64,000 bases of DNA from a virus. Shown here piece after piece: positions 1 to 64,000 of the stretch. The translations under genes were made by a program, and so were the position numbers. The DNA is taken from positions 40,669 to 104,668 of the IMG/VR virus record IMGVR_UViG_3300037459_000160, one strand, 5' to 3'. The number at the start of each line of letters is the position of its first letter. Within the stretch, counting starts at the first letter, position 1. Under the pieces are notes generated by a model that was not told where the DNA came from, made no database searches, and worked only from the letters and a program-made list of their open reading frames with translations.

Positions 1-180
1 GATGGGAAGTTTGTTACGGAAATTTGCGTACCCGTACGCCAGATTACCGAGGATGCCAAAGGTAACAGTCGGTACGAGTGGACAAAAGGCGTAGACCATT
101 GCCGGCATTCGGACACGTACGATATGCTCGCGGCCGGGTTGTTGATGGACGTTACGATTGATGATGTTTCTATAGGATAA
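1..180 (+). CDS. terL: Terminase large subunit, C-terminal end (partial, runs off the window)
   Basis: Frame 1 is open from base 1 to TAA at 178-180 (...YEWTKGVDHCRHSDTYDMLAA...). The DH-x-x-H-S/A motif resembles terminase nuclease C-termini, and the gene lies just upstream of the portal. Confidence 0.7.
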   Translation, partial: DGKFVTEICVPVRQITEDAKGNSRYEWTKGVDHCRHSDTYDMLAAGLLMDVTIDDVSIG

Positions 181-183
181 GCC

Positions 184-759
184 ATGCCATTTGCCGGATT
201 TGAAGATTTCGCGGAGTGCGTAGCGGCTCAACAAAAACGGGATAAGGGCAAGGAATCCGCCCGGCGTATTTGCGGAGCCTTACAAGCTCAAGTTGAGAAA
301 ACCGCTATTGATTCCTCATCGGTGCCGAATTCCGTTGTTGTTCAAAATCGCGAGCTTGCGGCCCAAGGGCTTAACGCGATGGTCAAGAAACGCGGGATGG
401 GCCGAGGCGTTTTGGATAGTGGGTTTTTGAGTGTTCGCGAAATAATTATCATGCGAAATAATCGTATGAGGATGTTGGCGATTCGGGGGTTTAATCTAGT
501 AGCGAAAGCGGCCGGGTTAAACCTTAAAGAGTTTCGCGGAACAACGGGCCGGGGCGGTATCAATAACCATAAACACGTTATTGACCTTGACGACCTTGGG
601 AACGGGCTTACCTCAACGAATGAGGGCCATAACCATAGGGTAATCAATTTCATTGTACAGCCCTCACCTAATGGACACGTTCACCCCTTGAGCCGATCTG
701 ACTTAAAAAGGGTTATGAGCAAGGCGGGCTTTACCGCATTGCGTGAAATGATTGGGTAA
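184..759 (+). CDS. Hypothetical head-associated protein with HxH metal-binding repeats and a copy of the capsid N-terminal peptide
   Basis: 191-aa ORF filling the terminase-portal gap. Contains HKH/HNH/HVH motifs, and EKTAIDSSSVPNS matches the MCP N-terminus. Confidence 0.75.
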   Translation: MPFAGFEDFAECVAAQQKRDKGKESARRICGALQAQVEKTAIDSSSVPNSVVVQNRELAAQGLNAMVKKRGMGRGVLDSGFLSVREIIIMRNNRMRMLAIRGFNLVAKAAGLNLKEFRGTTGRGGINNHKHVIDLDDLGNGLTSTNEGHNHRVINFIVQPSPNGHVHPLSRSDLKRVMSKAGFTALREMIG

Positions 760-762
760 ACC

Positions 763-2955
763 ATGAGTGAGCAAGAACAAGCCGAGCTTGAGGCCGAGGC
801 CGTCGAAAAGCTCAAGGATGATCCGGTTACGCCCGAGCAATCCGAGGCAACGTTGATTTCGGCGTTGGCCGATGCGGCGTATGAGACTTCCGAGGGCGAT
901 GAGCCCATAATTGAGGAAGTTTTCATAACGGATGAGGAAACTATTGCCACGGCCGAGGATTTGATTAAGGAATTCACCCGAAAATCAATGCGATGTTTTG
1001 ATGAAAGCCGCATTGTTTCGGATGAGGCAACAAGCCGGGGCTCAAGTGCCCTTTCGTTTTTGCTGGCGGGTAAGGGTGACAAGGAAAAAGAGCTTACCCA
1101 AAAGACCGCACGCGGTACGCAACAATCGGTACGAGAACTTGGACGGGGTTCCATGGGTACCGATTTGGCGACAATCAAAGTCGTTGAGCCCCCATACCCG
1201 CCCGAGTTGCTCGCGGCGTTTCTTGAGGTTGACGAAACGCATTTTCGTTGTGTACGGACCAAAGTTACCGATGCGATAGGGCGAGAGTTTGAGCTAGTTC
1301 CCACGGTAACGGTTGATCCCGATGAGAAGGAAGAAAAAGCGGGCCGCCCAAAGGCCCAAACACCCGATCCAAGGCCCCCACTGGGCAGCCTCGCGGACCC
1401 GACGCGGATTCTTGACCGAGATACTTCCGGCGTTAATCAAGGCCCCGGTGAGGCCCTTAACGATAACCGAACGCTTGTTGAGAAAATTGCAAAGGCTGGC
1501 GTTTCGGCGGTAAGCAACATTCAAAGGGAACATACCCCAAAACGAACCGTCGTACCACAAGCCGAAGTTGACGCCGAGACTCAAGACATTGAAGATTTTA
1601 TTGAGGATGCCAATGAGGTTCTCGGTTTTGAGGGCGTACTTGACCGAGCTTGTATGGATTATGAGGCGGTTGGGTGGGCAGCAATTGAAATTATCCGTTC
1701 GGCTGATTTCAAAATACGGCGGATTGCCCACGTACCCGCCCCCCGCGTGCGGGTGTTAAAAGGTTGGGCTGGATTCGTTGAGATTTTTGATAATACCGGG
1801 CTCAAGGGTAGCGTTGCGGGGGCTCATTTCCGATATTATCAACCGTTCGGGAGTAAGGTCGTAATGCGGGCCGACGATCCGACAACGGGCGAAACGGTAG
1901 CGTACAACCCAAAAGACCACGGCCCTCTTGACCCGGCAAAAGTTAAATGGAATCTTGTTGACCGCGAGACCGGCAAGCCAACCGAGGATATTTCTAGGGC
2001 GGCAAATGAAATCCTTTGGATTCCTAGGCATCACGCAAATACGATTTATTATGGGTTTACCGATGTTGTGCCGGCCTTGGGTTGGTTACTTGCCAACGTT
2101 CATATTCGCGATTATCTGCTTTCATTTTTTGAACACAACACGGTGCCCCGGTTCGCGGTAATCATCGAAGGGGCCAAGTTGAGCGAGCCGGTTAAGAAAG
2201 CGATTATGTCGTATTTCGGCACGCACGTTAAAGGCAAGGCTCACAAAACTTTGATTGTGCCGATTCCCGCGTTGCGAGGCGAGGTAAAGGTTAGGTTTGA
2301 AAAACTTGACGCGGACAACAAAGAGGGCAGTTTTCAGGATACGAAAAAGAACAACAGCCAAGGGATTATGACGGCTCATGGCGTAAGCCCGGCGATTATT
2401 GGTATTGCCGAATCGTCGGAATTAGGTTCGGGTAAGGGCTTGAGCCAAGCCGAAATTTACAAGGATAGGATTGTTACGCCAAGCCAACGCTATTGGGCTC
2501 GAAAACTTAACCGTATGTTTCGGCTCGGGCTTGGTACGACATTGGTTGCTATCAAGTTTAACCCGTTAGATATCCGAGACCGTAAAGCCGAACAAGAGGT
2601 TTTGACCGGGTATCTTAAAATGGGTGTTGCGACGATTAACGAAGTACGCAAGCGGGCGGGGCTTGGTAAGCCTGTTGAGGGCGGGGATAGGGCTTTCGTA
2701 ATTGTCGGAAACCAAATTATGTTTGTTGACGAATTAACCGAGGCGATGGGTTCGGAATTGGAAGCCTTAACCGATGAACTTGAGCGTACGCAATCGGATA
2801 TGGCGAACAAAGCCGCCGAGGAAAAGGGCCGCATGGCGGGTGAGCGGCAAGCGGCGGCAGTTAATCCCCCCAGTGTGAGCAATGGCAACGGAAATCCCTC
2901 AACTCCTAATAAAGCCAACGGTAAGCAACCGGCAGCGGCAAAGGCGGGTTCGTAG
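763..2955 (+). CDS. Phage portal protein
   Basis: 730 aa directly after terminase. Portal motifs: NEILWI...YYG, FFEHNTVPRFAVIIEG, AHGVSPAIIG, TINEVRKRAGL.PVEGGD. Confidence 0.9.
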   Translation: MSEQEQAELEAEAVEKLKDDPVTPEQSEATLISALADAAYETSEGDEPIIEEVFITDEETIATAEDLIKEFTRKSMRCFDESRIVSDEATSRGSSALSFLLAGKGDKEKELTQKTARGTQQSVRELGRGSMGTDLATIKVVEPPYPPELLAAFLEVDETHFRCVRTKVTDAIGREFELVPTVTVDPDEKEEKAGRPKAQTPDPRPPLGSLADPTRILDRDTSGVNQGPGEALNDNRTLVEKIAKAGVSAVSNIQREHTPKRTVVPQAEVDAETQDIEDFIEDANEVLGFEGVLDRACMDYEAVGWAAIEIIRSADFKIRRIAHVPAPRVRVLKGWAGFVEIFDNTGLKGSVAGAHFRYYQPFGSKVVMRADDPTTGETVAYNPKDHGPLDPAKVKWNLVDRETGKPTEDISRAANEILWIPRHHANTIYYGFTDVVPALGWLLANVHIRDYLLSFFEHNTVPRFAVIIEGAKLSEPVKKAIMSYFGTHVKGKAHKTLIVPIPALRGEVKVRFEKLDADNKEGSFQDTKKNNSQGIMTAHGVSPAIIGIAESSELGSGKGLSQAEIYKDRIVTPSQRYWARKLNRMFRLGLGTTLVAIKFNPLDIRDRKAEQEVLTGYLKMGVATINEVRKRAGLGKPVEGGDRAFVIVGNQIMFVDELTEAMGSELEALTDELERTQSDMANKAAEEKGRMAGERQAAAVNPPSVSNGNGNPSTPNKANGKQPAAAKAGS

Positions 2956-2965
2956 ACTTAGCCGG

Positions 2966-5900
2966 TTGATTGTTGTTAAGGCGGCCTCAAGTGGAATTCG
3001 ATTAAGACTTGAGCGAGACCTTGAGAACAAGTTACGGCGAATCATTCGCGAACTTTTCGCCGAATTACGGCAAAGCCTTTCCAGTAGATTCCTCCAAGGG
3101 ATCGGCCGTCAAGCGAACCTGTTTAGGCGTACCGCACGCGGGCCCGCACGCACACGCACGCGGGCAGCCAATGAGCTTACGCGGGCCTTCATGGGCCCTT
3201 TACGCGATGTGTTGCTCGATACCGAGCAACTTGCCGCGTTTCGTTATTGGCTCGGCATATCTCAAATACGGGCGTATGAGTATGGGGCGGTAACCGCGTT
3301 GCGGGCGATGGGATTTGCGGCAACCTCGCGACGGGTTCAAGAGATTGAGAAACGCATTACGGTTTCAAAGGCGGCTGGCGATATCGTCTTTGAGTTGACC
3401 GATGCTGAGTTGATTAACGAGCTTGAGGGCCGGCCGATCGTAGTTGGGGCGGGCCTTGCCCCGGCCGTTGTTGAGGATGCCCGCAAGTTAATTCGGGATG
3501 AGTTGTTTTTGGGTAACGCCAGCACGGGTGAGGGCGGAATTTCCGATTTGATCTTGGCGGGCGGCCAAGTGCCGGAATACCGAGCGTTGCGGATTTCCCG
3601 AACCGAAACCCAATCCGCCTTTAATCAAGGATTTTACAAAGTCGAACAGCGTTCGGGAATCAAAAAACATTCATGGGTGACGGTGGGCGATAGGCGAGTA
3701 AGGCCAGAACACGCAATGAATGAGGATTCTGGCGATATTCCCATTGGCGATCCTTTTGCGTCGTTGCAAATCCATCCCGGCGATCCCGGCCCACTGGTTT
3801 TACACGTTAATTGTCGGTGTTCACTTCAACCAGATTTATCCGATCCCAATATTTTGCTTGACCCGTGGGCGGGCGATTCCGGGGCCAACCTTAAGACCGA
3901 TCCGACATTACCGGGCATTCCTCCAAAAATCGGCAAAATCAGGACCGCATTGAATCAAGCCCAAGCGAGGGCACGGGCAGCGATCCGAGCCGAGGGCGAG
4001 GCAATAAAGGCCAGGAAACTAGCCGAAGCCGGGGCCCAAGCAGCGGCCAAGAAAAAGACCGTTCAAGAATCTAAGGCGGTTGCAAGTACCAAGAGTGAGT
4101 TTGAGGCGATTGTTAAAAGTATTGATGCCGATGATACATTTTTCAAGATTAGTCAACTTGGCGATAAGTTGAAAGGTTTGAGCAAGGCCGAGGCCCAAGA
4201 GCTTGCAAAACAACTAGGGTTTGTATCCAAGCAATCGTTTGCGACCAAGAAAAAAGCAATTCAAACCATTACGGGCGAGTTGAAAAAGTTTGCCAAATCG
4301 GCCGGGGATGTTAAGGGCGTTGATAAAGCCTTTGGAGAATTCGTATTTGCCACCAAGCCGGTTAGAGAGGCAGCGGAGCAAAAGTTTAAGGTGGAAGCCT
4401 TAGAGGATGTAAATAAAGCCAAGTCGGTTTTGAAAGGCAGTACCAAGGCGATTGACGTTGCCACGTTGGACGCGGCGACGGCGGCCGACTATGCGGAGTT
4501 TCTTGAGTGGCAAGCGGTGCAAGCTGGAAAAACTCAGAGTTATGGCGTTGTTATCTTTGACGATCAAGGGCGGGTATTACTTCGGCGGGCCAAGGGGGAT
4601 TTCGGCGGTACCCGTTGGTCATTTGCTAAGGGCGGGGGAACCAAGCCCGGTACAACGGCACTTAAAGAACTTGCGGAGGAAACCGGGCACCAAGCCAATA
4701 TTACCGGGGCAATCAAAGGGGATTTTGAGGGCACAACCACAAAAAATAACTACTTTGTTGGACGCAAAAAGGGCAAGTTTGATGCGGCCCTTATGGACGC
4801 GGAAACAGAGGAAGTGATTTGGGTAGATTTCAATGAGGCAAAGAAACTCATAAAGCAATCCCCGAGTGAGTTGATTGTAAAACGTGATCTTGCCGTATTG
4901 GATGGGGCGTTTGATGAGATAAGCGGAAACTCAACAGCGTTAAAGGCGTTGGCAAAGAAAACCGAAACCAAGAAAAAGGTTGTCGATCTTGGCAAGCAAC
5001 AAACGGCGGCGGCCGATGAGCTTATTGACGCGGCCAAGCAGTTACAAAAAGCCGCACAAGGCGACCCCGAGGCAGTAAGCAAGCTTTCCAAGGCCGTTAA
5101 GAATTTGAAAAAACTAGGCGTTTCCGATACCAAAATTCAAGAGCTTACCAAAGCGGGCATACAGGCGGGCAAGACCGCCAAGGCTCAAGGAATCCTTGAC
5201 AATCTCAAAGGTAAGTTGCCAAAAACAATTGATGAAATTGATAACGTGGTTGCCGAGCTTAAGAAGTTACAAGCCGGCCTCGGCGGGCTTGAGGCCGAAG
5301 TTGATGAGGCAGTTTCCAAAAAGCTCAAATCACTCGGCAGCAAGAAAAGCCAACTCAAAAAGAAACTCAAACCAACAGCCAAGCCGGATGAGCCGGAAGT
5401 GCTAATAGCCCTAGACATACAAGCCCCAACGACTCAAGCATTAAAGGAAGAATTTGAGGCAACGGTTACAAAATCGGAATTGGGTTCGTTATTTAGTCAA
5501 ACCGAGGCTAAGTTACTTGCCGAGGATTTGAAAAACGCGGGCGTATCCGCCGACGAAATCGCCAAACTTCAAAAATCGGGAGTACAGGCGGGCAACGAGA
5601 AAAAGGCCAAGAGCTTTATTGAGGCTCAAACGGGAGCGGGCTTGCCCGATGGTCTGGATGATCTTAATGAGCTTGAGGATAAGGTTTTTGGCTTCCTCCA
5701 AAAGGGTTTCAAAGATCCCGCACTAGAAAAGAAATTTGAAGGGGCGTTAAAGAACATTGATTTGAAGAAAAAGGAAATCTTTGCGAAGCCGGCAGCCACG
5801 AAAGCCGAAATCAAAGCTCAAAATACCAAAGCTAACTCACTCGCCAATACTAACCCTCAATCGCTCCAAGATATTAAGGTTGTTGAGGAAGAATTGAAGG

Positions 5901-7501
5901 CGTTGCAAAATCTCGGTAATCTTAACCCGACTACCGATTTTTCGGTTGACAGCAAGTTACAGGTACTCCAATTCAAGAAAAGCCAACTCCAAAAGAAAGC
6001 CGCGAAACCAACAACCGGGCCAACCTCGGCGGATATTCTCAAGAAAGCTGAAGCGGCCGACGCGAAACTTAAAGCCGAGCTTGAGGCCCTTGATGATATT
6101 AAGATCATTACCGAACCGATTCCAAAACCGATTAAGGTAGATTTGGCCGATTTCCCGCCCGCCGATAAACTTGGTCGGTTGGATGAACTTAAGACGCTAC
6201 CCGGTTCCACGGGGGCCAAGTTGGTTCAAGACCCGCGAACGGGCAAAAAGTATGTACTCAAACGCGGAAACCAAAAATTATCTAAAGAGGCTCGCGAGGC
6301 ACATTTACGCGAGGAATTTCTTGCCGACGACCTTTACCGGGCGGCCGGCGTTGACGTACCGGCCGGCGTGTTGTATGAGACCGCGAGCGGGCCGGTAAAG
6401 CTAACGGAATTCATTGAGGGTACCGAAGATTTGGCAACCGTACTTGCTAAGGGCGGGTCAAGAGCCAAAAAGGTACTCACCAAAATACAAGGGGATTTTG
6501 CCGAGGATGCCCTATTCGCGAATTGGGATGTTATCGGCTTGAGCCAGGATAATATTCTTGTAACCAAGACCGGTAAGGTTTTGAGAATTGATAACGGCGG
6601 GGCGTTAAGGTTCCGAGCCCAAGGGGCCCCCAAGGGTAGTCATTTTGGAAATGATGTTGGAGAACTTGCTAGTTTACGAAGCTCGGCGGCCGGGAAAGAA
6701 GTGTTTGGACAGTTGACCGATGAGGCAGTTGCCAAGCAGATTTTCGCGTTGCAATCAAAAAGGGAAGTAATACTTGCCACGATCAAAGACCGAGCGTTAA
6801 GAGCGACGATTTCTAAACGCTTAGACTCAATGAAAACTTGGGCCGATGATGTAATTGAGAAAATTGCAACACGAAAGAAGAATTTGGCTAGTGGTAGAAA
6901 ACTTAGGCCCGGCGAATTCTCAAACGATCCCGTAGCTATTGACCCAAGAATTGAAAATCGGGCCACGTTTATAACACCCAAGGCGAAAAAGGCAGCCGAG
7001 GAAACGGCACCATTGCGAGAAATGACGAAAAAACTTAGAGACTTGGGCCCGCGTGAACATTCGGCGATTGAGGACTATTCGGGTTCATCCTATAGAAGGC
7101 TCAATTCTAACTTGCGTAAGGGTAAAAGCCTTACGGACGATCAATTACAAATGGTCAAGGGTATTGATGTCGGGCTTGCCGAGGTACCCTCGGCAGCTAA
7201 AGAACACCCGGTTGTATTTCGCAAGTTGGAGCAAGAGGGGCAAAAACTTGAGGCGTTCTTAGCTAAGCATCCCGAGGGCGGCATTGTCTCGTATAACGAA
7301 TACCTTTCAACCTCATTTTCTAAAGGTACTTGGAGCGGGAATATTGAGTATGAAATAAGACACAAGACCGGCCGACGAATCAAAGAAATATCGTTGCATC
7401 GTAGTGAGGATGAGGTTTTGTTTGGTAGGGGAGCGGAATTTTTAGTTGAGAGAGTGGAACGGACGGGCAACCGGGTAAAGATTTTCCTAACGGAGTTGTA
7501 A
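2966..7501 (+). CDS. MuF/gp7-like minor head protein fused to NUDIX, PI3/4-kinase/HipA-like and ADP-ribosyltransferase domains
   Basis: MuF motifs (ISRTE...W.TVGD.RVRPEH...HVNCRC), Nudix-like KELAEETG, kinase-like (GSTG, YVLK, E.LA..LY, NWD...DN, RIDNGG) and ART R-STS-ExE (VFR, YLSTS, SEDEVL). The start is either TTG 2966 just after the portal stop or ATG 2882 overlapping the portal. Confidence 0.88.
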
Positions 7502-7503
7502 GC

Positions 7504-7812
7504 ATGGCAGTTGATAAAAAAGATGAGGCTCACCAAGCCGAAAGGGACGCCGAACCGTTGATAAACGCGGTGCGGCAATGCAATGATTGCGTAAATCGGT
7601 ATTGGGGAACGATTACTTGCCTAGCCTTTCCCGAGCGTATTCCCCACGACATTATCAACGGTGACCATGATCATAGGTTACCGTATCCCGATGCGGAAAA
7701 CCCTACCGACCAAGGAATACGGTTTGAACTTAATGAGGGATTGATTACCCGAGACCCAAACGAATTAGGTATGAAAACAGTTTTTAATTTTCCCCCGCCT
7801 ATGGATTCCTGA
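7504..7812 (+). CDS. Small Cys/His protein, probable immunity/partner of the MuF ART toxin
   Basis: CxxC...C.AFP..IP..I..G.HDH..PY...D.GI.FE pattern; starts 2 nt after the toxin gene. Confidence 0.7.
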
Positions 7813-7828
7813 GTGAAACCGGGTTCAC
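7813..7828. repeat. 16-bp quasi-palindrome, copy 1 (GTGAAACCGGGTTCAC)
   Basis: Exact reverse complement of GTGAACCCGGTTTCAC; intergenic, upstream of a promoter-like sequence. Confidence 0.9.
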
Positions 7829-7854
7829 TTTTTGAAAAATTTGTGTGTTAGGTA

Positions 7855-7883
7855 TTGACAGTTGGGGCAATACCAGCGAAAAT
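7855..7883 (+). promoter_or_regulatory. Putative sigma70-like promoter for the protease/capsid genes
   Basis: TTGACA-17 nt-GAAAAT in an AT-rich intergenic region. Confidence 0.5.
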
Positions 7884-7922
7884 TTCCAAGATTCTAAATT
7901 TTCTTGCCGAGGGTAACGGATT

Positions 7923-9524
7923 ATGGCGGCTCCCATACGTGAATTGCTGCATATTACCGCCCCCATTGCGTTTCAAGTTGAGGGCGAGGGTGAGAACAAG
8001 CCAATTCAGCGGGTTATCGTTAAAGGGTTCGCATCGGTAGAAACCGGCGATCGTTCGGGCGACATTGTTCCACCTGAGGAATTCAACATTGAAAGGTTTA
8101 TGGCAGCCCCTACGCTTTTGCTCAATCATCGGTTTTGGACCGATCCAATGGGCAACCGGGTTGCAATCGGTCGGCCTCTCACAATGAATCCGGTTAAGCT
8201 CGGCAAGATAGCCGGCGACGATGATAATTGGGCAATCATCGACTTAAAAACCAAAAAACAAATTGATAAGTTTCCAAAGGTCAAGGTACCCGATTTGAAA
8301 GCGGGCAGCCGTGGCCTTTTTATTACGGCTGAGATAACGGTACCGGAAGTTGCCGGGATGGTTGTACGCGGTGAGCTTTCCGCGTTTAGCTGGAAGGGCA
8401 TGACGCTTGTTGAGTTTCGTTTCAATACGAAACTCGGGCGTGTCGAGCGGGTGTTATTGGATATCGACCTTTTTGAGGTTTCTTTAACACACGTTCCCGA
8501 TAATCCTGATTCAACACTTATCGTGGCAAAAGCGGTCAAGGAAATTATTCTTGAGAAAAGCCGGTTTGAGAGTCGTGAGCAAGCTGTTGCATACATGAAT
8601 CATCACAATTTAACCGGGGCCGTTCGCGAGGACGAGACCCGGTTTTATTCGCGTTTGTTGGACCCCTCGCGGATTGATAACGAAAAGCTCGTTACCGCAA
8701 AAATGGCCGAGGGTGTAACGGCGATTGTTGGACCGTTACATAATCCCGGTGAGTGGCTGTTTGGGGATTTGCCGCAAGAGGAACGCGAAAGGATCAACAA
8801 TCTTTACGATGCATCCGATACCGTTTCGGGTGCCGATTCGGATTCCGTTGATACGGAGGGCTCAAGTATGAGCGACACGGCACAAGCCCAAGACGCGGGA
8901 GCCGAGGTTACGGCAACCGATGCGGGCGATAAGGAAACGAAAGAAAAGGCCGGGAATTTGGGCGGTGCTGGTGGTGCTGGCGGTGCGATTTCCGGTGACG
9001 ATAAAGAAGCGAAAACGAAAGCCGGGCATAAGGCAGTTGCGGCCAAGTCCAATGATGAGGCAATGGGGGCATTTGCCTCGGACATTGCCACACAAACGGC
9101 GGCTGGAGTTGTGAGCGGTCTCAAGCCCGTGTTTGAGGCTCAAACGGTGGCCCTCGCGACAATGGGCACGCTGATTGAAAAGATGGCCGGGGGAGTTGAC
9201 GCGGGAGCCGAAACCCCGAGCGAACAGAAACCGAAAACGGAAACGGAAACGGACGACCTTGCCGCACAAGTGGCAAAGCAAGAGGCCGCGAAAACCGCGA
9301 ACCTCAACGATGTTATGGGTCAACTCAACGCATTGGCTGACGGGTTGCAGCAAACCCAACAGGCCGTTGTAACCGTCGCGAAATCGGCGGCAGCAATGGG
9401 GGCTCAAATTCCCAACGCGGCCGGCTCACGTTCCGAGAAACTTCCGGCTGAGAAATCAGTTGAGGAAGGCGACGATCCGAACGATTGCTTTGACAATACG
9501 TTTGGATTCCTTGGGGGCCAATAA
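7923..9524 (+). CDS. Prohead protease (HK97-like) with C-terminal scaffold region
   Basis: KGFAS...DRSGDIV, LLLNH, ELSAFSW, DLFEVSL..VP.NP motifs, then an acidic/Ala-rich coiled-coil tail; lies upstream of the MCP. Confidence 0.9.
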   Translation: MAAPIRELLHITAPIAFQVEGEGENKPIQRVIVKGFASVETGDRSGDIVPPEEFNIERFMAAPTLLLNHRFWTDPMGNRVAIGRPLTMNPVKLGKIAGDDDNWAIIDLKTKKQIDKFPKVKVPDLKAGSRGLFITAEITVPEVAGMVVRGELSAFSWKGMTLVEFRFNTKLGRVERVLLDIDLFEVSLTHVPDNPDSTLIVAKAVKEIILEKSRFESREQAVAYMNHHNLTGAVREDETRFYSRLLDPSRIDNEKLVTAKMAEGVTAIVGPLHNPGEWLFGDLPQEERERINNLYDASDTVSGADSDSVDTEGSSMSDTAQAQDAGAEVTATDAGDKETKEKAGNLGGAGGAGGAISGDDKEAKTKAGHKAVAAKSNDEAMGAFASDIATQTAAGVVSGLKPVFEAQTVALATMGTLIEKMAGGVDAGAETPSEQKPKTETETDDLAAQVAKQEAAKTANLNDVMGQLNALADGLQQTQQAVVTVAKSAAAMGAQIPNAAGSRSEKLPAEKSVEEGDDPNDCFDNTFGFLGGQ

Positions 9525-9611
9525 TTCCCAAGGGAAACCTTAACTTCTAACCTTTGCGGTACCCATAACGGACCCGTTTCACTTATCCGTTTTCGCAAAG
9601 GATTTTTTCCG

Positions 9612-10619
9612 ATGAGTATGGATGCACAAATCAAACTGCCTCTGAAGCAATTGATGGAGAAATCCGCGATTGATTCAAGCAGTCTGCCGAATTCAATAAT
9701 GAACCGGCAGCAAGCAAACCGTTTTATTGACCTTGTGGTTGATGAATCGGTCTTGATCAAAATGTCTCGGGTTGTTAAAGTCAATCACCCCAAGGGTGAA
9801 ATCAACAAACTTGACCTTGGCGATATCGTTACCGAGGGAGCCCACACAACGAGCCGGGCAACAACGCGAACCCCGAGCGAGAGAATCGTAACGTACGATA
9901 TGGAAAAATATCGTTCGGCGTTCGATTTGAAAACCGATTTCATGGAAGATAACCTTGAGCGGGCCGGTATCCGCGATACCCTCTTGCAAATGTTTAGCAA
10001 GCGGATTGCGATTGATACCGAGCTTGCCGCAATCGAGGGTGACGATTCGTTGACGACCGGCGACGGTCAAACCGATGAGAACAATTTGTTGGGCGTGAAT
10101 GACGGCTGGCAAAAAATTCTCGAAAACGCGGTACCGGCCGCCCAACAGCTAGACGCGGCCGGGTTTGCCCCCTCCAAGCGGTTGTATTACGATATGAAAC
10201 GGCTCATCCCGAGCCGGTATCGTGCGGCCAAGCCGAATTACACTTGGGTTACGCCCTCGGGGCCGGCCGACAAGTGGGCCTTGGATTGGAGTGACCGCGA
10301 AACGGCGGGCGGTGATCGGGCGTTGGCGACTAACCAACGGCCGGGGCCTTGGGGAATCCCAATGCTTGAGGTTCCGTTGATGCCGGAAAACCTGCCCTTC
10401 GGTACGAGCGGCGTCGATGGTTCGTCAATCTGGTTGACCCCGTTGAAAAACCTGATTTACTTCATTCAACGGGAAATCACGATTGAGTTTGACCGGCAGC
10501 CCCGGCAAGACGTTTGGGAAGTGACCATCCATTTCCGCGTCGATTTCGAGGTTGAAAACGTGGATTTGGTCATTTTGGCCAACAACGTTTCAATGAGTGG
10601 CAACGACTATACCGGCTAG
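9612..10619 (+). CDS. Major capsid protein (HK97 fold)
   Basis: 335 aa after the protease; QANRFIDLVVDES, F.EDN.E, D.ELAAI.GD, NDGW.K, LTP.KNLI, R.DF..E motifs; followed by a terminator. Confidence 0.92.
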   Translation: MSMDAQIKLPLKQLMEKSAIDSSSLPNSIMNRQQANRFIDLVVDESVLIKMSRVVKVNHPKGEINKLDLGDIVTEGAHTTSRATTRTPSERIVTYDMEKYRSAFDLKTDFMEDNLERAGIRDTLLQMFSKRIAIDTELAAIEGDDSLTTGDGQTDENNLLGVNDGWQKILENAVPAAQQLDAAGFAPSKRLYYDMKRLIPSRYRAAKPNYTWVTPSGPADKWALDWSDRETAGGDRALATNQRPGPWGIPMLEVPLMPENLPFGTSGVDGSSIWLTPLKNLIYFIQREITIEFDRQPRQDVWEVTIHFRVDFEVENVDLVILANNVSMSGNDYTG

Positions 10620-10660
10620 AACCCGGTTTTGAGCCTTTGCCGCGTGTACGGAAAACCGCG

Positions 10661-10705
10661 AGGCTCGGCAAGGCCCCTTTTAACCTTGCCGAGCCTTTTT
10701 TATTT
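10661..10705 (+). terminator. Rho-independent terminator after the MCP
   Basis: 13-bp stem AGGCTCGGCAAGG/CCTTGCCGAGCCT followed by a T run. Confidence 0.85.
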
Positions 10706-10713
10706 GGTGAGAT

Positions 10714-11949
10714 ATGTTGCCCGAGGGAATCCAACAGATCGAAGCCCGCGAAGTGTTGCGGACGTTGCCCGAGAACGTTACAGGTAAAAAGATTGCCTTA
10801 CGTTTGACGGGTGGGGTTGGCGATGCTGTGATTGCAATTGGGGGCGTTGCGTATGCGTTGCGTAAAGAGGATTGCCAAATTACGGCGGCCGTAATGCCTC
10901 ACCAAATTCCGTTAATGTTGGAAATGGTGGGCGTTGATAAGGCAGTTGAGGGGAGATTACTTAACCGTCCCGACATTTGCCAAAAATACGATTCTATCGT
11001 TTCATTCTCGGGCGTGTTCAATTCCCATCGGGAGTTACGGGCGGGAGGGTATTACAACCTTGTGAGCGACCGTACGGGCCTCAGGGTGGGGCCCGGCAAG
11101 TTTGCCTTTGAGCCAATTGCTCAACCGCGTGCGAGCGAGCGTACGGGCGTTCTCGGTCGTATACCGTACAAAGTGCGACGGGTAGCGATGCACCCAGGTT
11201 CAAGTAACCCGAATCGTTGTTGGGTATCCGAGCGTTGGCGAGAGCTTGCGTATGAGTTGCGGGACCGAGGGTGTAAAATCCTTTGGTTAGGTACTCGCGA
11301 TGAGATGGGGTTTAATGCCGAGGGTATTTCCAAGATGAGCGACGAAACCGAGGATTTGGTTTTACAAGCCGAAGTCCTCGGGAATTGCGATTACTTCATT
11401 GGCAACGATTCGGGTTTTGCTCACATTGCGGGCGTGTTGAATGTGCCCGGTCTTGTGCTGTTTTTTAGTACAGCGGCCGAGGATGTAATACACGCATACC
11501 CAAGATTGAAAGGTGTTGACGTTTACGAACGGTCAAACGTTAAGCCGAGCCGAAGTTTGAGCCAAGGTTGTAAGGTTGCCGAGGTAGCACAACAGGCGAT
11601 GAGTGTTGCCGATGTTTTGAAGGCAACGGGCCTTTATTCGGTTTCCCCGAAACGCGGTTCGCGTACGGAGGGTAAAGCCGTGGCAATAAAACTCGCGATT
11701 CTCGGGCAACCCGAAAATCCAACTTTAACCTTGTTGCGGGATTTCCTTATCAAGCACAATTACGAAGTGAAGCTATTGAGAAACGCCCCGACGCATGGGA
11801 TGGAATTCGATTGTTTTATTTTATTGACCGGCAGCCGGTGCCGTTTGCAGGTAAAGGGTACGAGTGTTGCCGTTGATATCTCCAACCTTGAGAACGTTAG
11901 GCGAGCAATTCGCGAGTTGCTCCTAAGGGGCGATGATGAGCAAACTTAA
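10714..11949 (+). CDS. Glycosyltransferase family 9 (heptosyltransferase-like)
   Basis: GGVGDAV, MHPGSS...RCW..ERW..LA, FIGNDSGFAHIAGVL..P motifs of GT9. Confidence 0.85.
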   Translation: MLPEGIQQIEAREVLRTLPENVTGKKIALRLTGGVGDAVIAIGGVAYALRKEDCQITAAVMPHQIPLMLEMVGVDKAVEGRLLNRPDICQKYDSIVSFSGVFNSHRELRAGGYYNLVSDRTGLRVGPGKFAFEPIAQPRASERTGVLGRIPYKVRRVAMHPGSSNPNRCWVSERWRELAYELRDRGCKILWLGTRDEMGFNAEGISKMSDETEDLVLQAEVLGNCDYFIGNDSGFAHIAGVLNVPGLVLFFSTAAEDVIHAYPRLKGVDVYERSNVKPSRSLSQGCKVAEVAQQAMSVADVLKATGLYSVSPKRGSRTEGKAVAIKLAILGQPENPTLTLLRDFLIKHNYEVKLLRNAPTHGMEFDCFILLTGSRCRLQVKGTSVAVDISNLENVRRAIRELLLRGDDEQT

Positions 11950-12424
11950 AGATGCGATGCAAGCGATACGGGAAACGCCCCGATCGGCCATTGGGGATAT
12001 TGAGGAATTAACGGGCCGGCTGGATGAGGCCGAGACCGCAAAGCGGCAAGCCTTTTTATTTTTGCGGGGCGTTATTGAGTTGGCCCCAGTGGCCATTATT
12101 GTTTGCGATTGTGAGGGGAAGTTTAAGGTTTGGAACGAAAAGGCAAATGAACTTGTTGGGGATAAGCCCAAAGACGTACCCCCCGAGTTTTGGCCCCAAG
12201 CGTACCAACTTTTTGACCCTTCCGACCATACGAAATTGATTGAAAAAGCCCCGCTAGCCGAGGCCCTTGAGACCGAGCGAGAGGTACACAAGTTTATGTG
12301 GATCGGTAATGGTTCCCGCCGATTGGTTGAGTGTGTTGCCCGGCCCGTTTATTGTATTCAAAGACTAATTGGGGCCGTGGTCTACTTCAAGGAATCGGAA
12401 ACTCATGACCGACGATCCTTTTGA
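11933..12424 (+). CDS. Stand-alone PAS domain protein with N-terminal coiled coil
   Basis: VIELAPVAIIVCD.EG....WNEKA.EL.G ... ARPV....LIGAVVYF is a PAS-fold pattern. Confidence 0.8.
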   Translation: MMSKLKDAMQAIRETPRSAIGDIEELTGRLDEAETAKRQAFLFLRGVIELAPVAIIVCDCEGKFKVWNEKANELVGDKPKDVPPEFWPQAYQLFDPSDHTKLIEKAPLAEALETEREVHKFMWIGNGSRRLVECVARPVYCIQRLIGAVVYFKESETHDRRSF

Positions 12425-12683
12425 CTTGGAAGATTCCGTACCGATTCGCGAGGGAATGGTTGGCGATAAAAGTTGGCAGGAATACCGGCGATTGATTTTA
12501 TTTGAGTTGAAACGCCAACACAACAAACAAGAGGCCCTTGATACGGCGGTACAAGCAATCAACCAATCGCTCACCGTTTTGAAAACCAAAGCCGCTATGT
12601 GGGGAGCCTTGGCCGGCTTGTTAGTCGGTACCGTGGTTACGATCGTTGGCGGCCTAGTAATTCACACATTGACGACCCATTAA
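12405..12683 (+). CDS. Small coiled-coil protein with a C-terminal transmembrane helix (holin/XhlA-like)
   Basis: Coiled coil followed by hydrophobic AAMWGALAGLLVGTVVTIVGGLVI; likely start ATG 12405. Confidence 0.55.
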   Translation: MTDDPFDLEDSVPIREGMVGDKSWQEYRRLILFELKRQHNKQEALDTAVQAINQSLTVLKTKAAMWGALAGLLVGTVVTIVGGLVIHTLTTH

Positions 12684-12695
12684 GGGAGAAAACAA

Positions 12696-12995
12696 ATGGT
12701 TGCAACAGCCGGCACCGCCGTAACCCTAGCGGCGAGCCCCGCACAAACTCAATTTTTTGATGACCCGGTTGGAGCAACCGAGGTTTTCGTTAAGAATGTG
12801 GGGGCGAACGTGGCCGAAATTCACGTACCGGGCTTGCACGCGGACGGGGATTTTTTCCCGATTGCGGTTGGGGCCGATTGTATTTTCCGGCTTGACCATA
12901 TGGGTATTCGGAAAATATTTGGCCGAGGCGTTGGCGGTACAACCGATGTTGACTTTGGCGTTAAGTCTAAGACGTTCCCACACGGTACTAATTAA
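12696..12995 (+). CDS. Hypothetical virion protein (small beta-rich)
   Basis: SD-like AAGGGAG upstream; 99-aa beta-strand-rich ORF in the structural module. Confidence 0.65.
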   Translation: MVATAGTAVTLAASPAQTQFFDDPVGATEVFVKNVGANVAEIHVPGLHADGDFFPIAVGADCIFRLDHMGIRKIFGRGVGGTTDVDFGVKSKTFPHGTN

Positions 12996-13005
12996 GAGTG
13001 CGGCA

Positions 13006-13359
13006 ATGGTTTTTGTACCGACAACAAACCTATTTCCGCGAACCTCAATTTTGGAATACGGTGCAACGGGAAGTGTTGCGGATAACACATTAACAACCGT
13101 TTTATCGTTTACCGTTTTGGGTTCGCCCGCGTTTATTGACGCGATACACGCCGGGGGCAATTTGCCCGCGTGCTTTTCTCTCATTGTGAACACGATTCTA
13201 AAACTTGACTTTCAAAATTCCCATACGGAGCGAACCAAAGCCATAACATTGCCAGCCCCTCAACGTTTTGCGGTTGGCGATGTTGTGGATATTAAGGTTG
13301 AACATTTTCAGGTAGGGAAAAGCGGGATCTTTACGGCAACCATTTTTGGGCATCGGTAA
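13006..13359 (+). CDS. Hypothetical virion beta-sandwich protein
   Basis: Likely start ATG 13006 (MVFVPTT...); shares a pattern with the 13680 C-terminus and with 14884. Confidence 0.6.
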   Translation: MVFVPTTNLFPRTSILEYGATGSVADNTLTTVLSFTVLGSPAFIDAIHAGGNLPACFSLIVNTILKLDFQNSHTERTKAITLPAPQRFAVGDVVDIKVEHFQVGKSGIFTATIFGHR

Positions 13360-13361
13360 TC

Positions 13362-13673
13362 ATGGGCGATTTGGTACGGGCTGGCTTTCGGGCCGATATA
13401 ATTCAAGCAAACCCCGATTTGTATTTGAGGCACGCTAAAATACAACTCAATGAAAAGGATTCGCAAGTTGCATCGTTGAACGCTCGCATTTTGGCAATGG
13501 AAACCGTTGAGCTTGAAAAACTTAGGTTGCAACTTTCGGTGTTTGAAAAGGAACAACAGGAATTACGGGAACAAGTACGGAGTATTGCAACGGAGTATGC
13601 AAGTGAACTTGCCGGGCTTGAGTCCGGTGTTGTTGATGCCGAATTCACCGTGAAACCCGATTCAAAAGGATAA
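13362..13673 (+). CDS. Hypothetical coiled-coil protein
   Basis: Heptad pattern; tight gene packing. Confidence 0.6.
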   Translation: MGDLVRAGFRADIIQANPDLYLRHAKIQLNEKDSQVASLNARILAMETVELEKLRLQLSVFEKEQQELREQVRSIATEYASELAGLESGVVDAEFTVKPDSKG

Positions 13674-13679
13674 TCTCAA

Positions 13680-14660
13680 ATGTCAGATTTTGATTCCGCA
13701 CAACCTGTTAGGCTTAATGACGGTACTAACGATTTCGGTTTTGTTATCGGTACCCCGTTTTTCGTGACCATTGCGGACGCGGGCGGGGATCAAATCGAAA
13801 TTGACGCGAGCGGCCAACTTGGCGTTGTAATCGGCTCGGGGCCGGCCGACATTGGAAAGGCCGAGGATTCGGTACACGTAACCGGCGATGTTGGCGTTGG
13901 CCTGTTGGCGGTTCGCCAAAGTGTCCAAGCCGATTTGGCCCCCGATGGGGATTACACGTTTCCCACAATCGACGACTCGGGAGGGCTTCGCGTTTCCATC
14001 GTTGCGGGGAGTGCGGGGGGAGCCTCGGCCGTTGATGATTCGGTGTTTACGATTGGCGTTGATAACGTGGCCCCGGCCGGTTATCTGGCCGATGAGACCG
14101 CGACCGATTCGGTTGATGAGGGCGACGTCGGGTTGGCCCGGATGACCCTTGACCGAAAGGTTTTGCATGTTCTTGTTGACCCGACAACCGATGCCAACCG
14201 GGCAGCGATTGACGCGAACGGGAGCCAACAAGTTTTGCTTTTCGGCTCACTTGATCCGACTTCGGTTAATGCCGATGATAACCCGATTTTCGTTCAAGTG
14301 GTGACCGGGGCGACAAGCTCAACGGAAATCAACGACTTTAACCAAGCGGTGGGCGTTGCCGCGATGGGTGGAACGGCCACGCACGCATTGCCTGTATCGG
14401 CAGCCTCAACGCTTCTATTGCGTTCGGTTATCTTTGCGGGTTCGGGCTCGGGTAAGGTTGAGATTGCCCTTGGGCCGTTGGCGAGCGAGGTTACAAAGGC
14501 GGTTGCGTTCATTTCCTCGGCCAACCCGACGCGGCAAGTATTCTTTGATCCGCCGATTGAGCTTGTCTTTGCGTCCGATGAGCAAGTTTTGTTGACGGTA
14601 ACCAACCGCGATAACCAAGCCCAAGACCTTTACACAACGATTATCGGGGATGAAATTTAA
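13680..14660 (+). CDS. Hypothetical virion protein (decoration/fibre-like)
   Basis: 326 aa, Asp/Gly/Val-rich, with internal repeats (EDSVH..GDVG / TDSVDEGDVG) and a C-terminal beta domain. Confidence 0.7.
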   Translation: MSDFDSAQPVRLNDGTNDFGFVIGTPFFVTIADAGGDQIEIDASGQLGVVIGSGPADIGKAEDSVHVTGDVGVGLLAVRQSVQADLAPDGDYTFPTIDDSGGLRVSIVAGSAGGASAVDDSVFTIGVDNVAPAGYLADETATDSVDEGDVGLARMTLDRKVLHVLVDPTTDANRAAIDANGSQQVLLFGSLDPTSVNADDNPIFVQVVTGATSSTEINDFNQAVGVAAMGGTATHALPVSAASTLLLRSVIFAGSGSGKVEIALGPLASEVTKAVAFISSANPTRQVFFDPPIELVFASDEQVLLTVTNRDNQAQDLYTTIIGDEI

Positions 14661-14669
14661 GCCCCTCAA

Positions 14670-14685
14670 GTGAACCCGGTTTCAC
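14670..14685. repeat. 16-bp quasi-palindrome, copy 2 (GTGAACCCGGTTTCAC)
   Basis: Intergenic exact copy. Confidence 0.9.
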
Positions 14686-14707
14686 AGTAAACGAAGTAAG
14701 GAAAGAA

Positions 14708-14887
14708 ATGAGTACAGGAAACGAAAACGAAAAGGGAACCCCCGAGTCTAGAGTAAATTCGATTGAGTTAAAGCCGGGGAACGAATTGATTGTTTTAATT
14801 CGGCTTGTGGAGCAACTCAATGCGAATGTTGTCGGGCTCCAAACGATTCTTTCCGAGTTTATCGGGGAGTTGAGAAATCCTAAATGA
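14708..14887 (+). CDS. Small hypothetical protein (59 aa, missing from the ORF track)
   Basis: AAGG upstream; MSTGNENEKG...ELRNPK; its TGA overlaps the next ATG (ATGA). Confidence 0.6.
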   Translation: MSTGNENEKGTPESRVNSIELKPGNELIVLIRLVEQLNANVVGLQTILSEFIGELRNPK

Positions 14888-15381
14888 GCGATATTGACAA
14901 TCACGATTTTGATATTGCGATACGGGCCCCTGATTCGCCCTCGGGTTCCGTTTTCGGTATTATCGGCCGCGTTGACGATCGGTTAAAGGTTGATGTTGGG
15001 GAATCGGGCCCGTTAATCACGATTCCCGGCCTTGTTGCATTAACGAGCAGAATACGGGAATACGATAGGGATACGCATACCTCGGCGAGTACCCCAAAAA
15101 CGCTTGTTTCGTTTACCGTACCCGTTGATGAGGTACTTGAGCTTTTTCATTGGCACGCGGCAGCCGAGGGGGCATCGTACCTTGTATCGTTTCAACTTGA
15201 CGGGGTAGAATTTGACGCGATTCGGGCGGTATCTGCAAACGATGCGGGCCGAATTGAGGTTGAGTACACGGCGGCCCCGGTTCAAGCCGTGGCGGGCGAG
15301 GTTGTGAGTATTGAATTGTTGGAAGTTGCCAACAACAAAGAAATCATCGTAGGTTTTAATGGGATTGTATTTGACGCATGA
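14884..15381 (+). CDS. Hypothetical virion beta-sandwich protein
   Basis: ATGA-coupled on both sides; beta-rich. Confidence 0.7.
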   Translation: MSDIDNHDFDIAIRAPDSPSGSVFGIIGRVDDRLKVDVGESGPLITIPGLVALTSRIREYDRDTHTSASTPKTLVSFTVPVDEVLELFHWHAAAEGASYLVSFQLDGVEFDAIRAVSANDAGRIEVEYTAAPVQAVAGEVVSIELLEVANNKEIIVGFNGIVFDA

Positions 15382-16031
15382 GCCGACGAACAAAAGAAAT
15401 GGATTGGGCCACGTTCAAAACCCGCGTTGACGCGGGCGGGTTGCGAGTGGAATACGACGTTATCAAACGAAATTTGGGCGGGAGCGAACAAGAGTTTTAC
15501 GACATTTGGGCGGGGGATCAACTTACAATTTTCACTTGTGGGATTAAGAAAGAAAATCCCACGGTTGACCCGAGCGACCAAAAGGTATTTGAGGATGATT
15601 ATTTGCCGATGGCAAATACCGTAAATCCTCTCACGGTTGACCCGATAGCCGGTAGCACGGTAATCCTAGATGGGGATGCGGTAAGCGGCAGCATACCCAA
15701 GGGCTCGGCGGTTGATATTGACTTTGGGCCGATCGGCGAGCAACGGTTACTCAAGGGCGGGCACTTGATAACCGATAAATCGGTAATGGGCGATTGGGTC
15801 AAATTCCAGGTAATCGACATTGACGACGTTTTGGGGCAAGGGGCCGGTTTCGTGGTTGCCACGTTTATTAAAAAGTGGTTTGTACCCCCCACGGGCATGA
15901 TTCAATTTGAGACCCCGCAAGCCTCAAAAATCTTTGCCGGGCTTTACATTCGTTGTACTTATACATCGGTTGGAACGGTGAATAATGTAACGGCGGGAAT
16001 CAATTATCTCTTACTCAAACAATTGAGCTAG
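15378..16031 (+). CDS. Hypothetical virion protein
   Basis: ATGA overlap; 217 aa with a beta-rich C-terminal domain. Confidence 0.7.
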   Translation: MSRRTKEMDWATFKTRVDAGGLRVEYDVIKRNLGGSEQEFYDIWAGDQLTIFTCGIKKENPTVDPSDQKVFEDDYLPMANTVNPLTVDPIAGSTVILDGDAVSGSIPKGSAVDIDFGPIGEQRLLKGGHLITDKSVMGDWVKFQVIDIDDVLGQGAGFVVATFIKKWFVPPTGMIQFETPQASKIFAGLYIRCTYTSVGTVNNVTAGINYLLLKQLS

Positions 16032-16033
16032 GC

Positions 16034-16564
16034 ATGTTGCCGGTTGTTACTAGATTTTGTACGGGTGCGAATCTTGCCGCTACATTGCAGCGGTTAAGCG
16101 ATGATTTTTATTGGAATCCAACGGCGGTTGCTTTCCAAGTGGCCCCGGCGTACGCGGATAAGAAAATTGCGTTGGCCGAGGGAGCGGCCGAGAATCTTGA
16201 GAGTTACACGGCTTCGGTTGCCAGCCTCGGTAATGCGGGCCGGTTGCTCGTTAGGGTACACGATGAGGATAACGCCAACCTTTGCATCGGTACGGCTCAT
16301 ACGGGCGTTCTCAATGGCGAGGAAGTACAAGACGTTGGAATAGTTGACGAACACTTGAGGCGAGACCAGAGCCTAGTTCCGGCCCCCGTGGGTACCGATC
16401 GAACGCCTAACAACGCCAATCGGAAACTCACCAACCGCGTTAAGATTGATGAGGGAGCCGGCAAGCTAACGGTTTATGAGGAAGATGATACAACGACTGC
16501 CTTTGAGCAAACCATTACGACCGATCCAAACGCGGAACCTTTGACCGAAGTTGACACGATATGA
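16034..16564 (+). CDS. Hypothetical virion protein
   Basis: C-terminal LTNR.KID...LTVYE.DDTT pattern recalls phage structural proteins. Confidence 0.65.
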   Translation: MLPVVTRFCTGANLAATLQRLSDDFYWNPTAVAFQVAPAYADKKIALAEGAAENLESYTASVASLGNAGRLLVRVHDEDNANLCIGTAHTGVLNGEEVQDVGIVDEHLRRDQSLVPAPVGTDRTPNNANRKLTNRVKIDEGAGKLTVYEEDDTTTAFEQTITTDPNAEPLTEVDTI

Positions 16565-16833
16565 GCGGCCGAGCCCGGTTTTTGCTGTTGGGTTGGTTAA
16601 ACGCTCCCCCCGTGGAACGGGGTACGGCTTGCGGAACAATCACAATAAAGAGAGTCGGCGGGGGAATTACTTTGACACAACCGGGCGGCCGAATTGATTT
16701 ACGGCCAAGGATTGGCGGGGAGTTGGAAGCTATTCGCAAGGAATCCCGCGTTGGTGGCGATGTAACAATACAATCCCGCATTGGTGGAACCGTTCACATA
16801 AGAAAATGTGAGGAATCGGATACGTGCGAGTAA
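16561..16833 (+). CDS. Hypothetical protein with (R/P)xGG beta repeats
   Basis: Repeats RVGG/QPGG/RIGG/RVGG/RIGG at about 10-aa spacing; ATGA overlap. Confidence 0.55.
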   Translation: MSGRARFLLLGWLNAPPVERGTACGTITIKRVGGGITLTQPGGRIDLRPRIGGELEAIRKESRVGGDVTIQSRIGGTVHIRKCEESDTCE

Positions 16834-16837
16834 GCCC

Positions 16838-17152
16838 ATGAGCCTAACAATTACAATTGACGAAGATAATTTAATCGAGTGGGATCAAATGACCGATTCC
16901 GCCGATGGTTCGTTTATTAACTCGGCAACTGTTGATTGGGAGTTAAAGGAAAAGGATGATACCGTTTTGTTCTCGGGTACCCTTGCATTCGTTGTGGCCT
17001 CGGATGGGAAATACCAAGGCACGATGGATAAGGCCGATACGGTGAACCTTGAGCGGGGCGAGAAATACTTTTTGGAACTAACCGCAACATTCGGGGGCCT
17101 TGATGGGTTCCGCCGAATTATGTGCATCGCACAATTTCACGGCGAGGTTTAA
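16838..17152 (+). CDS. Hypothetical Ig-like virion protein
   Basis: Likely start ATG 16838; SDGKY.G...L..G.KY.LE pattern. Confidence 0.6.
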   Translation: MSLTITIDEDNLIEWDQMTDSADGSFINSATVDWELKEKDDTVLFSGTLAFVVASDGKYQGTMDKADTVNLERGEKYFLELTATFGGLDGFRRIMCIAQFHGEV

Positions 17153-17153
17153 C

Positions 17154-17873
17154 GTGGGAAATTACATAACAGCCGATGAGGTAAAGTGTAAAAAAATTGG
17201 CGGTGTTGTTGTCGAGCAAGTAAAACTTTACACCGATGCCGAGATTGAGGAAGAAATTGCATTTATTGAGCAATGGATTGAATTGATTACGGGCGACATT
17301 TTTTATACGAAAATCGAAACCAATGAATTTGATGGGAATGGATTAACGCGGTTGTTTTTTCCGCCCGATATTCCGTACCAAGTCCAGATTGAGAACATTA
17401 CCAGCGTTAAGGATTTTGATACTGACGGGCTGTTGCTTGATACCTTTATTGAGGGTGAGGATTTCGTACCTCGGGAATTCTTCCTTGAGATTGCGTTGAG
17501 CTTTCCCGAGGATACGCCGAGACGGGGAATTTTACGCGGTGGGGTTTGGCCTCGCGGTCAAAAGAATATCCACATTGAGGCGAGTTGGGGCCTTGAGGAA
17601 ACGCCCGGTACGATCAAAAAGGCGGCTTGTTTGTTGGTTCTTGAAAAGCTCATACCCGGTTCAACCGGAATGGCCCCCCAGGATGTAATTCAAGCCGTAT
17701 GGCCTGATTTCACGATTTCGTATAAGAGCGAAAAAGCCTTTGGAATGACAACAGGTTTTGCCGAGGTTGATCGGCTGTTGATGTTGCACTTGAATCATTC
17801 AAGCCTTTTTCTTGTTGTGCCGGATACAAAGCAAACGTACGACAACAATTTGTTTGGCACGACTAACAGGTAA
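17154..17873 (+). CDS. Head-tail adaptor/connector protein
   Basis: GTG start; Y.T..EV, IE..TG..F...E..FDG.G, WP.G.KNI.I....G....P..IKKA pattern. Confidence 0.75.
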   Translation: MGNYITADEVKCKKIGGVVVEQVKLYTDAEIEEEIAFIEQWIELITGDIFYTKIETNEFDGNGLTRLFFPPDIPYQVQIENITSVKDFDTDGLLLDTFIEGEDFVPREFFLEIALSFPEDTPRRGILRGGVWPRGQKNIHIEASWGLEETPGTIKKAACLLVLEKLIPGSTGMAPQDVIQAVWPDFTISYKSEKAFGMTTGFAEVDRLLMLHLNHSSLFLVVPDTKQTYDNNLFGTTNR

Positions 17874-17876
17874 AAA

Positions 17877-18281
17877 ATGTTAAGCCGAATTCCTATAATT
17901 GGGCTTGCCCACCTTGTTAACATTACGCGAAAGCGAGACGTTGACGACGGGGCGGGCGGTATTGATGCCGGTGAGCCGCTTACGGTGTACGCCAATCAAC
18001 GGGGCCGCATTGCCGCGATGACCGATGAGGATGAGCAATTACGTTTTGGGAATGTAACCGGGCAGCGTTGGAGCGTGGTAATGATTTACTCGCCCGATAT
18101 TAAACGCCAAGACTTTTTGAGCCTTTCGCCGGCAAGTATTGAGGCACCTATTGATAGGTGCAACCCCGATAATGGCAAGGTTCAAGAGTACCGAATAAAT
18201 TACGTGAAAAAGCAGATTGACGACGGGGGAGCGATGCACCATACGAGTTTGGTTATTGAGCTTGAGGATCAAAACACGTAA
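17877..18281 (+). CDS. Head-closure (stopper) protein
   Basis: H.V.I.R....DDG.GG ... Y.I..V ... HH..L pattern and gene position. Confidence 0.7.
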   Translation: MLSRIPIIGLAHLVNITRKRDVDDGAGGIDAGEPLTVYANQRGRIAAMTDEDEQLRFGNVTGQRWSVVMIYSPDIKRQDFLSLSPASIEAPIDRCNPDNGKVQEYRINYVKKQIDDGGAMHHTSLVIELEDQNT

Positions 18282-18787
18282 TGGCAAAATTAACGGTTCG
18301 GGTAAGCGGTCTCAGGAAAATAGACCAAAAGATTATTACTATGGTGAAAGTTGCCCCGGTACTTTCCGCCAAGGTAATGTTTACGTCTGCCCATCGGATA
18401 ACGATTCCGGCGATTAAAGCCCGGCTCAAGTCACAACGTAATGTGTTTCGCGGCGATCTAGTACAAAGGCAAGCGGCCCGAACGGGGATTGAGGGTGGGA
18501 AACCGTTCATTGAGATTGGAGCCCTTGGGGTACCTTACGGCCTCGCGGTTGAAAAGGGCCAAGGCCCGCACAAACCCAACTCAAAAAAGATTCTTGAATA
18601 CGCACGAAAGAAAATGGGATTGACCAAGGGAGCGTTCGCGGTTGCGGCAGCAATCATTAAGACGCTACAAACCACGGGATCAAGGCCCCACCCGTATTTG
18701 GTTCCGACTTGGTTAGTAACACGGGATGCCTTTTTCAAAGATTGGCTCGCCCGCATGAAAATACAGTTTAAGAAGTTGGGTATCTAA
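18281..18787 (+). CDS. Neck/tail-completion protein (HK97 gp10-like)
   Basis: Basic protein; YG.AVE.G..PH.P and G.RPHPYL.P motifs. Confidence 0.75.
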   Translation: MAKLTVRVSGLRKIDQKIITMVKVAPVLSAKVMFTSAHRITIPAIKARLKSQRNVFRGDLVQRQAARTGIEGGKPFIEIGALGVPYGLAVEKGQGPHKPNSKKILEYARKKMGLTKGAFAVAAAIIKTLQTTGSRPHPYLVPTWLVTRDAFFKDWLARMKIQFKKLGI

Positions 18788-18788
18788 A

Positions 18789-19289
18789 ATGGCCGAAGGC
18801 CAAGAAAATCTCAATCAAGCAATCGTTGAAAAGTTGCGGGCCGATACCGTCGCAACTATCGGCCTTGTTGCGTTGACAGGGCACGACCAAAGCAAGGCAG
18901 AGGGTTTCCGCATTGCACGACAAACACCCCCCGTTAAAAGCCGATTGCCGTTCTTAGGTGTTTCAATCTTTACAAGTATTCCGTTGATGGATTCGGACGT
19001 TTCGCAACTCCAACGAGCCCGCGTACATTTTCGTTGTTATGGGGCTAAGGAATTGCCAGCGATCAAACTAGCCGATAGAATGGAGCACTTGTTACACGGT
19101 AGGGCCGAGGATGTAAGCGTTGGAACGAATCGGGGTTATTATGATTTTTCCAACAGCGAAGTAAGTACACGAAGTACGAGATTTAAGAATCGAGATTTAC
19201 CGGATTTCGATGATGACGTTGATGCGTGGAACGTGCTCGTTGAGGCCGATTTGGTCTGGATTGATGAGCCCGGTTGCACGCAACCGTAA
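18789..19289 (+). CDS. Tail terminator protein
   Basis: Lies directly before the major tail protein; AIV..L.AD...LP(F)L pattern. Confidence 0.65.
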   Translation: MAEGQENLNQAIVEKLRADTVATIGLVALTGHDQSKAEGFRIARQTPPVKSRLPFLGVSIFTSIPLMDSDVSQLQRARVHFRCYGAKELPAIKLADRMEHLLHGRAEDVSVGTNRGYYDFSNSEVSTRSTRFKNRDLPDFDDDVDAWNVLVEADLVWIDEPGCTQP

Positions 19290-19316
19290 CCCCGATTCAA
19301 GAGGGAGTGTATTTCT

Positions 19317-19814
19317 ATGGCTGGCAATGCCGACAATATTTTGATCGGTGCGGCCCAAGTGGACATTGACGGTACAGATGTCGGATTTACCAAGGGTGGT
19401 ACCACGGTTCGGTACGAGCCCGAGTTTATCGACGTTATGGCCGATCAAGCCGTTGGAGTGGTTCGCAAGGCGAGAAGTTTGGAGCGAATGTTTGTAACGA
19501 CGACTTTGCTTGAGGTGACCCTTGAGCAAATTCGTTTGTCATTCATGCAACCCGCAACGCATCTTGTGGGCGGGAGTGTGTTGACATTGGGTTACAACGA
19601 TTCGTGTTTTGTGGATGAGCTTGCCATTGTGCTAACGGGCCCCGGCCCCGGTACGGGCGGCTTGTGTGGTACCCGCGTTTGGACGTTCCCGAAATGTATT
19701 TCGTTCGGGACAAAAGAGGTTGCCATGACCCGCGAGGAAGAAACCTCATTTGAGGTTGAATTTGAAATCCTCAAGGACGCAAACGGCAACTTTGGTACCG
19801 TTGTTGACCAGTAG
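19317..19814 (+). CDS. Major tail tube protein
   Basis: SD GAGGGAG; NILIGA...VGFTKGG...YEPE...T.LLE.TLE motif. Confidence 0.85.
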   Translation: MAGNADNILIGAAQVDIDGTDVGFTKGGTTVRYEPEFIDVMADQAVGVVRKARSLERMFVTTTLLEVTLEQIRLSFMQPATHLVGGSVLTLGYNDSCFVDELAIVLTGPGPGTGGLCGTRVWTFPKCISFGTKEVAMTREEETSFEVEFEILKDANGNFGTVVDQ

Positions 19815-19891
19815 CAAACCGTAAGGCGTTTACCCGCGTTTTGCGTTTTGTTCGTAATTTCATACCCGATGTAAAGGGGGTGGAAAATCTC

Positions 19892-20134
19892 ATGGCGAGT
19901 AGTGAGTTAGGGAGTGAGGTTTTGGCCGAACTTCAAACCAAGGGAATTGATACGCCCGAGGAGGTTGCCGATTTTCGGATACCCGGCGAAAGGCGAGACA
20001 ACGCAACCTCGCCAACGGCCGGGGATATGTTTGATGTACTCGGCAACATTCAAGACAATCGCGGGCAGTATTGGGTAAGCCGTAAACGGGTTCGCCATGA
20101 TGCCTTGCGATTGCAACTTGAAGGCCAATTGTAA
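19892..20134 (+). CDS. Hypothetical protein
   Basis: Likely start ATG 19892 with an SD-like GGGGGTGG. Confidence 0.55.
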   Translation: MASSELGSEVLAELQTKGIDTPEEVADFRIPGERRDNATSPTAGDMFDVLGNIQDNRGQYWVSRKRVRHDALRLQLEGQL

Positions 20135-20145
20135 GTGGCCGGGTA

Positions 20146-20161
20146 GTGAACCCGGTTTCAC
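20146..20161. repeat. 16-bp quasi-palindrome, copy 3
   Basis: Intergenic exact GTGAACCCGGTTTCAC. Confidence 0.9.
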
Positions 20162-20204
20162 TTGTTTTCGTTTTTTGGTCCCAAAATTCAAGGGAGTTTA
20201 AGCA

Positions 20205-20573
20205 ATGGGACAAACTTTCGCGGATAAAGAATGCTCTTGGGGCGATTTTACCGTAGGGCGTAGCAACCCCTCGGGTACCGTCGTCCGGTTTACGGCCGTT
20301 GACCCATGCAATTTGTTGACCACTTCCAAGACCGTTCGCATGGTGTTGGCCGATGCTATCGACCAATTTATTGCGGATGAACGTGCGGATTTGGACGCAA
20401 ACGGCGATTCCATCGTTAAGGGTTCCGATGAGTTTCCGGGTTCCGGCGACGGTTTTTCTGTCGTTGACTGGAACTTTGACGGCAAGTTTGCGGACATTGA
20501 TTTGACTTCGTTTGCCAACATTGACACCTCAACTGACATTACCGTTGAAACACCTTACGCCGACGTGATCTAA
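20205..20573 (+). CDS. Hypothetical acidic protein
   Basis: SD AGGGAG; 122 aa. Confidence 0.65.
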   Translation: MGQTFADKECSWGDFTVGRSNPSGTVVRFTAVDPCNLLTTSKTVRMVLADAIDQFIADERADLDANGDSIVKGSDEFPGSGDGFSVVDWNFDGKFADIDLTSFANIDTSTDITVETPYADVI

Positions 20574-20620
20574 ACGCCGGCAGCGGGTGAATTGAGTACG
20601 AAGTACAGGAACGGAAAGCA

Positions 20621-20950
20621 ATGGAAAACGAAACCACAACGGAAATCCGCGAGCCGGCCGAGCCGGTACTTTTCCGAACCAAGGATTTGAACCAAGCGGC
20701 TTATTTTTGGTGCCTTCCCGGTGCCGATATGTACGAAATTGAGGGGGATTCTAAGCACCACGCAAATACGGTTTTGTACTTTAAGTTTCGTTTGTCGGAA
20801 ACTACCGAGGCTCAACTTAAAACGCATTTGTTTGATTATGCAAACGAGCGTTGTAAAGTGGAGCCTCAAGCTTATGTTCGGAAGCAGAATAATGTGCGTG
20901 ATTTGTTACACGCGAATTTGCGGAAAATCAAGGCGGAACGCGAAGGATAG
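20621..20950 (+). CDS. DUF5659-like phage protein
   Basis: F.T.DL..AAY motif (family recalled from memory). Confidence 0.55.
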   Translation: MENETTTEIREPAEPVLFRTKDLNQAAYFWCLPGADMYEIEGDSKHHANTVLYFKFRLSETTEAQLKTHLFDYANERCKVEPQAYVRKQNNVRDLLHANLRKIKAEREG

Positions 20951-20958
20951 AAACGAAA

Positions 20959-21402
20959 ATGGAAACGCAAACGAAAACTACGGAGTCGGAACGCCAACTA
21001 AATCTCGGAATTCCGGTTACTCTCAAAAAGCTCGGCGATGTTCACGTTAAGGAATTGGGCCTTGAGGACATTGTTAAGTGTGCGAAAGAGCTTGCCACGT
21101 TGGTAAGTGTTATTGACTTTGGCAAAAAGATTGATGGGGGCGAAATGCTCGCCATTATCATGTCAGAGCCCGCGACCCTCCAAGCCCTCAAAGTTTTTGC
21201 GGCAGCCTCTTGCGATCGACAACCCGGCGATTTTGACAACATGGGCCCGGCCGATTGGTTGCGGATTGCGATTGCGGTTAAAGAGGTAAACGATTGGGAG
21301 GAACTTGCCGAACTTTTTCGTCAAACGGGCCTCGCCGAAAAAATGTTCTCGGCGGTTCAAGCGAAAAAGACCAAGGCCCCGCCGATACTATCGCAAACCT
21401 AG
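20959..21402 (+). CDS. Tail assembly chaperone (gpG-like)
   Basis: Lies before the tape measure gene; an overlapping -1 frame ORF follows. Confidence 0.75.
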   Translation: METQTKTTESERQLNLGIPVTLKKLGDVHVKELGLEDIVKCAKELATLVSVIDFGKKIDGGEMLAIIMSEPATLQALKVFAAASCDRQPGDFDNMGPADWLRIAIAVKEVNDWEELAELFRQTGLAEKMFSAVQAKKTKAPPILSQT

Positions 21403-21680
21403 TAGACCAATTTGCGGGCGAATATGGTTGGACAACGGAGCAAGTTGTTAGGCACACTTACCACCAACTCAAAATGCTCGCCCGGCAAATTAGTTTGCGA
21501 AAATACGACGACCGGCGAGTATTTGCAGACTCGATGCGAGTTGCCGCTAATGGGGATCGAAGCCAATTTGAGAAATATATTGATTCGTTAAAGCCCGAGG
21601 GATTGGACGAACGGACGAAAACGGAAACCTCGGGGGGTATGAATATCCCACAAGGTTTTGTGGTTACGGAGGATTTTTGA
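21363..21680 (+). CDS. Tail assembly chaperone -1 frameshift extension (gpT-like)
   Basis: Open -1 frame (..FAGEYGWTTEQV..) with no good start of its own; G_AAA_AAG at 21363-21369. Confidence 0.7.
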   Translation, partial: EKDQGPADTIANLVDQFAGEYGWTTEQVVRHTYHQLKMLARQISLRKYDDRRVFADSMRVAANGDRSQFEKYIDSLKPEGLDERTKTETSGGMNIPQGFVVTEDF

Positions 21681-21684
21681 ACCG

Positions 21685-24600
21685 ATGGCAACGCTAGGTG
21701 AGGCCGTAATTAAGGTAATTGCGGACCTTAGCAATTTTACGGCCAACATGAACAAAGCCGGGGCCCAAATGAAGGCTTTCGGCCAAGGCGTTCAAAAAGT
21801 TGGCTCAAGCCTAACGGCGGTGGGGGTAGCGGCGGCAACAGCCGGGGCGGCCCTACTTGCAATGTGGGCCCCCGCTATCATTGCCGGGGCTCAATTCGAG
21901 CAATCAATGGCGGGTGTAAAAGCCGTCATGGGCGATTTGCAATCCGGCACCGAGCTTGCAACTCAAAACTTTGAAAGGTTAAACGAGAAAGCCAAGGAAC
22001 TAGGTTCAACAACCAAATTTTCGGCCTCACAAGTTGCCGAGGCGATGGAATTTTTGGGTCTTGCGGGATTTACAACGGAACAAGCCTTAACCGGCGTTGG
22101 TGATGTTCTTGCCCTTGCCTCGGCGGGGGCTTTGGATCTTGCCCGAGCCTCGGATATTGCTTCGGATTCAATGTCCGCCTTTGGATTAACGGCCGCCGAT
22201 ATTGGGCGAGTGGCCGACGTATTCGCGGCAGCGGCAGCGGCATCGAATACAAGCGTTGAGCAACTTTCCGAGGCGATGAAATTTGGTGCCCCCGTTGCGG
22301 CCGGGTTCGGCCAATCCATTGAGGAAACAGCGGCGGCAATGGGTATCCTTGCCAATCAAGGCATTAAGGGCTCGGCGGCCGGAACGGCAATCGGCCAAGT
22401 GTTTGCAAACCTTGCCTCACGTATGGAAAATGCCGATGAGGTATTAAGGCAATACGGTTCATCGTTTGACGCGGTTGACCCAAGCATACGGAGCCTCTCG
22501 GAAATCGTTGACGAATTCCGACGCATTAACATTGATGCGGCCGATTCGATGAATATTTTAGGTATCCGGGGCGGCCGGGCTATGCTTGCGTTACAAAACG
22601 CCAGCAAAACCGAACTAGGGGCCGTGCGGGATGCCATTAACGGAGCGGCCGGGGCAGCCGAGCGAATGGCGGCCATCCGGTTTGATACGGTTCAAGGAAA
22701 CTTTATTGCATTCAAGTCGGCGGTTGAGGGGCTCCAAGTTTCCGTATTTGAATCAATCGCCCCCGTACTTCGCGAGGTTATCAAAACTTCAACCGAAGTT
22801 GTAAACCGAATCAAAGCATGGGTTGAGGCCAATCAACCTCTCGTACAACAGATTTTCAAAATTACCACGGGGATCGGTAGTTTCTTGCTTGCCCTTGGGC
22901 TCATTCTCATACCCCTCGGGTTCATCATTACGCAAGTGGGGGCGGTAATTGCAACGCTTGGGGCGTTGGCGGCTCAAGTAACCGTCGTTGGGGCAGCAAT
23001 TGCGGCCGGAATCGGGGCGGTTGCTATCCCGATTATTGCGGCCTTTATCGCCAATTGGGATAAGCTCGCTAAGGCGTTTAACGCATTATGGATTGGCATT
23101 ATTAAGCCCGTTATTGATGGGTTGAGGGAGGGGTTCGCCTCGGCGTGGAACGATTTCCTCAAGCCGGCATTTGATGCGTTAAAAACCGCAATCGGTGAGT
23201 TGATTGATATTTGGGTTGATCTTTTTGGAGTCCTTGGGGAAGGCGAGAGTATTTGGAAAAACCTTGCAAATATTCTTGCTCAAGTGCTTGTGTTTGCGAT
23301 TTCAGCGGTACTCGTTGTAATTCGGGCTTTGGTGGAAATTGGCAAGGTTGCGTCTCAAATTTACGTGGCCCTCGCCGATGTAATGATTGCGGCAGCCCGA
23401 GCAATGGGTTTCATTTCTAAAGAGACCAAAACACTAACCGAAGCCCAAGAGGATCAAGCAAAGCAACTCGCCGAGTTTGAAAAGGGCGTAAAAGGCGTTG
23501 CCGATGGTTTCCGCAACAAGGCGAACGCGGCCAAACTCGCCCAAGCTGAGGATCAAAAAGCAATTCAATTGCTTGAAAAACAAGACAAGCTCGGGGGAAC
23601 CCAACTCAATCAACTTAAGAAATTGCAAGAGGCCGGCCGAGGCGGGGTGGCTACGATTAAAGAAAGGCTCGCGGTTCGCGAGCAGGAAATTGTCTTACTT
23701 GACCGATTGATTGCCAAAGGTAAAGAAGCCGGGGCCGATGTTGATTTTGAAATAAAGACCCGCGAGAAAATACTTGCCGAACGCGATAAAGAGCTTAAGT
23801 TACTTGAGCGAATCGGAGCAGTTGAGCAAAAGTTTGGGGGCGGGGCAGCCGGCCGCGAGAAAGAAAAAACCCGACTTGAGGAAGTAAACAAAGCCCTCAA
23901 AGAACGCGAAAGCGTTTTGATTGATCAAATTGAGCGAGAGGTTGACGCGGGCCGGGCAGCCGGGAAATTTCGCGAGGAGTTGGCCAAACTCCAACAACAG
24001 TTACAAGACAACCAAGCGGCCGTGCGGAGCCTCAACGACATTGAGAAAAACTTTGGGGATCAACAATTAACAAACGCGGCAGCGACCGGGGCCCGGCTTG
24101 AGCAACTTGCCAAAGAAAAAGAAATCCGCAAAGCGGCGGCCGATGCCGAGAAAGCCCAATCAGCAACCCGCCAAAAGATTGATGAGATACGAAAGGGTAT
24201 TGAGGCGGCCCGAGCCGCGAGCCTTAAAAACGAATTGACGCAAATTGAAGATACGCGGATTGCTAGTCAAAACCTTATACAGACTAGGCGGGATGAGGTT
24301 GCGGCAATACAGGCTCAAGATAGGATGCTAGGCAAGCATAATGAGCTTTTGGAGAAAGAGCGGATTGAGCTTGACGGGTTGAGCAAGGCGATTGACCAAA
24401 ACGCGGCCAAGCAACAAGAGGCCGCGAGGGCTCGCTTGTCTGAGGGCCGTGAGGATACGTTACGCACGTTAAAGATTCAACAAGCCGAGCGGAACAAGGA
24501 CGCGGTTGGGGCCGAGCGGTTGCGGCTCCAAAAGGAAAAGGAAAACTTTGAAAAGCATTTGGATGAGGTTTTCCAACTTGACGGGAAAAACAACGAACGC

Positions 24601-25572
24601 ATTTTGAAGCAACGAAGCGAGGCCATTGATCTATTCAACCGCGAGCAACGGGCCAAGTTGGGCGAGGCGTTTAAGCAACAGGATAAGGGCCAAATCGTAC
24701 AAGTTGCCGAACGTGAGGCCGATCTTGAGGGCAAAATACTTGATAAGCTAGTTGGGCAAGTAAAGAACGTTCAACAACTTTTTCAGTTGTACACGGCGAT
24801 TGCGATTATCCGAAACGTACAAGAGCAACGAGCAATTCAAGCCGCCGAAAGGGCAGCGGCAGCCGAGCAACGATTGGCCCGGTTCCAAGAACGCCGAGGC
24901 CGACAAGCGGGAGCCAACCCGGTACTTGACCAGCAAATTGCAAAGGCCGAGCGAACCGTAAAATTGTTGGATGCAATTGCGGGTAAGCGGGCGGGCGAGG
25001 CTCAACTTGGCGACGTTGCGGCCAATCAAGCTATTCAAGAACTAGAAGTGTTACGCCAAAAGCTATTTAAGATTCGGGAAGCAATTGCAGAATTACGCGG
25101 TCAAATTCGCCAGGAACTAGATAACGTTGCCCTTGATTTTGCAGCGGCTCCCCAATTGTGGGTTGATGCGTTTATTGGGGCATGGGCAGCGGCAGCCCAA
25201 CAGATCGTTGCCGAGGTATTGGCGACGATGGCCCAAGTTAAAGACGCAATGGACCCGACTTTACGGCAATCGCCGAGCCTTGTTGATGTTTGGGGAAAGA
25301 ACGTTGATACGGTCAAACAAGGCATCGCTCGGATGGGCCAAGCGATCCAACAGAATACGCCCCGCCTGAGTGCCCTCAATGCCTCACAAGCGGGCGTTGC
25401 GGCTCCCGTGGGTCTTTCGGCCGGTGGATTCACGGGGGCCGTACAGCCCCGCGAGAACAACGACAATCGGCGTATTGATATGCAGATTTCAAACAACGTT
25501 GATGGCGACAACCTACAAAGGATCATTGCACAAGGCATTGGCCGGGCAAACATGCTCGGCGGTTCAATATAG
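21685..25572 (+). CDS. Tape measure protein (TP901-like core)
   Basis: About 1295 aa; FEQSMA.V.A...A.ELG.TT.FSA.Q.A.AM..L..AG, L.N.GIKGS.AGT; long Ala-rich helical body. Confidence 0.95.
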   Translation: MATLGEAVIKVIADLSNFTANMNKAGAQMKAFGQGVQKVGSSLTAVGVAAATAGAALLAMWAPAIIAGAQFEQSMAGVKAVMGDLQSGTELATQNFERLNEKAKELGSTTKFSASQVAEAMEFLGLAGFTTEQALTGVGDVLALASAGALDLARASDIASDSMSAFGLTAADIGRVADVFAAAAAASNTSVEQLSEAMKFGAPVAAGFGQSIEETAAAMGILANQGIKGSAAGTAIGQVFANLASRMENADEVLRQYGSSFDAVDPSIRSLSEIVDEFRRINIDAADSMNILGIRGGRAMLALQNASKTELGAVRDAINGAAGAAERMAAIRFDTVQGNFIAFKSAVEGLQVSVFESIAPVLREVIKTSTEVVNRIKAWVEANQPLVQQIFKITTGIGSFLLALGLILIPLGFIITQVGAVIATLGALAAQVTVVGAAIAAGIGAVAIPIIAAFIANWDKLAKAFNALWIGIIKPVIDGLREGFASAWNDFLKPAFDALKTAIGELIDIWVDLFGVLGEGESIWKNLANILAQVLVFAISAVLVVIRALVEIGKVASQIYVALADVMIAAARAMGFISKETKTLTEAQEDQAKQLAEFEKGVKGVADGFRNKANAAKLAQAEDQKAIQLLEKQDKLGGTQLNQLKKLQEAGRGGVATIKERLAVREQEIVLLDRLIAKGKEAGADVDFEIKTREKILAERDKELKLLERIGAVEQKFGGGAAGREKEKTRLEEVNKALKERESVLIDQIEREVDAGRAAGKFREELAKLQQQLQDNQAAVRSLNDIEKNFGDQQLTNAAATGARLEQLAKEKEIRKAAADAEKAQSATRQKIDEIRKGIEAARAASLKNELTQIEDTRIASQNLIQTRRDEVAAIQAQDRMLGKHNELLEKERIELDGLSKAIDQNAAKQQEAARARLSEGREDTLRTLKIQQAERNKDAVGAERLRLQKEKENFEKHLDEVFQLDGKNNERILKQRSEAIDLFNREQRAKLGEAFKQQDKGQIVQVAEREADLEGKILDKLVGQVKNVQQLFQLYTAIAIIRNVQEQRAIQAAERAAAAEQRLARFQERRGRQAGANPVLDQQIAKAERTVKLLDAIAGKRAGEAQLGDVAANQAIQELEVLRQKLFKIREAIAELRGQIRQELDNVALDFAAAPQLWVDAFIGAWAAAAQQIVAEVLATMAQVKDAMDPTLRQSPSLVDVWGKNVDTVKQGIARMGQAIQQNTPRLSALNASQAGVAAPVGLSAGGFTGAVQPRENNDNRRIDMQISNNVDGDNLQRIIAQGIGRANMLGGSI

Positions 25573-25582
25573 GCGGCCAAAG

Positions 25583-25969
25583 ATGGCAATCGTAATCGCA
25601 ACCCTTGACGGTAATAATTTGCCAACGCAATTCTCGTATCAACCGTACAGCCCCCGAAAGCGGGTGAGTGTTACGGGCACGGCCGGGGCTGTAATCACAC
25701 AAGCGGCAACCCCGGTAATCGTTCACGGGGATTCTACAGTTTCTTGGCAATGTCCTACGTGTTTTCCCTTTGAATATATGACGTTTCGTAATTTGTTTGA
25801 AGTTGCCGATTTGACTTTGTACACATTTACGGGATATTGGGGTGAGGTTTACGAGGTACGCTTTTCCGCGTTTGACCCGCCGAGCGTACGAGGCAGATTG
25901 TTCGATTTAAGCGGGCAATTTGTTGTGGTTTGCGTTACAACTGAAATTAACGCGGCATGTTCAAGCTAG
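25583..25969 (+). CDS. Distal tail/baseplate-like protein
   Basis: Directly after the TMP; likely start ATG 25583. Confidence 0.6.
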   Translation: MAIVIATLDGNNLPTQFSYQPYSPRKRVSVTGTAGAVITQAATPVIVHGDSTVSWQCPTCFPFEYMTFRNLFEVADLTLYTFTGYWGEVYEVRFSAFDPPSVRGRLFDLSGQFVVVCVTTEINAACSS

Positions 25970-25981
25970 GCGGGGTATTCA

Positions 25982-28462
25982 GTGGCCGGCCCTTACGTCA
26001 TACAAACGCTTTACAGTTACGCCCAACTCCCCTCAACGACTTGGCGTACCGATGTAATTCTCGAAACTCCCGAGTTGTTGGCCCCTCCCGATGGCGATAA
26101 TCTTTGCCCGTCTAATGCCGATGAGCCGGATGGGCCCGGCGATTCTTTGATTGATATGACTTGGCGAACGGTAAGTGGTGCCACGTTTTATATCGTTCAA
26201 ATTTGTAACAATTCAAGTTTCCACGGGCCAACGCTTCGCTCGGTTAAACGCCCGGCGACGGGCGGCAGTACCCAAACATTTGTACCCGAGGCCGACGTTG
26301 ATATACGGTTATCAGAGACCGTACATTGGCGGGTGATGGCTTACAACACAACGGGTGGGGTTTCTCAAAAATCCGATGCTTGGAGTTACACTTACGATTG
26401 TGACGATGACCCCGGCAGCGGGGGGAACAAGGGGAAAACGTCGAAACCAAGCCCGCCCTCGGGCAGTGGGCCGGGCGGTGTTGGCGGGCACAATAAACCG
26501 AAGTGTGAGAAATTCAACATAAAGGTTAATATTGACGGGCCCGCTCAAACGATGTGTTCTGACGCCGTTATGTATCATTTGCAAGCGGCGTACGCTTGTA
26601 AGGATGCGGACGGGGCCGATTTAATCGGGATATTCGCGGTTATTTGGGAAGTGTTTCCAGCCCCCGACAGCGGGCCCCCGTTTTTCTTTCCGTGCGTTTC
26701 AATTCGTGCTCAAAATAAAAACCTTTGCGTTCTCGATATTACCAAGTGTAAAAGCTCGCAAACGTTTTTGCTCCGTTGTAACGTGATTTTTGAAAACAAG
26801 ATTGACGCAACCAAACTTAATTGCGTTGCCGAAAAGCGAATTTTTGTTGATTGTGAAACGGGAAAAAATGAGTACAAGCCTTGGCTCTTGAACAATTACA
26901 TTAACGATCCGGTCGGGTATTACCCTAACTCGATAATTTACACTCATCCCGATTATCACGACGACACTATTGCCGAGATTCCCAACGAAACGTTACCTTT
27001 GGGAAAAACGAAAGTTGTTACCCCACTCGGATCAACGGAGGGGCAGGGCCTATCCGAAAAGAAAAAGGGAATTGGAGTTGGCCCGGTAATTCGATTCGCG
27101 ATTGAGGATTTGGGTAAGGCGGATTCGGGAACAACGTTTGAGGGCAAGCCGGGTGTACCGTTCCCCGGCAGAATGGCCGGCGAAAAAAAGGAAGCTCGCA
27201 TACACATTCCGTTAGGTTGCGGATTGTCGATTGATACCACGGTTCCGGCCGGCGAAAAGAAAATTGGGATTGACCTTGAGGAACTAATAGGGGAATCGGG
27301 TTCCCGCGTTGGGTTGGAACCAAACGTTGATAATGAGGCTAATGAGACGTGTTTGATTGAGGTTGCGGTTGGATGCGGTACCGCGATTTACAATGAGGCC
27401 GTTGTTGTTGATGAGGTGGATTTAGCGGGCCGGGGCCTTGAATCGGCCTCAAGCAATACGGCGGCCGAATGTGCCCTTGACGTTAAACTTGGCGAGTGTC
27501 TTGAGTTTGATGCAAATGATGCCATTGCTTTTGATAAAAATTGCCTTGTCTATGCTACTTCCTACATAAACTATGGTTGTGGTCTCAAATTAGAATCGGG
27601 CAAACTTGTTGTCAATCCAGTAGATTTGGCCGGCCCCGGTCTTGAGATTTACGGCGATTGCGGCCTTAAGATTGATCAAGGTTGCGGCCTTATCATAACG
27701 GGCGGAACAACCTTAGAAGTAAATAACATCGACCTAGTTGAGGGCCCCGGCCTCTCGGTTTACGGCGATGATTGCGGGATACAAGTTGACATAGGTTGCG
27801 GCCTTGAATTTACGGCGGGCCAAGTGGCCGTTGATACGGCGACACTCGCCGGCCCCGGTATTGACGATTATGTTGGTTGCGGGTTTCAAGTTGACCCCGG
27901 TTGCGGTCTCAAACTTTCGGACAACACGAAAGCCGCGAGTTTACAGGTTGACAATACCGAGCTTGTGGGTCCCGGTCTTTTGCCGTATGGCGATTGTGGG
28001 CTAGAGATTTCCACGGGTTGTGGTCTTGAAATTGGCCTTCTCAACACCTTGCAAGTTGCAAATGATGAGCTAGCCGGCAAAGGGCTTTCGGCATACGGAA
28101 CATGCGAACTTGAGGCCGATCTTGCCGCGTGCGGTGGGCTCGATTTCACCGTTAGTGATGAGATTGAGGTTGACCACGTTAAGACCCACGATTACACATT
28201 TCACACAATTAAGGATGATAATTCAGCGATTGCCCTTACTCTTTCGGGTTGCGAATTGAAATTAACGTTGACGTTGGTTGAGCAAAGAATTGGTTCTAAT
28301 TGCGGGGGCGTACATTTTGGGAATATCCCGACAGGGGCCGAGAAAATGATTTCTGGTACGATCATCTTGCCAACCTCGGAAATTGAAGTCTTGACCGGAA
28401 TTTCTGGGCTTAATTGCTATTGCACGCCGATTACCGAGACCATTAAGCACATAAATTGTTGA
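25982..28462 (+). CDS. Cys-rich tail fibre/receptor-binding-like protein with N-terminal FN3-like domain
   Basis: FN3-like W..VSGA..Y.VQ...WRV.A.N; about 8 repeats of L.G.GL..YG.CG..(I/V)D.GCGL. Confidence 0.7.
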   Translation: MAGPYVIQTLYSYAQLPSTTWRTDVILETPELLAPPDGDNLCPSNADEPDGPGDSLIDMTWRTVSGATFYIVQICNNSSFHGPTLRSVKRPATGGSTQTFVPEADVDIRLSETVHWRVMAYNTTGGVSQKSDAWSYTYDCDDDPGSGGNKGKTSKPSPPSGSGPGGVGGHNKPKCEKFNIKVNIDGPAQTMCSDAVMYHLQAAYACKDADGADLIGIFAVIWEVFPAPDSGPPFFFPCVSIRAQNKNLCVLDITKCKSSQTFLLRCNVIFENKIDATKLNCVAEKRIFVDCETGKNEYKPWLLNNYINDPVGYYPNSIIYTHPDYHDDTIAEIPNETLPLGKTKVVTPLGSTEGQGLSEKKKGIGVGPVIRFAIEDLGKADSGTTFEGKPGVPFPGRMAGEKKEARIHIPLGCGLSIDTTVPAGEKKIGIDLEELIGESGSRVGLEPNVDNEANETCLIEVAVGCGTAIYNEAVVVDEVDLAGRGLESASSNTAAECALDVKLGECLEFDANDAIAFDKNCLVYATSYINYGCGLKLESGKLVVNPVDLAGPGLEIYGDCGLKIDQGCGLIITGGTTLEVNNIDLVEGPGLSVYGDDCGIQVDIGCGLEFTAGQVAVDTATLAGPGIDDYVGCGFQVDPGCGLKLSDNTKAASLQVDNTELVGPGLLPYGDCGLEISTGCGLEIGLLNTLQVANDELAGKGLSAYGTCELEADLAACGGLDFTVSDEIEVDHVKTHDYTFHTIKDDNSAIALTLSGCELKLTLTLVEQRIGSNCGGVHFGNIPTGAEKMISGTIILPTSEIEVLTGISGLNCYCTPITETIKHINC

Positions 28463-28488
28463 TTGAAAAATGAAACGGAGTAACGGAA

Positions 28489-29946
28489 ATGAATGTGGAC
28501 CTATTAACAGCCGTGCGGAGTGAAACCGTAGAAACGAAACTCTTTCAATATGTGCCCTCGCGATCATCCCCCCGCATGGTCGAATTATTGCCCGAGGGTG
28601 AGATTGGACGCGGAGCCGAGGGGGAATTTGATTGTTGGAGCGTTGAGCCTCGCGGGGTCAACAAAACCCCAACGCTTGAATTTTTTAACGGGGCCAAGTT
28701 GGTATTTACAACCACACTTGATCACGCCGGAAATTGGAAAGGCCGAGACCGTACGAAAGGTACGGTTATGTTGAGGCCAATTACCAAGACTCCCGACCGT
28801 TGGAAGCAACTCGCGGACCCCGTAAGATTTTCGCAAACGCAAGCCCATCCCGACGTTGATTTACCGGATGGATTTGCGTTCTCGGATAAGTTGGCCGCTC
28901 AAATTGATTGGGCTCCATATCAATATAATCTTGCCGATCAACTTGACCAAAGTAAGCTCGTTAAAGCAAAAACGGCGGTTGCCCTTATCGGGTACAATCG
29001 CCCAACGTATTTCGGGCAAATGCTAAACGGGTTGAAGCAAAATCCTGAAATCCATAAGTTGCCTGTTTTTGCGTTTATGGATAGGACTACGCCCGAGCAA
29101 GAGACCACGACCCAAGCCCAACGCGAATTGCTCAAAGAACATTTGCCCCATGCGATCATAATTACACGACCCATTACCTTTGGGTGCGGGCGAAATATCA
29201 TTGATGCGAGGCGGCAGTTATTTGACAACCTCCAATATGAGCGGGTTTGGGTGTTTGAGGATGATTTCGTACCCGGCCCTAATTATCTTGGGGTTGTAAC
29301 GCGGCTTTTGGATTGGGGTGAAACCAATTACGGGAACGTTGGGGCAACGCAAGGTTGGGCCAAGTGTCATAAGAGCGTTGACGAAAAACGGGCGGTGTTG
29401 CGACAGGTTTGCGGTACTCACAATAATTGGTGGGGGTACCTGATGAGCAAACGAGCATGGGCCGCGATAAGTGCCCGCATTTATCGTTATGAAGAATTGT
29501 TCTTGGGTTCCCGAGACTACGGAACGCGGCCCCATAGCACAATCGCCCGTTGGTTTAGTCACCTTAGGCGAACGGCTCCCCTAGAGTTGCCCGGTCCCAA
29601 GTACCCGGTTGATGAGGCAACTAAAAAAGGGTCTCGCGGCTACTTCCAAGCCCCACCAACAGGCCAAGACGCGGTAACAATGATAACGTTTGAGCAAGCC
29701 GGTTTTGTGAGGCTTGCGACCGTTGTTAATCGCGGGGTGTACGTGGGTCAACAAGGGATTCATATGAATCCGGGGCAGTTTAGGCGGGCAGGGTATCACA
29801 ACGTTGAGTATGATGATTTTCCTGAGGATCGGCAAATAAGTGCATTTACCCCTCGCGGAGTGAACCCGGTTGCACCCGAGCCCGAGCCCGAGCCCGCCGA
29901 TGAAAATATTCCCGAGGGAATAGGAAGGCCGGCCGATGGGGGTTGA
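28489..29946 (+). CDS. GT-A fold glycosyltransferase (GT2/GNT-I-like) with N-terminal extension
   Basis: LIGYNRP.Y, F.F.D, FGCGRN, VFEDD motifs. Confidence 0.8.
   Translation: MNVDLLTAVRSETVETKLFQYVPSRSSPRMVELLPEGEIGRGAEGEFDCWSVEPRGVNKTPTLEFFNGAKLVFTTTLDHAGNWKGRDRTKGTVMLRPITKTPDRWKQLADPVRFSQTQAHPDVDLPDGFAFSDKLAAQIDWAPYQYNLADQLDQSKLVKAKTAVALIGYNRPTYFGQMLNGLKQNPEIHKLPVFAFMDRTTPEQETTTQAQRELLKEHLPHAIIITRPITFGCGRNIIDARRQLFDNLQYERVWVFEDDFVPGPNYLGVVTRLLDWGETNYGNVGATQGWAKCHKSVDEKRAVLRQVCGTHNNWWGYLMSKRAWAAISARIYRYEELFLGSRDYGTRPHSTIARWFSHLRRTAPLELPGPKYPVDEATKKGSRGYFQAPPTGQDAVTMITFEQAGFVRLATVVNRGVYVGQQGIHMNPGQFRRAGYHNVEYDDFPEDRQISAFTPRGVNPVAPEPEPEPADENIPEGIGRPADGG
29860..29875. repeat. 16-bp quasi-palindrome, copy 4 (GTGAACCCGGTTGCAC)
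   Basis: Lies in the low-complexity 3' end of the GT gene. Confidence 0.8.
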
Positions 29947-30208
29947 GAAGTCATTTATCTTAAAGACGATTTCAGTTGCCCGAGCCTTACTTACGGGCCG
30001 GTGTGTTAATGAAACTAGAATGCGGGAGCGGGTTGAGATTTGTTCCAAGTGCCCGTTAGTTGTCACAAAAGGCAAGTTTCTACGTTGTGGGGTTTGTGGG
30101 TGCCCGGCTAAGGAAAGCGGGTTGATCAACCTCGCCCGGTATGAAGAAACCGCCGCATATGGGTGCGAACACCCCGAGGGTTCACGATGGAAAGAGGCGG
30201 GAGTTTAA
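29936..30208 (+). CDS. Small Cys-rich zinc-binding protein
   Basis: R..IC..CP...C..CGC...C..P...W pattern. Confidence 0.7.
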   Translation: MGVEKSFILKTISVARALLTGRCVNETRMRERVEICSKCPLVVTKGKFLRCGVCGCPAKESGLINLARYEETAAYGCEHPEGSRWKEAGV

Positions 30209-30876
30209 TCTTTAAGCAATTCGGGGCGATGCGAACGGGCACCAACCTTGTTCGCCTTTTGGTTGTTGAGAATTTCGGTATTAAGGTTTTGGTTAATGAG
30301 GGCGGTAGCAAACACGAATTGCCCGATTTTGAAAAACTTGACGGGTTGTTGATGGGTACCCGGCCCGATTTTGGTTTTCTCATTTCAACAAAAGACCCGT
30401 ACGCATGGTTATTGAGCAAATGCAAGTTTGAGGCCCAACGTAAAGACGTTGGCGAGTTTACGCCGTTAATTCTTGAGACGTTGCGGCATGACTTGGAAGC
30501 CGGCGAGGCTCGCGACCGAGTACGTGGTTGGCTTGAGGATTACAACGCCCGTTACCGCGTTTGGTTCAACATGCCAGCCCAAGACGGGCGGGCGATAATC
30601 CGAGCCGAGGATTTATTGACGGTTGAAGGGCAAGCCGAAGTTGTTTCGGCAATTGGTGGAATTTTTGAGTTGAAACCCCCCGATAATTTGGTTACGTTTA
30701 CTCGCCGAATCTTACCTAATGGCGGGCGACGTGGGCCGTTTAACGCGGGGTTTTATCAATCGGGAGAATACCTAGCGGCATTGCCCGAGAGTGCCCAACG
30801 GCTCATTGAGGAAATCGTTGATTGGGAACTTTTTGAACCTCTAGGATATGGACCCTTGGCCAATGAGTACAGTTGA
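30187..30876 (+). CDS. Sulfotransferase-like P-loop protein
   Basis: G..RTGTN (5'-PSB-like), KH, KDPYAW..S (3'-PB-like), IR.EDL, C-terminal LGY. Confidence 0.7.
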   Translation: MERGGSLIFKQFGAMRTGTNLVRLLVVENFGIKVLVNEGGSKHELPDFEKLDGLLMGTRPDFGFLISTKDPYAWLLSKCKFEAQRKDVGEFTPLILETLRHDLEAGEARDRVRGWLEDYNARYRVWFNMPAQDGRAIIRAEDLLTVEGQAEVVSAIGGIFELKPPDNLVTFTRRILPNGGRRGPFNAGFYQSGEYLAALPESAQRLIEEIVDWELFEPLGYGPLANEYS

Positions 30877-32743
30877 AGAAACGAAAACGGATACGGAATC
30901 GGAATCGGAAAATGTGGATTGGGAAGTGCCCGAAACTACCGAGCAAGTTATCCCGGTTAAAAAACTTCGGCTTGTAATGATCGGTGAGAGTTTTTCGATG
31001 CCCTCGGGATTCGGGCAACAAATGTTGCTGATTGCCGAGGGGCTTTCGAGAAGGGGTTACGAAATTATCGTTGTAACCTCTCAAATTGGATTGCAAAAAA
31101 TAGAAGTGCCCGGCGTCGTTGAGTGGGCATACACCGATATTTTCAATGCTGAAATGCTCGATTCAATCATACATAAACTCGCTCCCGATGTTGTGCTAGG
31201 GTTCTGGCATACGGGCTTTATCGGGAGCCTTATGCAGTTGCGAGGCGTGGCGGCTAATTGCCCGTTTTTCTTCTGGCTCCCGTATGAGGGCAACACGCTA
31301 CCTAAGGAATTTGCTTCGGTATTTCGCGGGATGCCTCAAAACCGAACAATCCATTTGAGCAAGTTTGCCCAAAATTTATGGGCGGGTACTTGCGATTCTG
31401 ATATTGTGATTCCGCACGGGGTTGATAACAAAGCGTTTTGTTTTGATCCCGCGTTTGGACCCGAGCAGAATTCAAAACTTCGGCGAAAGTGGGCCGAGCG
31501 GCTTCGGTTCCCTTTTTACGATGACACGTTTATTGTGTTATGTCTGGATCGAAACATATGGCATAAGCGTTGGGATGCCGTACTTGATTATTGTTCACGA
31601 CTTGAGAGGGCAATTGATAAGCCGGTACGGTTACTTTGCCATGCTCGAAAAGTGCAACCGCAAGCCGAGGGGCACCCGCCCGGCTACGATATTCCTCATC
31701 TGGAAAAAGTGTTCAAGTTTGACAACAAGGTTGCATATACTGATTTTGAATGGCAACGCTCGTTAGAGCGAGAAGAATTGGCCGAGCTTTTGAGGATTTG
31801 TGATATTCGGATTACGTGTTCTCAAGGCGAGGGTTTCGGCATTCCAACGATTGAAGCGGCGGCCGTTGGTTGTTTGCAAGTCGTAAACAACCAAACGACA
31901 ATGCCCGAGCTACTCGGGGCCGATAATCCTATGTTGGTTGAATCGGCCATGACTGAGGATAAAGTTGGGAGCCTTTGGGCTATTCCCGATGTAAGGGAAA
32001 TGGTTGATCGAACAATCTATTTCATTAACAACCCGGTTGAGGCCCAACAGATAATTAAAGAGACCATTAAACACGTTGAGCAATTTGAGGGCGAGAAAGT
32101 TTGTCAACAGTTTGATACACTGTTTAGGCGGGCCGCCGAGTTGCCGAAAGGCGATGCTTGGTACACTTGCCGTTGGGGTATGCAAAACCAAGTGGATGCT
32201 CACAAGATTTTTAGGAACTTGGGAACGGTTATTTCCAAGATCAAGCATAAACCGACAGTGTTAGACGTGGGGGCGTTTACGGGAACTTTCGTTGACGTTG
32301 CGGCCGAGTTTTCGTTGGGGATCGTTGGCATTGAGTGGGATGAAAAAGCGATACAGCGGGCAAGCTCGCGAGCCCGGATGTACATTAAACACCAAAGCCC
32401 AAAAGAAAATTGGCCGGCCGCTAACGTGGTCGTTTTGACTGATCAACTTGAGTTGCTTTATGAGTTGGGGGGCGTTGAGCTAATCGCCGAAACGGTTAAG
32501 CGACTTGCAACGTATCAATGGGCGTTAATTCGGTTCCGGCCGGCGTATAAGTGGGGCGTTCCGGTTGTGAATCCTGAAACCGTTAGAGGCCAACTTGAGG
32601 CGGCCGGAATGATTCGGCGGGAAGATATAGAAAACATCGGCAAGGAAATTACGGACGTATTTGAACATGAAGTTTGGCAGCCTAACGGGGTTGATTCAAC
32701 ATTGCCCGCCGAGCTTGCCAAATCAATGAAAGAGAGGGATTAG
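30863..32743 (+). CDS. GT4 glycosyltransferase fused to a SAM methyltransferase-like domain
   Basis: SGFG, VIPHGVD, RN..HKR, EGFGIP..EA (GT-B); C-terminal VLDVGAFTG and GIE.D. Confidence 0.85.
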   Translation: MSTVEETKTDTESESENVDWEVPETTEQVIPVKKLRLVMIGESFSMPSGFGQQMLLIAEGLSRRGYEIIVVTSQIGLQKIEVPGVVEWAYTDIFNAEMLDSIIHKLAPDVVLGFWHTGFIGSLMQLRGVAANCPFFFWLPYEGNTLPKEFASVFRGMPQNRTIHLSKFAQNLWAGTCDSDIVIPHGVDNKAFCFDPAFGPEQNSKLRRKWAERLRFPFYDDTFIVLCLDRNIWHKRWDAVLDYCSRLERAIDKPVRLLCHARKVQPQAEGHPPGYDIPHLEKVFKFDNKVAYTDFEWQRSLEREELAELLRICDIRITCSQGEGFGIPTIEAAAVGCLQVVNNQTTMPELLGADNPMLVESAMTEDKVGSLWAIPDVREMVDRTIYFINNPVEAQQIIKETIKHVEQFEGEKVCQQFDTLFRRAAELPKGDAWYTCRWGMQNQVDAHKIFRNLGTVISKIKHKPTVLDVGAFTGTFVDVAAEFSLGIVGIEWDEKAIQRASSRARMYIKHQSPKENWPAANVVVLTDQLELLYELGGVELIAETVKRLATYQWALIRFRPAYKWGVPVVNPETVRGQLEAAGMIRREDIENIGKEITDVFEHEVWQPNGVDSTLPAELAKSMKERD

Positions 32744-34939
32744 ATGCCATTTCCGACCCCAACTCTTGATACCAATATTCTCTCATGGGATCAAACGTGT
32801 TCCATGAATTCGCCCTATTCGGCAACTATCCAAGTTACCAACGAAATCGGGCAGTACGATAAATCGTTACGTTGGACCCCCATTAGGATTCGATTGCAAA
32901 CACCCAAGGTTATTTTGGGCGGTGTCTCGTTTGATGCGAGTTGCTTTGAGGGTGATGTTTCTTGGGTGTACGGTTTGATCATGGCCGTTGAGGAAATGGA
33001 GGGCATATCGTCAAAAATGGCAAATCTTTCGGTTCAATCCTTTTTTGCCCGGCTTGCCCGAAAGCCGGTTAATACTGAGGATTTTACCGGAATCGACATT
33101 AAAACCATCTTGGAAACCGTGGCCGAGGTTTACAGCGGTACGCCCCCCGAGTTGTTTGTATTTGAGGATTGCGGCTCGGGCTCAATTTGTGGCGGTCTTT
33201 CGGGGAATAACTTGTTGGAGGAAATGAGACTTGTTGCCCAAGCAGGTAAGGCAACGTTGTTCACTCGGCATGATGGTTTTTTGGTTTCTGAGTGTTGGAA
33301 GGATGAGAGCGACCCGGTAGAAATAGAATTGCCCGATGAGGCGATTTTGTCCGCGAGTTTAACGCGAGGTACCGAAATGGGGCCGACGCGGATCAAAATT
33401 CGTGGTTGCTTTGAAACCCAACTGAAGCAGGGCGAGCAGGAGTTTGGCGACGACCAGAAACAAGACCCGGCCGGCTCTAAGGGCGGAAAAGGCGGAAAGG
33501 GGAAAACGGGCCGAGGTAAGGGTAAGCAAACCATTTGCACCCGAAACGGAATCAATCAACGGGATTTGTGTGCGGCGATTAAAAATCTCAAGGGCAACAA
33601 GGGGGATAATAAGAACGCCGATATAGAAATATTCAACGGGGCGGGTGGGGAAACCTATCAACAAACAAACGAAACTACCGATGGGGAACTTAATATTACG
33701 ATCGGGGGCCCCGAAACGGGCGGGCCCGGTGTTCCCGATTATATGGGGCAGGGGGATTCCGAATTTGACGTTGAGGTTACGGGCAGATTTCAACCCGATA
33801 TTGAGATTGAGAATCCAGGGGCTCAACAAGGGCCGTTGCCCGGCAATCAAGCTCAACTCGGAAAAGGCGGGGTAATGATTCCAGCCTTTACGATGCCGAA
33901 AGGCCCGAGACCGGGCGGGGGCCGCCGAGCGATCGGGGGCGGTTTTTTGCCGGGGGGTGCGGGGAATTCTCTCGCGGGTACCGGGCTACGGGGTACGGGC
34001 TTAAACTCGGCCCTCGGGGGTGCGGGCGGTGGGGGCGGTGGAAGTGGCGGTGCCGGGGCCGGGCCGGCTGGCGGAAAGGGCGTTGTTGGGGGTGGGGGGA
34101 ATAATTCTAACGACAAACACGCGGACGAATCTGAGGAAATTCAAATTGAGATAACCGTTGACGACCCGGATTTACAAGACGAATTCGGGGTTGTCTATGA
34201 ACAAATGGAGAACAAGTACGTTGAGGACAGGTTACGGCTTGAGGAAATCGCAATCCGTAGATTCCAAGAATTCAAAATGAAAAGGAACGCTTGGAATCTT
34301 GATATTGCGTACATGCCGTGTTTACGGCTCAATCAAGTTGTTAGGTTCCGCACGCCGGCAACGATTGACCCAACCGACCTTACAACCGTTATCCAAAAGA
34401 CGGTTACCGGCCTGTTAACGTCGATCAATGTTAACTTTGATCCGAATGTACCGGCCGCGAGTATGAGTATTGTTATTGAGAGCTTTGAGGAAATTGGGGC
34501 AACGATTTACACAAGCCAGGGCGATTTGTTCGGGTTCCGAAAACGGCTCGGTATTGATGGCGTTAGGTGGAAAACTAACGCGGTGGCGAAAGCGATTAAG
34601 AGCGTTGACGGATTGACAATTTTTGAGGGGGCGGCCGTTGGTGATCGGCTTGAGCAAACTTGCAATTTGCGGGCGGGCGAAACGTACACGTTGAGAGCGT
34701 TTGGCGAACAGGACGGGTTAGCCGGTCTTTTGAAACTTGAGGCGTTTGATGTTGGAACGGCAACCCTTATTAGTTCGGCTACGGTTGGTCTCGGCACGGG
34801 TGGCTCGCCGGCCTCGGGTTCCCATTCATTCGTTGCCGTTGGGGGTGATACCCGAATACGGATTGAGCTTGATACAAAGGGCAGTTCTGATTATTGGCGA
34901 GTTGAGGATTGGACGTTGAAACGGATAGTTACAAAGTAA
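32744..34939 (+). CDS. Tail/baseplate hub-like protein with Gly-rich insert and C-terminal beta domain
   Basis: 731 aa ending the structural module; FG......N.Y and P.L..NQVV motifs; long Gly-rich linker. Confidence 0.6.
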   Translation: MPFPTPTLDTNILSWDQTCSMNSPYSATIQVTNEIGQYDKSLRWTPIRIRLQTPKVILGGVSFDASCFEGDVSWVYGLIMAVEEMEGISSKMANLSVQSFFARLARKPVNTEDFTGIDIKTILETVAEVYSGTPPELFVFEDCGSGSICGGLSGNNLLEEMRLVAQAGKATLFTRHDGFLVSECWKDESDPVEIELPDEAILSASLTRGTEMGPTRIKIRGCFETQLKQGEQEFGDDQKQDPAGSKGGKGGKGKTGRGKGKQTICTRNGINQRDLCAAIKNLKGNKGDNKNADIEIFNGAGGETYQQTNETTDGELNITIGGPETGGPGVPDYMGQGDSEFDVEVTGRFQPDIEIENPGAQQGPLPGNQAQLGKGGVMIPAFTMPKGPRPGGGRRAIGGGFLPGGAGNSLAGTGLRGTGLNSALGGAGGGGGGSGGAGAGPAGGKGVVGGGGNNSNDKHADESEEIQIEITVDDPDLQDEFGVVYEQMENKYVEDRLRLEEIAIRRFQEFKMKRNAWNLDIAYMPCLRLNQVVRFRTPATIDPTDLTTVIQKTVTGLLTSINVNFDPNVPAASMSIVIESFEEIGATIYTSQGDLFGFRKRLGIDGVRWKTNAVAKAIKSVDGLTIFEGAAVGDRLEQTCNLRAGETYTLRAFGEQDGLAGLLKLEAFDVGTATLISSATVGLGTGGSPASGSHSFVAVGGDTRIRIELDTKGSSDYWRVEDWTLKRIVTK

Positions 34940-34965
34940 AACATGCTTTGAGATTTCGCCCAATG

Positions 34966-34980
34966 TGATAAGCTCGCCTC
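34966..34980 (+). promoter_or_regulatory. Extended -10 promoter giving a probable leaderless mRNA
   Basis: TG-A-TAAGCT ends 6 nt before ATG 34981; no SD. Confidence 0.45.
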
Positions 34981-35823
34981 ATGGATACGAACCTTGCCGG
35001 ATTCTTAACCGCTCCCCAATTCCGTACAGCCTCGCGGGATGCGGCGTTTTGCTATCTGCTAATGAGGGCAGATATTGCCCTAAGTGAAACTCAAGTTTCG
35101 CGGGCTTTCAAAGAACGTTCCGAGCTTGTATCCGGTTTAAGTGTTTCAACCATTGCCGAACGTGCGGGGCTCCCCGAGATTACCGCCCGGCGTTGCGTTG
35201 ATGAGCTTGTACGGGCCGGTTGGGCTCAATCGGTAAACTTGACCGGGGGCGACGTTGCGTATCGTCTAGGCGTAATTCAGGGCGGTCAAGAGGGGTACTA
35301 CGCTTACGGGGTGCAACCGGGTTCGCCCCGAGCGAGCGACAGCATACGCGAACACTTGGGAAAGTGTAAAGAGGAAATCGCCGGGCTTGAATCCCAACAG
35401 CGGGCCGAATCCCGTAAGCGAACAAATAAACCCCGTGAGCCCGTTAAGAATGACCGTAACGAATTTATTGAACGGTTTCAAGCTGAATACGAAAAGCGAT
35501 ATGGTGAGATCCCAACCGGGTTTGATACTGGAAATTTCGGGAAACCCTCGGGTAAAATTTATGCTAACGCTTCCCAAGTAATTGAACACGCGGGGGATTT
35601 GAATAAAGCGACCGAAGTTATGCAATTCGTTTTTGAAAATTGGTTGGGATTGCAACAGGCATACGGATTCGGGGGTACGCCCGGTATAGGGTTAATGGCT
35701 CACCCGAATTCGTTTGCTTTGTTTCTTGATTGTCTGAGGGGCGGGATTAAGAAAACTCAAAAGGGTATTGGGCAACGGGGGCAAGGCGTTGATTGGGAGG
35801 GTGTTGCAAATGAATACGAATAA
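34981..35823 (+). CDS. Winged-HTH replication initiator-like protein
   Basis: S..TIAERAGL...T.RR.V.EL...GW HTH; upstream of a DnaC-like ATPase. Confidence 0.7.
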   Translation: MDTNLAGFLTAPQFRTASRDAAFCYLLMRADIALSETQVSRAFKERSELVSGLSVSTIAERAGLPEITARRCVDELVRAGWAQSVNLTGGDVAYRLGVIQGGQEGYYAYGVQPGSPRASDSIREHLGKCKEEIAGLESQQRAESRKRTNKPREPVKNDRNEFIERFQAEYEKRYGEIPTGFDTGNFGKPSGKIYANASQVIEHAGDLNKATEVMQFVFENWLGLQQAYGFGGTPGIGLMAHPNSFALFLDCLRGGIKKTQKGIGQRGQGVDWEGVANEYE

Positions 35824-36388
35824 ACTTTTGCAGCATTTGACAATTCCTCGCGTTCATTGGGATGCGAGACTTGCCGAGATTCCGGGCACTTGCCCGCATT
35901 TGCCTAGTGTTACCGATTGGGTTGAGAACGTAGCGACCCGAGTTAATCAGCCCTTTGGTTTGTTACTACTGGGTGAGCCCTCAATGGGTAAATCGGCGAT
36001 TGCGGCTATCTGCTTAAAGGCGGCAGCCTCACGGGGAATTTTCGGGTATTGGGTTAATCATCGGCAATTGCCGGCCCAACGAATTAACAATCAACCTTTT
36101 GACGAAAACCAAACCATTTGGGAAAGGGCTTGTTCGGTTCCCCTCTTGATAATTGATGAGGTACAACTTATTCGCGAAGCGTACACCGAACAAATCCTTG
36201 AGGAATTGGTAAGGATTCGGATTGATGAAAGACTTTGCACGATTTTAACAAGCAATCACTCACCCGATGATTTCAAAACCAAATGGCCGACGTTGTTTGC
36301 CGCGTTGGATGAGGCCGTAAAAATCGTTGTTGTTCGTGGCCATAACTTTCGTAAGGAAATCGCAAAGGAAATCAAGGAACTTAAGTAA
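35810..36388 (+). CDS. DnaC/IstB-like helicase loader ATPase
   Basis: Walker A GEPSMGKS, Walker B LLIIDE, TILTSN, V.G.NFR. Confidence 0.85.
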   Translation: MNTNKLLQHLTIPRVHWDARLAEIPGTCPHLPSVTDWVENVATRVNQPFGLLLLGEPSMGKSAIAAICLKAAASRGIFGYWVNHRQLPAQRINNQPFDENQTIWERACSVPLLIIDEVQLIREAYTEQILEELVRIRIDERLCTILTSNHSPDDFKTKWPTLFAALDEAVKIVVVRGHNFRKEIAKEIKELK

Positions 36389-37645
36389 ATGGATTTGTTG
36401 GGCAAGAGGCTCGTACGTTCGTTGACAGTTGAGCACGACCTTTCGGCATTGACGCGGGCCGGGGTTACCGAGGCCGATATTTTTGATGATGGCCGGGTTG
36501 CCTTTGACTGGATGCTTGGCTTTGTCCGATCAACCGGCAATTGGCCGACAGGAAAACAGGTTGAGGAAAATACAAAAGTTGAGTTGCCCGATGTTCTTGA
36601 CAAATTGGAATACGTTACTGATTTGGTAAGGAAACGGAGCCTTGCCAAGCAAATCGAGCAAACCCTAACTAGCGGCGTATTAACGAATCTTGAAAATCGT
36701 AATCCCGATGAGGCTTTAAGGCTTGCGGGGGAAATGGTTCAAAGATTACGACCGAGAACCAAAGCGGCCCGAGTTAGCCGGTATCGTGAGGGCGGATTGG
36801 CCCGAGTTGAGGCGTATCGCGAGTTGCGGGCACAAGGCGGTCTGTTAGGGCTCCCGACTCCTTGGAAAACATTAAATGAGGCAATTCAAGGATGGGTAAA
36901 CGGTACGTTTAATGTGATAACCGCGATGCAAAGTACCGGCAAAACTTGGATTTGTTGCGTTATTGCCGAACATGCGTTGAGTCTCGGGGCCAAGGTTTTG
37001 TTCATTACTTTGGAAATGGCAACCGCCCGAGTTGAACGGCGGATTGATGCGTTGAGGCACAAAATACCGTGGGATGAATTGAGGGACACAACTATTGATC
37101 TTTTTGGCGAATTGCGTTGGGAGGGTTTGGCCATAAACGATATCCATGGCAAAGGCGATATTTTGATTGCTGATAAGCAACTTGTAAAATACGTGAGCGA
37201 TGCAACAGCCCTTGTGATGGATTATAAACCCGATTTGATTGTGATTGATGGGGGTTACCGATTTCAAACAAAGGGGGGCTCCCCGGGGGCGTGGGAATCA
37301 ACGGTTGCGATCGTTAATGAGTTGCAAGATACGAGCGAGGCAACCGGTATACCTTGGGTCGTTACGACGCAACAGGGCGAGGGCGGGGATAAACTCGATA
37401 ATCAAAAACGGGCGTACAAAGTGCGGTACGGCAAAGAATGGGTAATCAATCCCGATAATGTAATTGAGGCTTTTCAAGACGGCGACTTGAGATTACTTGG
37501 GCAAATGGAATTGCGGACCCTTAAGATACGCGAGGCAGCGGGCGAGCGAGATTCCGAGGGGTTCCGAATTTTTTGGGATCACAAGAATATGAGCTTTGGG
37601 GAAGTGCCCCCGATGACCGATGCGAGCGTTGGAGTTTCCTACTAA
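36389..37645 (+). CDS. dnaB: DnaB-like replicative helicase
   Basis: GLPT.W..LN...G, A..STGKT, FITLEM, IVIDG.Y, Q, K.R motifs. Confidence 0.88.
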   Translation: MDLLGKRLVRSLTVEHDLSALTRAGVTEADIFDDGRVAFDWMLGFVRSTGNWPTGKQVEENTKVELPDVLDKLEYVTDLVRKRSLAKQIEQTLTSGVLTNLENRNPDEALRLAGEMVQRLRPRTKAARVSRYREGGLARVEAYRELRAQGGLLGLPTPWKTLNEAIQGWVNGTFNVITAMQSTGKTWICCVIAEHALSLGAKVLFITLEMATARVERRIDALRHKIPWDELRDTTIDLFGELRWEGLAINDIHGKGDILIADKQLVKYVSDATALVMDYKPDLIVIDGGYRFQTKGGSPGAWESTVAIVNELQDTSEATGIPWVVTTQQGEGGDKLDNQKRAYKVRYGKEWVINPDNVIEAFQDGDLRLLGQMELRTLKIREAAGERDSEGFRIFWDHKNMSFGEVPPMTDASVGVSY

Positions 37646-38004
37646 TGCTTGAGGCTTTGAAAACGTGGGCCAATACCGGGGCGTATGATGATGCCGAACC
37701 TTTGCAAATTCAACGGTTAAGGCTTGAGGATGGGGATACGGTAATTTTGCGGGTGCCGGGCAACGTGAGTCAATTGAGACAAAAGAATTTTACTAAGGTT
37801 GGGAACCAACTTCACGAATTGTTAGGTTGCCCGGTTCTCATAATTCAGAATGATATTGACATTTCAAGAATTACCCGAGAGCAAAGGAAAGTGATACATG
37901 AGGCCCTCGGATCAAATACGACGGGCCCTAAACTCGCCCAAGGAATCAAAACCTTTAATCAAGCCCTCGGAAACTTTAAGGCATCTTATGGGGGCAGAAA
38001 ATGA
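37645..38004 (+). CDS. Hypothetical protein
   Basis: TAATG-coupled start at 37645. Confidence 0.55.
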   Translation: MLEALKTWANTGAYDDAEPLQIQRLRLEDGDTVILRVPGNVSQLRQKNFTKVGNQLHELLGCPVLIIQNDIDISRITREQRKVIHEALGSNTTGPKLAQGIKTFNQALGNFKASYGGRK

Positions 38005-38317
38005 GTTACCCGTTGGGGCACACAATGAGGGTGGTTGTATTGTTCGGCGTTTGGGTGACGCAAAGGTAAGGCAAAGAGTCTACAAAGCGAATCAACCAAA
38101 AGATAGGGCAATAATTCGCCGACTTGTGTTGAGGCATACGGACGGGCCGACGAAACACCCGGCGAGTTTAGGGTTGGCGGCTTACGGCAAGGGAATGCCC
38201 GAGGCTGCGAACCCGTTTAATCAATCAACTGATTTTGAAACGTGGTTGGATTGGTTTGCGGGTTGGCATTATGCGAGGCGAGCAGCGGGAAACCACATTG
38301 AGGGAGATTGCATTTGA
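37988..38317 (+). CDS. Hypothetical protein with an Rmf/CrpP-like C-terminal motif
   Basis: AY..G.....NPF......W..W..GW; start uncertain (37898 or 37988). Confidence 0.45.
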   Translation: MGAENELPVGAHNEGGCIVRRLGDAKVRQRVYKANQPKDRAIIRRLVLRHTDGPTKHPASLGLAAYGKGMPEAANPFNQSTDFETWLDWFAGWHYARRAAGNHIEGDCI

Positions 38318-38538
38318 TGATGTATTGCTTGAGGATGGCTGAAATAATGGCAGAGTTAAAGGTGTTGGCGGAAGAGAACCTTAACACACTTAAACAAAAC
38401 CGATTCAAAGATCCCGAGGATAGTATACGTATGCATGGAAGGATAGACCGTATCAATGAACTCATGAAGTCCATGAACCACGCTTGGGAATATATCCCCG
38501 GTGAGTGGGATGATGAGAAGAAACGGCACAACAAGTGA
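38317..38538 (+). CDS. Hypothetical protein
   Basis: Short helical ORF filling the gap; start uncertain. Confidence 0.45.
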   Translation: MMYCLRMAEIMAELKVLAEENLNTLKQNRFKDPEDSIRMHGRIDRINELMKSMNHAWEYIPGEWDDEKKRHNK

Positions 38539-38544
38539 TTTCAC

Positions 38545-39534
38545 ATGCACTTTGACCAACTCAAAATTGTGCTGGCAAAGCTCGGCGTTAATACCGAGAA
38601 CCTTTATCCTAGCTCGCCCGAGCAAGTGCAAATTTGTTGTCCTCTCGCCCCGTGGTTGCATAAATCCAAAACGGACAAACACCCGAGTTTGTCAATTAAA
38701 TTCGGGGAGCCCCCGACGTTGTACAAATGTTTCGCGTGCCATGAGGGCGGTAAACTTTGGCAACTTGTTGATTCGTACGGGTACCTCGCCAAAAAGCCAG
38801 CGTTGCGGCAACTCGCGGGAACCCTCGCGGCAACCGATGAGCCAAGCATTACCTCGCGGTTGGAAACTATTGCCGAGAGTTTCGACGAATGGGTATTTGA
38901 AAAAGGGCGTACCATACCAAGCCGTTTACACGATTCGATTCTTAATAACTTTCCCCCGGCGTGGGGATTTCCCCGAGCCCGAACTTATTTGCAACGGCGA
39001 CGGGTTACGCTTGAAATGAGCGAGTATTGGGATTTGAGATACGATCCTAAAAACGCTCGTATCATGTTTCCGGTTCGCAATAGGGAAGGCGATTTAATCG
39101 GCGGGGTTGGGCGAACAACGTTGCCCGGTTTTGAGCCTAGGTATTTTAATTATTTTGGTTTCTCGGCCGCAAGTACCCTTGGCGGTGTTAGTCACTTTGC
39201 CCCGTCCCTTAGGATTGGCGTTGCCGAGGGGTTTTTTGACTTGATCAATTGCCATGCGTGGGCCCGTTCGCATGGCATTGATTTATCGTGTACGTGGAAA
39301 GCGGAAACCTCGCCCGAGCAATGCGAGCTTTTGTTGTCGTACGATCGGCCTTTGATTTACTTCTACGATTTTGATGAGGCGGGCAACAAAGGTTGGGCGA
39401 AAGCAAAACAGGCAATGAGTAAAGTTGCGTTTGGAATGAGGCGGGCAAAATGGCAAAACGATTCCCTTGACTTAGGCGGCATGGATCAACTAGAATTTGG
39501 GCTCGCGGTTTCGGCTGCAAAATTGGGCTCGTAA
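38545..39534 (+). CDS. DNA primase (zinc finger + TOPRIM)
   Basis: CP...H...D..PS...CF.C zinc finger; RI.FP, GR, RY, AEGFFD, YDFD.AG. Confidence 0.9.
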   Translation: MHFDQLKIVLAKLGVNTENLYPSSPEQVQICCPLAPWLHKSKTDKHPSLSIKFGEPPTLYKCFACHEGGKLWQLVDSYGYLAKKPALRQLAGTLAATDEPSITSRLETIAESFDEWVFEKGRTIPSRLHDSILNNFPPAWGFPRARTYLQRRRVTLEMSEYWDLRYDPKNARIMFPVRNREGDLIGGVGRTTLPGFEPRYFNYFGFSAASTLGGVSHFAPSLRIGVAEGFFDLINCHAWARSHGIDLSCTWKAETSPEQCELLLSYDRPLIYFYDFDEAGNKGWAKAKQAMSKVAFGMRRAKWQNDSLDLGGMDQLEFGLAVSAAKLGS

Positions 39535-39577
39535 CGAGCATTGTAACCCCATAGTATCTTTTGGAAAGGCTAGTATT

Positions 39578-40636
39578 ATGACAGACGCGATACCCCCGTG
39601 GGCACAATCGGAAACGCCAGCACAACAGCCGGCAGCACAACAACCGGCACAACAGCCGGCACAACAGCCCGTCCCGGCTCCTCAACAGCCGGCACAAGCC
39701 CCGCCCGTTACTAATCCGGCGACAACAGGGCCCATTAACCCGGCTCCACAAGTGGCCCCACAAGCGGTAGCCCCGACAACGGTTGCCACACAACCGGCCC
39801 CGGCTTTCCAACCCCCCGCCAATCCAGCCGTACAAGCCGCCCCGCCCGCCGTGGCGGCTCCCGCGACGGTTGCCCCGGTGCAAACGGCTCCCGCCAATCC
39901 GGCCCCGCAAATGGTTGCACAAGCGGCCCCGGCAGCGGCCCCGCCCATACATCCGGCTGAGAGCTTTCTTGGCCCCGGTGGACTCGGGGGAGATTTGGAA
40001 CAAGACCCAAGCACGGGAGGGGGCAGCGGCATACGGTTATGGTTGCCCAAGTCAACCGCCCGGTACATCGTTTTCCTTACGGAAGGCGATAAAGCCCCGT
40101 TGTTATGGGAACACCAAGTTAAGCTCGGCGAGGGGCAAGGGAAGTTTCAAAATTGGATTTCGTGTTTACAGCCCCTCGGTGTCGCTTGCCCAATGTGTCA
40201 ATTCGCTGAAAGCCACGATGGGACATATCGCCGATACAAAGGCGTTGTGTTTACCATTGTGGATTGCAATGAGTACACCGACAAGGCCGGCGTTAAGCAA
40301 TCAATGCAACGCAAATTGTTGGTTGCCAAGAAAGGCGTTGCCGAGCGGCTCAAACTTCGGTATCAATCTTGCCTTGAGAGGGGGCACGGCTTGCGGGGTG
40401 CGATGTTCAAAGTACACCGAACTAACGACGCGAAAAGCTCGGCCGTTGGCGATGATTTTGAGTATCATTCCAACATTGACTTAAACAGTTTGCCGGAATC
40501 TCAAGAGCTTGATTACGCCGAATTGTTATCACCGAGTGTTGACAAAATGAACGCTTGGGTTCATCGGATTACGCAAGAACTTGGCGGGGGCGTTGCCCCA
40601 ACAGGGGGAGCGACGGGCCCCGGTGTACAGTATTGA
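39578..40636 (+). CDS. ssDNA-binding protein (gp32-like) with long Pro/Ala/Gln N-terminal tail
   Basis: EH...C......CP.C zinc motif, FT.VD, R.L; lies between primase and polymerase. Confidence 0.7.
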   Translation: MTDAIPPWAQSETPAQQPAAQQPAQQPAQQPVPAPQQPAQAPPVTNPATTGPINPAPQVAPQAVAPTTVATQPAPAFQPPANPAVQAAPPAVAAPATVAPVQTAPANPAPQMVAQAAPAAAPPIHPAESFLGPGGLGGDLEQDPSTGGGSGIRLWLPKSTARYIVFLTEGDKAPLLWEHQVKLGEGQGKFQNWISCLQPLGVACPMCQFAESHDGTYRRYKGVVFTIVDCNEYTDKAGVKQSMQRKLLVAKKGVAERLKLRYQSCLERGHGLRGAMFKVHRTNDAKSSAVGDDFEYHSNIDLNSLPESQELDYAELLSPSVDKMNAWVHRITQELGGGVAPTGGATGPGVQY

Positions 40637-40674
40637 CCGCCTGGCTATGGACGCGGGCCCCGAGGTTCCTGGTT

Positions 40675-40690
40675 GTGAAACCGGGTTCAC
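40675..40690. repeat. 16-bp quasi-palindrome copy (GTGAAACCGGGTTCAC) upstream of polA
   Basis: Intergenic exact copy. Confidence 0.9.
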
Positions 40691-40720
40691 TCGGGGTTTT
40701 TAACCTTTGAGGGGGCGTTA

Positions 40721-42634
40721 ATGCTTTCGGCGTTGCAACTCTTGCATAATGAGCCCGTCTTATCTCAACGCTCAACAGAATTCGTTTTGCGGGCAAAGGC
40801 AACGGGCTCGTATGCGTTTGACGTTGAACACCCGCCCGAGTTAACCGCCAGTGGGCCAAATTTCAGGTTAGCCGGTTGTGGGTTTGCAACTGATGGAATC
40901 CTATTTTATGAAACCGATGTAAGGCAAATCGAGGCGATTTGTAAAGCTCTTTTCCCGTTGCACCTTGACGCGGTTGCATATAACGGGAAATACGATTTGA
41001 AATGTCTAACGGCGGTCGAGCTTATCTCGCCTTACGAATATCCGCGTTGTCTTTGCGATCCGATGGTTGCCGTAAATCTGCTAGATGATAACCGGCACAA
41101 AAACGAGATGGGCCTAAAGGTTGTTGTTTGGGATGAATTCGGCCACGAAATGAAACACTTTGAGGAATCTTGGGAACACGGGGAACATTCAAACGAATTT
41201 CGGCTCTATGCCGAGGACGATGTAAGGCAGGAGTTACGGCTTTGGTTACACCTTAAACCGAAACTCGTGGCTGAGAGCCTTGACAAGTTATTTCATAAAA
41301 TTTTAATGCCCGTAACTTCGGTTTTTGCTGATTTGGAAATGTTCGGCGTTGGTTGGTCGATTGCGGGAGCCCGAAAGCTATTGCGAGGGTTTCAAGAACT
41401 TAGGCGAAATACCGAGCAAGAGATTTACAACGAAATCGGCGAGCTTAACTTAAATTCGGGGGATCAAATAGCCAAGAGGCTTTTTAACGAATTGGGGTAT
41501 TCAACGGCTGGGCTCGAAATGACTGATAGTAAGCACCGAGTTAAGACCGATGCTAGCTCGATGGAAAAGCTCGCGAACCGTTACCCGATATGTAAAAAAA
41601 TCGTAACGTATCGTACGGCAACGAAAATGATTAACACTTACATCGAGCCCCTTACGCGGAAAGCTCTTGCTGATCCAAAGGGTAGAATTCACCCTACTGT
41701 TTGGATCGTATCGGCAACCGGGCGAACAAGGATGGAAAACCCGAATTTCCAAAATATTCCGGTTTGGTTAATCCTACGTCCCGAATTTGCCCACTTAAAC
41801 ATTAGGAACAACGTTATCCCGGCTCCCGGTATGGCGTTGATTGTCGCGGACTTATCGCAGATTGAATTGAGGATATGCGGGCACATTACACAAGACCCGA
41901 TGTTTCTAAAAGCGTTTAGGGATTGGCGATGCGGGGGTTGCCTCAACAAAGGCTCGGAATCAAAAATCCTTTTACATGCGTGCCCGGTTTGTGGCAATCC
42001 CGAGGATGAGGATTTTTTGAAGGGGAAGAATGAAACGGGATTTTTTCACGGTAAGGATATGCACCAACAAACGTTTGATTTGGTGCCGGCGACGGGCAGC
42101 CGACAAGGAGCGAAAACGGCGAATTTTGCGGTTATCTATTTGGCAACAGCCGCCCGGCTCAATTATGAGTATCCTGAGTTGAGCCGGCGACAATGGCAAG
42201 AGGTAATAAATCAATTCATGCGAACGTATGAGGGCATTCATACTTGGCATTTGCGAATGAAAAGGCAAATGTACGACACCGGTGTTTGTCGCGATGTATT
42301 CGGCCGCAAGCGTCGAATTCTCAAACGCGACATACACGCTAATGCGAAACACGCGGCCAATATGTTTGTCAACTTCCCGGTTCAAAGCTCGGCTTGTGCG
42401 TTGATCGAATTGATTATGAGCAATTTGCGGGAACATTGGATGCAATCGCGGGATTGGTTGAGAACAATTTTTATGTCAAATTTTGTTCACGACGAAATTG
42501 TATTTGAGTGCCCGATTGATTTGGTAGATAGATACGTCCCGACGATTCGTACGTTTATGGAAAATTGCGTTCCTTTTTCGGTACCGATTCGCACCGATAT
42601 ACAAGTTGTTGACAAGTGGGGGGCCGCAAAGTAA
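40721..42634 (+). CDS. polA: Family A DNA polymerase with 3'-5' exonuclease
   Basis: Exo motifs FDVE, YN.KYD, YA.DD; TGR...NPNFQNIP; motif A DLSQIELR, motif B R..AK..NF...Y, motif C VHDE. Confidence 0.95.
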   Translation: MLSALQLLHNEPVLSQRSTEFVLRAKATGSYAFDVEHPPELTASGPNFRLAGCGFATDGILFYETDVRQIEAICKALFPLHLDAVAYNGKYDLKCLTAVELISPYEYPRCLCDPMVAVNLLDDNRHKNEMGLKVVVWDEFGHEMKHFEESWEHGEHSNEFRLYAEDDVRQELRLWLHLKPKLVAESLDKLFHKILMPVTSVFADLEMFGVGWSIAGARKLLRGFQELRRNTEQEIYNEIGELNLNSGDQIAKRLFNELGYSTAGLEMTDSKHRVKTDASSMEKLANRYPICKKIVTYRTATKMINTYIEPLTRKALADPKGRIHPTVWIVSATGRTRMENPNFQNIPVWLILRPEFAHLNIRNNVIPAPGMALIVADLSQIELRICGHITQDPMFLKAFRDWRCGGCLNKGSESKILLHACPVCGNPEDEDFLKGKNETGFFHGKDMHQQTFDLVPATGSRQGAKTANFAVIYLATAARLNYEYPELSRRQWQEVINQFMRTYEGIHTWHLRMKRQMYDTGVCRDVFGRKRRILKRDIHANAKHAANMFVNFPVQSSACALIELIMSNLREHWMQSRDWLRTIFMSNFVHDEIVFECPIDLVDRYVPTIRTFMENCVPFSVPIRTDIQVVDKWGAAK

Positions 42635-43977
42635 TGGCCGAGGCGATATTAAGTAACTTGATTTGGTTTCCGAAACGGTTGGTTGATTGTGAGAAGATCA
42701 CGGCCGAGCTTACCATTTTTACCGAAGCCTACCGAGGGAAGCCCCAACGTATCGACCTTTACCGCGAGACCGCAACACATATTGGAGTACCTCGCAATTG
42801 GGGGCTCAATCAAAGTTGGCTCTTGAGGGGGTTTATATTGGTTGACGAAACGGTTGCCCCGCCGATGGAATGGCCGAAGTTTGCCGGCACGTACCGAGCG
42901 GGCCAAGCCGATTCGGTTAAAGCGTTGGTTGAAGCGTTTACGCGGAAACCGGGGGCATTACTTGAGGCACATTGCGGGGCAGGGAAAACGGTAATGGGTC
43001 TCGCGATTGCTTCACACTTAAACACCCCGGCAATTGTTATCGTTCACAAAGACGATTTGGCGAGCCAATGGCATGAGGCCGCAAAATTCTTTCCGGGGTT
43101 GAAGTGCGGGCACGTACAGCAAAATCAACTTGATTATGAGGGTTGTCATTTCGTAACCGCGATGGCTCAAACGATTCATCGGCGGGCAGATAAATTCCCG
43201 CCCGAATTCTTTAAGCATTTTGGGTTGGCTATTTTTGATGAGGGGCACAGGTATCCCGCTAAGACGTTTGAGCCAATTCTTGGAATGTTCCCTGCGATAT
43301 TTCGGTTGGCGGTTTCGGCAACGTGGCGACGTAAGGACGCGGTAGAATGTATTTGGGGTTGGCATATCGGCAGCGTTGAGCATAAGACCAAGCAATACCG
43401 AGCCGTGGGGCAATATCGCCAAATCTTATGGAATACCCCGTTGAGGGATGCCGACTTTACCCGAGGCGGCAGCCTTAACACGGCGAAATACATAACGGCG
43501 ATTGCTGAGGAAGCGGCTTATAACGAATGGCTAACAAAGCAACTTATTGAAGGGGCAACAGCCGGCCGGCAAATGGCCTTGATTACCGAGAGGATTTGTC
43601 AAATCGTTGATATTCAGCAGCGGCTTAGAATACTTTCGGGCATTGAGGCCGGGATTTATGCGGGAGCGGTCAACAAAAAGAGAATTAAGAAAGCCGAGCT
43701 TGAGGCCGCCAAGACTTGCCAAATCATCCTCGCGACATATGGAAAGATGAGCGAGGGTACCGATATACCAACGCTTGATTCTTTGATTTTCGGAACCCCC
43801 CGAACCGATGTTGAACAACCGATTGGGCGTATTCAAAGACCGTTGCAAAAACGGCCGTTAATAATCGTTGACCCAATTTTTAATACCCGATACAACAAGA
43901 TACTCGGTAAGAAACGTGAAGGCGTTTACAAACAACTCGGTTTTACTAACCAATTAACGGAAGGAATTAAACAATGA
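42634..43977 (+). CDS. SF2 (DExH) helicase
   Basis: CGAGKT, DEGH, SAT, EG.DIP.LD, Q..GRI.R. Confidence 0.9.
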   Translation: MAEAILSNLIWFPKRLVDCEKITAELTIFTEAYRGKPQRIDLYRETATHIGVPRNWGLNQSWLLRGFILVDETVAPPMEWPKFAGTYRAGQADSVKALVEAFTRKPGALLEAHCGAGKTVMGLAIASHLNTPAIVIVHKDDLASQWHEAAKFFPGLKCGHVQQNQLDYEGCHFVTAMAQTIHRRADKFPPEFFKHFGLAIFDEGHRYPAKTFEPILGMFPAIFRLAVSATWRRKDAVECIWGWHIGSVEHKTKQYRAVGQYRQILWNTPLRDADFTRGGSLNTAKYITAIAEEAAYNEWLTKQLIEGATAGRQMALITERICQIVDIQQRLRILSGIEAGIYAGAVNKKRIKKAELEAAKTCQIILATYGKMSEGTDIPTLDSLIFGTPRTDVEQPIGRIQRPLQKRPLIIVDPIFNTRYNKILGKKREGVYKQLGFTNQLTEGIKQ

Positions 43978-44684
43978 GCATTGCAGATCAATTAAGGCAG
44001 AGACTCGCCGACGATGCCAAACAGCCGGCCCCCGAGGCTCAAACCTTGCCAGATAATCCGGTAGCGGCAGCCCTTGCCCCGGCCCCCGAGGTTGCCCCAC
44101 AAGCGGCCCCGGCTCCTGCCCCGGCTCCCGAGCCCGCCCCGGCTCCCGAGGTTCTTACGGGCCAACAGGCCCCCGATGCGGCATACGAGCAAACCATGTT
44201 ACAAGAGGGCCCGGCCCCCCCGGTTCCGATCCAAGAGGCGATGCCGGCCGCTCCCGCCCCGGCACCCCCGGTAACCGGCAGCCCTGGCCCCCCGGTCCTA
44301 CCTAGCGGGGCGGGAGCCATTGCCCCGATTGCTGACGTAACCTCGGCCGTGGGGCAGCGATCTGGCTTGACGGTTTCCCGTATGTATTCCGAATCGGGAA
44401 CCCTCAAGAGCGAGGAACCCGATGAGGAAGCTATTGAAATCTCGGTTCCGGCCGCGAATGTTCCGTTGGCAACCGTGGGTTGTACCGCCAATATGACGAT
44501 CAACATGGGATCGTATGAAAGCGTAAAGTTGGGCGTTTCAATCACGCTTCCATGTTACGTTGAGGAAATCGACGGGGCGTACAAGTATGCTAAAAAACTG
44601 GTTGACTTGCGGCTTAACAAGGAAGTGCAAGACATTAAGGCATACAGAGCCCAACGGGCAACGGATCAAGGCCAAACAACATGA
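43974..44684 (+). CDS. Hypothetical protein with Pro/Ala-rich N-terminus
   Basis: C-terminal T.N.G.YES.K..V...LP motif of a phage family seen next to recA genes (recalled). Confidence 0.7.
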   Translation: MSIADQLRQRLADDAKQPAPEAQTLPDNPVAAALAPAPEVAPQAAPAPAPAPEPAPAPEVLTGQQAPDAAYEQTMLQEGPAPPVPIQEAMPAAPAPAPPVTGSPGPPVLPSGAGAIAPIADVTSAVGQRSGLTVSRMYSESGTLKSEEPDEEAIEISVPAANVPLATVGCTANMTINMGSYESVKLGVSITLPCYVEEIDGAYKYAKKLVDLRLNKEVQDIKAYRAQRATDQGQTT

Positions 44685-45769
44685 GCGACCCCGAACCCGT
44701 AAAACTAACCGTTGAAAGCTGGATTGAGAACATAAACAAAAGTTACAAATCCGGCGTTGCCCGCATTGGTGCGGATTTTACGGCTTTACATATCAAAAGG
44801 TTTTCGTCTGGAATCCTTACCTTGGATTGTGCAACCGGGGCGGGTTGGCCGTTTGGTCGAATCGTGATACCAGCCGGTGAGGAATCGACGGGTAAAACCC
44901 TCATGGCTCTTAAGGCGTGCGATTCGGTTACGAAGTACGACCACTTAACGCACCTTGCCCAAGATAGGGTTGACCCCGACGAGTTTTACCCCGGTCGGGC
45001 TCTTTTCGTTGATGTTGAAAATGCCTTTGATATGAAATGGGCAAAGAAAAACGGTTTTGATGATGATTGGCACGTTGTTGCGGTTCCCGATTATGCCGAG
45101 CAAGCGGTTGATCTTGTAAGCGATGCCATTACTGAAAATCTCTTTGATTTGATTGTTATTGATTCGGTTGCGGCATTGACCCCAACGAAAGAAATCGAAT
45201 TATCTACTGAGGATTGGCAAATAGGGCTCGGGGCAAGGCTCACAAACAAAGCAATGAGGAAATGGAATTCTCAACTTGCAAAGCAAAGCCAACAGGGGCT
45301 TAGTGGGCCTTGCCTTATGTGTTTGAATCAATTCCGAATGACGATCGGGCAAAGTTGGGGTGATCCGCGAGTATTACCGCACGGTAAGGCTCAACGGTTC
45401 GCGGCCTCAATTATCATTTACACAACCTCGCCAAAGATCAAAGACGATTCGACCGATGAGCATGGATTTGTTGAACTTGGGGGAGTGACCAAGAAAAACA
45501 AAACCTACACTCCCCAAATCAACTTTCGTTACCGGATGGCATTAAAGGAACATCGCAACTGGAAGACAGGCCAAGTTGATAACCCAAAGCAACTCATAAC
45601 ACTCGGGAAGAAATACAACATTGTCGTAAACACGGGCAACAAGTGGACAGTTGGAAAACAAGAATTCAAAACCCTCAAGGCGATTTCGGGTAAGATGGAA
45701 TCCGACCCCGAGTTTGAGCGGCTCATTTGGCGTTCAATTGTTCAAGCTAGTACGGGGGCTTTGATATGA
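44681..45769 (+). CDS. recA: RecA-like recombinase
   Basis: SSG...LD...G.G.P.GRI, GEESTGKT, VD.E, IDSVAAL.P..E, NQ.R, G.A..F.AS. Confidence 0.93.
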   Translation: MSDPEPVKLTVESWIENINKSYKSGVARIGADFTALHIKRFSSGILTLDCATGAGWPFGRIVIPAGEESTGKTLMALKACDSVTKYDHLTHLAQDRVDPDEFYPGRALFVDVENAFDMKWAKKNGFDDDWHVVAVPDYAEQAVDLVSDAITENLFDLIVIDSVAALTPTKEIELSTEDWQIGLGARLTNKAMRKWNSQLAKQSQQGLSGPCLMCLNQFRMTIGQSWGDPRVLPHGKAQRFAASIIIYTTSPKIKDDSTDEHGFVELGGVTKKNKTYTPQINFRYRMALKEHRNWKTGQVDNPKQLITLGKKYNIVVNTGNKWTVGKQEFKTLKAISGKMESDPEFERLIWRSIVQASTGALI

Positions 45770-46476
45770 TCAAAAATGGCGTTGTCTATATGGCGACGGG
45801 CGGAAAGTTTAATGCCTCACAATTTGGGTTGAGTTGCTTGGATGAGGCCAAACGGAGTCTTGAGGGGATCAAGAAACATTCGCCCGGCGTACTAACAGCG
45901 TTGTTTGTTCATCCGATGCAAGAGGTTGACGAGTTTGATTTTGTATTTGACCTTGAGGCCGTTAATCAGCGATATGACGCGGGGCATTGGTGGCGAGAGG
46001 TAAGCACGTTTCGGGAAACTAAACCGGCGTACATTTGGAATATCCTTTGTGGGATGAAACTTGTTGCCATGCAAGAAACCCCGTTTGTAAATACGTTTTG
46101 GTTGGATACGGATACCCACGTAATCGCCGACATTTCCCCGATTTTTGAGATTGATTGCGATTTTGCAATTGCCCGCGAGAACGTCCCTAAGTTAGTTCTC
46201 AACGCGGGCATCTACTTGGTTAAGGGTGATGCCGGCCGCGAGTTTGTTAATGAATGGTGGGAAGCGTGGCGGCTCACGAAAGGTAACCGATTCGATCAAC
46301 AAGTATTGCCTCAACTGTTGAGACATAACCCCGATTTACGGTTTCACGAATTGCCTTGGTATGTTTGGAACGTGCGGCCCCACGACATAAACTTTAAGCG
46401 AGTACCGTTGGTATTGCAGGCAGAAACCAAAATCTTACATACCCGTTGGGGTATGGAGAATTGGGGGCAGGAATGA
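45766..46476 (+). CDS. Nucleotide-diphospho-sugar transferase (GT-A, GT8-like)
   Basis: LDTD (DxD), NAG, DQ..L, LP..WN, I.H motifs. Confidence 0.8.
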   Translation: MIKNGVVYMATGGKFNASQFGLSCLDEAKRSLEGIKKHSPGVLTALFVHPMQEVDEFDFVFDLEAVNQRYDAGHWWREVSTFRETKPAYIWNILCGMKLVAMQETPFVNTFWLDTDTHVIADISPIFEIDCDFAIARENVPKLVLNAGIYLVKGDAGREFVNEWWEAWRLTKGNRFDQQVLPQLLRHNPDLRFHELPWYVWNVRPHDINFKRVPLVLQAETKILHTRWGMENWGQE

Positions 46477-46844
46477 AAGGGGGAGATAAGAAACCGAAAC
46501 GTTCCCCGCTTGGTTCGCGGAAGGACCAAAAGACCCGCATTAATGAACATGAGCAAAGCCTTGCCGATAGGTTGGGCGGGCAGCGGCAACCCAACAGCGG
46601 AGCTACGTTGAGGCACAAGGGCGATATTTTGTTGAGCAAACTGTTGCTTGATTCAAAGGAAACCCAAACCAATTCGTTAATTCTTACGGTTGCCGAGATT
46701 GTTAAGATTTGTCGCGAAGCCCGTGAGCTATCCCGTGAGCCCGGCCTTGTTTTATCGTTTACCAAAGCCCCGGTGACAATGCCGGCCGAATGGGTTGCCG
46801 TTCCCTTGGAAGTGTTCCAACAATTATTGGAGAATCAAAAATGA
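46473..46844 (+). CDS. PD-(D/E)xK Holliday-junction-resolvase-like nuclease
   Basis: HE..LA...GG...PNSGA....KGD......DSK.T. Confidence 0.75.
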   Translation: MKGGDKKPKRSPLGSRKDQKTRINEHEQSLADRLGGQRQPNSGATLRHKGDILLSKLLLDSKETQTNSLILTVAEIVKICREARELSREPGLVLSFTKAPVTMPAEWVAVPLEVFQQLLENQK

Positions 46845-47056
46845 GCCTCGGAAACCATACGAAAACGATTAAGGGCGAAATTGATAAATTTCACAAGATA
46901 GATGGGGGAAGTCCCGAGCGTACATTGGCCGAGTTAATCAAGATTCGCATTTATCTTGACGATCAAATTAGGAGGTTGCAAAGTGGCGGAAAAGAAAGCG
47001 AAAGCGAAGCGGGCAACAAAGAGGAAATCGACAAAAGCCGCTCAAAGGCGTGGTAG
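46841..47056 (+). CDS. Hypothetical protein
   Basis: ATGA-coupled start; short. Confidence 0.45.
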   Translation: MSLGNHTKTIKGEIDKFHKIDGGSPERTLAELIKIRIYLDDQIRRLQSGGKESESEAGNKEEIDKSRSKAW

Positions 47057-47237
47057 GGCAATAAAGGGTACCAAACAGAGCATATTAACCACGATTCAAC
47101 GTGAAAAGTATGATAAGATTTTCAGATTGTTGGATGCGGGTACCCCTCCCGTGGAAATCGCTTTTGCAAATTTGAGTTTAAGTATGCCCGACGTGTTGGC
47201 AATGCTCCAATATGAGAGGACGAAACGTGGTACTTGA
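46983..47237 (+). CDS. Small basic HTH-like protein
   Basis: Lys/Arg-rich N-terminus; I..LL..G....EIA...LS HTH pattern. Confidence 0.5.
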   Translation: MAEKKAKAKRATKRKSTKAAQRRGRAIKGTKQSILTTIQREKYDKIFRLLDAGTPPVEIAFANLSLSMPDVLAMLQYERTKRGT

Positions 47238-48249
47238 GGCTTTCAAACTCGCTCAAGAGCAAAAGCAACAGGCAACGACCAACGCGGCCCCCGATAAGTT
47301 TTGCAACTTACAAAAGGCGGTTTCGCGTTGGCAAAATGCTTTGCCGGCTCAAGAGACCTTTACGGATTTTTTGAGGGCCTCGGGCTTGTATTTCACTTGC
47401 CCCCGCGAGTTTGTGCTTAATTATTGGCAGCCGAGACCCAACCGCAAATTTGACGCAAAATCCCAATTCCTCATGGGGATGGGAACCCATTTGCACGAAT
47501 TTATACAAAACGCGGTTCTCGGGCCAATGGGCGTATTAAAGGGGGAATGGTTTGGCACGGGTTCGGGTTCAAAAGTTAAGGACGGTTACCATCCCGACCC
47601 CGAAAAGGCTATTTGGGAAATCACTCACCAACAGCCGTTGAGTTGGGCATACCACGAACGGCGGGTTTGGCTCCCTCAATACCGAATACGCGGCCACGTT
47701 GACGGGGTTATTTCTATTGACCGCGTACAGTGGTTGCATGATAATTCGGCGTTGTTCCGATCGGACCCGGCCCGAGCTTGTAAGGTGTTGCTTGGGATTC
47801 CGCCCGGCCCTGAGTGTTTGCTTGAGATTAAGACAACGGGGGATTACCAATATTCAAAAATTGTAACGTCGGCAGATATTCCCCCGTATTACAAAATGCA
47901 AGGGGTGATATATCAAGAGGCAACAGGGTTAAGGCAAACGGTTTTTTGGTATGTAAACAGGGATTCGGCGGGCTCAAAAGTCCTCACGTACACTTATGAA
48001 CCGGGTTGGCTTAATGATGCAAAGCGAAAGGCAACGGCTGTTTGGGAAGCGATTAGGGATGAGACCCTACCCGATATTTTTATGCCTTGCAAATCGCCAA
48101 AGGATAAAAGGGCAAAGGCGTGCGTATATCGCGAACCGTGTTGGGCGAGGCGGCTTGATTTTGCGAAATATGTGGCGGATGGTAAAGCCCAAGCGGCATT
48201 GGCGGGCCGTCAACTTTTGGATTTAAGTCAATGGCGGGCACCGGCGTAA
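47227..48249 (+). CDS. Cas4-like PD-(D/E)xK exonuclease
   Basis: RAS....CPR, GT.LH, G.VDG, EIKT, Q...Y, C-terminal C...C.Y...C (Fe-S ligands). Confidence 0.85.
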   Translation: MVLEAFKLAQEQKQQATTNAAPDKFCNLQKAVSRWQNALPAQETFTDFLRASGLYFTCPREFVLNYWQPRPNRKFDAKSQFLMGMGTHLHEFIQNAVLGPMGVLKGEWFGTGSGSKVKDGYHPDPEKAIWEITHQQPLSWAYHERRVWLPQYRIRGHVDGVISIDRVQWLHDNSALFRSDPARACKVLLGIPPGPECLLEIKTTGDYQYSKIVTSADIPPYYKMQGVIYQEATGLRQTVFWYVNRDSAGSKVLTYTYEPGWLNDAKRKATAVWEAIRDETLPDIFMPCKSPKDKRAKACVYREPCWARRLDFAKYVADGKAQAALAGRQLLDLSQWRAPA

Positions 48250-48767
48250 TGGAAACGCTCAAATACCTCATTGATAACTTTGACCGATCGGTTGTGGTCA
48301 TCCGTTCGGGTTATTTATTTCTGGACATTAAGCCCCAAGCAAAGCAAAGCGTTTCGTTTGGTCAAGGCCGAGCATTTATACCAAAGAAAAAACGCGAGTA
48401 CCTTGCGGCCCTTGCCAAGCAGATATACATAAAATGGAAAGGCCCAAAGATTGCGGGCCGCGTGCGGCTCACGATTGTTTATGCTTTTCCGTGGCCCCAA
48501 AAGGAAAGAGCGATGCAAGCCCTGGGTTGGAGCCTTACCGATCATAGGATTGACCTTGATAACTTACTGAAGCCCGTCAAGGATTCTTTGAGCGATATCG
48601 TTTTTGGTGACGATTGCCAAGTTGTTGAAGTGAAAGCCCGAAAAATTCGATACAGCCGGCCAGCTATCGGGATGAAAATTGACGAAATCCGGGGCCTCTC
48701 AATGGAAAATCTTGTGAACCCGGTTTCACTTGAAACCCGAGAAAAATACGGGTTTTATCGTGGTTGA
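48249..48767 (+). CDS. rusA: RusA Holliday junction resolvase
   Basis: D.DNL.K...D.L....F.DD.QV motif. Confidence 0.9.
   Translation: METLKYLIDNFDRSVVVIRSGYLFLDIKPQAKQSVSFGQGRAFIPKKKREYLAALAKQIYIKWKGPKIAGRVRLTIVYAFPWPQKERAMQALGWSLTDHRIDLDNLLKPVKDSLSDIVFGDDCQVVEVKARKIRYSRPAIGMKIDEIRGLSMENLVNPVSLETREKYGFYRG
48714..48729. repeat. 16-bp quasi-palindrome copy in the rusA 3' tail
   Basis: Exact GTGAACCCGGTTTCAC. Confidence 0.9.
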
Positions 48768-48873
48768 GAAAGAAATTTTCCAAACTCGGTAAAAATTGGG
48801 GTTGCTTTGTGTGTAGTGGTCGATAAACTGAAATCAAGTTTTAACCCTTTTCGATTTTAGGAGTACGCAAACG

Positions 48874-49953
48874 ATGAGTACAGGAACGACCCCCGAAACC
48901 GTAACTCCCCCGACCGTTGAACAGCCGGAAGCCCCGGCAGCCGAGGCGGCAGCCCCCGAGGGTGGGAAAAAAAAGAAGCGTGGCCGGCCTAAGGGTAGTA
49001 AGAAAAAGGTAACCAAGAAAAAGGGAGCAACCGAGCCCGCCCCGAGCCCGGCCCCGGCCCCGGCCCCGGCCCCCGCCCCGGCTCCCGAGGCTCCCAAAGC
49101 CGAGCTTGTGAGCGTATCGGGCATTACGGCCGACATTTGGAAAGACGCGGCCTCAACGTTCGTACCGGTTCTCAAGGCCGACTTTACGCCGACTCAACGA
49201 GTTGAAGCGATTCGCCAAGTCTTGCAACAATCGGCAACGATCGACGACCGGCTTAACTTGGTCATGGGCGAATTGCTGTATGAGGTTTCCGAAAACGAGT
49301 ATTGGAAGTTGCCGACGTGGAAATTCATTGACAAAGAGGGCACCGAACGCGGGTACAAGAACTTTTTGGAGTACGCTCAAGAGGAGTGCGGGCTTGAAAA
49401 AAGGAAATCGTACTACCTCATCGACATTTACCGGCTTTATGTCGTTGAGTTGGGCTTGCCGCTTGAGATTTTGCGAAATCTCGAATGGTCGAAAGCCAAG
49501 GTTTTGAAGGGCGTTATCACGAAAGAAAACGCCAAGGAAATGCTTGATAAGCTCAACACCTTGAGCAAACGTGAGCTTGAGGCGTTCGTACGTACTCTCA
49601 AAGCGGGCACTCCCCCGTCAACAACCGTACCCGAATTCGTGCCGATCAAGTTGCGGCTTTCGGCCGATCAAGCCAAGAATTTCAAGGATGCCTTGGATTG
49701 TGCGAAAGGGATGGCTCGTAATCCCGATGGCACCGAGGCCAGCGATGGGGCTTGCATTGACTTTATCTTTACCGACTTCCTTGCCGGTCAAGCGGGTCCC
49801 GGTCTTGATGGCGTACTTAATCGCCTTGACGTGTTGGTTGCCAACATTCAACGCACGTTCGGGGTAACTCTTAAGGTTGAGGATTACGACAAGGAACGGT
49901 ACGCGGCTTTGCAAAGCGATAGGGACGCCAAACAGCCCGCTGAAACGGCATAG
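48874..49953 (+). CDS. Putative DNA-binding protein: AT-hook, Pro/Ala linker and partition-protein-like helical domain
   Basis: KKRGRPK AT-hook; (PA)n repeat; GE.L..V....YW...GY.NF..Y...E.GL....SY.LI pattern; SD AGGAG. Confidence 0.7.
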   Translation: MSTGTTPETVTPPTVEQPEAPAAEAAAPEGGKKKKRGRPKGSKKKVTKKKGATEPAPSPAPAPAPAPAPAPEAPKAELVSVSGITADIWKDAASTFVPVLKADFTPTQRVEAIRQVLQQSATIDDRLNLVMGELLYEVSENEYWKLPTWKFIDKEGTERGYKNFLEYAQEECGLEKRKSYYLIDIYRLYVVELGLPLEILRNLEWSKAKVLKGVITKENAKEMLDKLNTLSKRELEAFVRTLKAGTPPSTTVPEFVPIKLRLSADQAKNFKDALDCAKGMARNPDGTEASDGACIDFIFTDFLAGQAGPGLDGVLNRLDVLVANIQRTFGVTLKVEDYDKERYAALQSDRDAKQPAETA

Positions 49954-49980
49954 TTTCTTTTTGTTTTGAGGGAAACGCGG

Positions 49981-50011
49981 GGGCCGGGGTGCTATGCCCC
50001 GGCCCTTGTTT
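49981..50011 (+). terminator. GC-rich hairpin, terminator-like
   Basis: GGGCCGGGG/CCCCGGCCC stem followed by TTGTTT. Confidence 0.6.
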
Positions 50012-50015
50012 AATC

Positions 50016-50513
50016 ATGCAAATCTTTGACCAACTTGTTGAGTTACTTGACTCGCCCTTGTACGTAATCGGCAAGGCCGCGATTGGCCAGCCGGCATATT
50101 GTGATAAGATGCAACCCGGCAAGCCTCGCAAGCGTTATGTGTTGAGCCTCGGCCGGCAATGTACTTGCCTCGGGTTTATGAAGTTTGAACGTTGCCGACA
50201 TTTGGCAATGTTGCATGGGGGGTTTAACTGGGTACCCGGTGACGGTTGCCCGGCCGAGTATGCAGCGTTGGAAAGCGAACGATTGATTGAGGCCGTTGAG
50301 GCATTGCCGAGCGAGGCACGGATTGACCGTGAGACAATCCCGCAAATCGTCAAGGGAATTACCCTCGGGCTCCCGAAACTCAATGCGAGTGAGATTCTTA
50401 AAATTGCGGGAACCCGTACGTTTCCCGATGGCAATTGCCTCGGGATTATTTTCCAGTTTGGGGTAACAAAGGGCCTTGACAAACTTTCCGGTATCGGTAA
50501 TAATAGGGCCTAG
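50016..50513 (+). CDS. SWIM zinc-finger protein
   Basis: CTC.GF....RCRH (CxC...CxH). Confidence 0.75.
   Translation: MQIFDQLVELLDSPLYVIGKAAIGQPAYCDKMQPGKPRKRYVLSLGRQCTCLGFMKFERCRHLAMLHGGFNWVPGDGCPAEYAALESERLIEAVEALPSEARIDRETIPQIVKGITLGLPKLNASEILKIAGTRTFPDGNCLGIIFQFGVTKGLDKLSGIGNNRA
50476..50504 (+). promoter_or_regulatory. Sigma70-like promoter
   Basis: TTGACA-17 nt-AATAAT upstream of the AAA gene. Confidence 0.6.
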
Positions 50514-50551
50514 TTGAGTTTCACTAACCTCTAATTTTGAAGGGCGAGACC

Positions 50552-52048
50552 ATGCCGAACGCGGGAACCTTGAGTGAGCAAAAGAAACCTCTTTTCTTAC
50601 TTTTCAAAACGGGCCCCGAAAAATTCCATGTTTTTCAAATCGTTGGTTGGAAAGCCCGGATTGAACATTTCGTTGAGGGCACCGCCCCCAGTACCCCGAG
50701 TTGTGATTGTCAACTATTTCGGTTTGAATCCAAGTGCCCGCATACCGAGGCTATCGCTACCGAGGCCGAAAAATGGGCATATGCTTTCAACGATTTGCGA
50801 TCGGCCGGGAAGCCGATTAAATGGCAAGAGGGCGACGATAAAAAATTTGTTGTGATTGCCTACCAAGGTAAGGCCGGCGAACCCGCCGTTGTACACCCCG
50901 AGGTAGGGGATTTGAGTTTGTTCAACTTGGTTTGGCTGTTGACCGAGGGCCCAACAACTTCCGAATTAAAAAGCCCCACGGGCTTTCTCAACCCCGAGCG
51001 GATCTTTGAGGAAGCGAAAAAGAGTTTTGACTTGTCCGCGACGGTTACCGACACTGATGTTATTGCAGCGGGCAAAGCCGTTAAACCTCTCACGGCCGCC
51101 GATGTACAATTTGAGGCCGACTACGATGAGAACCTTGGGGCAATGATCCCCGGTGAAAAGGAACCCGCTACTCCCAAGAAAGGCCGCAAGAAAACGAAAA
51201 CGGAAGTTGCGAAACCTTGGGAAACGATCAAGCGACCCGACCCAAAATCGTTTTACATTCCCGAAAAGTCTTGGAAGCAACTCTTGTACGGGATGGCAAA
51301 GGGCCAAAATATTATGATTATGGGCCCGGCCGGCAGTGGCAAGAGCGAGATTGTGTATATTGGAGCCAGGGCAATGAGTCTTGACCTTGCCGCGTTTAAT
51401 TGCGGGGCAATGAGCGAGCCCCGCGAGGCGTTGATTGGTACGACGATTTATGACCCGGCCAAGGGTACATGGCACCGTGAGGCCCGGTTTGTTAAGGCCG
51501 TGCGAGCCGATCGGGGTGTTGTGCTGTTGGATGAAATGAGCCGAGCGGTACGGGATGCGTTTAACATTTTCCTCCCGTTGTTGGATCGGCAAGGGTATCT
51601 CGCAATGGATGAATCCGAGGATGGGGGCATTATTAAAAAGGGGGCTGGCGTTTCATTCGTGGCGACTGCCAACGTGGGTCTTGAGTACACGGGAACCGAG
51701 GCGTTAGACAAGGCCCTTAAAGAGCGTTTCCGCATAATCCGTATGGGTTTTCCCCCGAGAGAGTGGGAAACCAAGATTCTTGTCAATCGTTGCCCCGGTC
51801 TTAAGGCTGGCCAAGCAAGCCGCCTTGTGGGTATTGCCGAAAAGCAACGCGAGTTGGCCACCCTTGAGAATGAATTTGTTGAACAAATTTCTACGCGTAT
51901 GCTACTTGCGGCCGGTGAGCAAATCGGCCTCGGCTTTACGTTCGATGATGCAATTGAATTCAACATTGCCAATCTTTTCTCGGATGAGGGTGGGGATGCA
52001 AGCGAGTACACCCGAATTATGCAAATCGTTCAAAAAGGCGGAGAGTGA
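50552..52048 (+). CDS. MoxR/CbbQ-type AAA+ ATPase with N-terminal SWIM finger
   Basis: CDC..F....KCPH; GPAGSGKS, LLDE.SR, ATAN, LD.AL.ERF, ISTR.LL. Confidence 0.9.
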   Translation: MPNAGTLSEQKKPLFLLFKTGPEKFHVFQIVGWKARIEHFVEGTAPSTPSCDCQLFRFESKCPHTEAIATEAEKWAYAFNDLRSAGKPIKWQEGDDKKFVVIAYQGKAGEPAVVHPEVGDLSLFNLVWLLTEGPTTSELKSPTGFLNPERIFEEAKKSFDLSATVTDTDVIAAGKAVKPLTAADVQFEADYDENLGAMIPGEKEPATPKKGRKKTKTEVAKPWETIKRPDPKSFYIPEKSWKQLLYGMAKGQNIMIMGPAGSGKSEIVYIGARAMSLDLAAFNCGAMSEPREALIGTTIYDPAKGTWHREARFVKAVRADRGVVLLDEMSRAVRDAFNIFLPLLDRQGYLAMDESEDGGIIKKGAGVSFVATANVGLEYTGTEALDKALKERFRIIRMGFPPREWETKILVNRCPGLKAGQASRLVGIAEKQRELATLENEFVEQISTRMLLAAGEQIGLGFTFDDAIEFNIANLFSDEGGDASEYTRIMQIVQKGGE

Positions 52049-52060
52049 ACCCGGTTTCAA
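52045..52060. repeat. 16-bp quasi-palindrome copy (GTGAACCCGGTTTCAA)
   Basis: 15/16 match; overlaps the AAA gene stop codon, upstream of a promoter. Confidence 0.85.
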
Positions 52061-52087
52061 TTCTTGCCGAAAACGGCAAATTTCCCA

Positions 52088-52116
52088 TTGACCCGACCCG
52101 ACCAATTTGCTAGAAT
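52088..52116 (+). promoter_or_regulatory. Sigma70-like promoter with extended -10
   Basis: TTGACC-17 nt (ending TGC)-TAGAAT. Confidence 0.7.
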
Positions 52117-52158
52117 TGGGGCAGTCCAATAAACCTTAACCTTTTGCGGAGCGATATA

Positions 52159-54732
52159 ATGCGAAAAGATTGGTTCGGGCAATTCAGCGAAATCGAATAC
52201 CAAAGCGACGGGCAAAACGATTACTTTGATGAGGAAATGGGTTTGCTCGCCCGCCAAGATTATTTCTTGAGGGGTTCGGTACTTTCCTCGGCATGGTCTC
52301 GCGGGAAAAAGAAATCCGATGATCCCGAAAAGGTTGTTTTGGATTTGATCCGAATTCGCAACAGTGTTGCGGGTTTGCTCAAAGTACACGGGGTGCCCAA
52401 GGGCACCCGGATTGAGATTGCGGCTCTCGGTCAAATCGGCAAAGGGGCCGCGAGTTTTGAGAGTATTCCAAGCAACGTATCGGGCGATTTTAAGCGGCCG
52501 TACATTATGCTGGATGCTGAGATTTATAAAAATTGCGATTCCCGCGAAGTGCTTGACATTTATTGTGGCATCGGCGTACACGAAGCCAGCCACTTAAACC
52601 ACACTCGCCAAATGTTCGTTGATCTGAAAAACGGGCATCTTTCGGGTGAGTCTGCAATATGGCACGGTATCTTTGAGGATGAGCGAATTGAGGAATTGGC
52701 CAGAAATGAAAGCCCCGGTTATGCGGGTTATCTCCAAGCAGTCAAGCGGGCATTGTTTGAGAAGACAGAATTTGGAATGGCCCTTAGTAAATGGGATAAT
52801 CTCCCTGATATGGATAAGATTAGGGGCCTTGCGTTTGGTTTCATTCGTTGCCCTCATCTACTCAAAGACAATCAAAAACAATGGCGAACGATTGCCGGCA
52901 AGTGCGTGTTTGAGGATTTGCGGGCCCTCTTTCCCTGGATTCCTAAAACTGAGAATGAGGTAAAGGCATTCGGGCAATTGTTGATAGGTTATTTTGAGGA
53001 TGCTCAAACCGAGTTTAACGAGACGGTGGCTAACAGCACGCCCGAGCAAATCGCCGAGAACCTCAACCAGCAAGAGCAACCCGAGCAACAACAGAGCGAA
53101 CAAGCGGAAGGCGAACCCCAAGCCGGTGAGGGCCAAGAGGGCGAGGGAAGCCCCGAGGGCGGGCAGCAAGGTCGAGAGGGTTCGGAAGCCGGTGAACAAT
53201 CCGAAGGCGATTCTCAAAGCCCACAAGAGCCCCAAGAGGGCGGGGAACAATCCGGCGAGCAAGGCCAGCCCGGCGACGGTTCTGAGGGTCAAGAGGGCGA
53301 GCAATCCGGGGAGCAATCTGACGAGCAACAGGACAGCCAAGCCGGCAAGGGCCCCCAAGAGGATGAGGGCTCGGAAGCCAAGACCGAGCCGGAAGCCCGC
53401 GAGCAAGGCGATACGGAGCCACAATCGGGTGATAAGGCGGGTGAACCAAAAGCCGAATCAAAAACCGAAGCCAACTCTAACGAGAATCGCATTACCGGAG
53501 ATCACATTACCGAGCGTATGCAAAAACAGGCAGCCGCCGATTTTGAAGATTCCAAAGTGAGTAAGGCCGAGAAGGAGTTGGCTGACCATTTGAAAAACGT
53601 TGCCAGCACACTTGACGATATGAAAAACGCCAAGGACGCGGCTGACGTTATAAGGAAGGGCGGGGGCAATGAGGAAAAGGTACGGAAAGCCGAGAAAAAG
53701 CTTGAGAAACTCCAGAAAGAGCTAAAGAATGAGCTTGATTCCCGAGTTGGCCGGCGATTTGGTACCCGTGAGTTGATAGAAATGATCAAGCGAATTGATA
53801 CGGTTTCTAAGGCCCTTAGTGCGGATGAGACGTTTAAGCTCGCCGAGGCCGCCGAGGAAAGGCTTGAACTTGGGCCCGAATGGGAACCCCATCGGGAAGG
53901 GGCCGACGTTCGGCGTAATGTAATTATTCACCCGAGTCCCAACCAGCGAACCCGCGAGAAATACAAAAACTACTTGAAAGCGGTACAAGGGCAGGTTGCC
54001 CGTATGCGGAATGTTTTCCGGTTGCGGCTTGGTATTCGCAAATATAATGAGACCGAGCGGAAATCCGGCCGGTTGCACCCCCGGCGAATCTCGCGGGCCC
54101 AATCAACCTCTCGTATTTTCAAAAGGTCGTACACGAAAACCGATATGGGTGTTGCAATCTGCCTTTTGCTTGACGAATCGGGTAGTATGAGCCGGGCTCA
54201 TATGCAACCTAGTCACTCGAAAGCGAGCATGGCGTTACAAGTGGCCGTTTGTATGGCCGAAGCTCTCAGGACCACGCCCGGCGTTGAGTTTGAGGTTTAC
54301 AGTTTTACAAGTTGCGGGACCGGCAACGATAATTTCATGAAATATCTTTACGGCAAGAAAAACCCCGATCTTGCCGCGATGGGCCATTATGGGCGGGGCA
54401 GCGTGAATTATGATTATATGGCCCTTGAGCAAGCGGGCCGCATGTTTATTGAGAACACAAGCGACCGGGCACAACGCATTATGATTGTGTTGAGCGACGG
54501 GGCACCGTGCGGGGAAGGCCGTAACGGCGAGACCGCCGAGCAAGCGACCAAGCGGGCAAGTACCGCCTTGGAGAAATTGGGAATCAAGGTAATCCAAGTT
54601 GCGATTGAAGATTTTCGGTCAATGAATTGTTACAAACACGTTTTGAAATTTACCGATATTCCCAACCTAATCAACAAGATGCGGGGCCTTATTACTCGTA
54701 TTATTAAACAAGCGAGCGAGGTTGCCCAATAA
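52159..54732 (+). CDS. CobT/NorD-like vWA protein with HExxH motif and acidic linker
   Basis: HEASH...FEDERIE; E/Q/G-rich linker; SGRL; MIDAS DESGSM and LSDG.P. Confidence 0.88.
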   Translation: MRKDWFGQFSEIEYQSDGQNDYFDEEMGLLARQDYFLRGSVLSSAWSRGKKKSDDPEKVVLDLIRIRNSVAGLLKVHGVPKGTRIEIAALGQIGKGAASFESIPSNVSGDFKRPYIMLDAEIYKNCDSREVLDIYCGIGVHEASHLNHTRQMFVDLKNGHLSGESAIWHGIFEDERIEELARNESPGYAGYLQAVKRALFEKTEFGMALSKWDNLPDMDKIRGLAFGFIRCPHLLKDNQKQWRTIAGKCVFEDLRALFPWIPKTENEVKAFGQLLIGYFEDAQTEFNETVANSTPEQIAENLNQQEQPEQQQSEQAEGEPQAGEGQEGEGSPEGGQQGREGSEAGEQSEGDSQSPQEPQEGGEQSGEQGQPGDGSEGQEGEQSGEQSDEQQDSQAGKGPQEDEGSEAKTEPEAREQGDTEPQSGDKAGEPKAESKTEANSNENRITGDHITERMQKQAAADFEDSKVSKAEKELADHLKNVASTLDDMKNAKDAADVIRKGGGNEEKVRKAEKKLEKLQKELKNELDSRVGRRFGTRELIEMIKRIDTVSKALSADETFKLAEAAEERLELGPEWEPHREGADVRRNVIIHPSPNQRTREKYKNYLKAVQGQVARMRNVFRLRLGIRKYNETERKSGRLHPRRISRAQSTSRIFKRSYTKTDMGVAICLLLDESGSMSRAHMQPSHSKASMALQVAVCMAEALRTTPGVEFEVYSFTSCGTGNDNFMKYLYGKKNPDLAAMGHYGRGSVNYDYMALEQAGRMFIENTSDRAQRIMIVLSDGAPCGEGRNGETAEQATKRASTALEKLGIKVIQVAIEDFRSMNCYKHVLKFTDIPNLINKMRGLITRIIKQASEVAQ

Positions 54733-54757
54733 ACCTTTAATCTTTGGAGTTGATCCG

Positions 54758-55129
54758 ATGCCCAAGTTGGAAGGCGACCACATTGCGGCTTACGAATTTT
54801 TTCTTGATACCCCGCTTACCCGAGATAAAACCCAAGGGCGGTTATCTAATAACCCGACCGAGTTGCCTATAAAGTGTCAACTCAAACGGGCAGGGCGAGA
54901 AAGTGAAGGCCCCAACAGGTACCGCATGGGGCAAGATTTTGCCGCGTACTTCGGTAAACATGATGTTGAGGCAACGCACCCATTATTACAGCAATTCGGG
55001 GCCTCGGCTCATACGGTAGCCGGCCAGTTTTGGATTGTCGCAATTTGGGATGAGAGCGTTACAAGATACGAAGGCGTTGAGGCGTTTACTACGTTTGAGG
55101 AAATGTTGAAGGAATGGGAAGTTGATTGA
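54758..55129 (+). CDS. Hypothetical protein
   Basis: SD GGAG before ATG 54758. Confidence 0.6.
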   Translation: MPKLEGDHIAAYEFFLDTPLTRDKTQGRLSNNPTELPIKCQLKRAGRESEGPNRYRMGQDFAAYFGKHDVEATHPLLQQFGASAHTVAGQFWIVAIWDESVTRYEGVEAFTTFEEMLKEWEVD

Positions 55130-55356
55130 TGAGTGGCCGCCAGCCAACGATAACATTTAGGAAAAACGATCTTTGGTTGTTGGAAACGCTTGAGAGATTA
55201 GTTGCCACAAAAAAGAGGCTCGGGTATAAAACGACTTTATCCCGAGAGCTTATCCGTTGTGCCAAAAACGGTTTAACGAACGGCCTAACCGGGTCCGATC
55301 TTGACCGCCAAATTTTGTTAGAGGATTCCAATGATACTTCCGAGAATGTTTCTTGA
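55129..55356 (+). CDS. Small ribbon-helix-helix-like protein
   Basis: Beta strand (TITFR) followed by two helices; TGATG coupling. Confidence 0.45.
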   Translation: MSGRQPTITFRKNDLWLLETLERLVATKKRLGYKTTLSRELIRCAKNGLTNGLTGSDLDRQILLEDSNDTSENVS

Positions 55357-55660
55357 CGACTTCAAAGGTTGGATTACAGCAACATACGGTTGTGAGGTAA
55401 TCAGCTATCAAAAACATTCTAGGGGTGAGCTTGCCCGATGCGTCGTTGGTGATAGGTTTGTTTTGATCCGAGAGCATAACGGAATGCCTCTTGACCCGAC
55501 CGCACAACCGCCGAGAAACCCGGCCGAGACCGTTGAGGTTTATTGTTCGGATACGAGATTCTCAAAGGAACTTGAGGAAACTTGGGGCCTTGCCCTTTCC
55601 ATAATTCTAACCGAAGTTGAGGGAGTGATTGGCAATGATGAAAAACCCGATAACGCTTAG
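55331..55660 (+). CDS. Hypothetical protein
   Basis: SD GAGG; packed ORF. Confidence 0.55.
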   Translation: MILPRMFLDDFKGWITATYGCEVISYQKHSRGELARCVVGDRFVLIREHNGMPLDPTAQPPRNPAETVEVYCSDTRFSKELEETWGLALSIILTEVEGVIGNDEKPDNA

Positions 55661-56126
55661 GGAATTCGCCGAGGGCGAGGAAGCCGAGTACGCCCAATCG
55701 TTGATTGATTCTTGGGCCCATGTTCAAAAGGAAAAATACCAGACCGGCGAGGATGAAAAACTCCTACTTGCGTCTTTGGATTTGCTGGCCGGCGAGCCAG
55801 AGGTTAAAAAGGGCACGCTTAAAATCTTTGGCGAAACCCACATTGCTAAGATAACGCGAAAGATCAACGCCAATTACCCACGGGAACGTGGGGCCGAACA
55901 CCCACTGAGGAAACTGTTAGGAACCTTTGAAAAGCTCGCCAACATGATCTCGGTTGAGTACAAAGAAAAGGGCAGCCAAATCCAAGCGTTGATGGATCGG
56001 CTCGCGACCGGTGATCTAAAGTTAGATGATGACGCCGAGATTGCCGAGGCCCTCGCGACAGTGCGAACCGAGAAAGCGGGCAAGCCCTCAGTTGCAATAC
56101 AAGAGCGGATTGATACCCCCGCATAG
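55635..56126 (+). CDS. Hypothetical protein
   Basis: SD GAGGGAG; 163 aa. Confidence 0.65.
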   Translation: MMKNPITLREFAEGEEAEYAQSLIDSWAHVQKEKYQTGEDEKLLLASLDLLAGEPEVKKGTLKIFGETHIAKITRKINANYPRERGAEHPLRKLLGTFEKLANMISVEYKEKGSQIQALMDRLATGDLKLDDDAEIAEALATVRTEKAGKPSVAIQERIDTPA

Positions 56127-56146
56127 GAAAGGTAGCGTTTGCGATT

Positions 56147-56446
56147 ATGTCGAAAGTATTGGAACAAACCGAACTTACTCTTGCGGTTGCGTATTACCAT
56201 TTGGGTAGATCGTTGAGTGACCTTTGGGGCGATGTTGGAAAAGATCAAGACAAATTTAGTTCGGAAGTTGCCGGCACGTTGTCAATTACCGAGTTGAGTG
56301 AGGCCGAGGAAATACGGGATTCGTACCGCATGTTTGAGGGCGTTGATCCGCCTGATGAGCGGGCAGATATGTTTACGCCCCTTTGGCGGCTTTGGTGCGA
56401 GATAGGGTTTGAAAGTCCTTGGTACGATTGCCCCGACGATATTTAA
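56147..56446 (+). CDS. Hypothetical protein
   Basis: 99-aa ORF preceding the non-coding block. Confidence 0.6.
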   Translation: MSKVLEQTELTLAVAYYHLGRSLSDLWGDVGKDQDKFSSEVAGTLSITELSEAEEIRDSYRMFEGVDPPDERADMFTPLWRLWCEIGFESPWYDCPDDI

Positions 56447-56449
56447 GGA

Positions 56450-56660
56450 TAGGTCTAAACTCCCGCCGTTGGGTTCCCGACCTAAATAGGGAATAATGTT
56501 CGGCTCACGGGCGGCCCTTTAGCTCACCAAAACCCCGGCGTGAATTATCAAAGCAATGGGGCAGGTAAGGCGTTTTGGGTTCGTAAATCGGACGGCTACA
56601 AAAGAGGCTCCGAGGGGTGAAGCTAGCCCCCACACGCCTAGCGTACGCCGAGCAAACCGA
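56450..56660 (+). ncRNA. Putative structured ncRNA
   Basis: Nested stems CCGCC/GGCGG, TTCCC/GGGAA, CGGCGT/ACGCCG, AGGCGT/ACGCCT; possible pseudoknot TAGGTC/GACCTA. Confidence 0.4.
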
Positions 56661-56676
56661 GAGTTACCGGAAAGGT

Positions 56677-56797
56677 GGTTCGGTAGTGTATTGGTAATGA
56701 CTCGTTGCAAGCAAAAATACGAGTTAGGCCGCACCCTCGCCCGACAGAAAATCGGGAACGTTACGAGCAAGAGTCGGTTCAAATCCGGCCCGAGCCT
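56677..56797 (+). ncRNA. tRNA-like RNA 1 (121 nt) with D-loop hairpin insertion and extended anticodon arm
   Basis: Acceptor GGTTCGG/CCGAGCC, U8A9, D stem GTGT/GCAC, T arm GTCGG-TTCAAAT-CCGGC. Confidence 0.7.
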
Positions 56798-56807
56798 CTT
56801 GAGTTAT

Positions 56808-57021
56808 ACGCGGGTAGTGTAAAGAAAATCGGTCAAGTCTAGCGAACGGGTTTGCTGATTTGAACGATACTAGCGATGAGGGAAGCCCGGTTGTACGTCA
56901 AAAACCTCATGGGGTTTTAGGTTGCAACCTTGGTAAGTGTGAGCCGGGCGGAACAAATCGACAGTTGGTAGCATAACTCCCTTTTCGGGTTTAGGTGTTG
57001 GTTCAAGTCCAGCCCCGCGTA
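56808..57021 (+). ncRNA. tRNA-like RNA 2 (214 nt, UUU anticodon-like) with about 140-nt D-loop insertion
   Basis: Acceptor ACGCGGG/CCCGCGT, U8A9, D stem GTGT/GCAT, anticodon arm AACTC-CCTTTTC-GGGTT, T arm GTTGG-TTCAAGT-CCAGC. Confidence 0.7.
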
Positions 57022-57033
57022 CTTTTAATTCCA

Positions 57034-57049
57034 GTGAACCCGGTTGCAC
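57034..57049. repeat. 16-bp quasi-palindrome copy (GTGAACCCGGTTGCAC)
   Basis: Intergenic, immediately after tRNA-like RNA 2. Confidence 0.85.
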
Positions 57050-57073
57050 AACTCTAACTTTGAGGGCGAGAAG

Positions 57074-57265
57074 ATGTACAAGCGAAAGTTTGCTGAATTC
57101 ATTAAAGCGTGTGATCATGCTAAACGTAGCGGGGCGGCAATCGCGGTTCACAATCCCCAAGCGTTAGGGGATAATTATGAGGAATTGGTTGAGAGCTTGA
57201 GCCAAATAGCGGAACGCAAGATTGGGTTATTAGTTACATTTCCCGCTAATACGAGGGCGAAATGA
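57074..57265 (+). CDS. Small hypothetical protein
   Basis: SD GAGG; P..LGDNYEELVESL motif. Confidence 0.6.
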   Translation: MYKRKFAEFIKACDHAKRSGAAIAVHNPQALGDNYEELVESLSQIAERKIGLLVTFPANTRAK

Positions 57266-57678
57266 GTGAGCCCGATGACAACATTGACCCCGATGCGTAT
57301 GATAGGCTCATTGACCGATTCGCCGATAAGGAAGTTGAGGACGATGAGCCCAAGGAAGAAAAGGGCAACAGGCAGGGCGAGACGGGTTGGGTATCGCAAT
57401 GGCGAATACTCAAGATGATTGAGGCAACCGATAAAAAATCAATGGCCCTTGGCGACATTGCCCGAGAGCTTGATATTGACCGCAACAGCGATCGAATACA
57501 AAAACCTCTCGGGCAACTCTTGCGGGGTGATAAAATCACGCAAGCGGTAGGGCAAGACCTAAAGGGAGCGATTGGAAACGTTTACACGGTCAAGCGACCA
57601 CGCAAGCCCACGGGCCGGGAGCGGGCCGCCAGGGATATCGAGGATGAGCCAGGCTATGGAATCCAACTTGACGATTGA
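57262..57678 (+). CDS. Winged-HTH protein
   Basis: Q.RIL..I.......L.DIAREL......I...L..L...G.I pattern. Confidence 0.65.
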   Translation: MSEPDDNIDPDAYDRLIDRFADKEVEDDEPKEEKGNRQGETGWVSQWRILKMIEATDKKSMALGDIARELDIDRNSDRIQKPLGQLLRGDKITQAVGQDLKGAIGNVYTVKRPRKPTGRERAARDIEDEPGYGIQLDD

Positions 57679-58264
57679 TGAGCTTAGAGAGCAATTAGAG
57701 CAACGCGAGGTTCAAGTAAGTGATTTGATGGATTTGCTTTATCCCGAGGGGGCAGCCCCGAGCGATTCCGACCCTTTAACGTGGCGGGAAATTGCCGAAG
57801 CAAAGGGCGTAGATATTAAGACTTTACAAAACGTTAAGGTAAAGCAAAGCGAGAAAATCGGCGAGCTTTCCCGAGAGATTGATTATAACGATACCAAGGT
57901 AAAGGAAATACAGTGGGCCCATGAGGTTAATTATGCTCGCCTGGCAAGCAAGCTCAACAAGACCCGCGAGAAATCCACGCCAAAGCGTGTTGAGTATCTG
58001 GAAACCCGCGTTGAGGAATTATGTAAGCAGTTAAGCGAGATTGACTCCGAGCTTGACGCGGAACGCTCGGCATTGAATGACCTTGAGTGTGAGGTACAAC
58101 ATGAAAAAGACTGTTTACAATTTGAGGAAGGCGACGTTTTACGCAAACTTGAGGCGGCCTTGTTGGATATAAAGCCGAGAGATTGTTACAATATGCGAGG
58201 ATTCCGGCCCGATTGGGTACTGAGTGAGGCCCTTTATAGACTTTGCGGGAGGTACGATATATGA
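57656..58264 (+). CDS. Coiled-coil hypothetical protein
   Basis: Heptad repeats; likely start ATG 57656. Confidence 0.6.
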   Translation: MESNLTIDELREQLEQREVQVSDLMDLLYPEGAAPSDSDPLTWREIAEAKGVDIKTLQNVKVKQSEKIGELSREIDYNDTKVKEIQWAHEVNYARLASKLNKTREKSTPKRVEYLETRVEELCKQLSEIDSELDAERSALNDLECEVQHEKDCLQFEEGDVLRKLEAALLDIKPRDCYNMRGFRPDWVLSEALYRLCGRYDI

Positions 58265-58647
58265 CCGTTACCACGCCCCCGGCAGCGTTTTCCGATCTTG
58301 ACGCGGCTAACCGGTATATCGCTGATCTTGAGGCCGATATGGCGTTAAAGCCGGATAAATACGAGCTTGCGAATCAAAAGCAACTCGTTATCAATCTGCA
58401 AAAGGTAACGCAAAAGCTCAAAATGAGGTTGGCGGAAACAAAAGCCGATTTGGAGGGCCGCGTACAGCAACTTGAGAGCGAGAAAGCCGATTTGATCGAC
58501 GCATTGGCCCAAGAGGTTGAGGAAAATTCGACCGTTCGCGAGGCCGTACAAGAATTCGGCCTTGCGGAAAACCCGGCCGGCCCGAGGCCGAAAAACAAGG
58601 CTGAAAGACGCGGGCAGCCCGAACAGAGACCCAAAAAGAAAAAGTGA
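58261..58647 (+). CDS. Coiled-coil hypothetical protein with basic tail
   Basis: SD GGAGG; ATGA coupling. Confidence 0.65.
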   Translation: MTVTTPPAAFSDLDAANRYIADLEADMALKPDKYELANQKQLVINLQKVTQKLKMRLAETKADLEGRVQQLESEKADLIDALAQEVEENSTVREAVQEFGLAENPAGPRPKNKAERRGQPEQRPKKKK

Positions 58648-58653
58648 AAGTAA

Positions 58654-58896
58654 ATGTACGTTGAGCTTGTTGACGACTTGAACGGGTACAACGTATTGGC
58701 CTCATTTGAGGCCGACGTTGTACCGGCCCCCGGCGATGTAATCGTTTTCTTTACCTCGCCCGATGAGCCCCGTGAGCGAGGCACGGTTACCAAGCGAAAG
58801 TTTGTAACGCATGGGCCTGATTTGAGTTACCGGGTCGATTGCATAATTGAGCTAGCCGATGTTGAGCTAGCCGATGTTGAGGGTTACACGGTATGA
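58654..58896 (+). CDS. Small hypothetical protein
   Basis: VP.PGD.I...V..R pattern; ATGA coupling to the next gene. Confidence 0.6.
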   Translation: MYVELVDDLNGYNVLASFEADVVPAPGDVIVFFTSPDEPRERGTVTKRKFVTHGPDLSYRVDCIIELADVELADVEGYTV

Positions 58897-59261
58897 CCGA
58901 ACAACTAACCGCAAAGCGTTGGTGGGCCTTGTTTCATACTCCGTTATATGAGATTGGCAAAACGCACGGCCGGCTTATCTGGACCCAAAACGGCTTTCGC
59001 CGAAAGATTGGCAACAACAAGTATCTTGAAATACTCCCCTTACTGTTCGGGCGGGCACGCTTGCATATCGGCCGTATTGAGCCCCTCTTTGATGGGCAGT
59101 ACGATGACGGTTGGTGATACGATGACCCTGAGGCCGCGTGTACGGCCTTACTAGAGTGGGATGGGGAAGGCGAGCCCGAGGGATGGGTGAGGCACCCAAT
59201 GAGCAAGAGGTACCGACCCGATGGGACACCCGAAAGCGAATATGTCCAAACCGAGCCGTGA
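58893..59261 (+). CDS. Putative selenoprotein (122 aa, in-frame UGA at 59115-59117); alternatively a nonsense-disrupted gene
   Basis: The frame continues after UGA as YDDPEAACTALLEWDGEGEPEGWVRHP...TEP to 59261 and overlaps the next gene; SECIS-like hairpin downstream. Confidence 0.65.
59129..59150 (+). promoter_or_regulatory. Candidate bacterial SECIS element
   Basis: 8-bp stem TGAGGCCG/CGGCCTTA with loop CGTGTA, starting 11 nt after the UGA. Confidence 0.6.
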
Positions 59262-59436
59262 TTGGTTTGATATTTTTGCATGTAAACCTTGGCAACGAGG
59301 CAGGCCCCCGGTTACCTTTTTCGTAAGCCCTCAAAGCCAATACAATATGACGGTACATGGCGACGGTTCCCAAGTTGTCTTTGTAAACGCCAGCGGGCAC
59401 GAAAGGCGAGTTACTCTTTTCATTGAGGATTTGTAA
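59242..59436 (+). CDS. Small hypothetical protein
   Basis: Likely start ATG 59242 (MSKPSRDWF...). Confidence 0.5.
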   Translation: MSKPSRDWFDIFACKPWQRGRPPVTFFVSPQSQYNMTVHGDGSQVVFVNASGHERRVTLFIEDL

Positions 59437-59446
59437 GGGCGAACAA

Positions 59447-59719
59447 GTGATCCAACAAAAGTGCATAGGTTGCGGGAGCAACAAATTGAAGTTTGAGGAA
59501 ACCTTGAAGCAATCGGCTGATTTCCTTGAGCCTGTTAAAGGGGCTCCGTACCCGACGTTGAACGTACGCGAGTATTTGATATTTGATTACGTTTGCCAGA
59601 GTTGCGGCATACATTGGGGCGAGACGTGCGAGGTACGCGACCATGTACCCAAGGATGAGGTTGAGATTGATTCAAGTACAGGGCTTCGCGTTGACGATCC
59701 AACGCAATACGGGTATTGA
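59447..59719 (+). CDS. Small zinc-ribbon protein
   Basis: CIGC...CQSC; start uncertain. Confidence 0.55.
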   Translation: MIQQKCIGCGSNKLKFEETLKQSADFLEPVKGAPYPTLNVREYLIFDYVCQSCGIHWGETCEVRDHVPKDEVEIDSSTGLRVDDPTQYGY

Positions 59720-59722
59720 GAA

Positions 59723-60070
59723 ATGGGAATTCTTGGGAATACAATCGAAAAACCCGTATTGGTACGGCTCCGTAAGGAAATGGCGGGCGGCCGGCAAATC
59801 GGTAATGAGATTGATGGAACGATTTATCTCATTGATCTTGTGCCCGGCGAGTGTTTCTTACACAATCGCGTATTACATATTGCCCTTCAGGTATGCTACG
59901 GCTTATGTAGCGATGGGGGTTGGGTATTAGCTCAAACTGAAGCGGGTACGATCGGTACGATACCCTTTTTGGAGAATGACAATATAAACCGAGTTGTACT
60001 TTGGCCTCAACAGCATTTCATAGAAGCCGAGCAGCACATTAAAGAGAAACTCGCAAAATGGGCCAATTGA
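59723..60070 (+). CDS. PGxCF-domain paralogue 1
   Basis: AGGRQI...GTIYLIDLVPGECF...VVLWPQQHFIEAE. Confidence 0.7.
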   Translation: MGILGNTIEKPVLVRLRKEMAGGRQIGNEIDGTIYLIDLVPGECFLHNRVLHIALQVCYGLCSDGGWVLAQTEAGTIGTIPFLENDNINRVVLWPQQHFIEAEQHIKEKLAKWAN

Positions 60071-60441
60071 TCGACGACCTTAGAACGATGATTGAGGCCG
60101 AAAAGGAACACCAAGCGAGGCCCCCTAGTGCTCCCAATTGCCGGTGTGAGGCCCCGAGCGATAAGGTAAGGGATTGGCCTGCTATCGTTGGCGATTTTCG
60201 ACAGATACACGAGGGGAAGCCCGGCGAGATATTCTTGATTGACGTAAGGCCCGGTGACTGCTTTTTAGACGATACGCAATTGTACGTTGCTCTTGAGGCC
60301 AATTCCTCTTGCCTAGTTGCTCAAAGTAAGCTCGGGAGAATGAGAATATATACAGGGCACCGCCCCGGTGAGATTCGGGTAATACTCATTACGCAAGCTC
60401 AATTCCTCGCGGCCGAAGCATACATTGCAAAGATTCTTTGA
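60058..60441 (+). CDS. PGxCF-domain paralogue 2
   Basis: RQI.EGKPGEIFLIDVRPGDCF...VILITQAQFLAAE. Confidence 0.7.
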   Translation: MGQLIDDLRTMIEAEKEHQARPPSAPNCRCEAPSDKVRDWPAIVGDFRQIHEGKPGEIFLIDVRPGDCFLDDTQLYVALEANSSCLVAQSKLGRMRIYTGHRPGEIRVILITQAQFLAAEAYIAKIL

Positions 60442-60452
60442 GGTTTACGACA

Positions 60453-60749
60453 ATGAAGTTTTCCATTCGTGATATATTCTGGTTTACGCTTTGTACGTCT
60501 ATGGTCATTAACCATTACTGCCATTTAGTCAGTTTAGGTGACCCCCCGTTCAATCTTCGGGATGAACCGGGGTACATCGGTGCCGTGCTTCACCGTCATG
60601 GTCAGAACGTTGGGAGATTTTATATCCAGCAACACGTAGGGAAAAATCAATCACGAAAGATAATGTTCCGTTCGCCGGACGGCACTCAAGGGTTTCATTG
60701 GACAGTAGATAAGTTTGAGTTTCCAAAGCAAGATGAGCCGACAGAATAA
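60453..60749 (+). CDS. Small protein with N-terminal FSIRD membrane-anchor motif
   Basis: MKFSIRDIFWFTL... Confidence 0.55.
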   Translation: MKFSIRDIFWFTLCTSMVINHYCHLVSLGDPPFNLRDEPGYIGAVLHRHGQNVGRFYIQQHVGKNQSRKIMFRSPDGTQGFHWTVDKFEFPKQDEPTE

Positions 60750-61068
60750 ACAACTAGCATTGGCCGGCGACAGGCAACTCTCTACGGAAGAACGGGGTAT
60801 GATCCGTTTTACCGACTTACGGCCCGGCGACTATTTCAGCTATGGGGAGTTGGATTCCGAGGCGGTCTATTGGGCAGCCCTTGAGGGCAATTCTGATCAT
60901 ATCATTGCAGTAAGTACCGGGGGCGAAAGGCGGATTTTTGACCTATCAACCCATTTCGCAAGCCGGGCAAGGATAAATCTGCTTGTAATGCTCATCCCTC
61001 AAGAGAGTTTCTTGACTGTTGAGAGGATGCTTGACAAGCGTTATACGATCGGTGGGGGCCCGCCATGA
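60733..61068 (+). CDS. PGxCF-domain paralogue 3
   Basis: LAGDRQL...GMIRFTDLRPGDYF...VMLIPQESFLTVE. Confidence 0.7.
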   Translation: MSRQNKQLALAGDRQLSTEERGMIRFTDLRPGDYFSYGELDSEAVYWAALEGNSDHIIAVSTGGERRIFDLSTHFASRARINLLVMLIPQESFLTVERMLDKRYTIGGGPP

Positions 61069-61400
61069 GTGACGCCGGTACAATACACGTAATTCATCTT
61101 GAAATTGGTGAGTGCTTTAGACGGTTTGGTAAGCCGTATATGTTGATTGAGCGGGCAGGGGAAAGGTATTATTGTCAAACACCTCAAGGTGAAAAGGTGA
61201 TATTACTACCCGACCGAGCCGAAGCACCGGGTCAGCCTTTACCCCCTATGAGTGGAGCCCGTGTAACGCTAATGGCTCAAGCCGAATTCTTGGAATTGGA
61301 ACGTTTTGAGAGCCTGTTAAAAACTTGCGAGGAAGTTTCCAAGGCGAGCGAGCAAAAGCTAATGCGGGAACACCCCCCAACAGTGCGTGTAAAAAAGTGA
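61065..61400 (+). CDS. PGxCF-domain paralogue 4
   Basis: AGTIHVIHLEIGECF...VTLMAQAEFLELE. Confidence 0.7.
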   Translation: MSDAGTIHVIHLEIGECFRRFGKPYMLIERAGERYYCQTPQGEKVILLPDRAEAPGQPLPPMSGARVTLMAQAEFLELERFESLLKTCEEVSKASEQKLMREHPPTVRVKK

Positions 61401-61410
61401 GGGCGAGAAC

Positions 61411-61860
61411 ATGAGTAGGAATAAAATACGAAACCCCAAAGGCTCGGATGTTGAAGTTGCCAATGAGCATTTCGACGCCGAAGCGAATAGGTTGGAAAAG
61501 CAGATTAAGCAACTCGAAATAGCGGGTAAGCGGCACATAGCGGGCAAGCCAGCCGGTACTATCGCTATGCTTGACCTTGAGCCCGGTGATTGCTTCGAGA
61601 TTAAAAACGATCAATATCAACGTCAGTTTATCACGTTGGATAAGGGTAGAAGTCACATAGTTGCTCAAGACCAGCACGGCGACACGCAAGCACACGCGAT
61701 TTTTGACCTGTTTTGCGAGGTGGTACTAATCCCTTACGAGTTTTTCATTAAAGCCGAGGTTCCTAAGAACAACCCCTCCCACCAACGCTATGTGAGGGAG
61801 TTTAGCGAGGGCGATTGGCTTGGTATGGATGAGTACCATGAGGGCGAGAAAAATGAGTAA
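61411..61860 (+). CDS. PGxCF-domain paralogue 5
   Basis: IAGKRHIAGKPAGTIAMLDLEPGDCF...VVLIPYEFFIKAE. Confidence 0.7.
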   Translation: MSRNKIRNPKGSDVEVANEHFDAEANRLEKQIKQLEIAGKRHIAGKPAGTIAMLDLEPGDCFEIKNDQYQRQFITLDKGRSHIVAQDQHGDTQAHAIFDLFCEVVLIPYEFFIKAEVPKNNPSHQRYVREFSEGDWLGMDEYHEGEKNE

Positions 61861-62815
61861 ACATCCCATCGCAGCGGGCAACGAGGGCCCCTTTGCTATG
61901 TTGAGCGAACAAGGCAAGCTCGGCGGAACGCTCGGGAAGCAACTCCAATTGGCGGGCACACGACAAATCAAAGGCCAACCATCCGGTACGATCTTGCTAG
62001 ATGCCCTTGAGCCCGGTGAGTGCTTTGAGCATGACTTTTCGGATGGGCTTGCACCCCCGGAATACGGGAAACGCCGATTTGTCGTGATTGATAAGGGCGA
62101 ATTGCATATCATTGTTCAAGATCCCAAAGGTAGTATTGAGGCTTACCAGATTTTCGACAGCGATACGAAAATCGGTGAGATATCAGAGAGTAAGACAGTA
62201 ATAGTGATCTCTCAAGAGTGCTTTACAACCGACGAACACACGCACGACAAAAACCGCGATTTCGCAAGGCACTACGGGGGCACCGCTCAAGAGGCGAGTA
62301 GAAAAGCGATTCTTGAGGGTGCGGGGATTCCTGTTGACGTATTGAACCCCACACGACAATTCGGCCAAGTATCGGTCAAGGTTGACGGTCACACGGTTGG
62401 CGATGCCGTTGGGCAGATCAAGATTGATACAACGGGCCTTGCGGCAAGCCTAAAGAAAGCCCAACGCCAAATTAACACATTTGCCATACAAGCGGGCAAG
62501 ACCGCCAAGGCGGCTAATAAGGCCCACCCATCCTTAGCGACGGCGAGCGGGCAGAACAAATCCGAGCTTGTTGAGGTAGTTGTTGAGGCACAACAAAAAA
62601 GGAAGGCCGCCGAGCTATTAGCCAAGGCAACAGGGATGCAATTTGATGAGGCAATGGAAACGCTCCAATTGACCGATAGCCTTGGCCACGGTTTCACCAA
62701 CGAACAATTCAAAACGATCAACGAATTACGAACCGAGGCCGGCTTAAAACCGTTGACGGTCAAACAGGTATTGACCCTCAAAAAACTAACTCTCAAGAGA
62801 CTAACGGAGGAATGA
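61853..62815 (+). CDS. PGxCF-domain paralogue 6 with helical C-terminal extension
   Basis: LAGTRQIKGQPSGTILLDALEPGECF...VIVISQECFTTDE; C-terminus carries TMP-like and portal-like peptides. Confidence 0.7.
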   Translation: MSKHPIAAGNEGPFAMLSEQGKLGGTLGKQLQLAGTRQIKGQPSGTILLDALEPGECFEHDFSDGLAPPEYGKRRFVVIDKGELHIIVQDPKGSIEAYQIFDSDTKIGEISESKTVIVISQECFTTDEHTHDKNRDFARHYGGTAQEASRKAILEGAGIPVDVLNPTRQFGQVSVKVDGHTVGDAVGQIKIDTTGLAASLKKAQRQINTFAIQAGKTAKAANKAHPSLATASGQNKSELVEVVVEAQQKRKAAELLAKATGMQFDEAMETLQLTDSLGHGFTNEQFKTINELRTEAGLKPLTVKQVLTLKKLTLKRLTEE

Positions 62816-62816
62816 A

Positions 62817-63029
62817 ATGGGATTTGGTACGTTAAAAAGACGTGTTCCGTACAAGACGGCGATTTACGACTTGAAGTGTGCCCGATGCAAGGCGTCAAAA
62901 GCTATTCGGTTTGCAAATGCTTGGGGATATAGGACACGATACAGCAACGCGGTAAACGAAGCGAAATTTATAGGGTGGGCTCGGCATCCAATACTAGGTT
63001 GGCTATGCCCCAAACATAAAGGAAAATAG
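62817..63029 (+). CDS. Small zinc-binding protein
   Basis: CxxC...A...GW......W.CPKH; SD GGAGG. Confidence 0.65.
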   Translation: MGFGTLKRRVPYKTAIYDLKCARCKASKAIRFANAWGYRTRYSNAVNEAKFIGWARHPILGWLCPKHKGK

Positions 63030-63033
63030 GGAA

Positions 63034-63348
63034 ATGGGCGAAAAGGAAGTCTTGGAGGAACAGTTAGAGCTTTTACGAACCCAAATACGTCAAAAGACGC
63101 ATGAGATACGACGAACCGGGGGTTTTCGAGTTATTGTGTGCGATGGGTGCGGGGATCGTGACCTTGTGTTGGTTCAACTGAGGGATGAGCTTTGGAGGCA
63201 GCTTTGCAAGTTTCCGAAAGAGTTGCTTTGCTTGGAGTGTATGGAAAAGCGTTTGGGGCGGTTGATCGTAAGAACCGACCTTAAAGAATGCGGCGGCCTT
63301 CGAGAGTTGGAAATGGGTTACAAAATACTCAGTCGGAAGGGCGAGTAA
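63034..63348 (+). CDS. Small zinc-binding protein
   Basis: CDGC...D.LW...LC..C.E.RLGR....D pattern. Confidence 0.65.
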   Translation: MGEKEVLEEQLELLRTQIRQKTHEIRRTGGFRVIVCDGCGDRDLVLVQLRDELWRQLCKFPKELLCLECMEKRLGRLIVRTDLKECGGLRELEMGYKILSRKGE

Positions 63349-63349
63349 A

Positions 63350-63589
63350 GTGGATAAGTGGTTCTTTTTGGTCGTTAGCAATGACATTGATCCCGAGCTT
63401 TACACCCTTACAGAGCAAAACGGAAAAGTCCTATTATGGCGGACTGAAGATCAAGCAATGAAATGGGCAAAAACTGAGGTAAGGCTACCGAAGGGGCACG
63501 GGCTCCACACGGTGCGAATGCCTACTACGGTATTAAAAATGGAGCAAGCGGGAAACCCAAGAGTGCTAAGGGAGAAAAGAAATGGGTGA
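63350..63589 (+). CDS. Hypothetical protein
   Basis: GTG start; packed ORF. Confidence 0.5.
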   Translation: MDKWFFLVVSNDIDPELYTLTEQNGKVLLWRTEDQAMKWAKTEVRLPKGHGLHTVRMPTTVLKMEQAGNPRVLREKRNG

Positions 63590-63782
63590 GGTTACCGAGC
63601 TTATGTTGGATGGTATCCTTTGTGATCAATGCGGCGGTTTCGTTTCCGAAATTGGGGTTGGTTATCCTCGGACTTGTTCGGCTTGTCAAAAGCATCCTTT
63701 GGCACCGATAAGAACCGTTGTTCCGGTTCCGATTTCGGCAAAGAAAAGGCGTAGAAATCGCAAAAAAGGGCCGAAAAAGTAA
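63582..63782 (+). CDS. Small zinc-finger protein with basic tail
   Basis: MGE...M.DG.LC..CG.......GYPR.C..C; SD AGGGAG. Confidence 0.65.
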   Translation: MGEVTELMLDGILCDQCGGFVSEIGVGYPRTCSACQKHPLAPIRTVVPVPISAKKRRRNRKKGPKK

Positions 63783-63810
63783 GTTACTTTTGGAGCCACA
63801 ATTCCCCCCC

Positions 63811-63845
63811 ACATAGTTACATAATCATAGATTATGTAACTATGT
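63811..63845. repeat. Perfect 16-bp AT-rich inverted repeat with 3-nt spacer
   Basis: ACATAGTTACATAATC-ATA-GATTATGTAACTATGT. Confidence 0.9.
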
Positions 63846-63931
63846 AACACGCAAGGGGTTACGCGGGCGGGCGTATGATTTTTTCGGCTGATAACGCACC
63901 TTGGCCGTATGTCCGATATGGTCCATTTCGA

Positions 63932-63947
63932 GTGAAACCGGGTTCAC
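63932..63947. repeat. 16-bp quasi-palindrome copy (GTGAAACCGGGTTCAC)
   Basis: Intergenic exact copy, extended by flanking GA/TC. Confidence 0.9.
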
Positions 63948-64000
63948 TCAAAAAAGACTCCCCCCGTGTCTTGTGTCGCGGGCGCGGCGGGGAAAGGTGG

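Follow-up and report, generated by a model that had tools for sequence, protein, structure and literature searches.

The question raised by the 64,000-nucleotide stretch of viral DNA analysed here (the window) is what function is served by a 16-bp near-palindrome that recurs along the genome, and what reads it. The window forms the final 64 kb of a 104,668-bp virus record (G000) that is estimated to be 84% complete and carries about 172 genes, all on the plus strand, with 92% of the DNA coding. The motif, GTGAACCCGGTTKCAC, occurs eight times in the window (the exact sites and G variants of Table 1) against 0.00 expected from 100 shuffled sequences. The remainder of the record adds nine copies, and about 20 are found over 104.7 kb when at most two to three mismatches are allowed. 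One half of the motif, CCGGGTTCAC, is invariant across these copies, while the other half reads GTGAAA, GTGCAA, TTGCAA or TTGAAA; the flanks are not conserved except for an A preceding the motif, and the sites are single and form no iteron clusters. A previous sequence-only reading of this DNA had listed the copies in the window, and all of its coordinates are correct, including those of the imperfect copies at 52045, 35311 and 19264.

Table 1. Copies of the near-palindrome, associated promoters and the candidate binder gene (window coordinates)
Feature	Coordinates	Strand	Context
Exact site	7813..7828	-	Directly after stop of gene 7504-7812; -35 of a TTGACA-17-GAAAAT promoter 26 nt downstream
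Sigma70-like promoter	7855..7883	+	Downstream of site 7813, ahead of 533-aa head gene
Exact site	14670..14685	+	47-nt gap after 326-aa gene 13680-14660; 22 nt before next start codon
Weak copy, doubtful member	19264..19279	+	2 mismatches to K pattern; final 26 nt of a gene
Exact site	20146..20161	+	Upstream of tail-chaperone-like gene 20205-20573
Site, G variant	29860..29875	+	87 nt before stop of gene 28489-29946
1-mismatch copy	35311..35326	-	Between the two domains of the wHTH initiator (gene 34981-35823), codons ~111-116
Exact site	40675..40690	-	Immediately before DNA polymerase gene
Exact site	48714..48729	+	Last 54 nt of RusA gene; hairpin after; 144 nt upstream of g143
g143, candidate binder, 359 aa	48874..49953	+	Predicted ParB/Spo0J/Noc/KorB-type DNA-binding domain, ~residues 102-244
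Site, last base A	52045..52060	+	Overlaps stop of MoxR-like ATPase gene; -35 of a TTGACC-17-TAGAAT promoter 27 nt downstream
Sigma70-like promoter	52088..52116	+	Downstream of site 52045, ahead of VWA-domain gene
Site, G variant	57034..57049	+	12 nt after tRNA-like 3' end; 24 nt before next start codon
Exact site	63932..63947	-	Non-coding right end of record

About 15 of the sites in the record lie between genes and the others within the final 4–99 nt of genes, as had been proposed for most of them from the sequence; the copy at 35311 is the only one deep inside a gene. Counted more strictly, 12 of 19 sites overlap non-coding DNA (binomial P=1e-7). The distances between neighbouring sites range from 2.0 to 10.1 kb with a coefficient of variation of 0.42–0.43, a spacing far more even than chance (P≤1e-4) under uniform, gene-end and gap-only null models alike, in a test of regularity such as had been proposed earlier. 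Five sites are found 22–33 nt upstream of strong promoters, one (site 748 of the record) directly downstream of a TATAAT, and others are far from any promoter; some sit between a terminator and the next promoter. The promoter at 7855..7883 is the top promoter match in window positions 1–20000. The promoter-linked sites are out of helical phase (centres at about -66 to -77), and five consensus early promoters have no site. The earlier view of a genome-wide site in both orientations, rather than a local operator, is supported, and the motif keeps no fixed distance to transcription starts.

Each related phage record examined has its own dispersed palindrome, and the frame (G)TG-N4-CG-N4-CA(C) fits the palindromes of eight related records. 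The most frequent form, TGCAA-N4-TTGCA, reaches 49 copies in a genome and is common to phages of 39–56% GC. G001 carries TGCAA-ACGA-TTGCA 36 times, G006 carries TTGCAAACGTTTGCAA 49 times (44 of the 49 share one 12-mer core), G010 carries GTGCAAGCGCTTGCAC 26 times (22 copies are identical), G007 has 19 copies of its palindrome, G008 has ten of GTGCAKAYRTMTGCAC, and G003, with the most divergent motif, has seven of GTGTCCCCGGGGACAC; a reversed-pattern control gave only 0–2 matches. Significantly even spacing is found in G001, G006, G007 and G010 as well, and the sites of G001 and G002 lie mostly within genes. One position is kept, the junction ahead of the homologs of g114, a tail-chaperone-like gene: seven of eight genomes carry a site here, each in the version of that phage. 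In G001 this site follows a perfect TTGACA-17-TATAAT promoter and precedes the ribosome-binding site. The palindrome system is kept across the clade while the sequence of the site diversifies; of the conservation that the sequence-only reading had asked for, a cognate variant is present in every relative, and the exact motif in none.

The sites look like a genome-wide protein-binding network. The motif may well be the target of a phage-encoded, sequence-specific dimeric protein that acts across the genome, chiefly on transcription units, and g143 is its likeliest binder, a reading that we favour tentatively and with somewhat less than even confidence; we infer both the binding of g143 to the sites and the effect of that binding. 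Both parS and the Noc site are 14–16-bp palindromes with a central CG, an architecture shared by the sites described here together with a ParB-type helix-turn-helix dimer, which is predicted in our case. The resemblance to parS noted earlier is meaningful, since the candidate named first at that time, the gene at 48874, has a predicted ParB/KorB-type DNA-binding domain. The first 72 residues of g143 form a low-complexity basic and Pro/Ala tail, rich in Lys/Arg and with an RGRP motif, and its C-terminal part is helical. The predicted structure (pLDDT 87) was matched by Foldseek to ParB/Spo0J/Noc with probabilities of 0.94–0.99 at E-values of 0.06–0.5. VIA-align gave Z-scores of 9.6, 8.6 and 8.3 against the Spo0J-parS, ParB-parS and Noc-NBS complexes (99–115 aligned residues, rmsd 2.8–3.2; Spo0J-parS, 115 residues, rmsd 3.2). 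When 48,161 chains were scanned without bias, ParB/KorB was the only DNA-binding family above Z 5.2 (Spo0J 7.8, ParB-parS 7.4, KorB-operator, 1r71, 6.2), and the structural alignments span chain residues ~98–237 only, the DNA-binding domain. No match to g143 was found among PDB sequences. The assignment of a ParB-type helix-turn-helix is a moderate one and applies at the level of the fold, because the Pfam HTH_ParB model is negative for g143 and the Rubisco factor Raf1 scores equal to ParB against the g143 model.

Genetic context and covariation bear on g143 as well. A site precedes the gene by 144, 20 and 41 nt in G000, G001 and G006, respectively. Its helix RK[AS]xYL[IV]x[IM]Y is retained in five TGCAA-type phages and carries non-conservative changes in G003, G008 and L105, which have different motifs; the g143 protein of G000 retains the conserved helix positions despite the altered motif of that genome. 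Surplus changes at TGCAA-invariant columns were detected in all three motif-switched genomes (p 0.026, 0.0074 and 0.00023), without clustering of the altered columns in the putative DNA-reading helices, and in a fair covariation test g143 ranks third, behind the tape measure protein and TerS. Among 54 IMG/VR loci retrieved by g143 homology, 24 carry an exact TGCAA-N4-TTGCA, 13 of these in 2–9 copies, compared with 0 of 23 unrelated control loci and ~0.02 expected per 20 kb. Some of the motif-bearing loci encode g143 homologs of just 27–30% identity; this association might stem from shared phage ancestry and not from g143 itself. Vibrio phage Ares1, with a distant g143 homolog in a matching gene order, has no high-copy palindrome across 40 kb.

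In the mechanism that we envision, one g143 dimer would occupy each palindrome through a ParB/KorB-type helix-turn-helix domain and without a ParB CTPase domain. The sites are distributed about one per gene module, at module boundaries, beside some promoters and upstream of the gene for their candidate binder, and the likeliest effect of the bound protein would be a genome-wide control or insulation of transcription units: repression or a roadblock where a site lies between promoter and gene, and the marking of boundaries elsewhere, in the manner of KorB at the dispersed operators of plasmid RK2. Organisation of the phage DNA could be a further result of this binding; the location of the G001 and G002 sites mostly within genes fits poorly with a purely transcriptional role.

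By analogy, the KorB operator network is what this system most resembles. RK2 has 12 OB sites in 60 kb, and the density in G000, about one site per 5 kb, is the same. KorB uses a ParB-family DNA-binding domain and short dispersed palindromic operators at variable promoter distances to exert global control (PMC11790492). As in IncP plasmid RK2, the G000 palindromes are dispersed, stand at variable distances from promoters and include one at the candidate binder's own gene. In contrast, KorB requires a CTPase clamp domain and KorA for long-range silencing, its CTP-dependent sliding clamp being locked by KorA or TrbA, while g143 shows no CTPase domain; KorB also serves partition together with IncC, and in G000 no ParA-like partner was found and no KorA-like one is apparent. 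Furthermore, RK2 is a plasmid and G000 an apparently virulent phage whose type of operator diversifies between relatives.

Among phages, the closest likeness is to Cluster O mycobacteriophages, non-temperate siphophages with 17-bp dyad repeats (TGTTCGGNNNCCGAACA; 34 copies in Corndog) that are partly intergenic and partly coding, lie mostly off promoters, lack a meaningful orientation and have a dimeric protein as their predicted binder; these phages encode proteins with ParB-like domains (PMC4351075). These traits of the repeats, and the spread of high-copy palindromes through the genome of a non-temperate phage, are common to both (about 20 in G000 and 19–49 in relatives, which reaches the descriptive class of more than 30 copies), but the Cluster O repeat has a 7+3+7 layout in place of 6+4+6, the sequences differ, phages and hosts are unrelated, and neither even spacing nor diversification of the sequence across a clade has been reported for Cluster O. 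The likeness is a descriptive one and explains nothing alone. Cluster A stoperators and P1 C1 operators likewise place many operator copies in short intergenic gaps for genome-wide control; these sites are asymmetric and serve a temperate immunity repressor, and stoperators are oriented with transcription (PMC4351075). The G000 site, by contrast, is near-palindromic and present in both orientations on a one-strand genome, and the lysogeny genes searched for in G000 (integrase, S24 peptidase, HTH_3 repressor) were not found.

The alternative that survives best, though we regard it as unlikely, is that a different phage protein binds the sites and g143 is unrelated to them: TerS, the wHTH initiator or a poorly conserved early ribbon-helix-helix protein. 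TerS (an HTH protein, genome 38515-39147) would use the sites to label phage DNA for packaging; it gives the second strongest motif-switch signal in the covariation test, has TIRRWF in common between G000 and G008 as opposed to STVYRWL in TGCAA phages, and in G000 and L028 its gene, terS, is preceded by a site at ~100 nt. However, G003 retains a TGCAA-type TerS helix despite its most divergent motif, and single 16-bp palindromes are not a known target of TerS rings. For the initiator, the sites would be extra helicase-loading or origin sites. Its gene holds the only deep-coding copy in G000, and in TGCAA phages a site that encodes (V/L)Q(T/S)(I/L)A persists at codon ~55, although synonymous codons would be freely available; lambda O and SPP1 G38P, too, bind origin repeats that lie in the genes encoding them, palindromic ones in the case of lambda. 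The initiator had been a candidate of the sequence-only reading, and it does possess a wHTH, but its recognition helix varies equally within the TGCAA group and against G000 and so does not covary with the motif, its G003 homolog lacks the wHTH domain in a genome that has sites, and single sites do not make iteron clusters. A ribbon-helix-helix protein was confirmed among the early proteins (genome 8427-8774), yet such proteins are not conserved in the relatives. Of the further candidates from the same list, neither 57262 nor 55129 has a Pfam DNA-binding match, and an ORF near 46983 (window 46841-47056) has no Pfam match.

Distinctly less probable is that the sites serve as operators of a host repressor from the LacI/GalR family, which the phage uses or titrates, either as roadblocks like those formed by CcpA at cre or as decoys through which a host regulon is derepressed. 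The shared frame TG-N-AA-N-CG-N-TT-N-CA and its invariant central CG form the operator pattern of this family, as in cre (TGWAANCGNTNWCA), the pur box (ACGCAAACGTTTGCGT) and galOE (GTGTAAACGATTCCAC); the G006 core GCAAACGTTTGC equals that of the pur box, and the G010 motif resembles an ideal cre. The TGNAANCGNTTNCA palindrome with central CG is fully matched in G001, G006, G007 and G010 and by one half of the G000 site, and not in G003. No LacI-type HTH (PF00356) scored above cut-off in G000, G001, G003, G006, G007 or G010. Nevertheless, the motif is near-invariant inside each phage and sharply different between related phages, at the AA positions G000 and G003 do not follow the LacI consensus, and the occurrence of the TGCAA form over so wide a range of GC content indicates that the motif tracks the phage lineage, not the host.

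Partition had been entertained by the sequence-only reading; we consider it very improbable that a plasmid prophage is at hand whose dispersed parS-like sites and ParB-like g143 make up a true partition (centromere) system. Phage N15 has such dispersed centromere sites, g143 has the predicted ParB-type DNA-binding fold, and the sites have a parS-like architecture: the parS half-site GTTTCAC equals one G000 arm, and the CCGGG centre of the G000 site is similar to the Noc site ATTTCCCGGGAAAT. On the other hand, the G000 arms stand in everted order relative to parS, and searches of the record, with its completeness of 84%, detected neither the N-terminal CTPase (ParB/Srx) domain of ParB, which bears the GERRxR box (Pfam ParB_N, six frames of the whole record), nor ParA (AAA_31), nor an integrase, which argues against a canonical partition system; at this completeness, the absence of ParA is unproven. 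Centromeres are few or clustered, and parS and NBS sites cluster near the origin, whereas 20–49 sites are evenly spread in these phages, about 20 of them over 105 kb in G000. Moreover, the gene content (own replisome, RecA, exonuclease and two resolvases) suggests a virulent, recombination-dependent replicator.

The sites work as DNA and not as RNA, because they occur in both orientations in a one-strand genome, include stem-breaking arms and have no common RNA fold beyond 5 bp. Least probable of all is that the motif acts as an RNA or terminator part, a small hairpin that ends, stabilises or processes polycistronic transcripts: with all genes on one strand every site is in principle transcribed, site 40675 is embedded in a strong terminator-like hairpin (CCCCGAG...CTCGGGGTTTTT), site 20146, whose centre pairs with an upstream GCCGGGT, likewise forms part of one, T runs follow both, and the motif of the relatives would form a 6-bp stem with a tetraloop (followed by T9 in G008), but the G000 stem has only 5 bp with a conserved mismatch and is disrupted further by the G-variant arm, in 8 of 20 G000 copies a TTGCAC/TTGCAA arm makes the RNA stem impossible to keep intact, a U tract is absent from most sites, only 2–3 lie inside larger terminator-like hairpins, a promoter/terminator scan of window 1–20000 gave no excess of terminator-like sites, and what is conserved is sequence, not pairing.

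A bolder generalisation of the g143 reading, which we put forward as a rather unlikely one, is that a large, uncultured clade of one-strand siphophages marks its entire genomes with evenly spaced, parS-like palindromes that are read by a CTPase-less ParB/KorB-type protein diversifying in its specificity. If this were true, it would represent a phage 'self-marking' or chromatin-like system in virulent phages, one that coats or organises the phage DNA or distinguishes it from the DNA of host and competitors. The DNA-binding module of ParB would thereby have a new use, and the system might account for repeats of the Cluster O type.

The exact 16-bp pattern GTGAACCCGGTTKCAC occurs eight times in the window, at the very positions listed for it by the sequence-only reading, versus not once in 100 dinucleotide-preserving shuffles; when up to two mismatches are allowed, extra copies appear at window positions 52045, 35311, and 19264. 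The window corresponds to bases 40669-104668 of an IMG/VR virus record of 104,668 bp, and a scan of this full record of the studied phage (G000; linear class, with an estimated completeness of 84%) found about 20 copies. One half of the motif, CCGGGTTCAC, is invariant, the opposite half reads GTGAAA, GTGCAA, TTGCAA, or TTGAAA, and the flanks lack conservation except for an A preceding the motif. The sites are spaced far more evenly than expected by chance (CV 0.42-0.43; intervals of 2.0-10.1 kb; P<=1e-4 under null models of uniform, gene-end, and gap-only placement).

A simple codon-usage caller placed about 172 genes on the G000 record, every one of them on the + strand, and 92% of the record is coding. 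About 15 of the sites are wholly intergenic and the remainder fall in the final 4-99 nt of genes, the copy at window position 35311 being the only one deep within a gene; in three cases, the TGA of the motif supplies the stop codon or comes directly after it. The quasi-palindrome is found in both orientations, although all genes lie on one strand. By itself it could form a stem of only 5 bp that contains a conserved mismatch and is disrupted further by the G-variant arm, and folding of all sites revealed no common RNA structure. Larger terminator-like hairpins include just two or three sites, at window positions 40675 and 20146, and several sites are situated between such a hairpin and the following promoter. 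Because of its occurrence in both orientations, the lack of a common fold, and this terminator-promoter placement, we read the motif as a putative double-stranded protein-binding site rather than an RNA element. A tRNA-like 3' end (GGTTCAAGTCC...) is present at window positions 56960-57030, directly before the site at 57034; ARAGORN, run on the window, identified no tRNA.

G000 possesses a family of strong sigma70-like promoters whose upstream and spacer sequences are conserved. Its members (genome positions 3907, 14798, 15462, 16389, and 28572 (L032/L033), and window position 50476) have the form TTGACA-16/17-TATAAT-like, with a common A-rich upstream element and a common spacer, TTTCCGGGTTCGG, that includes the 8-mer CCGGGTTC from the invariant half of the site. 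Five sites are located upstream of a -35 box (see the table), with centres at about -66 to -77, out of helical phase, and a class I activator reading was dropped for this reason. The site at genome position 748 closely follows a TATAAT element, five further consensus promoters have no site, and many sites are lodged within gaps of about 45 nt that leave no room for a promoter, the following start codon being only 15-45 nt away. Since the distance between site and start is not fixed, the motif does not behave as the operator of a plain local regulator, and the earlier proposal of a genome-wide system is upheld in this respect.

The exact G000 motif gave only single chance matches in IMG/VR, with no contig carrying repeats, and megablast with 20 kb found no cultured-phage match. 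Relatives were fetched via DNA polymerase, portal, TerL, and DnaB; they have the structural and replication core in common with G000 at 25-80% identity, and every one of them has its own dispersed palindrome (see the table; the reversed pattern, used as the control, gave 0-2 matches). A single frame, (G)TG-N4-CG-N4-CA(C), with a central CG that is usual but differs in a few or several copies, fits all versions except the CTCCAA type of contigs L028 and L105; in this frame, the G000 site reads G-TGMAA-CCGG-GTTCA-C. Even spacing is also significant in G001, G006, G007, and G010, and sites are significantly enriched in intergenic DNA in G000, G003, G006, G007, G008, and G010; enrichment is not significant in G001 and G002, where most sites are intragenic and occupy all three reading frames. 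At the junction preceding the homolog of the tail-chaperone-like gene at window positions 20205-20573, a position that follows the presumed tail tube genes, seven of eight genomes carry the site in the version particular to that phage; in G001, this copy has a perfect TTGACA-17-TATAAT promoter on one side and the ribosome-binding site on the other.

Coordinates of features in the G000 record and motif versions in related phage records
Feature	Position or length	Motif or remark	Copies
Promoter-linked site	genome 14749	22-33 nt upstream of -35	
Promoter-linked site	genome 28523	22-33 nt upstream of -35	
Promoter-linked site	genome 38411	22-33 nt upstream of -35; before terS/terL	
Promoter-linked site	genome 48481 = window 7813	22-33 nt upstream of -35	
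Promoter-linked site	genome 92713 = window 52045	22-33 nt upstream of -35	
Ribbon-helix-helix protein	genome 8427-8774		
wHTH initiator	window 34981-35823		
Holliday-junction resolvase	window 46473-46844	PHROG	
Cas4/RecB-like exonuclease	window 47227-48249		
RusA	window 48231-48767		
G001	58 kb	TGCAA-ACGA-TTGCA	36
G002	62 kb	TGCAA-N4-TTGCA	12
G003	80 kb	GTGTCCCCGGGGACAC	7
G004	21 kb	TGCAA-N4-TTGCA	4
G006	102 kb	TTGCAAACGTTTGCAA	49
G007	99 kb	GTGCAATCGATTGCAC	19
G008	79 kb	GTGCAKAYRTMTGCAC	10
G009	29 kb	TGCAA-N4-TTGCA	16
G010	58.5 kb	GTGCAAGCGCTTGCAC	26
L028, L105	partial	CTCCAA-N4-TTGGAG	4-5

Three readings of the motif's sequence were rejected. LexA, suggested by the GAAC-N4-GTTC core that the symmetric form contains, is contradicted by the variation of the motif among relatives, and a LexA-like protein was not found; the CCGG centre is not avoided as a restriction site would be (0.78 of expectation); and cleavage at CC by RusA does not agree with the centres in other phages, which are ACGT, GCGC, or TCGA. 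As a separate observation, GCGC is nearly missing from the whole G000 record (1 observed versus 313 expected) and from G001, G003, G006, and G007 (0-5 observed versus 58-319 expected), a pattern that resembles strong avoidance of an HhaI-type restriction site. G008 shows partial depletion of GCGC (29/143), and the count is normal in G010 (135/143), where GCGC forms the centre of the site; TCGA, too, is scarce in G000 (0.42 of expectation).

The most likely reader is g143, the protein encoded at window positions 48874-49953, which is conserved in G001-G003 and G006-G008 and is a candidate for a ParB/KorB-like DNA-binding fold that lacks the CTPase domain. The protein has no Pfam match, its family members give only Pfam noise, and its alignment profile matched no PDB sequence. 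A first structural model (7 sequences; pLDDT 64) already had ParB/Spo0J/Noc as its best match, and a second (55 sequences) reached a pLDDT of 87, with Foldseek probabilities of 0.94-0.99 for ParB/Spo0J/Noc at E-values of just 0.1-0.5. VIA-align superposed 115 residues on the Spo0J-parS complex at Z 9.6 (rmsd 3.2) and gave Z 8.6 for Caulobacter ParB-parS and 8.3 for Noc-NBS, falling to 3.5 beyond the ParB and Raf1 families. In an unbiased scan of 48,161 chains, the top matches were Raf1 N-domains (Z 6.5-9.4) and the ParB/KorB family (Spo0J 7.8, ParB-parS 7.4, KorB-operator 6.2, KorB 5.2), with no match above Z 5.2 outside these two groups. The structural alignment covers the DNA-binding domain only.

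A site precedes g143 by 144 nt in G000, 20 nt in G001, and 41 nt in G006. Exact TGCAA-N4-TTGCA is found in 24 of the 54 IMG/VR loci retrieved through homology to g143, 13 of them with 2-9 copies, and in none of 23 unrelated control loci (raw counts). Five phages of the TGCAA type preserve the putative recognition helix, RK[AS]xYL[IV]x[IM]Y, and in G003, G008, and L105 it is altered. In the switch test, which follows the covariation of protein changes with motif changes, g143 came third when the same four reference genomes were used; its changed columns are not clustered in the helices, G000 retains the conserved helix positions, and shared ancestry could explain the association between g143 and the motif. 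Vibrio phage Ares1 (L152) encodes a distant g143 homolog in the same RecA-exonuclease-RusA context and has no high-copy palindrome within 40 kb.

The neighbourhood of g143 deserves description in its own right. The recombination module at window positions 44681-48767, which includes RecA, has an identical order in Ares1, followed there by the g143 homolog. Genes for a MoxR/CbbQ-like AAA+ ATPase (window 50552-52048) and a VWA-domain protein (52159-54732) lie directly downstream of g143 and are conserved in G001 and G003 too. Elsewhere, a homolog of CsrA (E=2e-26 to the Pfam family) is encoded upstream of the window (L033:14238-14492 = genome 34238-34492), its G003 copy being 65% identical, and a 1539-aa ORF (window 2882-7501) with MuF-like head-morphogenesis and protease-like PHROG matches may be a polyvalent head protein.

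A host LacI-family protein could also read the sites, and we retain it as a rival because the common frame equals the LacI operator pattern; the near-invariant, phage-specific sequences, however, favour a co-evolving phage protein. Among about 50 phage proteins, Pfam and PHROGs named few DNA binders (a ribbon-helix-helix protein, the wHTH initiator, and TerS) and no binder of the sites. The initiator is attractive, as the sole deep-coding G000 copy falls in its gene and four TGCAA phages keep a site at about codon 55 of theirs (L058:8623, L059:8665, L068:5054, and L069:7918), which encodes the HTH residues (V/L)Q(T/S)(I/L)A; this implies that synonymous codons are constrained at the DNA level. 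Its recognition helix, however, does not track the motif, and the N-terminal wHTH domain, present in all other relatives, is entirely absent from the G003 homolog (L064:8848-9432; C-terminal domain only), where a site stands immediately behind the previous stop codon and 13 nt ahead of the ATG. Initiator iterons were discarded, as no cluster exists in or near the initiator gene; a contig with a gene for a g143 homolog has at least 14 dense CGTGTATGTATG-like iterons within 0.9 kb (L108:2690-3610), which may represent an origin. TerS shows changes common to G000 and G008, but TerS of G003 retains the TGCAA-type helix. Partition was one of the functions offered by the sequence-only proposal; in its canonical form, it is unlikely because ParA, a CTPase domain, and an integrase were not found in the 84%-complete record (Pfam ParB_N, HTH_ParB, HTH_3, Phage_integrase, AAA_31, Peptidase_S24, LexA_DNA_bind, LacI, and Tet_JBP were negative in all six frames), the sites are numerous and evenly spread, and the gene set looks virulent (DnaB, primase, PolA, RecA, Cas4-like exonuclease, two resolvases).

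We suggest that a phage-encoded protein, most likely g143, would occupy the palindromes as dimers at roughly one site per module and at some promoters, that of the candidate binder included; binding would control or insulate transcription units across the genome, and it may organise the phage DNA as well. Dispersed operators are already known from KorB, P1 C1, and the stoperators. The proposed genome-wide control resembles that of KorB, which works from dispersed operators (PMC11790492), but the G000 system lacks the CTPase clamp domain and a partner was not found. Cluster O mycobacteriophages offer a very close and unexplained parallel in their 17-bp dyad repeat (PMC4351075), likewise dispersed in virulent phages; the phenomenon is here extended across an uncultured clade. 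What our data add is the diversification of the site across the clade while it stays within one frame, its even spacing, and the conserved junction, together with a candidate reader of predicted ParB/KorB fold without the CTPase domain.

The sequence of the site thus diversifies among relatives, while its architecture and at least one position are retained. If confirmed, the proposed system would extend ParB-family biology to virulent phages, whose DNA it would regulate or organise on a genome-wide scale, and it would provide matched protein-site pairs with natural specificity switches that are useful for studying the evolution of DNA recognition.

Follow-up and report, generated by a model that had tools for sequence, protein, structure and literature searches.

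The question raised by a short gene in a phage contig from a marine sediment metagenome is whether a virus of bacteria can draw on selenocysteine (Sec), the insertion of which is commonly regarded as a trait of cells. The window analysed here is a stretch of 64,000 nucleotides of that contig (IMG/VR record IMGVR_UViG_3300037459_000160, positions 40,669 to 104,668). Within it, the ORF 58893-59117 closes at a TGA after ...QYDDGW, beyond which the frame continues without a stop through 47 codons, up to a second TGA (Table 1). An earlier note on this DNA interpreted the in-frame UGA and the SECIS-like hairpin behind it as the signals of a phage-encoded selenoprotein, and comparison with related genes now lends support to this interpretation through the Cys column, the covariation of the hairpin and the selection acting downstream. 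Judged from the sequences, 58893-59261 very probably encodes a phage selenoprotein that would use a bacterial-type SECIS and the SelB of the host. This reading is the most likely one because the UGA is kept at a Cys column in 27 other contigs, together with a co-varying hairpin of SECIS type.

Table 1. Features of the putative selenoprotein gene (positions in the window).
Feature	Position	Strand	Details
Complete gene, predicted to be recoded	58893..59261	+	122 codons including one predicted Sec-UGA; true stop TGA 59259-61
In-frame UGA, read as selenocysteine (predicted)	59115..59117	+	residue 75, motif W-U-Y
C-terminal 47 codons, translated only with UGA decoding	59118..59258	+	dN/dS 0.17 at dS 1.5; codon-position identity 0.75/0.76/0.42 (TGA-type genes)
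SECIS-type hairpin	59129..59150	+	stem 59129-36/59143-50 (8 bp, one G-U); apical loop 59137-42 CGUGUA

The positions originally given for the UGA, the extension, the stem, the loop and the overlap with the next gene all hold. The start codon overlaps the stop of the upstream gene as ATGA, and the 3' end of the extended frame overlaps the next ORF, the start of which lies at 59221 or 59242. Taken alone, an open extension of 47 codons is weak evidence, as about 0.1 would be expected by chance at 50% GC (our own arithmetic); homology is decisive for the extension because relatives align across the TGA. Conservation across the family is highest within the C-terminal 47 codons, which encode W-D-G-x-G-E-P-x-G-W-x-R-H-P...R-R-P-x-G-x-P-x-x-E-Y. 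The database entry for the gene, the sole match in a word-indexed protein search, is a truncated call of 74 residues only. A separate assembly of the probable source run contains the stretch in identical form at ~18x with 0 differences; as it derives from the same data, it is no second sample. A second run, with a small share of matching words, gave no coverage of the gene. An exact 9-nt direct repeat, TACGATGAC, is present at 59100-59108 and 59118-59126, flanking GGTTGGTGA with the predicted Sec codon. A recent 18-nt duplication was considered as the origin of the repeat and rejected, for the repeat mirrors the protein motif Y-D-D-x-W-U-Y-D-D, which is written in other codons in relatives.

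Among isolated phages, tblastn matched Caulobacter phages (Bertelyvirus C1, C2, CcrBL9 and others) and Brevundimonas jumbo phages, in which the homologues are single annotated, uninterrupted ORFs spanning both halves of the window gene. In the alignment with these phages, the UGA column is occupied by an invariant Cys within D-R-W/Y-C-Y, and the W-C-Y motif given in the earlier note for similar phage proteins is a real one in the aligned relatives. The Cys forms have 30-36% identity to the window protein over the aligned region, and the fold-defining motifs common to Cys and Sec forms are W-C/U-Y ... W-D-G-x-G-E-P-x-G-W-x-R-H-P ... G-R-R-R.

The same column was followed through larger collections. 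A profile scan of IMG/VR returned 80 loci, making 81 viral loci with the window; the column holds TGA in 23, TGC in 32 and TGT in 18 (Cys in 50 of the 81), Asp in 3, Glu in 1 and Tyr in 3. One further TGA-type phage contig, found in two MAG bins, came from a profile search of bacterial-genome contigs in which no other contigs matched, and four more came from a metagenome scan. The TGA type thus totals 28 distinct contigs, 27 besides the window, with a local GC of 0.38-0.72. A full HMMER search gave 1,450 cluster representatives at E <= 1e-3, and Cys stands at the UGA column in 67 of the 89 non-TGA representatives that were aligned. The residue at this column is not essential to every member of the family, because about a quarter of the non-TGA members have something other than Cys there. 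Seven loci (L018, L031, L041, L050, L052, L060 and L084) have Asp, Glu or Tyr in place of Cys or Sec at the W-x-Y column, the three Tyr forms making up one well-supported clade, and the residue is therefore dispensable in some lineages.

Two side observations concern particular relatives. The Cys forms L099-L101, from a groundwater metagenome, have the unusual GWVRH and DGTPESEY signatures of the window protein, and these shared signatures suggest that the lineage of the window may lie near a transition between Cys and Sec. L085 (CADEFQ010000013.1) and L086 (CADEFN010000011.1) have an identical TGA-type gene and hairpin on contigs of ~83 kb, which were binned into MAGs of different phyla, a proteobacterium and Gemmatimonadetes; at least one of the two bin assignments is probably a binning artefact.

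The part of the gene that follows the UGA evolves as protein-coding sequence. For the 41 codons that follow the UGA in TGA-type genes, dN/dS is 0.17 at a dS of ~1.5, which is the mark of purifying selection, and identity by codon position in this part is 0.75/0.76/0.42. The family-invariant residues fall in the part after the UGA, and all of them are intact in the window copy. On the tree, the TGA forms cluster, with 1-2 changes and 0 of 500 label shuffles as low, which indicates long retention of both the UGA and the hairpin. These comparative patterns show the UGA to be conserved at the Cys column and the downstream part to be translated.

The hairpin forms the second line of evidence. Folded alone, that of the window has a free energy of -12 kcal/mol (z = -3.4, 1 of 200 shuffles as good). 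As in bacterial selenoprotein genes, it lies within the coding region. The distance from the UGA to the stem is 11 nt for the window copy and 12 nt for most of the family, and that to the loop is 19 and 20 nt, respectively; the apical loop is likewise small, and the stem sequence is free while pairing is kept. The expectation that independent UGA-containing homologues would keep the hairpin is borne out by the 27 other contigs, which have it in the same register and with compensatory changes. Covariation was measured on 23 ungapped TGA-type sequences, for the helix formed by nt 16-23/28-35 counted from the U of the UGA. This helix is paired in 84.8% of cells, with both-sided changes in 6 of 8 pairs, and its covariation score is 0.424; shuffles gave 0.187, none of 500 reaching the observed value, and slid controls gave 0.07-0.15. 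The most variable pair (columns 27/36) occurs as GC 8 times, CG 7, UA 3, AU 2, GU 1 and UG 1, with one mispair; it joins two third-codon positions, so selection on the protein cannot explain its covariation. In contrast, Cys forms have on average 1.2 contiguous pairs in the hairpin register, against 5.9 in TGA forms, and their loop sequences are unrelated. Caulobacter phage C2 gp253c, CcrBL9 gp257c and Brevundimonas phage Kabachok KABACHOK_01010 are such Cys-form relatives, which share the protein motifs of the window gene and differ in having TGC or TGT for TGA and no hairpin in register.

The loop begins at nt 23-25 from the U of the UGA in 28 of 28 TGA-type genes, and G-U occupies loop positions 2-3 in all 28; the loop types are GGUC (20), AGUU (3), CGUGC (3), CGUGA (1) and CGUGUA (1, the window). 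Across the family, loops measure 4-6 nt and stems have a median of 7 contiguous bp. The general model of the bacterial SECIS (bSECIS) calls for a 3-9 nt loop, an upper stem of 4-16 bp, an MFE <= -7.5 kcal/mol, a G at one of the two leading loop positions with G or U as the next nucleotide, and 16-37 nt from UGA to loop (PMC13188914), and the window hairpin agrees with every constraint quoted there. In E. coli, 11 nt separate the UGA from the element, whose loop nucleotides G23/U24 and a bulged U (U17) in the upper stem contact SelB (PMC8659212). Unlike the E. coli fdhF SECIS, the stems of the window and of the TGA-type family are continuous, no bulged U comparable to U17 being conserved in them, and the loop G-U lies 1-2 nt farther from the UGA than G23/U24; the bulged U is an E. 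coli-specific feature and stands outside the general bSECIS model. Rfam gave no match over the whole window at the gathering threshold, and no match, including to an Rfam SECIS family, in 56000-59600 at E up to 5. The comparisons within the family and with published elements show selection on the hairpin at the level of RNA structure, and this structure conforms to the rules for bacterial SECIS elements.

Given a UGA that is read and a hairpin that is selected, it may be asked whether the copy in the window still works as those of its relatives would. It could belong to a selenoprotein family and yet be decaying, its CGUGUA loop binding SelB poorly and the product being mostly a 74-residue fragment. 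The window is sister to L008 (support 96/85), the loop of which is the canonical GGUC, so the CGUGUA loop is a derived variant, which may differ from GGUC in efficiency; it is also the sole 6-nt loop among the 28. CGUG-type loops are found in four other members as well, L015 and L081 elsewhere in the tree and L096 and L102, the nearest metagenome relatives of the window, and the variant is therefore recurrent. Decay is furthermore at odds with a stem that is intact (8 bp, -12 kcal/mol), with the G-U retained at loop positions 2-3, with a loop that satisfies the bSECIS consensus, and with an intact downstream frame in which every family-invariant residue is present. We consider decay of this copy quite unlikely.

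A different doubt concerns the residue that enters at the UGA and the factor that brings it in, which we infer to be Sec and SelB, respectively. In a programmed readthrough independent of SelB, a near-cognate tRNA (Trp, Cys or Arg) would decode the UGA while the hairpin slows the ribosome or hinders release factor 2, giving a fixed ratio of short to long product without any need for selenium. The comparative data leave room for such a process, as they show that the UGA is read and the hairpin selected and not which residue enters; moreover, no Sec machinery was found in the phages searched. Searches of the window contig (104.7 kb, 84% complete) for tRNA genes at default settings, for tRNA-Sec and for SelB were all negative. 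Records of five further TGA-type phages, of which three have a completeness rating of 100%, likewise yielded neither SelD nor a SelB wing domain, and no match to tRNA-Sec above the threshold. Two of the records, G001 (the L012 record, 166 kb) and G003 (the L061 record, 176 kb), carry large tRNA arrays, among which no UCA anticodon was found; the sub-threshold matches of G001 and G003 to the tRNA-Sec model (30-40 bits) were rejected, as they belong to class II tRNA-Ser, Leu and Tyr. Against SelB-independent readthrough, the UGA falls exactly on the Cys column, which is the signature of Sec/Cys exchange, and the fixed spacing and the G-U at loop positions 2-3 in 28 of 28 are details that a generic roadblock hairpin would not need. 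We know of no bacterial readthrough element of such a form, and hold this explanation to be very unlikely.

With selenocysteine as the preferred reading, phages that have no tRNA-Sec, SelB or SelD of their own must obtain the Sec factors from the host. Host inference from the DNA polymerase and the portal protein found no isolated phage closer than ~27% identity. Weak hints only point to a host. The Gemmatimonadetes MAG bin that contains one of the two identical TGA-type contigs has selB (343 bits) and selA (524 bits), both over the curated cut-offs, and the proteobacterial bin with the other has neither selA nor selB; the binning is doubtful in both cases. In a control panel, Caulobacter vibrioides, the host of the Caulobacter Cys-form phages, gave no selA match. 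Two tRNA-shaped genes upstream of the window gene, missed at default settings, were detected by ARAGORN with the intron option only: a tRNA-Ala(cgc) with a 26-nt insert at 56677-56797 and a tRNA-Lys(ttt) with a 141-nt insert at 56808-57021. Neither has an Rfam match. As UGA decoders they were rejected, the candidate anticodons being CGC or GAA for the one and UUU for the other; as neither has a UCA anticodon, no link to UGA decoding is evident.

That the TGA is merely a nonsense mutation, a sequencing error or the scar of a pseudogene, for which a single base change from the Cys codons TGC or TGT would suffice, is refuted by its presence in the same column of 28 contigs from many samples at a dS of ~1.5 with a downstream dN/dS of 0.17, as well as by the separate assembly that is identical at 18x; the TGA is not unique to one assembly, and it was such uniqueness that the earlier note had named as speaking against its reading. 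That TGA alone, and never TAA or TAG, is found at the column is a weaker argument than it may seem, as the same is expected under a nonsense-mutation model, in which a single base change can turn a Cys codon into no stop other than TGA; the case rests on the conservation and on the downstream selection.

Stop-codon recoding is known in some phages, and a genome-wide reassignment of TGA to sense, of the code 4 or 25 type, was considered as a rival. The phage recoding reported in PMC9523058 concerns TAG. As had been claimed at the outset, UGA is an ordinary stop elsewhere in this genome: of 125 long frames in the contig, 56 end in TGA, the commonest true stop there, and TGA is the true stop of 16 of the 22 complete TGA-type genes, so the code has not been reassigned. 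Since TGA also ends TGA-type genes, one gene would contain two UGAs, the first decoded and the second ending translation. There is, in addition, no UCA-anticodon tRNA among those found, and a contig-wide scan for an in-frame UGA followed by a hairpin gave no other in-frame candidate, and genome-wide reassignment is likewise refuted. The only two other UGA-plus-hairpin candidates of that scan were judged to be chance: one at window 11063 (+), which falls within the longer ORF 10714-11949 in a different reading frame, and one at window 39684 (-), which is antisense to longer + strand ORFs.

According to the selenoprotein reading, a ribosome arriving at the UGA would find the hairpin recruiting host SelB that carries Sec-tRNA(Sec); selenocysteine would be inserted, and translation would run on to the terminal TGA, yielding a selenoprotein of 122 residues. 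The phage would contribute the cis signals only, that is, the UGA and the SECIS, with SelA, SelB, SelD and tRNA-Sec coming from the host. In a cell without these factors, synthesis would end with a 74-residue fragment that has no conserved C-terminal half. It may be speculated, as an idea we regard as unlikely, that UGA and SECIS act as a gate, with full-length protein made only in a host with active Sec machinery and enough selenium; the second suggestion of the earlier note, that selenium-dependent readthrough senses the state of the host, is speculative in the same way. An accessory function would then be coupled to the identity of the host or to its redox or trace-element state, the 74-residue fragment might itself be functional, and Sec might bring a catalytic gain to a new, phage-specific selenoenzyme fold.

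The gene resembles those of bacterial selenoproteins, with E. coli fdhF as the prototype, in having the in-frame UGA at a Cys-homologous position and a hairpin whose conserved loop dinucleotide is G followed by U (PMC13188914; PMC8659212). It differs from them in being a phage gene, in sitting on a contig where the Sec factors searched for, tRNA-Sec and SelB, are absent, and in belonging to no known selenoprotein family. The glutathione peroxidases (GPx) of molluscum contagiosum and fowlpox viruses are the only accepted viral selenoproteins in a review of viral recoding (PMC8310308). Like these, the phage protein would be a virus-encoded selenoprotein dependent on host Sec machinery, and fowlpox virus, too, has its SECIS within the coding region. 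On the other hand, the poxvirus proteins are captured cellular GPx of eukaryotic viruses with a eukaryotic SECIS, whereas the window gene belongs to a bacterial virus, has a bacterial-type SECIS and represents a phage-specific family without a cellular enzyme counterpart.

Contact between phages and the Sec system has been hinted at before by huge phages, for which tRNA-Sec genes were predicted and no selenoprotein gene was named (PMC10747093); the TGA-type phages present the converse arrangement, with the gene and without tRNA-Sec. A study of trace elements in the GOS data reported that selenoprotein families contained hardly any viral sequences, or none (PMC9402790), and a 2026 review of the prokaryotic selenoproteome makes no mention of phage or virus (PMC13188914). 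Our phrase searches of the literature, the coverage of which excludes subscription journals, found no published phage selenoprotein. If the reading is true, viruses of bacteria exploit the host machinery for the 21st amino acid, and the family is a new selenoprotein family without recognisable fold relatives. It would also supply a simple host-range marker, as carriers should infect Sec-using bacteria only. Gene callers systematically truncate Sec-UGA genes of this kind.

As to the protein itself, an AF2 model built on a 111-sequence alignment reached a pLDDT of 84 and a pTM of 0.78. An N-terminal helix, specific to the window protein, is poorly predicted; strands are modelled at 28-31, 34-39, 43-50, 54-61 and 72-76, the last of which ends at the predicted Sec75, and they are followed by a helix at 79-88 and a well-ordered Arg-rich C-terminal segment. 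The window protein had no match in Pfam, PHROGs or NCBIfam, phrog_24748 (function unknown) matching some Cys forms only. A sequence profile search of the PDB gave no match, Foldseek against PDB and BFVD and a wide VIA-align search returned nothing above noise (best Z 6.1), and a protein atlas gave unnamed clusters only. The family is uncharacterised and, with no Pfam match, no PDB sequence match and no clear fold match, probably not thioredoxin-like. The window protein has no second Cys near the predicted Sec (motif W-U-Y-D). A single Sec or Cys between aromatic residues suggests a nucleophile or redox site, to be read with the quarter of non-TGA members that have no Cys at this position. We would tentatively take it for a small accessory protein of the early/accessory gene region, either redox-active or dependent on a nucleophile.

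Neighbour analysis revealed no conserved partner gene, and the two largest neighbour clusters were discarded as antisense shadows of the gene itself. Two genes downstream, the ORF at window 59423-59719 (98 aa) contains two Cys pairs, CIGCG ... CQSCG, which suggest that it may encode a small zinc-ribbon protein, and beyond this ORF lies an array of diverged paralogues.
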